A stretch of DNA of 22,747 nt, from the NCBI GenBank assembly GCA_035703635.1, contig DASSXV010000068.1, positions 1 through 22,747 on the forward strand, in the 5' to 3' direction. Below the pieces are notes generated by a model that ran no database searches, was not told the origin of the DNA, and worked only from the letters and a program-made list of their open reading frames with translations. Below, piece by piece: positions 1 to 22,747 of this stretch. Each line of letters starts with the position of its first letter. Positions within the stretch are counted from its first letter, which is position 1. Source of the stretch: Trueperaceae bacterium (GTDB taxonomy: Bacteria > Deinococcota > Deinococci > Deinococcales > Trueperaceae). The translations under genes were made by a program, and so were the position numbers.

Positions 1-1
1 C

Positions 2-577
2 AATCACTTCATCCATACCGCCATCGACGCCGCCCGCACGATTCGTGAGCGCGCAACGCTCCCTTGGCAGAGAATCGAGCGCATCGACCTTGGCGTGGCG
101 GGCGCCACGCTGCGCACCATCGCCGAGCCGCGCGCCGCCAAAATCCGACCCGAAAGCGGCTACGCTGCCCGCTTCTCCGCCCCGTTCACCGTAGCAACGG
201 CGCTGTTGTCTAGCGGGCACGGCTTGGGCCTAGACCTGGAAGACTTCGAGGACGCGGCCGTTACGGATCCCGACAGGCTCGCGTTGGCCGAGCAGGTTCA
301 CTGCTACGCCGACCGAGAATGCGAAGCGCTGTTCCCGCACCAGTTCCCCTGCCGCCTGACCGTGCGCTACGACGACGGCTCGACCATCGAGGAGTGGGTG
401 CCAACGAACCGCGGTGGCAGTGCCCGCCCTCTCAGCGAACCCGAGGTCCTACAGAAGTTCCGCTCCAACGTCGCGCGCGCCGCTAACGGACGCGACTTCT
501 CTCTGGCGGAGAGCTACCTAGCTAGCCTGGAACAGCTTGATGAGGTGCGGCCACTGCTCATGGCGCTCGGCACGTAG
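2..577 (+). CDS. MmgE/PrpD family protein, C-terminal part (5' truncated by the window edge)
   Basis: The frame is open from base 2 (NHFIHTAIDAARTIR...) into the listed 95..577 ORF. Motifs HTAIDAA, ARFSAPFTVA, FPCRLTV and RGGSARPLSEPEVLQKF are typical of MmgE/PrpD C-terminal domains. Confidence 0.85.
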   Translation, partial: NHFIHTAIDAARTIRERATLPWQRIERIDLGVAGATLRTIAEPRAAKIRPESGYAARFSAPFTVATALLSSGHGLGLDLEDFEDAAVTDPDRLALAEQVHCYADRECEALFPHQFPCRLTVRYDDGSTIEEWVPTNRGGSARPLSEPEVLQKFRSNVARAANGRDFSLAESYLASLEQLDEVRPLLMALGT

Positions 578-706
578 GGCTGCCCTCGTACGCCCACCCC
601 TTTACCCCAATAGTGAGTACGACCGCTCTCATCCGTCATCCTCTCGGCTTGGCTGCGGCGCTAACATCAAGACCGTAAACCACAATCTGAAGGGAAGTGG
701 TGCCAC

Positions 707-2407
707 ATGCGAAGCCCTCCTAGGTCAGTTGTCTTAACGGTCTGCCTCTTCGTGGCGTTGGCGGTGGGGCCGGCGTTCGCCAAGTCGCCCGCACCCGTGC
801 AAGCCAAGAACGGGATGGTCGTCACCGCCCAGCACCTTGCCAGTCAGGTTGGGCTCGACGTGCTGCAGCAAGGCGGCAACGCCGTCGACGCTGCCGTCGC
901 CGTCGGCTACGCCCTCGCCGTAACCCTACCGAGTTCCGGGAACATCGGCGGCGGCGGCTTCATGCTCGTGCACACCGCCGCGGGCGAGGACATCTTCATC
1001 AACTTCCGCGAGAAGGCGAGCCTCAACGCCACGAGGGACATGTACCTAGACGCGGATGGCAACGTCATCTCCGGCGCCAGCACGCAGTCGTGGCTCGGCA
1101 TCGGCGTTCCAGGCACCGTCATGGGCCTCGAGTACGCTCGCGAGCACTACGGCACCATGAGCCGCGAAGCGCTCCTCGCCCCGGCCATCTCGTTGGCGCG
1201 CGACGGCTTCGTGCTCGTGCCGGGTGACGACATCCTCAACGTTCCGCTCGATGCCTTCCGCGCGGAGGAAAACGTGGCCGCCATCTTCCTCAAGGACGGC
1301 GAGCGCTACCAAGCTGGCGACACCATAGTGCAGTCGCAGCTCGCCGCCACCCTGCAGGCGATCTCTGACGGGGGCACAGACGCGTTCTACAAGGGCGCGA
1401 TCGCGGACGCCGTCGTCGCCGCTAGTGAAGCGAACGGCGGCATCCTAAGCAAGGAAGACTTCGAGAACTACGCCGTGGCAGAGTACGACCCGGTCACCTG
1501 CAATTACCGCGGTTACGACGTGATCTCTTCGCCGCCACCCAGCTCAGGCGGCACCATCATCTGCGAGATCCTGAACATCCTCGAGGGCTACCCCATCGGC
1601 TACTTGGGCTTCAACTCGGCCCAAACCGTGCACTTCATGACCGAGGCCATGCGCCACGCGTACGTCGACCGCAACACGTACCTTGGCGACCCAGAGTTCG
1701 TCGAGAACCCACTCGAGCGGCTCCTCTCCAAGGATTACGCAGCCCAGATCCGGGCGAAGATCGTCGGCAACCGCGCCACGCTCTCGACGGATGTCATGCC
1801 AGGCACACCGCCGCACGAGGGCACGAACACGAACCACTACTCCATCGTCGACGCCGCCGGCAACGCGGTGGCCGTCACCTACACGCTCAACCTCAGCTTC
1901 GGCGTCAAGAAGATCGCCGGCGACACCGGTTTCCTCCTCAACAACGAGCTCGACGACTTCACCGTCAAGCCGGGCGTGCCGAACGCTTACGGGCTCGTCC
2001 AGGGTGAGGCAAACGAGGTCGCGCCGGGCAAGACGCCGCTTTCCTCCATGTCGCCGACCGTCATCACCAAGGACGGCGAGGTCTTCATGGTGACGGGCAG
2101 CCCCGGGGGCTCGCGCATCATCACCATCACGCTCGAGTCGATCATGAACGTCATCGACCACGGCATGGACGTCCAGGAGGCTATCGACGCGCCGCGCATC
2201 CACCACCAGTGGCTGCCTGACGTGCTGTACGCGGAGAAGTACGCGCTGTCGGCCGACACGCGCGCCATCCTCGAGGCGATGGGCCACGTCATCCAAGAAG
2301 GCGGTGCGTGGGGCTCCGCCGAGGCGATCATCAGGAACCTGACGACCGGCGTCCTGTCCGGCGCCAATGACAGCCGCAGGCCGCAAGGGGCGGCGCTGGG
2401 GTACTAG
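707..2407 (+). CDS. ggt: Gamma-glutamyltransferase (exported, Ntn-hydrolase)
   Basis: Signal peptide (AFA-K). GGNAVDAAVA, GNIGGGGF, FREKA, PPPSSGG, autoprocessing site T-N-HYSIVD...AVTYTLN, LNNELDDF, lid loop with Tyr (PNAYGL), PLSSMSP and GSPGGSRI. Confidence 0.96.
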   Translation: MRSPPRSVVLTVCLFVALAVGPAFAKSPAPVQAKNGMVVTAQHLASQVGLDVLQQGGNAVDAAVAVGYALAVTLPSSGNIGGGGFMLVHTAAGEDIFINFREKASLNATRDMYLDADGNVISGASTQSWLGIGVPGTVMGLEYAREHYGTMSREALLAPAISLARDGFVLVPGDDILNVPLDAFRAEENVAAIFLKDGERYQAGDTIVQSQLAATLQAISDGGTDAFYKGAIADAVVAASEANGGILSKEDFENYAVAEYDPVTCNYRGYDVISSPPPSSGGTIICEILNILEGYPIGYLGFNSAQTVHFMTEAMRHAYVDRNTYLGDPEFVENPLERLLSKDYAAQIRAKIVGNRATLSTDVMPGTPPHEGTNTNHYSIVDAAGNAVAVTYTLNLSFGVKKIAGDTGFLLNNELDDFTVKPGVPNAYGLVQGEANEVAPGKTPLSSMSPTVITKDGEVFMVTGSPGGSRIITITLESIMNVIDHGMDVQEAIDAPRIHHQWLPDVLYAEKYALSADTRAILEAMGHVIQEGGAWGSAEAIIRNLTTGVLSGANDSRRPQGAALGY

Positions 2408-2451
2408 CGACCAGCTAGCCTTCGCTGCGTAGTAGCGCTCACCAGCGCCAC

Positions 2452-2498
2452 GCAGGAACCCGCGGCGCACCAATTCGGGGTGCGCCGCGGGTTTCTGC
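2452..2498. terminator. Probable bidirectional intrinsic terminator between convergent ggt and the PIG-L gene
   Basis: 20-bp stem gcaggaacccgcggcgcacc (2452-2471) / ggtgcgccgcgggtttctgc (2479-2498) with one G-T pair and a 7-nt loop, located between two stop codons. Confidence 0.8.
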
Positions 2499-2545
2499 CT
2501 TGATCGCCGATCGCGGCTAGTCAGAACTCTTCGGCCAACTCGAGA

Positions 2546-4792
2546 TCAGTCGGCCAGCGTCAGCCGCCCCCACAGGTACGGCAGGAACTGCTTGCCCCCC
2601 AAGTTGAAGGACGCCCAGCTGATGCTGCTCTCGCGGATGTTGGCGCCTTCTCCCGCGTCAGCGAGGTCGCCGTCGAAGATCGTGACGTCGAAGTTGAACG
2701 GCTGGCCAACGGCTGGCTTGCCGCCCGGCATCTCGCTCCACGGGATACTGACTTCTACGTCGTAGCCAAGGTCGGTCTTCGCGGAAGCGAAGCGCGTCAA
2801 TGGCGCCGTTAGGTCGGCGTCGCCTTGGTTGGCGTCGCCGTCGCGCGCAGCTATGGCCTCGAAGCCAGCCAGCGTGCATGGGAACACGCCTAGTTGAAAG
2901 ACGGTCGAGGTGTCTTGGCTAGCGCCGCTCGGGTCGACGGAGACGAAGAGGGCGTCCGAGCGGTGGAAGCCGCGGGGGTTGTTAGCGGCGATGTTGCACA
3001 CGACCGTCTGGTCCGTCACGGACACGCCAACGTACAGCGCCTCGTCCGTGTACGCCACGTAAACAGTGCCGCTGGAGTCGGCGTCATCGTCGGCTTTGCC
3101 CTGCCAGGTGTCCAGGTGCGAGATCTGGAAGCTGGAGGCGGCTGCGAGGTCGGAAAGGTCGCCGTCAACGACGATGGTGGCGGCCGGCTCGACCGCTAGG
3201 GTCGGGAGTACGTATGCGTCCGCGGAATCGGTGCTCGTAGCGCCGCCCACGGTAGCGGTGACGGTAACAGGCACGATGCCAGAGTGACGCCCTGCGGGGA
3301 GCGCCTCATCGGTCACGTTCAACTGCACCGTGACGGTGTCGGCGCTGGTGGGCGCGAGCGTGAACTCCGCGTTGTTCGCAACGGTAACGCCAGCAGGCAA
3401 GTCGAAGGTCAAGTTGCCAGTGACTTCCGCCGCACCGCGGTTGGTGACGGTGATAGACACGTCATTGGCGGCCCCGATATGCAGGGGGAGGCGCGTCGGC
3501 AGGCGCTGGATGACCTGTTGCGTGTGAGTCTCCGCCGCGAAGGTGCGGTAGCCAGCCACGTCGAAGAGCGGCTCAAAAGCCACCTCGACGGGCGCAACGA
3601 TGCGCACCCAACCAACGTTGCTTCCCGCCACGTCGAGCCCGCCCTGCACGGCTTGGTAGCTACCGGTGAGGGTTACGGCAGCGTCTGCATATGCGCTCTC
3701 GGGGGCGACGACCGAGAAGGTGGCCGTTACGGTCTCACCCGAGGCGGCGGCAACGGCGCTCTGCCCTTGCGTGGTCGTGACTTGCCAACCGTCAGGGGCG
3801 GTCAGGTCAAGGCTCAGGTCGCTCATGGGGAGGTCAGTGCCGTTGACGAACGTCACCGTTACCGGCAGCGCCACTCCGTCAGCCGCCTCGTACGAGGCTG
3901 GCGCGACTTCGAGGCGAACGCCGGCTGGCGAGCGCCCAGCAGGTTCCAGCGCGCCCTCGAGCAGGCTTGCCTCGTTCGCCGAGACGGGCACGCGCGAGCG
4001 GATGAGCATGAACTGCGACGGCCGCGGGTTTTCGACGGGCACGGTACGGAACTGGTCCCAGCCCTGCGTGCGGTAGATGCGCTGCGCGAGAGCTGCGATG
4101 TCGGCGTAGGTCATGTCCGCCGCGCGCGAGAAGTCGTCAGATGGAATCGACGTGGTCGGCAGCGTTTCGCTGCTGCCGCCGTAGTACAGCTTGAGGGGGG
4201 TGAACGGCTGGAGGTACTCGTCGCTGATCTGCGCCGGGCACATCGCCGGGTCGCCGGCGCGGTCGAAGGCGATGGTGGCCGCACGCCCGGCTTCTTGGTG
4301 GTTCCCGTGAGTGCCAGGACCCGGCCACATGGTGACGATCACTTCTGGGCGGCGGAGGCGCACGAGGCGCACGACGTCGCAGATGAACTCGTCCCCACCC
4401 CACTTAGCGAGCGTCTCCTCGGCCGAGAGAGTGAAGTAGAAGTCCTGCAGGCCTAGCCAATGCGGCGAGTCAACGCCGATCAAGCCAAGCGCGATCCGCT
4501 CCTCCTCTTGCCTGATGAGGCCAAGGGAGCGACCGAGTTCGGGTCCGGTGGCGTTCGAGCCGCCCTCACCGCCGGTCAGGGTCACGACGGTGCCCTGGTA
4601 ACCTTCATCGAGGATGTAGCGGGCGAACGTGGTCATTATGCTGCCGTCGTCGTCAGGGTGCGCGCCGACGAACATGAAGTCCACGTCCATCAAGTCGAGG
4701 CTGCTCCGCGTGCCGGAGTAGGAGCCTTGCGCGGCTGCGAACGCGAGGGCGCAGCCGACCAGCACGGCAACGAGCCTTCTAGAAAACGCCAT
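2546..4792 (-). CDS. Exported PIG-L/LmbE-family deacetylase with NEW3/Ig-like domains and a C-terminal CBM9-like sugar-binding domain
   Basis: Signal peptide (AAA-Q). VGAHPDDD, TLTGGEGG, IRQEEE and THGNHQEAG are PIG-L motifs. LTAPDGWQV...TATFSV is NEW3-like. IVVDGDLSDL...YVAYTDEALYVGVSVTD...YDVEVSIPW is CBM9-like. SD ggaagga upstream. Confidence 0.85.
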   Translation of the reverse strand: MAFSRRLVAVLVGCALAFAAAQGSYSGTRSSLDLMDVDFMFVGAHPDDDGSIMTTFARYILDEGYQGTVVTLTGGEGGSNATGPELGRSLGLIRQEEERIALGLIGVDSPHWLGLQDFYFTLSAEETLAKWGGDEFICDVVRLVRLRRPEVIVTMWPGPGTHGNHQEAGRAATIAFDRAGDPAMCPAQISDEYLQPFTPLKLYYGGSSETLPTTSIPSDDFSRAADMTYADIAALAQRIYRTQGWDQFRTVPVENPRPSQFMLIRSRVPVSANEASLLEGALEPAGRSPAGVRLEVAPASYEAADGVALPVTVTFVNGTDLPMSDLSLDLTAPDGWQVTTTQGQSAVAAASGETVTATFSVVAPESAYADAAVTLTGSYQAVQGGLDVAGSNVGWVRIVAPVEVAFEPLFDVAGYRTFAAETHTQQVIQRLPTRLPLHIGAANDVSITVTNRGAAEVTGNLTFDLPAGVTVANNAEFTLAPTSADTVTVQLNVTDEALPAGRHSGIVPVTVTATVGGATSTDSADAYVLPTLAVEPAATIVVDGDLSDLAAASSFQISHLDTWQGKADDDADSSGTVYVAYTDEALYVGVSVTDQTVVCNIAANNPRGFHRSDALFVSVDPSGASQDTSTVFQLGVFPCTLAGFEAIAARDGDANQGDADLTAPLTRFASAKTDLGYDVEVSIPWSEMPGGKPAVGQPFNFDVTIFDGDLADAGEGANIRESSISWASFNLGGKQFLPYLWGRLTLAD

Positions 4793-4911
4793 TGTTAGTC
4801 CTTCCGAAAGTGAGTCCGTACCTCATGAGACCGCCCCCCGGACGTTCTCTCGGCACCTGCTGTCCCTCCTTCCGAAGCCGGACGTTGGCGCTAAAAAGTA
4901 CGCCCTACTTC

Positions 4912-4966
4912 TGTCATGGCTTATGAAAAGCTATAACATATCGGGGCTGTTAGCCTTCATGAAGGC
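4912..4966. promoter_or_regulatory. AT-rich putative promoter/operator region upstream of the PIG-L gene
   Basis: TTAT-N8-ATAA dyad (4921-4936) and a perfect 14-bp palindrome gccttcatgaaggc (4953-4966) in a non-coding AT-rich patch. Confidence 0.4.
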
Positions 4967-5066
4967 GATTCAGTTGTTAGGTGCTATGGCTGTGTCAGGA
5001 TGCCTTATGGCTCGCGACTACAGGAAGTGGTTGCCTGTCAAGGGCTGCTCCACCCGAGTCTGTTGC

Positions 5067-5876
5067 TCAGTCGGCGGCCTCCGCTACGACCGTGTTGGTC
5101 AGGTCGCCAATCCTAGAGATGGAAACCGTCACAACGTCACCATCGACCAACCAGCGCTGCGGCTTGCGGCCCATCCCTACCCCTTGCGGCGTTCCGGTGA
5201 GGATCACAGTTCCTGCCTGCAAGGTCGTACCTGCGCTGAGAAACGCAATCAGGTCGGGGACGTCGAAGATCAGATCGCTCGTCGGAGAGTCTTGCATTAC
5301 CTCGCCGTTGATGGTGGTGCGAACATGAAGTTGGCTCGGATCCGGGATCTCATCCGCCGTAACCAGCACTGGCCCGAGCGGACAGAAGGTATCGAATGAC
5401 TTGCCGTACGACCATTGTCCGCCGCCCTTCTCGAGCTGCCAGTCCCGCGCACTTACGTCGTTTGCAACGGTATAGCCAAGAACGTAGTCCAGAGCGTCAG
5501 CTCGTGAAACGTCCTTGCAGGTGCGGCCGATCACTACTGCGAGTTCAACTTCGTAATCGACTTTGGTGCAAGGTTGGCCAGCTGGCAGCAATATTGGCGC
5601 GTCTGGACCTTGAACGCAAGAAACCGTCTTGTGGAACAGAATCGGGTACTTGGGTAGTTCCATTCCAGATTCGATGGCATGTTGGCGGTAGTTGAGCCCA
5701 ATTGCCAGTATGGCTGTCGGCACCAAGGGGGCCAGGCGTCGAACAATCTCGACACGCTGGCCCGTCACCTCGAACGCGGAGGTCAAGGCGCCGTCAATAG
5801 CAAGGGTGCTTCCGTCCGCCTGAAGGGCGGCGTGCACGATGGAACCGTCCGAAGTCAGGCCTCGAATAATCTGCAT
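5067..5876 (-). CDS. Fumarylacetoacetate hydrolase (FAH) family protein
   Basis: AIGLNYRQH, PILFHK, VDYEVELAVVIG, GYTVANDVSARD, GKSFDTFCPLGP and ILTGTPQGVG. SD gaaggag favours the ATG at 5876 over the TTG at 5879. Confidence 0.93.
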   Translation of the reverse strand: MQIIRGLTSDGSIVHAALQADGSTLAIDGALTSAFEVTGQRVEIVRRLAPLVPTAILAIGLNYRQHAIESGMELPKYPILFHKTVSCVQGPDAPILLPAGQPCTKVDYEVELAVVIGRTCKDVSRADALDYVLGYTVANDVSARDWQLEKGGGQWSYGKSFDTFCPLGPVLVTADEIPDPSQLHVRTTINGEVMQDSPTSDLIFDVPDLIAFLSAGTTLQAGTVILTGTPQGVGMGRKPQRWLVDGDVVTVSISRIGDLTNTVVAEAAD

Positions 5877-5894
5877 CAAAACTCCTTCTGCGCG

Positions 5895-7325
5895 TCAACT
5901 ATTGCGCGCAAGCTCACCAATTGTCGCTAAACATGCATCTCGGATGGCTTCATGGCAACCGCGATCCAGCGGCGTTTGCCACACTTCGTACATGTCGTAG
6001 TCGTACAACTCGCTAGGCGGCAAATAGCCGATTGAACCGTTGGTTACGTTCATCACGATAATGCGGTAATCAGGAAACGCTGACCTCAGATCCCTTTGCA
6101 GCGCGGTGAACGCTTCGCCGGGGTACCCGACAATGAAAGAGTCGCCCACCTTCCACACCCACACCGAGAAACGGTAGGTGTCGGCGTCCCCCAAGGTGCG
6201 CCGTAACCGGGCCTTTCGGGACCAGCGCTCTATGAGGTAAGGTTCCACGGCGGCAGCCAGTTCCCGATTGATCACTTCTAGGGTCGGATAATCGCTCTTG
6301 ACAGGCAGTGAGAGCTCGACCCTGCGTGCAGTAACGCCACGTGACGCTTCAGAAGCTGGCCGCGAACGCCACACGCCAAGCGGCGCGCCCGACTCGACGA
6401 CGCCCTCATATACCAGGTCTCTTCCCGGCTCGAGCATCCCCTCCAAGGTGGAGCAAACCGCCAAGCCCAGGCGCCTGCCGTGCTTGTCGGCCACCGCGAC
6501 GTCGCCTTCGTACTGCCAGGCTGGCGCCATCTCGCCAGCAGCCCCTAGAAGGAACATGCACGGGGCGCCGTCCGTCGCCGCCTCGACGGTCTCACGCATT
6601 GCGCCGATGTAATCAGGAGAGAGTTTCGTGTTGTCCCACGCCAGAGTCGTCGGATGGCACGCGTAGTTGACGACGGTGGCCAACTGCTTGCCGTCGCGAT
6701 CGGTTAACCGACCGACCATCAGTGTGTCGTCAGCGGGTCCGTGCGGGTGGTATCCCGTTAGGTAACGGCCGCCAGCTGGGTCGGGCAGGCTGCGTTGGGT
6801 GGCGAGGTCGCTACGCCCAGTGGCCCACACTAGTTCGCAATCCGCAATGGCCGCGAGTGCCTGGCGGCTGGCGTCCACGATCTGCGAACGCACCAGCTCG
6901 AGATACGGGGCAATTAGATGACCACCAGGCTTGCCTGCGTTCCCGATCGCTATGGACGGTCCGGCGTGCGTGTGGGACAAGCTGATCATTACGGCGGCCG
7001 GATCGAGGTCGAGCGCCTCAAGTACGCTTCCACGAACGAACTTCTCATCGGCCCCGTCCTGCCACCACCCAGCGTCTACGGCAACCAACACCACGGGTCG
7101 TGCGTTTGCGTTCTCGCGCAGCACCAAAGCCGTGACGCTAAACGGGCGGTGGACGCCGTCCGCGTTGTCTTTAAGCGCTGCGCCCCAGCTCCGAAAATAG
7201 ATATCTACGGGCGGCGTGATGTCGCGCCGCGCTACGCCAGCCTGCACATGCACGCGCGTGAAGAGCCGCGACTTCGGGGTGGGCGTTGGTTGCAAGCGTA
7301 CCGCCGAACTGACTTGGTCACTCAT
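5895..7325 (-). CDS. Neutral/alkaline ceramidase-like metal-dependent amidohydrolase, substrate unknown
   Basis: AGVARRDITPP, SLSHTHAGP, VVNYACHPT, LSPDYIG, FLLGAAGE, GYPGEAF and IGYLPP...YE motifs. No signal peptide. Confidence 0.75.
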   Translation of the reverse strand: MSDQVSSAVRLQPTPTPKSRLFTRVHVQAGVARRDITPPVDIYFRSWGAALKDNADGVHRPFSVTALVLRENANARPVVLVAVDAGWWQDGADEKFVRGSVLEALDLDPAAVMISLSHTHAGPSIAIGNAGKPGGHLIAPYLELVRSQIVDASRQALAAIADCELVWATGRSDLATQRSLPDPAGGRYLTGYHPHGPADDTLMVGRLTDRDGKQLATVVNYACHPTTLAWDNTKLSPDYIGAMRETVEAATDGAPCMFLLGAAGEMAPAWQYEGDVAVADKHGRRLGLAVCSTLEGMLEPGRDLVYEGVVESGAPLGVWRSRPASEASRGVTARRVELSLPVKSDYPTLEVINRELAAAVEPYLIERWSRKARLRRTLGDADTYRFSVWVWKVGDSFIVGYPGEAFTALQRDLRSAFPDYRIIVMNVTNGSIGYLPPSELYDYDMYEVWQTPLDRGCHEAIRDACLATIGELARNS

Positions 7326-7337
7326 GTGTTGACTGCC

Positions 7338-8516
7338 TCACCAATCCCCGACGCTGCCGTCGGCGTTGAACGACCGCTGCAGGATCTCCTGCTCGAACGG
7401 GTGCTTCGCGATCTCGGCCTCGTTCAGCTCTACGCCGAGCCCAGGCTTGCGGTTGGGTCGCACGATGCGACCCTCCTTCTCAACCGTGAACCCTTCCTGG
7501 ACAACGTCTGCACGCCAAGGGACGTCGCCATGGACGGTTTCACAGATGACGTAACTGGGTTGCGAGAACCCGAACTCGAGGGACGCGGCCGTGCTGACGG
7601 GCCCCTGCGGATTGTGCGGCGCAAGGGCAATCCGGTAGGCCTCGGCTAGGGCGGCGATGCGTCGCGCCTCGCTGAACCCACCACAGTGCGTGATGTCGAA
7701 CTGAACAACGTCGCACCCTTGTGCAGCGAACAAGTCGCGAAAGGCGGCTAAGTGAGTTAGACGTTCGCCCGTGGCTACCGGCGTCGTGAGCGATGCCCGA
7801 ATGTCGGCCAAGCCCTGCAAGGCCTCCGGCCAGCACGGCTCCTCGAAGAAGTAGAGGCCATAAGGCTCGAGCGCTTGACCGAACTTCATGCCCATGGCAG
7901 GGGATGGGCGTGCGTGGCAATCGACCATAATGTCGATGTCGTCACCAACCGCCTCGCGCATAGCCGAAACGTTGGCCTCGGCGTAGCGGATGGGCTTTAG
8001 GCCTTCAAGCGGCATAGTCTCGGGTACGGCCATGGCCTTGAAGGCAGTGAAACCGTCGGCAACCGCCGCGCGGGCCAAATCAGCGAAGCGTTCGGCGTCG
8101 TCAGGGCGAGTCCCGTAGAAGTCTTCCATGCGGCCGCCGCCCAGGTGCGAGTAGGTGCGGATGTAGTCGCGTACTGGCCCTCCCCAGAGCTGCGAGCATG
8201 GCACGCCAGCAACTTTGCCTGCTATGTCCCAGAGCGCCAAGTCGATTCCGGCGATGGCGGTCGAGCGTACGATGCCGTTGCCGTGCCAGAAATGCTGGCG
8301 GTACATCATCTGCCACAGGTACTCGACGCGGGTCGGGTCCTCGCCGATAAGTAGTTGCGAGAGGTCTTCGACTGCGCCAACGACCGAGCGCGTGTGCCAC
8401 TCGAGAGTGGCCTCGCCCCAACCGTAAAGGCCGTCCTGGTCCGTGATTACCTTGACGAACACCCAGTTACGCATGCGCGCGTTGCACACGAACGTCTCAA
8501 TGGCCGTGATCTTCAT
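7338..8516 (-). CDS. dgoD: Galactonate dehydratase-like enzyme (mandelate racemase subgroup, enolase superfamily)
   Basis: MKITAIETF...[27 protein letters not shown] (DgoD-type D-x-H), EEP, TGER, DITHCGG and APHNPQGP. True substrate uncertain because dgoK/dgoA are not in the window. Confidence 0.8.
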
Positions 8517-8541
8517 TCAGCGCCCCTTGCGAGTCGCGCGC

Positions 8542-9915
8542 TCATCCCATCTCCCCAACGATGCGCTCGGTTACCTCGAGCGTCTTGCTGATGTCGGCTG
8601 CGGTGTGGGCGAAAGAGATGCTGCCTTGCTTGGTAGGCGTGGGGAAGTGGAAGACGCCGTTCTCGATGAGACGGTTGCGGTACGCCTTGTCGCGCTCCAT
8701 GTCGTGGTGGCGGGCGATGTCGAGCCAGTCCTTTGGCGCATGGTCCATGAAATAGACGACGAAAGCAGAGCGCTGCCTCACAATCGTGACAGGGTAAGAG
8801 GCTCCGGCAAAGATGCGCTGCAGGCCCTCCTCCATCTGGGCACCCAAGGCGTCGGTGTGGCCGTAAATCTCGTCCGTGCGGCCACGCAGCTTTCGGAGGG
8901 TAGCTATGGCCGCAGCCACGGGGACGGGGTGTCCGTTGTAAGTACCTGCGATCAGGACGCGCTTCTTTGGGTCAGGGTCGGCAGCGTGCGCCATGACCTC
9001 ACGCTTGCCCCCAATGACGCCTAGCGGATAGCCATTGGCGATGGCCTTGCCGAACGTCGATAGGTCCGGGCGCACGCCGCACAGGCTCTGGTAGCCACCT
9101 AGAGCGTGCCGGAAGCCGGTCTTGACCTCGTCGAAGACAAGCACCGTGCCGTAGCGGTCGCACAGTTCGCGCAGGCCCTCGAGGTAACCAGGTTCTGGTT
9201 TGACGATTCCAACGTTCTGCAAGATCGGCTCGAGGATGAGAACGGCGATATCGCCGTCGCGCAGGACCTGCTCGGCAGCTGCAAGGTCGTTGAACTGAAT
9301 GACGTAAGTATTCGCTTTGACTGTCGCCGGAATACCTGTGCTTAGTGGCCGCAGGTTCAGACCGCGGCCGTCGTCCCGCGTGGTCTGGGCTTCGGCTGGG
9401 TCCATGAGGTTGAACGCAACGTCATCCTCCCAGCCGTTGTAGCCGCCTTGGACGAGTAGCACGCCGTCGCGGCCGGTGTGGGCGCGCGCCAGGCGAATGG
9501 CATAGGACGTCGCCTCCGAGCCCGTGTTAGTCACCTGGACCTGGTCGAGCGTCGGAACGCTTTCGACGATCAGTTCGGCGAGCTCTCCCTCCCAGGCAGT
9601 CGTGCCCGCCCCGAATAGCGAGGCGCCGCTCTTAATCACGTCAATGACGGCACCGTCCACCTCAGGGTCGCCGTGGCCGAGGAAGTACGGAGCGAAGGCG
9701 GCGTGATAGTCGATGAAGCGGTTGCCTTCGATGTCCCAGAGGTATGCGCCCTTACCCCGCTCGAATACTCGAACGGGTTCGATATGGCGATTCAGCGAGA
9801 AGAGCCCTCCCGGGATGTAACGCTGGTTGCGTTCCCAAATCCGCTGGGTGGCGGCCGCAAGGGAAGCACCCGGAGAGTTGGGGTTCGAAGCGTGGGTACT
9901 CTGCGTCTTCTGCAT
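8542..9915 (-). CDS. Class III PLP aminotransferase, glutamate-1-semialdehyde aminomutase-like (probably not HemL)
   Basis: GKGAYLWDIEGNRFIDY, NTGSEAT, ILEP, VFDEVKTGFR, TFGKAIANGYP and AGTYNGHP. SD ggagg favours the ATG at 9915/9918 over the GTG at 9960. Confidence 0.88.
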   Translation of the reverse strand: MQKTQSTHASNPNSPGASLAAATQRIWERNQRYIPGGLFSLNRHIEPVRVFERGKGAYLWDIEGNRFIDYHAAFAPYFLGHGDPEVDGAVIDVIKSGASLFGAGTTAWEGELAELIVESVPTLDQVQVTNTGSEATSYAIRLARAHTGRDGVLLVQGGYNGWEDDVAFNLMDPAEAQTTRDDGRGLNLRPLSTGIPATVKANTYVIQFNDLAAAEQVLRDGDIAVLILEPILQNVGIVKPEPGYLEGLRELCDRYGTVLVFDEVKTGFRHALGGYQSLCGVRPDLSTFGKAIANGYPLGVIGGKREVMAHAADPDPKKRVLIAGTYNGHPVPVAAAIATLRKLRGRTDEIYGHTDALGAQMEEGLQRIFAGASYPVTIVRQRSAFVVYFMDHAPKDWLDIARHHDMERDKAYRNRLIENGVFHFPTPTKQGSISFAHTAADISKTLEVTERIVGEMG

Positions 9916-10038
9916 CATCGCCTCCGCGTCGCGGGCTGCTACTTCCGCGCCTTTTCTCACATGGCCCGACTCGAGCTCGCTGACTCGCCTAGCGCGCTTG
10001 GAGTCAAATCCGTCCGGTCAACCGGCGGCCTTACGGTG

Positions 10039-10068
10039 AATCACATCGTATAATTTATCCTATATCGC
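10039..10068. promoter_or_regulatory. Divergent promoter core with putative operator half-sites
   Basis: The only AT-rich patch between the divergent genes. Perfect TATAAT at 10049-10054, with repeats ATCGTATA (10045-10052) and ATCCTATA (10057-10064). Confidence 0.55.
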
Positions 10069-10131
10069 ACGCAGGGGTGCCAGCTATCGGCGCGCGCTCC
10101 GATACCCGGCGCGCGCCACGGGAGGCAGACG

Positions 10132-11238
10132 TTGACTATCGAGAGCGTCGTCGCACATACGCTTCGGCTACAGCTCGAGCGCCCCGTGCGCACCAGCAAC
10201 CTCGTCATAAAGGAGCGCGAGTTCGTGTTCGTTGAGGTGCGGGCCCGCAAAGCTCCTGGCCTCTGCGGGTACGGTTTCGGCTTCACGCGCGGCGGTCTTG
10301 TTGCAGAGACAATCAACCGAACGCTTCGCCCACTGCTCGAGGGGCGCGAGTCGGGCGAGATTCACACGCGTTGGCGTGACATGTACCTCGGCACGCGCTA
10401 CCTGGGCAGGAAGGGACTGCTGATGCGGGCCATCAGCGCCGTTGACCTTGCCCTGTGGGATCTCAAGGGCAAAGCCATCGGGGCTCCCTTATGGAGCATG
10501 CTCGGGGGCTCGAGTACTCCGGTGCCAGCGTTCGTCGCAGGCGGTTACTACGGTCCAGGTACTGAACCAAGCGCCGTCGTTGAGGAGTTCGCTCAATACG
10601 CTGACGCTGGCTTCCAGGGCGCAAAGCTCAACGTCGGCGGGCTCAGCCTGGCAGCCGACATAGAGCGCGTTGCTGCCGCACGAACCGCCCTTGGTGAGGT
10701 CACAGCGCTCATGGTGGACTTCAACGGCTCCCTCCACGACGCTAAAGAAGGGTTGCGGTGGGCGGAAGCCCTCGCCCCGTTCAGGCCAGCCTTCCTCGAA
10801 GAGCCGTTCCTTATGGACGACCTCCCGTCACTCCGCGAGTTCTATGAACGTTGTGACTTGCCCGTAGCTCTGGGCGAAGACGAGTCGGGTCGCTGGGCTT
10901 TCGCCGAACTCATGCAGCCTCGCACCCTCGACGTTCTGCGCCATGACGCCACGCTCGTCGGTGGCGTCTCCGAATGGCTGAAGGTGGCCGGGCTGGGGCT
11001 TGCACACCGCGTTGACCTGTTCCCCCACTGGTTCCCCGAGGTACACATCCACCTGGCAGCGACATTCCCAGAATGCAAAGGCGTCGAGTTGATTGCGCCG
11101 GAAGCAGGCATCATGAACTTCCATGAACTACTCCACAACCCCGTTTCTCAACGCGGGGGTTACGCCGACGTGCCGGACGGGCCAGGGCTCGCGATCGAGT
11201 GGGACCTGGACGCCATCGAGAAGGCGGTGGTGGCGTGA
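10132..11238 (+). CDS. Mandelate racemase/muconate lactonising enzyme family protein
   Basis: AISAVDLALWDLKGK, metal ligands D(VDFN), E(EEP) and E(GED), and an H/D dyad (PHW, RHDA). TTG start after SD gggagg. Confidence 0.9.
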   Translation: MTIESVVAHTLRLQLERPVRTSNLVIKEREFVFVEVRARKAPGLCGYGFGFTRGGLVAETINRTLRPLLEGRESGEIHTRWRDMYLGTRYLGRKGLLMRAISAVDLALWDLKGKAIGAPLWSMLGGSSTPVPAFVAGGYYGPGTEPSAVVEEFAQYADAGFQGAKLNVGGLSLAADIERVAAARTALGEVTALMVDFNGSLHDAKEGLRWAEALAPFRPAFLEEPFLMDDLPSLREFYERCDLPVALGEDESGRWAFAELMQPRTLDVLRHDATLVGGVSEWLKVAGLGLAHRVDLFPHWFPEVHIHLAATFPECKGVELIAPEAGIMNFHELLHNPVSQRGGYADVPDGPGLAIEWDLDAIEKAVVA

Positions 11239-12041
11239 GCGGCGGTACGCAACCCAGAGGCAACCAGGGCCCTGACGGCCTAAGAGGACGAGTAGCGCTC
11301 ATTACAGGCGCCGCGCGCGGCATAGGCCTGGCGATCGCAACGGCCATGGCTCATGCTGGCGCCAAAGTCTCCCTTGCCGACGTGGACGGCGCGGCGGCTA
11401 GCGCCGCAGTAACGGAGTTGGCTGATCAGCCAGGCCTAACGCAAGCGGAACTCCACGCGGCCAGCGTCGACGTTAGCGATAGTGCTCAGGTTCGTACTTG
11501 GGTCGAGCAGGTAGGAGAGCGCTGGGGCAGCATCGACATCCTCGTGAACAACGCAGGTGTGCAGTTCAACTGCGCGGCAGAAGACCTGAGCGACGCCGAC
11601 TGGCAACGCGTTCTGGCGATCGACCTTACAGGTGCCTTTTACTGCAGCCGCGAAGCTGGCACCGTGATGCTGGCACAAGGCCGCGGCACCATCATCAACA
11701 TCGCCTCCATAGCTGCTCGCTTTGGAATGCCGCGCCGCTTGCCATACGTGGTGAGCAAAGCAGGGGTAACAGCGCTTACGCGCGGCCTAGCGACCGAATG
11801 GGCAGATCGTGGTGTACGGGTCAACGCAATCGGGCCTGGTTACGTCGAGACCGACTTAGTCCGATACGCCTTCGAGCAGGGCCACATCGACCGGGATGCC
11901 ATCGTCGCCAAGATCCCGATTGGTCGCCTTGCCCAGTCGCGTAGCATCGCCGACGCCGCGATTTTCCTCGCGTCAGACGCCGCGGATTACATCACGGGGC
12001 AGACGCTCTACGTCGATGGTGGGTACAGCGTCTTCAAGTGA
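11235..12041 (+). CDS. SDR family NAD(P)-dependent oxidoreductase
   Basis: TGAARGIG, Asp after beta-2 (LADVD, NAD preference), NNAG, S...YVVSK, RVNAIGPG and TGQTLYVDGG. The GTG at 11235 overlaps the upstream TGA (GTGA). Confidence 0.92.
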   Translation: MSGGTQPRGNQGPDGLRGRVALITGAARGIGLAIATAMAHAGAKVSLADVDGAAASAAVTELADQPGLTQAELHAASVDVSDSAQVRTWVEQVGERWGSIDILVNNAGVQFNCAAEDLSDADWQRVLAIDLTGAFYCSREAGTVMLAQGRGTIINIASIAARFGMPRRLPYVVSKAGVTALTRGLATEWADRGVRVNAIGPGYVETDLVRYAFEQGHIDRDAIVAKIPIGRLAQSRSIADAAIFLASDAADYITGQTLYVDGGYSVFK

Positions 12042-12076
12042 CGGTCCCGGTACAAGGTGCGGTAGCGACTTCAACG

Positions 12077-12862
12077 CTATTCCGGCTCTTGCGCCAGCGC
12101 GTCGTGGACCACCCTCCCGAACGGAAGGCTGAAGTCCGCGCGCCACAGATAGCCGACCTCAACGGACTTCACGGGCAACAGATGTAGCGGGAACTGAGCG
12201 TTCGGCCTCAGCTCCACCGTGGCGGGCCCCTTCCAACACTCGTGAACCACGACATCAGTCAAGATGCGTGCGGTGACCTGACGAACGGCCGACTCACCAG
12301 TGATGTGTGGAATCACCTTGTAGTTGAGGTTCGTCGCGAAAGGCACTACGGCCTGCAGCTCGGCGATGTCGCCCGGCTGTTGCTTGAACGGCGTCGTGAC
12401 CGTCGCCACGTCTAGCCCGTTGCGCGCCGCCACGCCTACCACCAGGTCGCCCCTTACCTCTATCTTGGGTTCGCCGAGTTTCTTGGGCTGACCGTACACC
12501 TCGCGGCCGGTAGCCAGGCCGCCGTCCGTGCTCAGCATTAAGAGCGACGAGTAGGCGCCGCGGACCTCTTCCCCATCGTCCGCCCTCAACCGGGCATCGA
12601 GTTGTACGGCGAACTCCTGGTGCGGTCCGAACCAGTCCGGGTCGCTCATGCGGTAGAAGTGCAGCAACACGATATCGCTGACCGCCTCCAAGGGTGGTGG
12701 CAAGAACCGCGCGATCGCGCTTGGCGCCGACCTGTACGCGACCGTAAGAACCGTAGTGTCGCGGAAGCGAATCGGGAACCGTGGAACCAACGGAGCGCCT
12801 ATCGGGGTCGAGAACGCGTCCGCGAATTTCTGCGCGCTGTCGTCGTCACGCTCTGCACTCAT
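12077..12862 (-). CDS. Acetoacetate decarboxylase-like superfamily protein
   Basis: FSTP..P..PR.P..F N-terminus, GREVYGQPKKLG (Schiff-base Lys), YKVIP, VHECWKGP and LPVK. The ATG at 12862 overlaps the upstream stop (ATGA). Confidence 0.88.
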   Translation of the reverse strand: MSAERDDDSAQKFADAFSTPIGAPLVPRFPIRFRDTTVLTVAYRSAPSAIARFLPPPLEAVSDIVLLHFYRMSDPDWFGPHQEFAVQLDARLRADDGEEVRGAYSSLLMLSTDGGLATGREVYGQPKKLGEPKIEVRGDLVVGVAARNGLDVATVTTPFKQQPGDIAELQAVVPFATNLNYKVIPHITGESAVRQVTARILTDVVVHECWKGPATVELRPNAQFPLHLLPVKSVEVGYLWRADFSLPFGRVVHDALAQEPE

Positions 12863-13635
12863 CTGCTCAACCACCCTCCATCAACTACCACCGTCGTGCC
12901 GTGCATGAAGTCCGATGCTGGCGATGCTAAGAACAGACATGCGCCGTCGATCTCGTCCGCCCTGCCCCAGCGTCCGGCTGGCACGCGCACCAGCAACTCG
13001 CGCTCCCTGACTGGGTCGGCCTTGAGGTCGGCCAGTAGGTCGGTGTCCATGTACCCGGGGGCAATTGCGTTTACGTTAACGCCGCGGCTGGCCCACTCGT
13101 TGGCAAGCGCTTGCGTGAGGCCCACCAACCCATGGCGGCTGGCAGCGTAAGCAGGCACCGTGTAGCCGCCCTGGAACGCCAGTACAGATGCGATGTTGAT
13201 GATCTTGCCTGACCCCTGCGCCAGCATCTCGCGCCCGGCCCGTAGGCATAGCGCGAACACGGTGCCCATGCTCAACTCCACCACTTCGTCCCACTCTGCT
13301 GCCGTCCACTCGAGCGCTGGCTTGCGCACGAAGGTGCCGGCGTTATTAACGAGCACGTCGACGCTGCCCCAACTGCTCAGGCACGTCGCAACAACTTCCT
13401 CCACCCCGGCGGGAGTGGTTTGGTCGCAGACCACCTGTACCGCCTCGCCACCCACAGCTCGAACGCGTTCGTGGGTGGCATCAAGGTTGGCCTGCCTACC
13501 GACCAGCACGAGTTTCGCGCCTGCACGCGCCAAGGCTACGGCCATAGAAGCACCAAGCCCGCGGCTCGCTCCCGTCACGATTGCGGACTTGCCAGTGAGA
13601 CCGAACAACTCTTCAAGGTAAGACAGAGACTCCAA
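12859..13635 (-). CDS. KduD-like SDR (2-keto-3-deoxygluconate dehydrogenase-like) with an atypical YxxxR motif
   Basis: TGASRGLG, NNAG, GKIINIASVLAFQGG..VPAYAASR, ANEWA..GVNVNAIAPGY, PAGRWG and VDGGWLSR closely follow KduD. SD tgaggag precedes the TTG. Confidence 0.85.
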   Translation of the reverse strand: MESLSYLEELFGLTGKSAIVTGASRGLGASMAVALARAGAKLVLVGRQANLDATHERVRAVGGEAVQVVCDQTTPAGVEEVVATCLSSWGSVDVLVNNAGTFVRKPALEWTAAEWDEVVELSMGTVFALCLRAGREMLAQGSGKIINIASVLAFQGGYTVPAYAASRHGLVGLTQALANEWASRGVNVNAIAPGYMDTDLLADLKADPVRERELLVRVPAGRWGRADEIDGACLFLASPASDFMHGTTVVVDGGWLSR

Positions 13636-13646
13636 TGTGCAGCTCC

Positions 13647-13790
13647 TCAGGTCATCTGGTGTGGGTCGAAGGCATCACGAACGGCGTCGCCGACAAAATT
13701 GAAGCTCAGGGCGGCCTCAACGAGGATGGCCACAGCGAAGGCAGGGGTTCGAGAGGAGCATGGGAACCGTGAGGTTGAGGTACACGGTGG
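13647..13790 (-). pseudogene. Remnant of a DppC/OppC-type ABC permease C-terminus
   Basis: 13742-13647 translates AFAVAILVEAALSF|NFVGDAVRDAFDPHQMT*, and a neighbouring frame just upstream gives NLTVPMLL. These match DppC motifs LPN..P, AIL.EAALSF and N..GD.LRDA.DP, with the intervening segment deleted. Confidence 0.75.
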
Positions 13791-13799
13791 TGGTCTACG

Positions 13800-14061
13800 C
13801 CAATTGACGTGTAGAGGTCCGCGACAACTGAGTGGGTGACGCCACCGACAAGGCGGATGTCGGTGGCGACCGCCTCAAGTGCGCTCGCGCTGCGACCGGC
13901 CATGCAAACGCTGGCTCCCTGGGCGGCATGTGCCACGGCCATGGCAGTGCCGAAGGGCGGCTCGCTCCCGTCACCAAGGTGCGCTTGCCTACTAGCGGCC
14001 CCGAACCCGGAGACCCATGACTTCGGGCGTACGCGGCTGTCTCACCGTCAGGCACGATCAT
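13800..14061 (-). pseudogene. Frameshifted, truncated SDR N-terminus
   Basis: The ATG at 14061 is coupled to the upstream stop (TGATG): MIVPDG...LVGKRTLVTGASR. After a frameshift near 13955 it continues FGTAMAVAHAAQGASVCMAGRSASALEAVATDIRLVGGVTHSVVADL. No catalytic half follows. Confidence 0.8.
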
Positions 14062-14891
14062 CAGTACCCTCCAGCCAGAGCCAGGGCGTTGGCGGACATT
14101 CCGCCATCGACCACGATCTCGATTCCAGTGATAAATGAGGCATCGTGCGAGCACAGGAACGCGGCGGTGGCGGATACGTCGTCCGGGACGCCGCGGCGGC
14201 CGACTGGATGACGCGCCCTAACTTCCTCTGCGCGCGCAGCCGCTGCTGCCGGCTCCATAGCGTCGAGCTGAGCCTGCCAAATGGCCGTGTCGATGTAACC
14301 AGGGGAGATTGCGTTGACACGCACATTCGGCCCAAGGTCCAGGGCTAGGGCGCGAGTCATGCCAAGCACGCCAGCCTTCGCCCCGCTGTATGCGACGTAG
14401 CCCTTCGCCGAGAACCATGCCATGACCGACGAGATATTGACGATCGCACCCTGGCCCGTGGCGACGAGGTGCGGTGCAGCAGCGCGCGACACGCGGTATA
14501 CCCCACCTAGATCGATATCCATCACGCGCGCATATTCTGCCTCGGTTAGCTCGGCGAGTGACGTGCCGCCAGACACCCCTGCAGAGTTCACGAGATGATC
14601 GATGCGACCATGATCAGTGACGACGGCCGCGATTAGTTCGTCGACGGACGCAGCATTGGCTACGTCAACGTGGAATGCGGTCGCCCGCACGCCGCTACCT
14701 CTCACCTCTGCAGCGGCGGCTTCGGCCGCGGACATGTCGATGTCGGCAATCACGACAGTGGCACCCAGCGCGGCGAAGCGCCGTGCGACGCCTTGGCCAA
14801 TGCCTGAGCCACCGCCGGTCACGATCGTGACCGTGTCTGCAAAGGGCCTATTGCCGGTCATCTGGCTCGTCTTGCCGTCATGCTCACCCAC
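14061..14891 (-). CDS. SDR family NAD(P)-dependent oxidoreductase
   Basis: TGGGSGIG, IADID, NSAG, NISS, YSGAK, RVNAISPGYIDT and ITGIEIVVDGG. SD aagggag favours the GTG at 14891 (alternative ATG at 14912). Confidence 0.92.
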   Translation of the reverse strand: MGEHDGKTSQMTGNRPFADTVTIVTGGGSGIGQGVARRFAALGATVVIADIDMSAAEAAAAEVRGSGVRATAFHVDVANAASVDELIAAVVTDHGRIDHLVNSAGVSGGTSLAELTEAEYARVMDIDLGGVYRVSRAAAPHLVATGQGAIVNISSVMAWFSAKGYVAYSGAKAGVLGMTRALALDLGPNVRVNAISPGYIDTAIWQAQLDAMEPAAAAARAEEVRARHPVGRRGVPDDVSATAAFLCSHDASFITGIEIVVDGGMSANALALAGGY

Positions 14892-14930
14892 GTAATTCTC
14901 CCTTCGCGCCATTCGGTGCGGGAAAATACT

Positions 14931-15947
14931 TCATGCCCTGCTCCACACGCGCTCGCGCCCGCGCATGCCTATACGCGCGAAGCCTCTCGCTACCAGCGCC
15001 TCAAGGTGCGCTTGCACGCTGAAGGCAGCGGTTACAGACGGCTCCACGCCGGGCGCCGCCACAGGCACTACCTCTCCGGTTAGTTCCCTCAAAGTCATGT
15101 CATCTCGGAGGGCGGCCCGAACTGCACCATCAAGGCGCCGCACGAACGCCTCGCTGAGATCGCAAAACGCCGTCACCCGTGAACCGCGCATGACCGGGAA
15201 GTGGGCCGTGCATAGCACCTTGACTCCAAGGTGGCGGATTCTGCTGATGGTGCCAAGGTAAGCGGCCACATCGAGGTAAGACGGGATCGCGTCCAGTTTC
15301 CCACCCGCCCACTGCCCATCACCTAGGATCGCGTCCGACGCCAACAACACGCCGCGCTCAGCGTTCCACAGACCAATGTGTCCGGCGGAGTGCCCTGGTA
15401 AAGGCACCACGCTCAACTGCCCACCATTAGCAAGTGGGAAACGGTCGCCAGATACCAAAGCCGTGACCGGCGTCGGCGACCCAAGCAAGCTGGCCACCCA
15501 CTTCTTGGCTGCCGCTGGCGTGGGGTACTCGAGCTCCAGCCAGTCGTAGTATTCGCTCAGGTGCAAGTCAGGGTCACTCGCCCAGGCCACGTCGTTCTCA
15601 TGCGCGTAAAGGCGGCAAGCCGGGTTAGCCGCTAGCAGCTCCGCATTACCGCCGAAGTGGTCGGCGTGGGCGTGGCAAATAACGCCCGTGTCGATTACTG
15701 CGCCGGGCTGCAACTGTTGGAGCGCTGGCAGGACCAGGGCGTCGATATTGCCGACGCAACCCGTATCAGTAACCAACCACCCCGCCTGCGTGCCGGGCTG
15801 CTCCGGCCGCACTGGCTGGTCGACGGCTTCAACAGGACCAACGCCCTCAACCAAGTAGAGCGCAAGTGGCATGCTGGTGCCGGTCACGACCGTGTCGATG
15901 CGGTGCAGTCCATCGTCTACCTGCGATAGTCCGGCGGCGCCGTTCAC
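14931..15947 (-). CDS. MBL-fold metallo-hydrolase with a C-terminal winged-helix-like tail
   Basis: DTG, HAHADH, PGHSAGH, SDA and TAH metal-binding motifs, plus AHLEALVARG at the C-terminus. The start is uncertain: GTG 15947 (coupled to a mini-ORF) or GTG 16001. Confidence 0.87.
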   Translation of the reverse strand: MNGAAGLSQVDDGLHRIDTVVTGTSMPLALYLVEGVGPVEAVDQPVRPEQPGTQAGWLVTDTGCVGNIDALVLPALQQLQPGAVIDTGVICHAHADHFGGNAELLAANPACRLYAHENDVAWASDPDLHLSEYYDWLELEYPTPAAAKKWVASLLGSPTPVTALVSGDRFPLANGGQLSVVPLPGHSAGHIGLWNAERGVLLASDAILGDGQWAGGKLDAIPSYLDVAAYLGTISRIRHLGVKVLCTAHFPVMRGSRVTAFCDLSEAFVRRLDGAVRAALRDDMTLRELTGEVVPVAAPGVEPSVTAAFSVQAHLEALVARGFARIGMRGRERVWSRA

Positions 15948-16031
15948 GTGTTTGCACTTGCGGCGATGAACCTCATTACCCTCCGCCTCCTTCTGGAACA
16001 CCTACTTGCCCGGACTTCCGGCGTCGCGATG

Positions 16032-16895
16032 TCACACCTTGAGTTTGGGGTCGAGCGCGTCGCGCAGCCCATCTCCCAGTAAGTTCGCAGCTAATACGGT
16101 GAGCGCAATGGCTGTTCCAGGGAACACCCCGAGCCACCACGCCTGTCGAATGAACTGGCGCCCATCGGAGAGGATCGCGCCCCATTCAGGCGCCGGAGCC
16201 TGAGCACCTAGGCCGAGGAAGTTCAGCGCTGCTCCGGCAAGGATGGCGTTGGCGATACCCATGGACGCCATCACCATCACGGGCGTGAGGATGTTCGGAA
16301 GTACGTGCCGCAGCATTATTCGGGCGTTTCCGCTTCCGAGGGCGCCTGCGGCGTCGACATATACGCGTCCGCGCGCCTCAAGGACGGAACTCCGCACCAT
16401 TCTCGTGTAGTACGGAACCCAGGCTATGCCAAGGGCGATCATGATGTTCGTCAGTCCAGTCCCCAATATCGTCACCACCGCTAGGGCAAGCAAGATCGGT
16501 GGGAACGCGATCCACACGTCCACGAAGCGCATAAGGAGTAGGTCAAGCCAGCCGCCATAGAACCCGGCGGCCAGGCCGAGCAAGATGCCAGCGATGGCGG
16601 CCAGCGAGATCGGCACCACGCCCATCGGCAGCGAGAGGCTCCCGCCGTATAGGACGCGGGCAAACACGTCGCGACCGAAGTGGTCGGTGCCGAACAGGTG
16701 CTCGGTACTAGGTGGTTGCAGCCGGTCGCGTGGACTCACTTTCGTCGGATTGTATGGAGTCAGTACTGGCGCCAGCAGCACTATTACAACGAGGATCGTC
16801 ATCAGCGAAGCTCCGGCAACGAAGCTAGGCGTGCGGCGTAGCCTGCTCAGCGTTTGCGCAAGCGGGGTTCTATTGCGAGGAGCGGCAGTCGTCAT
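16032..16895 (-). CDS. ABC transporter permease, DppC/OppC type
   Basis: HLFGTDHFGRD, EAA-like loop YVDAAGALG, HVLPN, FLGLG..P.PEWG and NLLGDGLRDALDP. Confidence 0.95.
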   Translation of the reverse strand: MTTAAPRNRTPLAQTLSRLRRTPSFVAGASLMTILVVIVLLAPVLTPYNPTKVSPRDRLQPPSTEHLFGTDHFGRDVFARVLYGGSLSLPMGVVPISLAAIAGILLGLAAGFYGGWLDLLLMRFVDVWIAFPPILLALAVVTILGTGLTNIMIALGIAWVPYYTRMVRSSVLEARGRVYVDAAGALGSGNARIMLRHVLPNILTPVMVMASMGIANAILAGAALNFLGLGAQAPAPEWGAILSDGRQFIRQAWWLGVFPGTAIALTVLAANLLGDGLRDALDPKLKV

Positions 16896-17812
16896 TCGTA
16901 CCTAATCCTGGGATCGATGAACGCGTAAAGGGCATCAACCGTGAGGTTTACGAGCACGTACAGCACGGCGGCTACGAGAACGACACCTTGCACCACGGGC
17001 GCGTCGCGGTTGATTACGGCCTTCGTAACAAGCGTCCCGAGGCCCTGCCGTGCGAACACGTTCTCGATCACGACCGCGCCTCCTATCAGGGTCCCGAACT
17101 GCATTCCGAACATCGTCAACACGGGAATGAGCGCGGCACGGAAGGCGTGTCGCAGCACGACGGGGCGCATCCCCAGCCCTTTGGCTTTGGCGGTCCGGAC
17201 GAAGTCTTCCCTGAGTACCTCTAGTAGACTCGCCCGCGTCAAACGCGCGAGGACCGCGGATTCCGCGACCCCAAGCGCGATGGCAGGCATGATCAAGGGC
17301 CGTAACCCATGCCCGGTAATCGGCAGCCAACCGAACTGCACCGAGAAGAACTGAATCATCATCAACCCAAGCCAGAAACCCGGGATCGAGATGCCGATAA
17401 GCGCTACGGTCATTCCGCTTAAGTCGAGCCAAGTGTTGTGGCGCAGGGCCGCTATCATGCCGAGTGGCAGGCCGAGGATGACGGCGACTCCCATTGCAGC
17501 GACAGTGAGCTCTAGCGTGGCCGGGAAGTTCTCCCGGATGAGCCGCAACACTGGGTGATACCCGAAGAACGACACGCCGAGGTCGCCTTTGAGCAGTCCA
17601 GCAAGATAATTCCCGAGACGTACGAAGAGCGGGTCATCTAGCCCAAGTTGGCGGCGTAGTAGCGCCATCTGGTCGGGCGCTAGTTTCACCTGGGTCATCA
17701 TGGCGGATACTGCGTCGCCCGGAATAAGGGCGATGACGAAGAACACGACGATGGCGATGCCGAGTAGCACGGGCACCGTCAAGAGAAGTCGTCTTCCGAG
17801 ATAACCGATCAC
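16892..17812 (-). CDS. ABC transporter permease, DppB/OppB type
   Basis: RRLL..VPVLLG, LGLDDP, GDLG.S, PATLEL, DFVRTAKAKGL, GGAVVIE.VF and DPRIRY. The start is GTG 17812 or TTG 17845. It overlaps the dppC-type gene by 4 bp. Confidence 0.95.
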   Translation of the reverse strand: MIGYLGRRLLLTVPVLLGIAIVVFFVIALIPGDAVSAMMTQVKLAPDQMALLRRQLGLDDPLFVRLGNYLAGLLKGDLGVSFFGYHPVLRLIRENFPATLELTVAAMGVAVILGLPLGMIAALRHNTWLDLSGMTVALIGISIPGFWLGLMMIQFFSVQFGWLPITGHGLRPLIMPAIALGVAESAVLARLTRASLLEVLREDFVRTAKAKGLGMRPVVLRHAFRAALIPVLTMFGMQFGTLIGGAVVIENVFARQGLGTLVTKAVINRDAPVVQGVVLVAAVLYVLVNLTVDALYAFIDPRIRYE

Positions 17813-17856
17813 GAGCGCAACATTGCTGTCCTGTCGACCGCACAATCTATTTGAGG

Positions 17857-17890
17857 GGTTGGGGAGTCCCAGAAGCAGGGCTCCCCAACC
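17857..17890 (-). terminator. Intercistronic stem-loop after the substrate-binding protein gene (mRNA stabiliser or partial terminator)
   Basis: Perfect 10-bp stem ggttggggag (17857-17866) / ctccccaacc (17881-17890), extended by ccc/ggg. No long U tract. Confidence 0.65.
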
Positions 17891-17902
17891 TGCGAAACTC
17901 GT

Positions 17903-19519
17903 TCAGTCGGCGAACGACGCTCCGGCGAAGTACTTGTAGTAGCCAGTGCCGTCCACCACGAAGCCGGTCAGGTTCTTGTCGTGAGCAGCGTAGAAGTACA
18001 GCTCGAAGATGGGAACCATCATGGCGTTGTCCATAATGAAGTGCTGGATCTCGTGGTACTTGGCGGTGCGGGCAGCGTCGTCGGTCTCTACCCCTGCGGC
18101 CGCGAGCATCTCGTCCAGTTCCGGACCTTGCCAGAAGTGGCCGCTTGGGAAGGTGCCGTAGCCTTCCGAGCTCCAGTCGCGCGTCATCAAGGTAGCAGTG
18201 GCGAACACGTCGCCCATCGCCGGGGCTGCGTACTGACCTGACGCGACGGCCGCCGTGTTGGACGGGCCCTGAGTGGTTAGGACGCTAGCGTCGAAACCGA
18301 CATCCTGCAAGTACGCTTGCATGAGGTAAACCCAGTCGTTCCAGCTCTTGTTCTCGACGAGCACGACCTTAAGGGTCACGCCGTCCTTCTCGCGCACGCC
18401 GTCGTTGTTAGTGTCGACCCAGCCAGCGTCGGTCAGGAGCTGCTCGGCCTTCTCTGGATCGTACGGGTACATGGTTTCGAGTGACGGGTCATACTCAGGG
18501 AAGTTATTCGACAGGGGGCCGTACGCTGGAACTGTCATGCCGAAGTAGACGGTGTCGACTATTCCCTGCTTGTCGACCGCGTAGTTGATTGCCTGGCGCA
18601 CGGCGAGCTCGTTGGTCGGGGACATGTTCGTGTTCAGGTAGTTCATCTGTGGCATTCCTGGCAGCTGGAAGCCGCTTACGGCGAACGCTTCAGAGTCGCG
18701 AATTCGTGCGATATCGGCGAATGGCAACATGTCGAGGAACTGCGTCTCGCCCGCTTCCAGTGTTGCTAGCCGCGTTTGGGCCTCTGGAATGAACTGGAAC
18801 ACTAGCTCGTCAAGAAGGGCGGGGCCGGACGTGCCGAACATCGGGGAGCCCCAAGTCCAGTTGGGGTTGCGTACCAGCGTGATGTGGCTGCCGCTGACCC
18901 ATTCCTTGAACATAAAAGGTCCAGTGCCGATAGGGTTGTAGCCGCCCTCTTGGCCGACCTCAGTGATGTAGGCGATGTCGGAAACGCCGAAACCAGGGTC
19001 GGCTAGCTCGATGAGGAGATCAGGGCGTGGCGCCTTGAAGGTCACGGTGACGTCATTGCCATCGACACTCACACCAGCAAGTGGTTCAGAGAGCTGGCTC
19101 CAACTACCGCCAAGCAGTTCCGTGTTCGTGCGGGCGAAGTCGAACTGATCGGCCACACCCTGCGCAGTGAGCGCGTCGCCGTTATGGAAGGTGACACCAC
19201 TGCGGATCGTGAACGTCCACTCCGTCTTCTCGTCATTAGCCGACCAGGCCGTTGCGAGACCAGGATAGATGGTGTAGTCCTGTGCGAGGTATACGAGCGT
19301 CTCGAATATCTGTGCGGTCACCTCGCGCTCGTTGACGTTGCGACTACCGAGAGTTGGATCTAGGCTAGACGGTTCTTGATTGCCCGCGAACACGAGGCGA
19401 TTTGCGCTAGCTTGGGCGAAAGCTGCACCCCCGACGGCCAAGCCCAGCGTAAGTAGGCCTACCAGGGTTAAGAGCCGAACGATGCGGAATGAACGCGAGT
19501 GCTGTCGAGACTGACTCAT
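17903..19519 (-). CDS. ABC transporter substrate-binding protein, family 5 (peptide/nickel type)
   Basis: Signal peptide ending AFA-Q with no lipobox. SLDP, IFETLV, PGLATAW, FHNGD.LTA, PIGTGPF, VRQAINYAVD and YDPEKA..LL.DAGW. SD ggagg; start ATG 19519 or TTG 19525. Confidence 0.95.
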   Translation of the reverse strand: MSQSRQHSRSFRIVRLLTLVGLLTLGLAVGGAAFAQASANRLVFAGNQEPSSLDPTLGSRNVNEREVTAQIFETLVYLAQDYTIYPGLATAWSANDEKTEWTFTIRSGVTFHNGDALTAQGVADQFDFARTNTELLGGSWSQLSEPLAGVSVDGNDVTVTFKAPRPDLLIELADPGFGVSDIAYITEVGQEGGYNPIGTGPFMFKEWVSGSHITLVRNPNWTWGSPMFGTSGPALLDELVFQFIPEAQTRLATLEAGETQFLDMLPFADIARIRDSEAFAVSGFQLPGMPQMNYLNTNMSPTNELAVRQAINYAVDKQGIVDTVYFGMTVPAYGPLSNNFPEYDPSLETMYPYDPEKAEQLLTDAGWVDTNNDGVREKDGVTLKVVLVENKSWNDWVYLMQAYLQDVGFDASVLTTQGPSNTAAVASGQYAAPAMGDVFATATLMTRDWSSEGYGTFPSGHFWQGPELDEMLAAAGVETDDAARTAKYHEIQHFIMDNAMMVPIFELYFYAAHDKNLTGFVVDGTGYYKYFAGASFAD

Positions 19520-19735
19520 CTGCAAGTAACCTCCGTTTGGACGGGTGTTCTACGATGAAGCGCGTGCGTGAGGTGTTTAGGACTAGTGGTCGTGGGATAG
19601 CTCCCAAATCAAGCGGGAGTAGTTTCGGGCCGCAGCGAAAAACGGATTCACTGGGTCCACGTGCCGCCGACGCTTCCTCCTTTTCGTATGGTCCTCCGCC
19701 TTGTGCCCGAGCCGGCGGGTGAGTGTGGCTTGTCT

Positions 19736-19770
19736 CTATTTTATATAATCTAACATGCGCTAGAATGCAA
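19736..19770. promoter_or_regulatory. Divergent promoter/operator between the ABC operon and gntR
   Basis: AT-rich near-palindrome ATTTTATATAAT (19738-19749) containing TATAAT, and TAGAAT at 19761-19766. Confidence 0.55.
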
Positions 19771-19797
19771 GGCCGGGGACCCGGGAGGCTATTGAGC

Positions 19798-20478
19798 ATG
19801 ATGCGGACGAAGCAAGACTACGCCTATCAAGTCATCAAGGGCCGCATTACTGCAGGCGACCTTCTACCTGGTCAACGCATAGTGGTTAACCGGTTAGGGC
19901 ACGAGATCGGCACTAGCGCCATTCCCGTGCGGGAGGCACTGCTCCGGCTAGAAGCCGAAGGCTTAGTCACCCTTACGCCCCACATCGGGGCCGTCGTCTC
20001 GCTCATCACAGGCGAGACGATTAAGCGAACGCTCGAGTCAATGGCCGTCCTAGAGGGGTACGCCACACGTCTCGCACTCCCGCGCGCAAGCGAGATCCTA
20101 GACGCCTTGAAGCACGATGACGCCATGATGGCGGCGGCTCTTGAGGCCGAGGACTGGGAAGCGTTCAGTGCCGGTAACCGCAAATTCCACTTCACCATCT
20201 ACGGTGTCTGCGATAACGACATATTGACCAACTCAATCCAGTCGTTGTGGGGTCAGCTTGACTCCTACCTAAGCGCTGCAGCCTTCTACTTGATGCCGGA
20301 CCGGGCCCAAGGATCGATCAACGAGCATCACGCCATCATGGACATGCTCGCAAACACGGAAACCGATCCGCTGCAACTCGAGCTTGCCGCACGCGAACAC
20401 AAGCTCAATACGGCTCGGCGACTACAACTTCAAGACCGTAGGTTCGCGCCAAGTCTGGCGGCCGCAGCCTCGCGGTAA
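19798..20478 (+). CDS. GntR family transcriptional regulator (FCD ligand-binding domain)
   Basis: AY..IK.RI..G.L.PGQRI, S.IPVREAL.RLEAEGLV, N.KFH..I, EH.AI and REH motifs. SD gggagg precedes ATG 19798; the listed 19723 start is too long. Confidence 0.93.
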   Translation: MMRTKQDYAYQVIKGRITAGDLLPGQRIVVNRLGHEIGTSAIPVREALLRLEAEGLVTLTPHIGAVVSLITGETIKRTLESMAVLEGYATRLALPRASEILDALKHDDAMMAAALEAEDWEAFSAGNRKFHFTIYGVCDNDILTNSIQSLWGQLDSYLSAAAFYLMPDRAQGSINEHHAIMDMLANTETDPLQLELAAREHKLNTARRLQLQDRRFAPSLAAAASR

Positions 20479-20492
20479 GAGGAGCGGGCCCC

Positions 20493-21683
20493 TTACCCAA
20501 CCTCCCCCAACGCCGCCGCCAGCCGTTCGAACGCCGCAACGCCAACGTACGCTTGCAGCGACACGCGCGCGTACAGTTGCCCACCCACCGATGTGATCGC
20601 CACTTCCACGCCTCGTTCGCGTAACCGGTCACCGAGCTCGGCCGCCTGAACGTCACCCCCGTCGACCCCGAGTGGCACCGCCTGCATCGGCAGGCGAGCG
20701 GCCGCTTGTTGCTGAGTACCTAGTGCGGCGGTAAGGCGCTGGACTCCCTGGTTGAGCACCGAAACGTTGCGCTCGCGGAGTTCACGGAAGGTCATGCCGA
20801 GGTGCTCGAGCGGGAAGTCGAGGGCGGCAGGCAGCGCGAGGTAGGCCGTGGCGTCCTGGGTGCCCAGGTAGGTGAACGAGCCTGGGTACCCGCGCCACGC
20901 GCCCGCACTGGCGACTAGTGGTTGAACCCGCTCGCGCCACTGCGGCGCCACCACGAGCGCTGCGGCCGTCCGCGCAGAAAACGCCCATTTGTGCAGGTTC
21001 CCAAACCAGAACGCCGCTCCGGCGGGCACGGGTGAGTCGATGAGGCCGGGGGCGTGCGCACCGTCGATGAGGATGGGGACTTGACTGCCGAGCGCGGCGC
21101 ACACGGCCTCGACCGGCAACCGCAGCGCCGAGGCCGAGGTGATCTGGTCGAGAACCAGCAACGCCGTTCGCTCGTTCACCGCGGCAGTCAGGTCCGCAAC
21201 GAGCGCTTCCTCGAACTCGGCTTCCGTCATTCCATGCGGGTCGGGCAGCGGAACGCTGCGCGCCACGGCGCCGCGCTCCGCGCACGCTCGAGCGATCGCG
21301 GCCTTCACCCACGGGTAGGCGTGGTCCGTGTAGACGATCTCGGCCCCCGCCTCCAGCCGCACGCTCTCGAGGACTACCTGCGCGGCCTCGGTGGCGTTCT
21401 GCACGAGCGCGAGGCCGTCGGCGTCCGTGTTAAGCCACTCGGCGACACGCAGCCTGACGGCGTCCATCGCGGCCGCCAACTCCGTGCGGTAGAAGCGCTC
21501 GGGGCTGCGTTCAACCGCCTCCGCCGCTCGGCGCTGCGCTGCTAGCACCGGCGTTGGCACGGCGCCGTACGAACCGTGGTTCAGGTGCACGACCTCAGGA
21601 TCGAGGAGCCACAGCTCGGGCTTGAGTGCGTGTGTGATCGAAGCGTGCGTAGCGGGTTGTTCTGCTGAGGAGCGCGGTGCCAT
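20493..21683 (-). CDS. Class V PLP-dependent enzyme, isopenicillin-N epimerase (CefD)/EgtE-Egt2 C-S lyase-like
   Basis: HLNHGSYGAVP, VQNAT, DQITS, IDGAHAPG, GNLHKW (PLP lysine) and GTQD.TA. Confidence 0.87.
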   Translation of the reverse strand: MAPRSSAEQPATHASITHALKPELWLLDPEVVHLNHGSYGAVPTPVLAAQRRAAEAVERSPERFYRTELAAAMDAVRLRVAEWLNTDADGLALVQNATEAAQVVLESVRLEAGAEIVYTDHAYPWVKAAIARACAERGAVARSVPLPDPHGMTEAEFEEALVADLTAAVNERTALLVLDQITSASALRLPVEAVCAALGSQVPILIDGAHAPGLIDSPVPAGAAFWFGNLHKWAFSARTAAALVVAPQWRERVQPLVASAGAWRGYPGSFTYLGTQDATAYLALPAALDFPLEHLGMTFRELRERNVSVLNQGVQRLTAALGTQQQAAARLPMQAVPLGVDGGDVQAAELGDRLRERGVEVAITSVGGQLYARVSLQAYVGVAAFERLAAALGEVG

Positions 21684-21802
21684 GTAGTCAGTATCGCGCA
21701 GCGCAGGCTCGAGTCGAGAGTCGCGCGGTTCTTCGACACGTGCGCACTACGGGTGCACCAGCTGGACACGTTCTCGATGAACGTCGACGACTCGCCGTTC
21801 CT

Positions 21803-22747
21803 TCAGCCCAGCGCCGTTTCCAACAGCCGCGGCGCGCGCCGCGCCTTGGTCACCTGCTCGAAGGCGTAGGCGTAACGCAGCACGGCGGCGTCGCGCCAGG
21901 CGGTGCCGAAGATCGACATGCCCCACGGCAAGCCGTGCACGAACCCCGCTGGCACCGTGGCGTGCGGGTAACCAGCCACGGCTGCCGGGCTGGCCGCCGA
22001 ACTCAGTGGCCGCTTCGCGTCGCCGTACACGTGGTCGATGAGGCTGGCGGGCCCCATCGTCGGGCAGATCAGCGCGTCTAAGCGGTGTGCGGTTAGGAGC
22101 GCGTCGATGCCGTCCTCGCGGCACATGCGGCGGCTGGCGGCTAGCGCCTCGAGGTAGGCGGGGTCCGTGAGAGGCCCTTTCGCCTGGGCAGAGAACAGGA
22201 GCTCTTGGCTGAAGAACGGCATGGAGCGCCCGGCGTTAGCGCTGTTGAACTCGATGACTTGCGCCAACGTTCGCGGTTGCCCGCCGCTTGGCAGGTCTTC
22301 CAGGTACGCACTGACGCCGTGCTTGAACTCGTAGAGCAAGACCTCGCGCTCGGCGGCCCGCCACTCACTCAGGTGCGGCATGGCCAAGTCGTCGACGAGG
22401 TGCGCTCCAGCAGCCCTCAGCACCTCGAGTAGCGCCGTGAACTGCAGCTCTACCTCAGGGTGAGAATCCACGAACCCACGGATCACGCCGAGTCGCACGC
22501 CATCGAGGCCACCGGGCTGCAACACGTCTGCTGCATCGACGAAAGCGCCCGCCGGAACGTTGGCCGAAGCAGGGTCGTTGGGGTCCGCGCCCTGCATGGC
22601 GGCGAATAAGAGCACCGCGTCCTCGACGGTGCGCGCCATCGGGCCCGCGGTGTCCTGGCTGTGGGCGATGGGGATGATGCCGGCGCGCGAGACGAGGCCG
22701 ACCGTAGGCTTGAAGCCGACGACCCCGTTCGCGGAGGAGGGCCCGAC
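21803..22747 (-). CDS. Amidase signature family protein (peptide amidase-like), 5' truncated by the window edge
   Basis: The frame is open to the window end: VGPSSANGVVGFKPTVGLVSRAGIIPIAHSQDTAGPMARTVEDA. C-terminal AVAGYP..TVP.G...GLP.G and AYAFEQ.T.AR..P motifs. Confidence 0.92.
   Translation of the reverse strand, partial: VGPSSANGVVGFKPTVGLVSRAGIIPIAHSQDTAGPMARTVEDAVLLFAAMQGADPNDPASANVPAGAFVDAADVLQPGGLDGVRLGVIRGFVDSHPEVELQFTALLEVLRAAGAHLVDDLAMPHLSEWRAAEREVLLYEFKHGVSAYLEDLPSGGQPRTLAQVIEFNSANAGRSMPFFSQELLFSAQAKGPLTDPAYLEALAASRRMCREDGIDALLTAHRLDALICPTMGPASLIDHVYGDAKRPLSSAASPAAVAGYPHATVPAGFVHGLPWGMSIFGTAWRDAAVLRYAYAFEQVTKARRAPRLLETALG

Follow-up and report, generated by a model that had tools for sequence, protein, structure and literature searches.

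A modular gene cluster in a Trueperaceae bacterium and its possible role in degrading an amide-bearing sugar acid without phosphorylation

What is a bacterium likely to do with an importer, a regulator and a series of sugar-acid enzymes, and do such genes serve one compound or several? This question is raised by the genes at 5067-20478 of a 22,747-nt stretch of Trueperaceae DNA (contig DASSXV010000068.1), which in its whole length is referred to here as the window. An initial annotation had read them as one kinase-free catabolic pathway for an amino- or N-acyl-sugar-like compound. That interpretation is partly supported: the gene inventory, the sugar-acid enzymes and their co-occurrence in other genomes stand, while the lactonase role and the cyclitol or aminoglycoside substrate are not supported, the link to NeoB/GenB is weak and the single pathway is unproven. 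We tentatively favor a genuine catabolic cluster of a Truepera-like member of the Deinococcota, whose three modules (A, B, and C) would jointly import and break down an amide-bearing sugar acid (N-acyl or amino) with no phosphorylation step. A literature search returned no characterized pathway with this gene combination, in agreement with the earlier reading, and roles in sugar metabolism have so far not been described for two of its members, the ADC-like and the ceramidase-like proteins.

Gene inventory and layout

All 21 ORFs of at least 100 aa in the whole window were scanned against Pfam and NCBIfam. Together with the ORF list, these scans recovered every gene that had been listed at 5067-20478, and none of the 21 ORFs matched a kinase or aldolase family, as had been claimed. 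Against the reading favored here, no glycosidase, sugar 1-dehydrogenase, or lactonase could be assigned with confidence. The measured gene spacing is consistent with the transcription units proposed earlier. The unit running from the SBP gene to SDR_C (module A) is tight, with gaps of 57, -4, 30, and 18 nt, and the aminotransferase, Eno1, ceramidase-like, and FAH genes (module C) are packed with gaps of 25, 12, and 15 nt. In module B, the genes for the ADC-like protein and a KduD-like short-chain dehydrogenase (SDR) overlap by 16 nt, and the former is convergent with the Eno2-SDR_A pair, their stop codons being 35 nt apart. The flanks of the window carry GGT, PIG-L, amidase, and class-V aminotransferase genes (Pfam).

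The conserved core and its ADC-like enzyme

Module B consists of four genes. Eno2 (10132..11238, forward strand; PF13378, PF02746) is an enolase-superfamily acid-sugar dehydratase or cycloisomerase, with talarate/galactarate dehydratase (168.6 bits) and arabinonate dehydratase (167.5 bits) as best NCBIfam models, both scored under cut-off; its PDB matches are 2ovl, 5olc, 5xd7, and 2pp0, and anhydrogalactonate cycloisomerases are among the best. It is paired with SDR_A (11199..12041, forward; PF13561/PF00106), whose domain begins at residue 31 and whose true start probably lies downstream of the annotated 40-nt overlap with Eno2. On the reverse strand are the KduD-like SDR (12859..13635; TIGR01832 kduD, 303.3 bits, under the cut-off of 338.85) and the ADC-fold Schiff-base enzyme (12077..12874; PF06314, E 1.8e-49), which belongs to a sugar-cluster subfamily.

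For comparison, 80 loci were fetched around relatives of the ADC-like protein; the neighborhood counts for enolase-family dehydratases and FAH genes use 81. The four-gene core recurs, at 53-93% identity, in the clade of the window, which unites Trueperaceae and Paenibacillus (nine rows, SH-aLRT 99) and includes loci L001-L008. The KduD-like SDR gene lies directly upstream of the ADC-like gene in all eight (58-93% identical), and Eno2 (53-68%) adjoins SDR_A (54-66%) in all of L002-L008. Across the 80 loci, counterparts at least 45% identical were present in 8 for Eno2, 12 for SDR_A, and 11 for the KduD-like SDR.

The ADC-like protein has 533 relatives in species-representative genomes, and the subfamily is located in sugar or sugar-acid clusters, not in ketone-body clusters. 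In most loci its gene adjoins one for a dehydrogenase, either an SDR or a D-2-hydroxyacid dehydrogenase; in 54 of 81 loci an enolase-family dehydratase is encoded no more than 8 kb away, and FAH genes accompany it in 17 of 81. Sugar ABC transporter, mutarotase, GH2, and CE2 genes are further neighbors of the core relatives.

In the pathway that we favor, Eno2 would dehydrate or cycloisomerize an acid sugar, and SDR_A would then act on the product. The KduD-like SDR would oxidize the hydroxyl beta to the carboxylate, after which the ADC-like enzyme would form a Schiff base with the new ketone via Lys131 and remove CO2, so that the two would amount to a two-enzyme oxidative decarboxylation. PMC12994016 offers a precedent for an SDR that produces 3-oxo sugar acids.

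The residues of the ADC-like family bear directly on this proposal. All 80 of 80 members retain K131, K132, and E87, the Schiff-base Lys-Lys pair and one Glu, and R38 and H72 stand, equally without exception, in place of the Arg and Glu of true ADCs. Aligned with the Clostridium enzyme, the family retains an invariant Glu at Glu76, whereas the residues at Arg29 and Glu61 are replaced; decarboxylation is therefore not guaranteed. These replacements would suit an aldolase or dehydratase that handles a 2-keto-3-deoxy acid through a Schiff base, akin to the Schiff-base 2-keto-3-deoxy-acid dehydratases and to the aldolase-dehydratases of the ADC superfamily, of which MppR and Sbi00515 perform aldol and dehydration chemistry. 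Such an enzyme would supply the aldolase that the window appears to lack, or a Weimberg-type dehydration step, and the nearby enolase-family dehydratases are potential makers of its substrate. We nevertheless consider this reading unlikely: the protein matches the true decarboxylases 3bgt, 3c8w, and 3bh2 at E ~1e-35 but the other ADC-named PDB entries 6eej, 3cmb, and 4zbo only at E 0.2-0.26, neither the Lys-Lys pair nor the Glu at the Glu76 position varies, and where FAH genes co-occur a step that cleaves C-C bonds is already supplied.

The aminotransferase, dehydratase, amidase and FAH operon

All four genes of module C are on the reverse strand. The class-III aminotransferase AT3 (8542..9960; PF00202) falls in the GSA-aminomutase-like group, scoring 326-348 bits with the hemL models, under their cut-offs of 398-527. 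Its PDB scores are 262 bits for GSAM, 196 for 4zm3, 194 for 6k8h, and 158 for D-phenylglycine aminotransferase; C-6' aminotransferases reach only ~110 bits, which leaves the suggested link to NeoB/GenB weak. On a Mesorhizobium plasmid, a 61% identical homolog of AT3 adjoins a non-homologous sugar-acid dehydratase of the IlvD/Edd type. Eno1 (7338..8516) is a DgoD-like member of the enolase superfamily, in the galactonate-dehydratase family, that scores 322.8 bits with NF010624 (cut-off 311) and 243 bits with PDB 3rr1. By their scores, Eno1 and Eno2 are both acid-sugar dehydratases, which supports the initial annotation.

The third gene (5895..7325; PF04734, 38.6 bits) encodes a short ceramidase-fold zinc amidohydrolase comprising the catalytic domain only. 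Its AF2 model (pLDDT 93.8) matches 2zxc, 2zws, and 4wgk in Foldseek (E 1e-23 to 1e-26, TMq 0.65-0.67), and its profile matches 2zws at E 1.4e-26. The family residues H118, H120, H224, E404, Y434, and Y446 align with H97, H99, H204, E411, Y448, and Y460 of the 2zws chain, and the zinc site known from neutral ceramidase is retained in full. More than 5000 homologs exist, nearly all without a name. The last gene (5067..5879; PF01557, E 2e-77) is an FAH-family enzyme of the diketo-acid hydrolase/HpcE group. The diketo hydrolase role suggested for it earlier is supported, in that 2,4-didehydro-3-deoxy-L-rhamnonate hydrolase is its best NCBIfam family and 8gsr scores 193 bits; 6v77 and 1gtt also fall within 193-195 bits, and NF053535 gives 239 bits, under its cut-off of 500. 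An ORF at 4923-5399 (forward) is the opposite-strand shadow of this gene.

The whole operon is retained in one other Trueperaceae genome (L004), with the gene order of the window and identities of 70% (AT3), 80% (Eno1), 51% (ceramidase-like), and 59% (FAH). There, Eno1 directly follows AT3, and FAH ends the operon, followed by a GlcD-like FAD oxidase that fits a hydroxy acid as product. We propose that the zinc amidase would take off an N-acyl group, that the GSA-aminomutase-like enzyme would remove or shift the amino group of a D-alpha-amino-acid-like sugar acid, and that the DgoD-like dehydratase would yield a 2-keto-3-deoxy acid; after oxidation by an SDR, FAH would split the resulting 2,4-diketo acid into pyruvate and a hydroxy acid.

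Relatives of the core also bear out the theme of C-N chemistry put forward earlier. Ceramidase-like genes occur within 8 of the 80 loci, in up to three copies, and paralogs lie inside the core in L002, L004, L005, L008, L027, L030, and L057; creatininase-family genes accompany it in L006, L010, L027, and L057, and RidA in L007 and L008. These neighbors favor an aminated or N-acylated substrate. We found no specific support for a cyclitol or aminoglycoside, and a sugar acid is more likely.

The importer module and the case for one compound

Module A also lies on the reverse strand. It encodes a family-5 (Dpp/Opp/Nik-type) SBP (17903..19525; PF00496, E 1e-74) whose translation opens with the hydrophobic leader of an N-terminal signal peptide, a DppB/NikB-like ABC permease (16892..17845; PF00528, PF19300), and a DppC/NikC-like one (16032..16895; PF00528, PF12911). 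The importer genes have no ABC ATPase gene as a neighbor; we suppose that these proteins would import the substrate with ATPases encoded elsewhere, accompanied by an MBL-fold hydrolase and SDR_C. The hydrolase (14931..16001; PF00753) is from a small family, with only 66 homologs at E<=1e-15, all of which share an HxHxDH motif and further His/Asp ligands without variation. Residues 1-20 of its AF2 model (pLDDT 92.9) are disordered, and the annotated start is likely some 20-40 codons too early. Its nearest folds are the uncharacterized MBL proteins 5i0p, 2zo4, and 5u8o, then LACTB2 and the thioesterase PqsE, which lends no support to the lactonase role suggested earlier. SDR_C (14061..14912; PF13561/PF00106) scores with a glucose-1-dehydrogenase-like subfamily (NF005559, 226.7 bits, cut-off 215).

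The SBP gives no specific ligand class (5u4o, NikA, HbpA, GsiB, DppA, AgaA, and AccA; E 1e-42 to 1e-18), and the ligands of the proteins closest to it are nickel complexes, peptides, haem, or opines rather than sugars, which counts against our preferred reading. Might the cluster instead degrade an imported peptide, opine, or metallophore-like conjugate? The top-scoring models for the SBP and permeases are indeed those of nickel, glutathione, dipeptide, oligopeptide, and staphylopine transporters, NikA, DppA, AgaA, and AccA are among the structural neighbors, and the window, flanks included, is rich in amide hydrolases and aminotransferases. However, every transporter score is under its equivalog cut-off, Eno1 and Eno2 score much higher with acid-sugar dehydratase models than with that for muconate cycloisomerase (the only MLE-type model matched), the core relatives neighbor sugar genes, and the flanking genes of the window are not kept beside relatives. 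We regard a conjugate as quite improbable.

Within the sugar-acid reading, what must be weighed is whether the three modules belong together. We infer the substrates, the order of steps, and the passage of one compound through all three. Counterparts of module A are present in a second Trueperaceae genome (L006; SBP 66%, permeases 71% (DppB/NikB-like) and 69% (DppC/NikC-like), MBL 50%, SDR_C 51% identical), all upstream of the KduD-ADC pair and with SDR_C adjoining the MBL gene. The absence of co-occurrence had been named as grounds for rejection; the core in fact recurs in the clade, L004 keeps eight of the enzymes, and L006 nine of the genes. The cluster is modular and more than a chance neighborhood, since its parts recur jointly in other genomes.

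Between modules A and B lies a non-genic stretch of 425 bp (13636..14060, reverse); ORF 13795-14154 has no match in Pfam or NCBIfam. It holds a fragment of an SDR N-terminus (~13790-13969; blastx, 47% over 60 aa against the L004 SDR) and what is left of another DppC-type permease, now lost, namely its final codons (~13650-13745; blastx, 95% over 20 aa against the end of L001 PermC). In L001, the closest relative, a different importer lies directly upstream of KduD-ADC, and blastn aligns its positions 2622-4482 with 13709-11849 of the window at 87%. These remnants mark a deletion scar, and the present arrangement is therefore recent.

Such a scar would suit a catabolic island, in which two or three independent sugar-acid routes stand side by side, each serving a separate substrate: the widespread Eno2/SDR/SDR/ADC core, an aminotransferase/DgoD-like/amidase/FAH route, and the importer with its MBL hydrolase. 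The modules are indeed found separately in relatives, L006 being without AT3, the ceramidase-like gene, and FAH, L004 lacking the MBL gene and carrying another importer (SBP 24% identical), and the Paenibacillus loci carrying SBP_bac_1 transporters instead. In addition, the GntR/FCD regulator (19723..20478, forward, divergent from the SBP gene; PF00392, PF07729) has no counterpart in L001-L008, its sole match among the 80 loci being 29% identical (L051), and a search of the intergenic regions found no shared operator. These observations tell against the single pathway proposed earlier. An island is possible, if somewhat doubtful, in our estimation, as module C lies directly beside the core in L004, module A does so in L006, and the core encloses ceramidase-like paralogs in the seven loci named above. 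Moreover, identical lengths of the longest contigs give an indirect hint that ADC, ceramidase-like, and MBL homologs share, and so may travel together on, at least four further contigs, of 22093, 36641, 28845, and 21636 nt.

Gene content and recurrence of the cluster

When the 21 open reading frames (ORFs) of the window were scanned with Pfam and NCBIfam, all of the families that the initial annotation had named within 5067-20478 were confirmed. The cluster encodes a family-5 SBP with two permeases, a divergent GntR/FCD regulator, an MBL hydrolase, three SDRs (SDR_A, SDR_C, and a KduD-like SDR), a protein of the ADC fold (ADC-like, 12077-12874), two enolase-superfamily proteins (Eno1, 7338-8516, reverse strand; Eno2, 10132-11238, forward strand), an FAH enzyme, a class III aminotransferase (AT3) closest to glutamate-1-semialdehyde aminomutase, and a ceramidase-like protein (Cer, 5895-7325) whose match to the neutral-ceramidase N-terminal domain is weak but significant. 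No kinase or aldolase family was found by Pfam or NCBIfam among the 21 ORFs.

Relatives of the ADC-like protein number 533 in species-representative genomes, and the loci around the best 80 of these (numbered from L001) were kept and searched by tblastn with 20 window proteins (E ≤ 1e-10, at least 50% query coverage). In these best 80 of 533, matches of at least 45% identity were obtained for the KduD-like SDR in 11 loci, SDR_A in 12, Eno2 in 8, and FAH in 15. Eno1, AT3, Cer, MBL, and the SBP each reached this level in one locus of the 80; at any identity, Cer matched in 8/80, the SBP in 4, and MBL in 2. The GntR protein found a single match, at 29%, and the flanking PrpD, GGT, PIG-L, and class-V aminotransferase proteins found none in the same best 80 of 533.

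The closest locus among those fetched is L001, on a Truepera radiovictrix MAG contig, where the ADC protein is 91% and the DNA 87% identical. A tree of 82 ADC-like sequences places the window in a nine-row clade (SH-aLRT 99) that includes the window itself, four Trueperaceae, and three Paenibacillus. The KduD-like SDR gene lies directly upstream of the ADC gene in L001-L008, and Eno2 and SDR_A are adjacent in L002-L008. Beside this core, the Trueperaceae locus L004 carries AT3, Eno1, Cer, and FAH in the window's order (70, 80, 51, and 59% identity, respectively), followed by a gene for a GlcD-like FAD oxidase. L006, also from Trueperaceae, reads SBP/permeases/creatininase-family/enolase/MBL/SDR_C/KduD-like/ADC, with SDR_A and Eno2 convergent. 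The co-occurrence in other genomes on which the initial annotation had staked its pathway is thus found, in that gene sets recur in L001-L008, notably in L004 and L006. Because gene order recurs in these loci, the cluster is no chance neighborhood, yet it is modular: the importer, MBL, and SDR_C form one module, Eno2/SDR_A with KduD-like SDR/ADC-like the core, and AT3/Eno1/Cer/FAH a third. Homologs of ADC, Cer, and MBL also share identical “longest contig” sizes (22093, 36641, 28845, and 21636 nt), with further pairs sharing others, which is an indirect hint that the whole gene set travels together.

Between SDR_C and the KduD-like SDR lies a 425-bp scar (13636-14060) holding two gene remnants. 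The first covers 60 residues of an SDR N-terminus and shares 47% identity with an SDR of L004. In the second, the final codons of a DppC-type permease survive, matching at 95% identity the end of the L001 permease located immediately before KduD-ADC. The fragments follow one another as in L004, and from this sequence comparison we infer that the window's lineage probably lost a second importer, of the L004 type, through a single deletion. Since no terminator-like site lies within the scar, read-through from SDR_C is possible. An ORF at 13795-14154 (reverse strand) was rejected as a gene, as it lies within the scar and overlaps SDR_C.

The spacing of the genes fits three tight transcription units plus the regulator. 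A sigma-70 promoter scan found 0 sites against 3.4 expected, and the count of terminator-like sites is not informative, given that 7 were found and 11.5 expected. No shared operator or palindrome emerged from a search of the intergenic regions, where the inverted repeats are short and not common to them (for example, 5+2+5 at 10014), and nothing in an Rfam scan of the window reached the gathering score. A leaderless GntR start at ATG 19755 (TATAAT at 19744) was ruled out, as this ATG is out of frame with the ORF, and the ORF at 4923-5399 (forward strand) is no gene, being an opposite-strand shadow of FAH. The whole cluster gave no megablast match to plasmids.

The SBP has a signal peptide, and no ABC ATPase gene stands beside the importer in the window. 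SBP5-type importers without an ATPase gene of their own are seen in the window (16032-19525), L004 (4350-7805), L006 (1914-5347), and L027 (10906-14578), so their ATPases must be shared or encoded elsewhere.

An ADC-like subfamily in sugar-acid surroundings

The ADC-like protein matches true ADC structures at E ~1e-35, and other ADC-named PDB entries (6eej, 3cmb, and 4zbo) only at E 0.2-0.26. In Clostridium ADC we take Lys115 to be the Schiff-base residue, and Lys116, Glu76, Arg29, and Glu61 to be catalytic. By alignment, K131/K132 correspond to Lys115/Lys116 and E87 to Glu76, while T40 aligns with Arg29 and H72 with Glu61; R38, which is invariant, stands two residues ahead of the Arg29 position. 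These residues were surveyed in 80 subfamily sequences, namely the window, 77 of the 80 loci (L019, L056, and L073 being left out, as their ADC ORF fell outside the ORF clusters used), and two plasmid homologs. R38, H72, E87, K131, and K132 are present in 80/80, and neither an Arg at the Arg29 position nor a Glu at the Glu61 position occurs in any (0/80 each). In comparison with true ADC (Clostridium and Chromobacterium; PDB 3bh2, 3bgt), then, the fold, PF06314, the Lys-Lys pair, and the Glu76 equivalent are held in common, whereas the Arg29/Glu61 equivalents are replaced, a new invariant Arg/His pair appears, and the genomic context is one of sugar acids.

Two homologs of 33% identity, from ketone-body/CoA contexts, keep both the Arg29 and the Glu61 equivalents; the Rhizobium one also has the Lys-Lys pair, but in the Burkholderia one Val takes the place of the second Lys. 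Such homologs lie across a branch of 2.0 changes per site from the sugar-context subfamily, and they sit with patatin and 3-hydroxybutyrate dehydrogenase genes, or with CoA-transferase genes. This ketone-body context (3-hydroxybutyrate dehydrogenase, CoA transferase) is absent from the window and the 80 loci, and was encountered only at the 33% homologs.

To describe the neighborhoods, ORFs within 8 kb of the ADC gene were clustered across 81 loci, including the window, and cluster representatives were named with Pfam. SDRs (66/81) and enolase-superfamily proteins (54/81) are the most frequent neighbors, followed by GFO/IDH/MocA oxidoreductases (38/81), sugar ABC ATPases (35/81), D-2-hydroxyacid dehydrogenases (34/81), ribose-type permeases (33/81), xylose-isomerase-like TIM barrels (26/81), GntR/FCD regulators (25/81), FAH (17/81), and ceramidase-like proteins (9/81). 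A dehydrogenase gene adjoins ADC in most loci, and the annotated plasmid loci of the subfamily also carry L-rhamnose mutarotase and a rhamnose-type SBP. The SDR, enolase, GFO, sugar-ABC, mutarotase, and dehydrogenase neighbors place the subfamily in sugar or sugar-acid catabolism. It is widespread, with members in Alphaproteobacteria, Chloroflexota, Bacteroidota, and others from soil and water; the 80 loci kept of the 533 span at least nine phyla.

In Alphaproteobacteria the ADC-like gene lies in compact operons (L081, a Shinella plasmid, 9938-21257; L082, a Chelativorans plasmid, 9992-17544; and approximately 45 alphaproteobacterial loci) with genes for enolase-family, CtBP-like D-2-hydroxyacid dehydrogenase, GFO/IDH/MocA, and xylose-isomerase-like TIM barrel proteins, L-rhamnose mutarotase, a rhamnose-type ABC transporter, and often FAH. 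They look like an uncharacterized monosaccharide pathway in its own right.

The ceramidase-like protein and the remaining enzymes

Cer belongs to a large, unnamed family: of 8000 candidates scored, over 5000 were homologs at E ≤ 1e-10. Its confident AF2 model (pLDDT 93.8) has bacterial and human neutral ceramidase as its only real structural neighbors (E 1e-23 to 1e-26, TMq 0.65-0.67, 13-18% identity), and a profile of 38 family members matches 2zws at E 1.4e-26. The zinc ligands of 2zws are, we assume, H97, H204, E411, and Y448. Cer residues H118, H120, H224, E404, Y434, and Y446 align with H97, H99, H204, E411, Y448, and Y460 of the 2zws chain, and in the 38-sequence alignment each of the six is either invariant or conserved to at least 90%. 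Thus, Cer has the catalytic-domain fold and aligned zinc-site residues in common with the neutral ceramidases (Pseudomonas aeruginosa 2zws/2zxc and human 4wgk). It differs from them in its low identity, in the lack of any lipid context, and in ending after the catalytic domain: it is about 465-476 aa long against 630-690 aa for ceramidases, the C-terminal domain being absent.

Some Atlas neighbors of Cer are fused to GlcNAc-2-epimerase-like or lectin-like domains. On a Nitratireductor plasmid, a 28% homolog has NagB/6PGL-like, SIS, amidohydrolase, sugar ABC, and uronate genes around it; the context of a 25% homolog on Agrobacterium pAt, with an esterase and a multicopper oxidase nearby, is uninformative. 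Most simply, Cer would be a zinc amidase whose substrate is an N-acyl amino sugar or sugar acid. L004 holds three ceramidase-like paralogs in 18 kb (702-2102, 31%; 7820-9211, 29%; and 16393-17856, 51% identical to the window's), which argues that the family diversified inside this cluster type.

Eno1 passes the galactonate-dehydratase cut-off (NF010624, 322.8 vs 311 bits) and matches PDB 3rr1. Eno2, an acid-sugar dehydratase or cycloisomerase by family, matches NCBIfam dehydratase models below cut-off; its nearest PDB entries are 2ovl, 5olc, 5xd7 (3,6-anhydro-L-galactonate cycloisomerase), and 2pp0 (talarate/galactarate dehydratase). The best NCBIfam family for FAH is rhamnonate diketo hydrolase, a family-level match only (NF053535, 239.2 bits vs a cut-off of 500), and it matches PDB 8gsr with 193 bits. 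SDR_C passes a glucose-1-dehydrogenase subfamily model (226.7 vs 215 bits). The KduD-like SDR scores 303.3 bits against TIGR01832, the model for KduD (2-dehydro-3-deoxy-D-gluconate 5-dehydrogenase), below the cut-off of 338.85 but close enough that a related substrate is plausible. MBL keeps its metal ligands; its nearest folds are uncharacterized proteins with no characterized lactonase among them, and the fold search settles no function.

AT3 falls below the HemL cut-offs (TIGR00713, 326.5 vs 527.3 bits; NF000818, 347.8 vs 398 bits). The same group includes D-phenylglycine aminotransferase (158 bits), whose substrate is a D-alpha-amino acid; a 2-amino-2-deoxy-aldonate would therefore be a reasonable substrate for AT3. 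A 61% homolog on a Mesorhizobium plasmid adjoins an IlvD/Edd dehydratase, so the pairing of AT3 with a sugar-acid dehydratase recurs with a non-homologous dehydratase.

Known routes and a candidate pathway

L-rhamnose, L-fucose, and pentoses can be degraded by non-phosphorylative diketo-hydrolase routes, which employ an aldonate dehydratase, a 2-keto-3-deoxy-acid 4-dehydrogenase, and an FAH-family hydrolase. An enolase-superfamily dehydratase, SDRs, an FAH-family enzyme, and the lack of a kinase or aldolase are common to these routes and the cluster, and in Eno1 the cluster has the enolase-superfamily aldonate dehydratase of an LRA1-3, 5, 6 type pathway. The cluster goes beyond them with its ADC-like enzyme, predicted zinc amidase, aminotransferase, and Dpp-type importer, and its scores fall below equivalog cut-offs, the passing of NF010624 by Eno1 aside. 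The window holds no confidently assignable sugar 1-dehydrogenase or lactonase. Similarly, there is a DgoD-level score in the window, without the DgoK kinase or DgoA aldolase of the D-galactonate DgoD/K/A pathway.

A second likeness is to the ong oxidative chitin pathway. PMC9537276 describes the conversion of GlcNAc1A to GlcN1A by OngB and to KDG by OngC, with KdgK next. The logic is alike, in that an N-acetyl amino-sugar acid would be deacylated, its amine removed, and the chain processed onward from a 2-keto-3-deoxy acid, and RidA genes accompany both ong and the cluster's relatives L007 and L008. Different protein families would, however, carry out the corresponding steps: a D-aminoacylase-type deacetylase (amidohydrolase superfamily), a D-amino-acid-deaminase-type PLP enzyme, KDG kinase, GH20, and an SSS transporter, all features of ong, are absent from the 21 window ORFs. 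On these comparisons, the cluster appears to resemble both the diketo-hydrolase routes and ong while being a member of neither. Two of its families, ADC-like and ceramidase-like, are without a described role in a sugar-acid setting; a literature search found no paper placing ADC-fold or short ceramidase-like proteins in sugar-acid clusters, with most subscription journals outside that search and absence hence unproven.

The substrates and the order of the steps, all of which we infer, would be as follows. The SBP5 system would import the compound, Cer as a predicted zinc amidase would take off the acyl group, and AT3 would remove or shift the amine. Eno1 or Eno2 would dehydrate the product to a 2-keto-3-deoxy acid for SDR oxidation. 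FAH may then cleave a 2,4-diketo acid to pyruvate and a hydroxy acid. In a second exit, the KduD-like SDR would oxidize the beta-hydroxyl, with Schiff-base decarboxylation by the ADC-like enzyme to follow. The beta-keto acid might be a 3-oxo-aldonate or a 2,4-diketo-3-deoxy-aldarate; the latter would give 5-hydroxy-2,4-dioxopentanoate, a known FAH substrate type. There is a real chance that the modules serve different compounds.

For the second exit, PMC12994016 gives a precedent both for an SDR that makes 3-oxo sugar acids and for an oxidize-then-decarboxylate acid-sugar route, through L-threonate 3-dehydrogenase and 3-oxo-tetronate decarboxylase. The common logic would be oxidation of a sugar-acid 3-hydroxyl by an SDR to a beta-keto acid, with loss of CO2 thereafter. 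As described there, the 3-oxo-tetronate route phosphorylates before decarboxylation and uses a class-II-aldolase-type decarboxylase, whereas the cluster has no kinase and an ADC-fold candidate.

It is possible, if rather unlikely in its entirety, that the Arg38/His72 ADC-fold subfamily (533 found) is a beta-keto sugar-acid decarboxylase that works with the adjacent dehydrogenase in a new, phosphorylation-free, chain-shortening acid-sugar route, joined in Truepera and Paenibacillus to a ceramidase-fold zinc deacylase and a GSA-aminomutase-like enzyme so as to consume N-acyl amino-sugar acids, such as aldonic-acid ends from oxidative attack on chitin or other amino-polysaccharides. If this is true, two large families that now carry no annotation beyond “acetoacetate decarboxylase” and “ceramidase N-terminal domain protein” would acquire real functions in the turnover of carbohydrates. 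The cluster would then join the ong pathway and the D-glucosaminate PTS route as a third way of degrading amino-sugar acids. Given how widespread the subfamily is, the ADC-like reaction would also fill a gap in many genome-scale metabolic reconstructions.

Further C-N enzymes were encountered in the relatives. Creatininase-family genes are found no more than 8 kb from the ADC-like gene in four loci of different lineages (L006, 5239-7365; L027, 3024-4978; L057, ~1685-4520; and L010, 12848-14647, as two tandem copies), and adjoin an enolase-superfamily gene in L006 and L027, and by coordinates in L057. In Paenibacillus, a gene for RidA, of the imine/enamine deaminase family, directly follows the ADC-like gene in L007 (10733-11137) and the Cer gene in L008 (14063-14491). 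These RidA genes hint at an enamine or imine intermediate, and in the relatives RidA-assisted deamination after an enolase-type beta-elimination would be possible. With creatininase-family and RidA genes present there, the C-N theme is strengthened in the non-proteobacterial clades.

The flanks of the window hold more such enzymes: a PrpD/MmgE C-terminal fragment (2-577, forward), a gamma-glutamyltransferase (707-2407, forward; TIGR00066, above cut-off), a class-V aminotransferase-like protein (20493-21683, reverse), and an amidase-signature amidase truncated at the edge of the window (21803-22747, reverse). Apart from one 28% amidase match in L035, they have no counterpart in the 80 loci (best 80 of 533). 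On the same strand as FAH and 274 nt downstream of it, a gene at 2546-4792 (reverse) encodes a 748-aa secreted protein with a signal peptide, a PIG-L/LmbE-type de-N-acetylase domain, and NPCBM-associated, Ig-like, and CBM9 domains. It occupies that position in none of the fetched relative loci; its product could act as a supplier of deacetylated amino-polysaccharide fragments.
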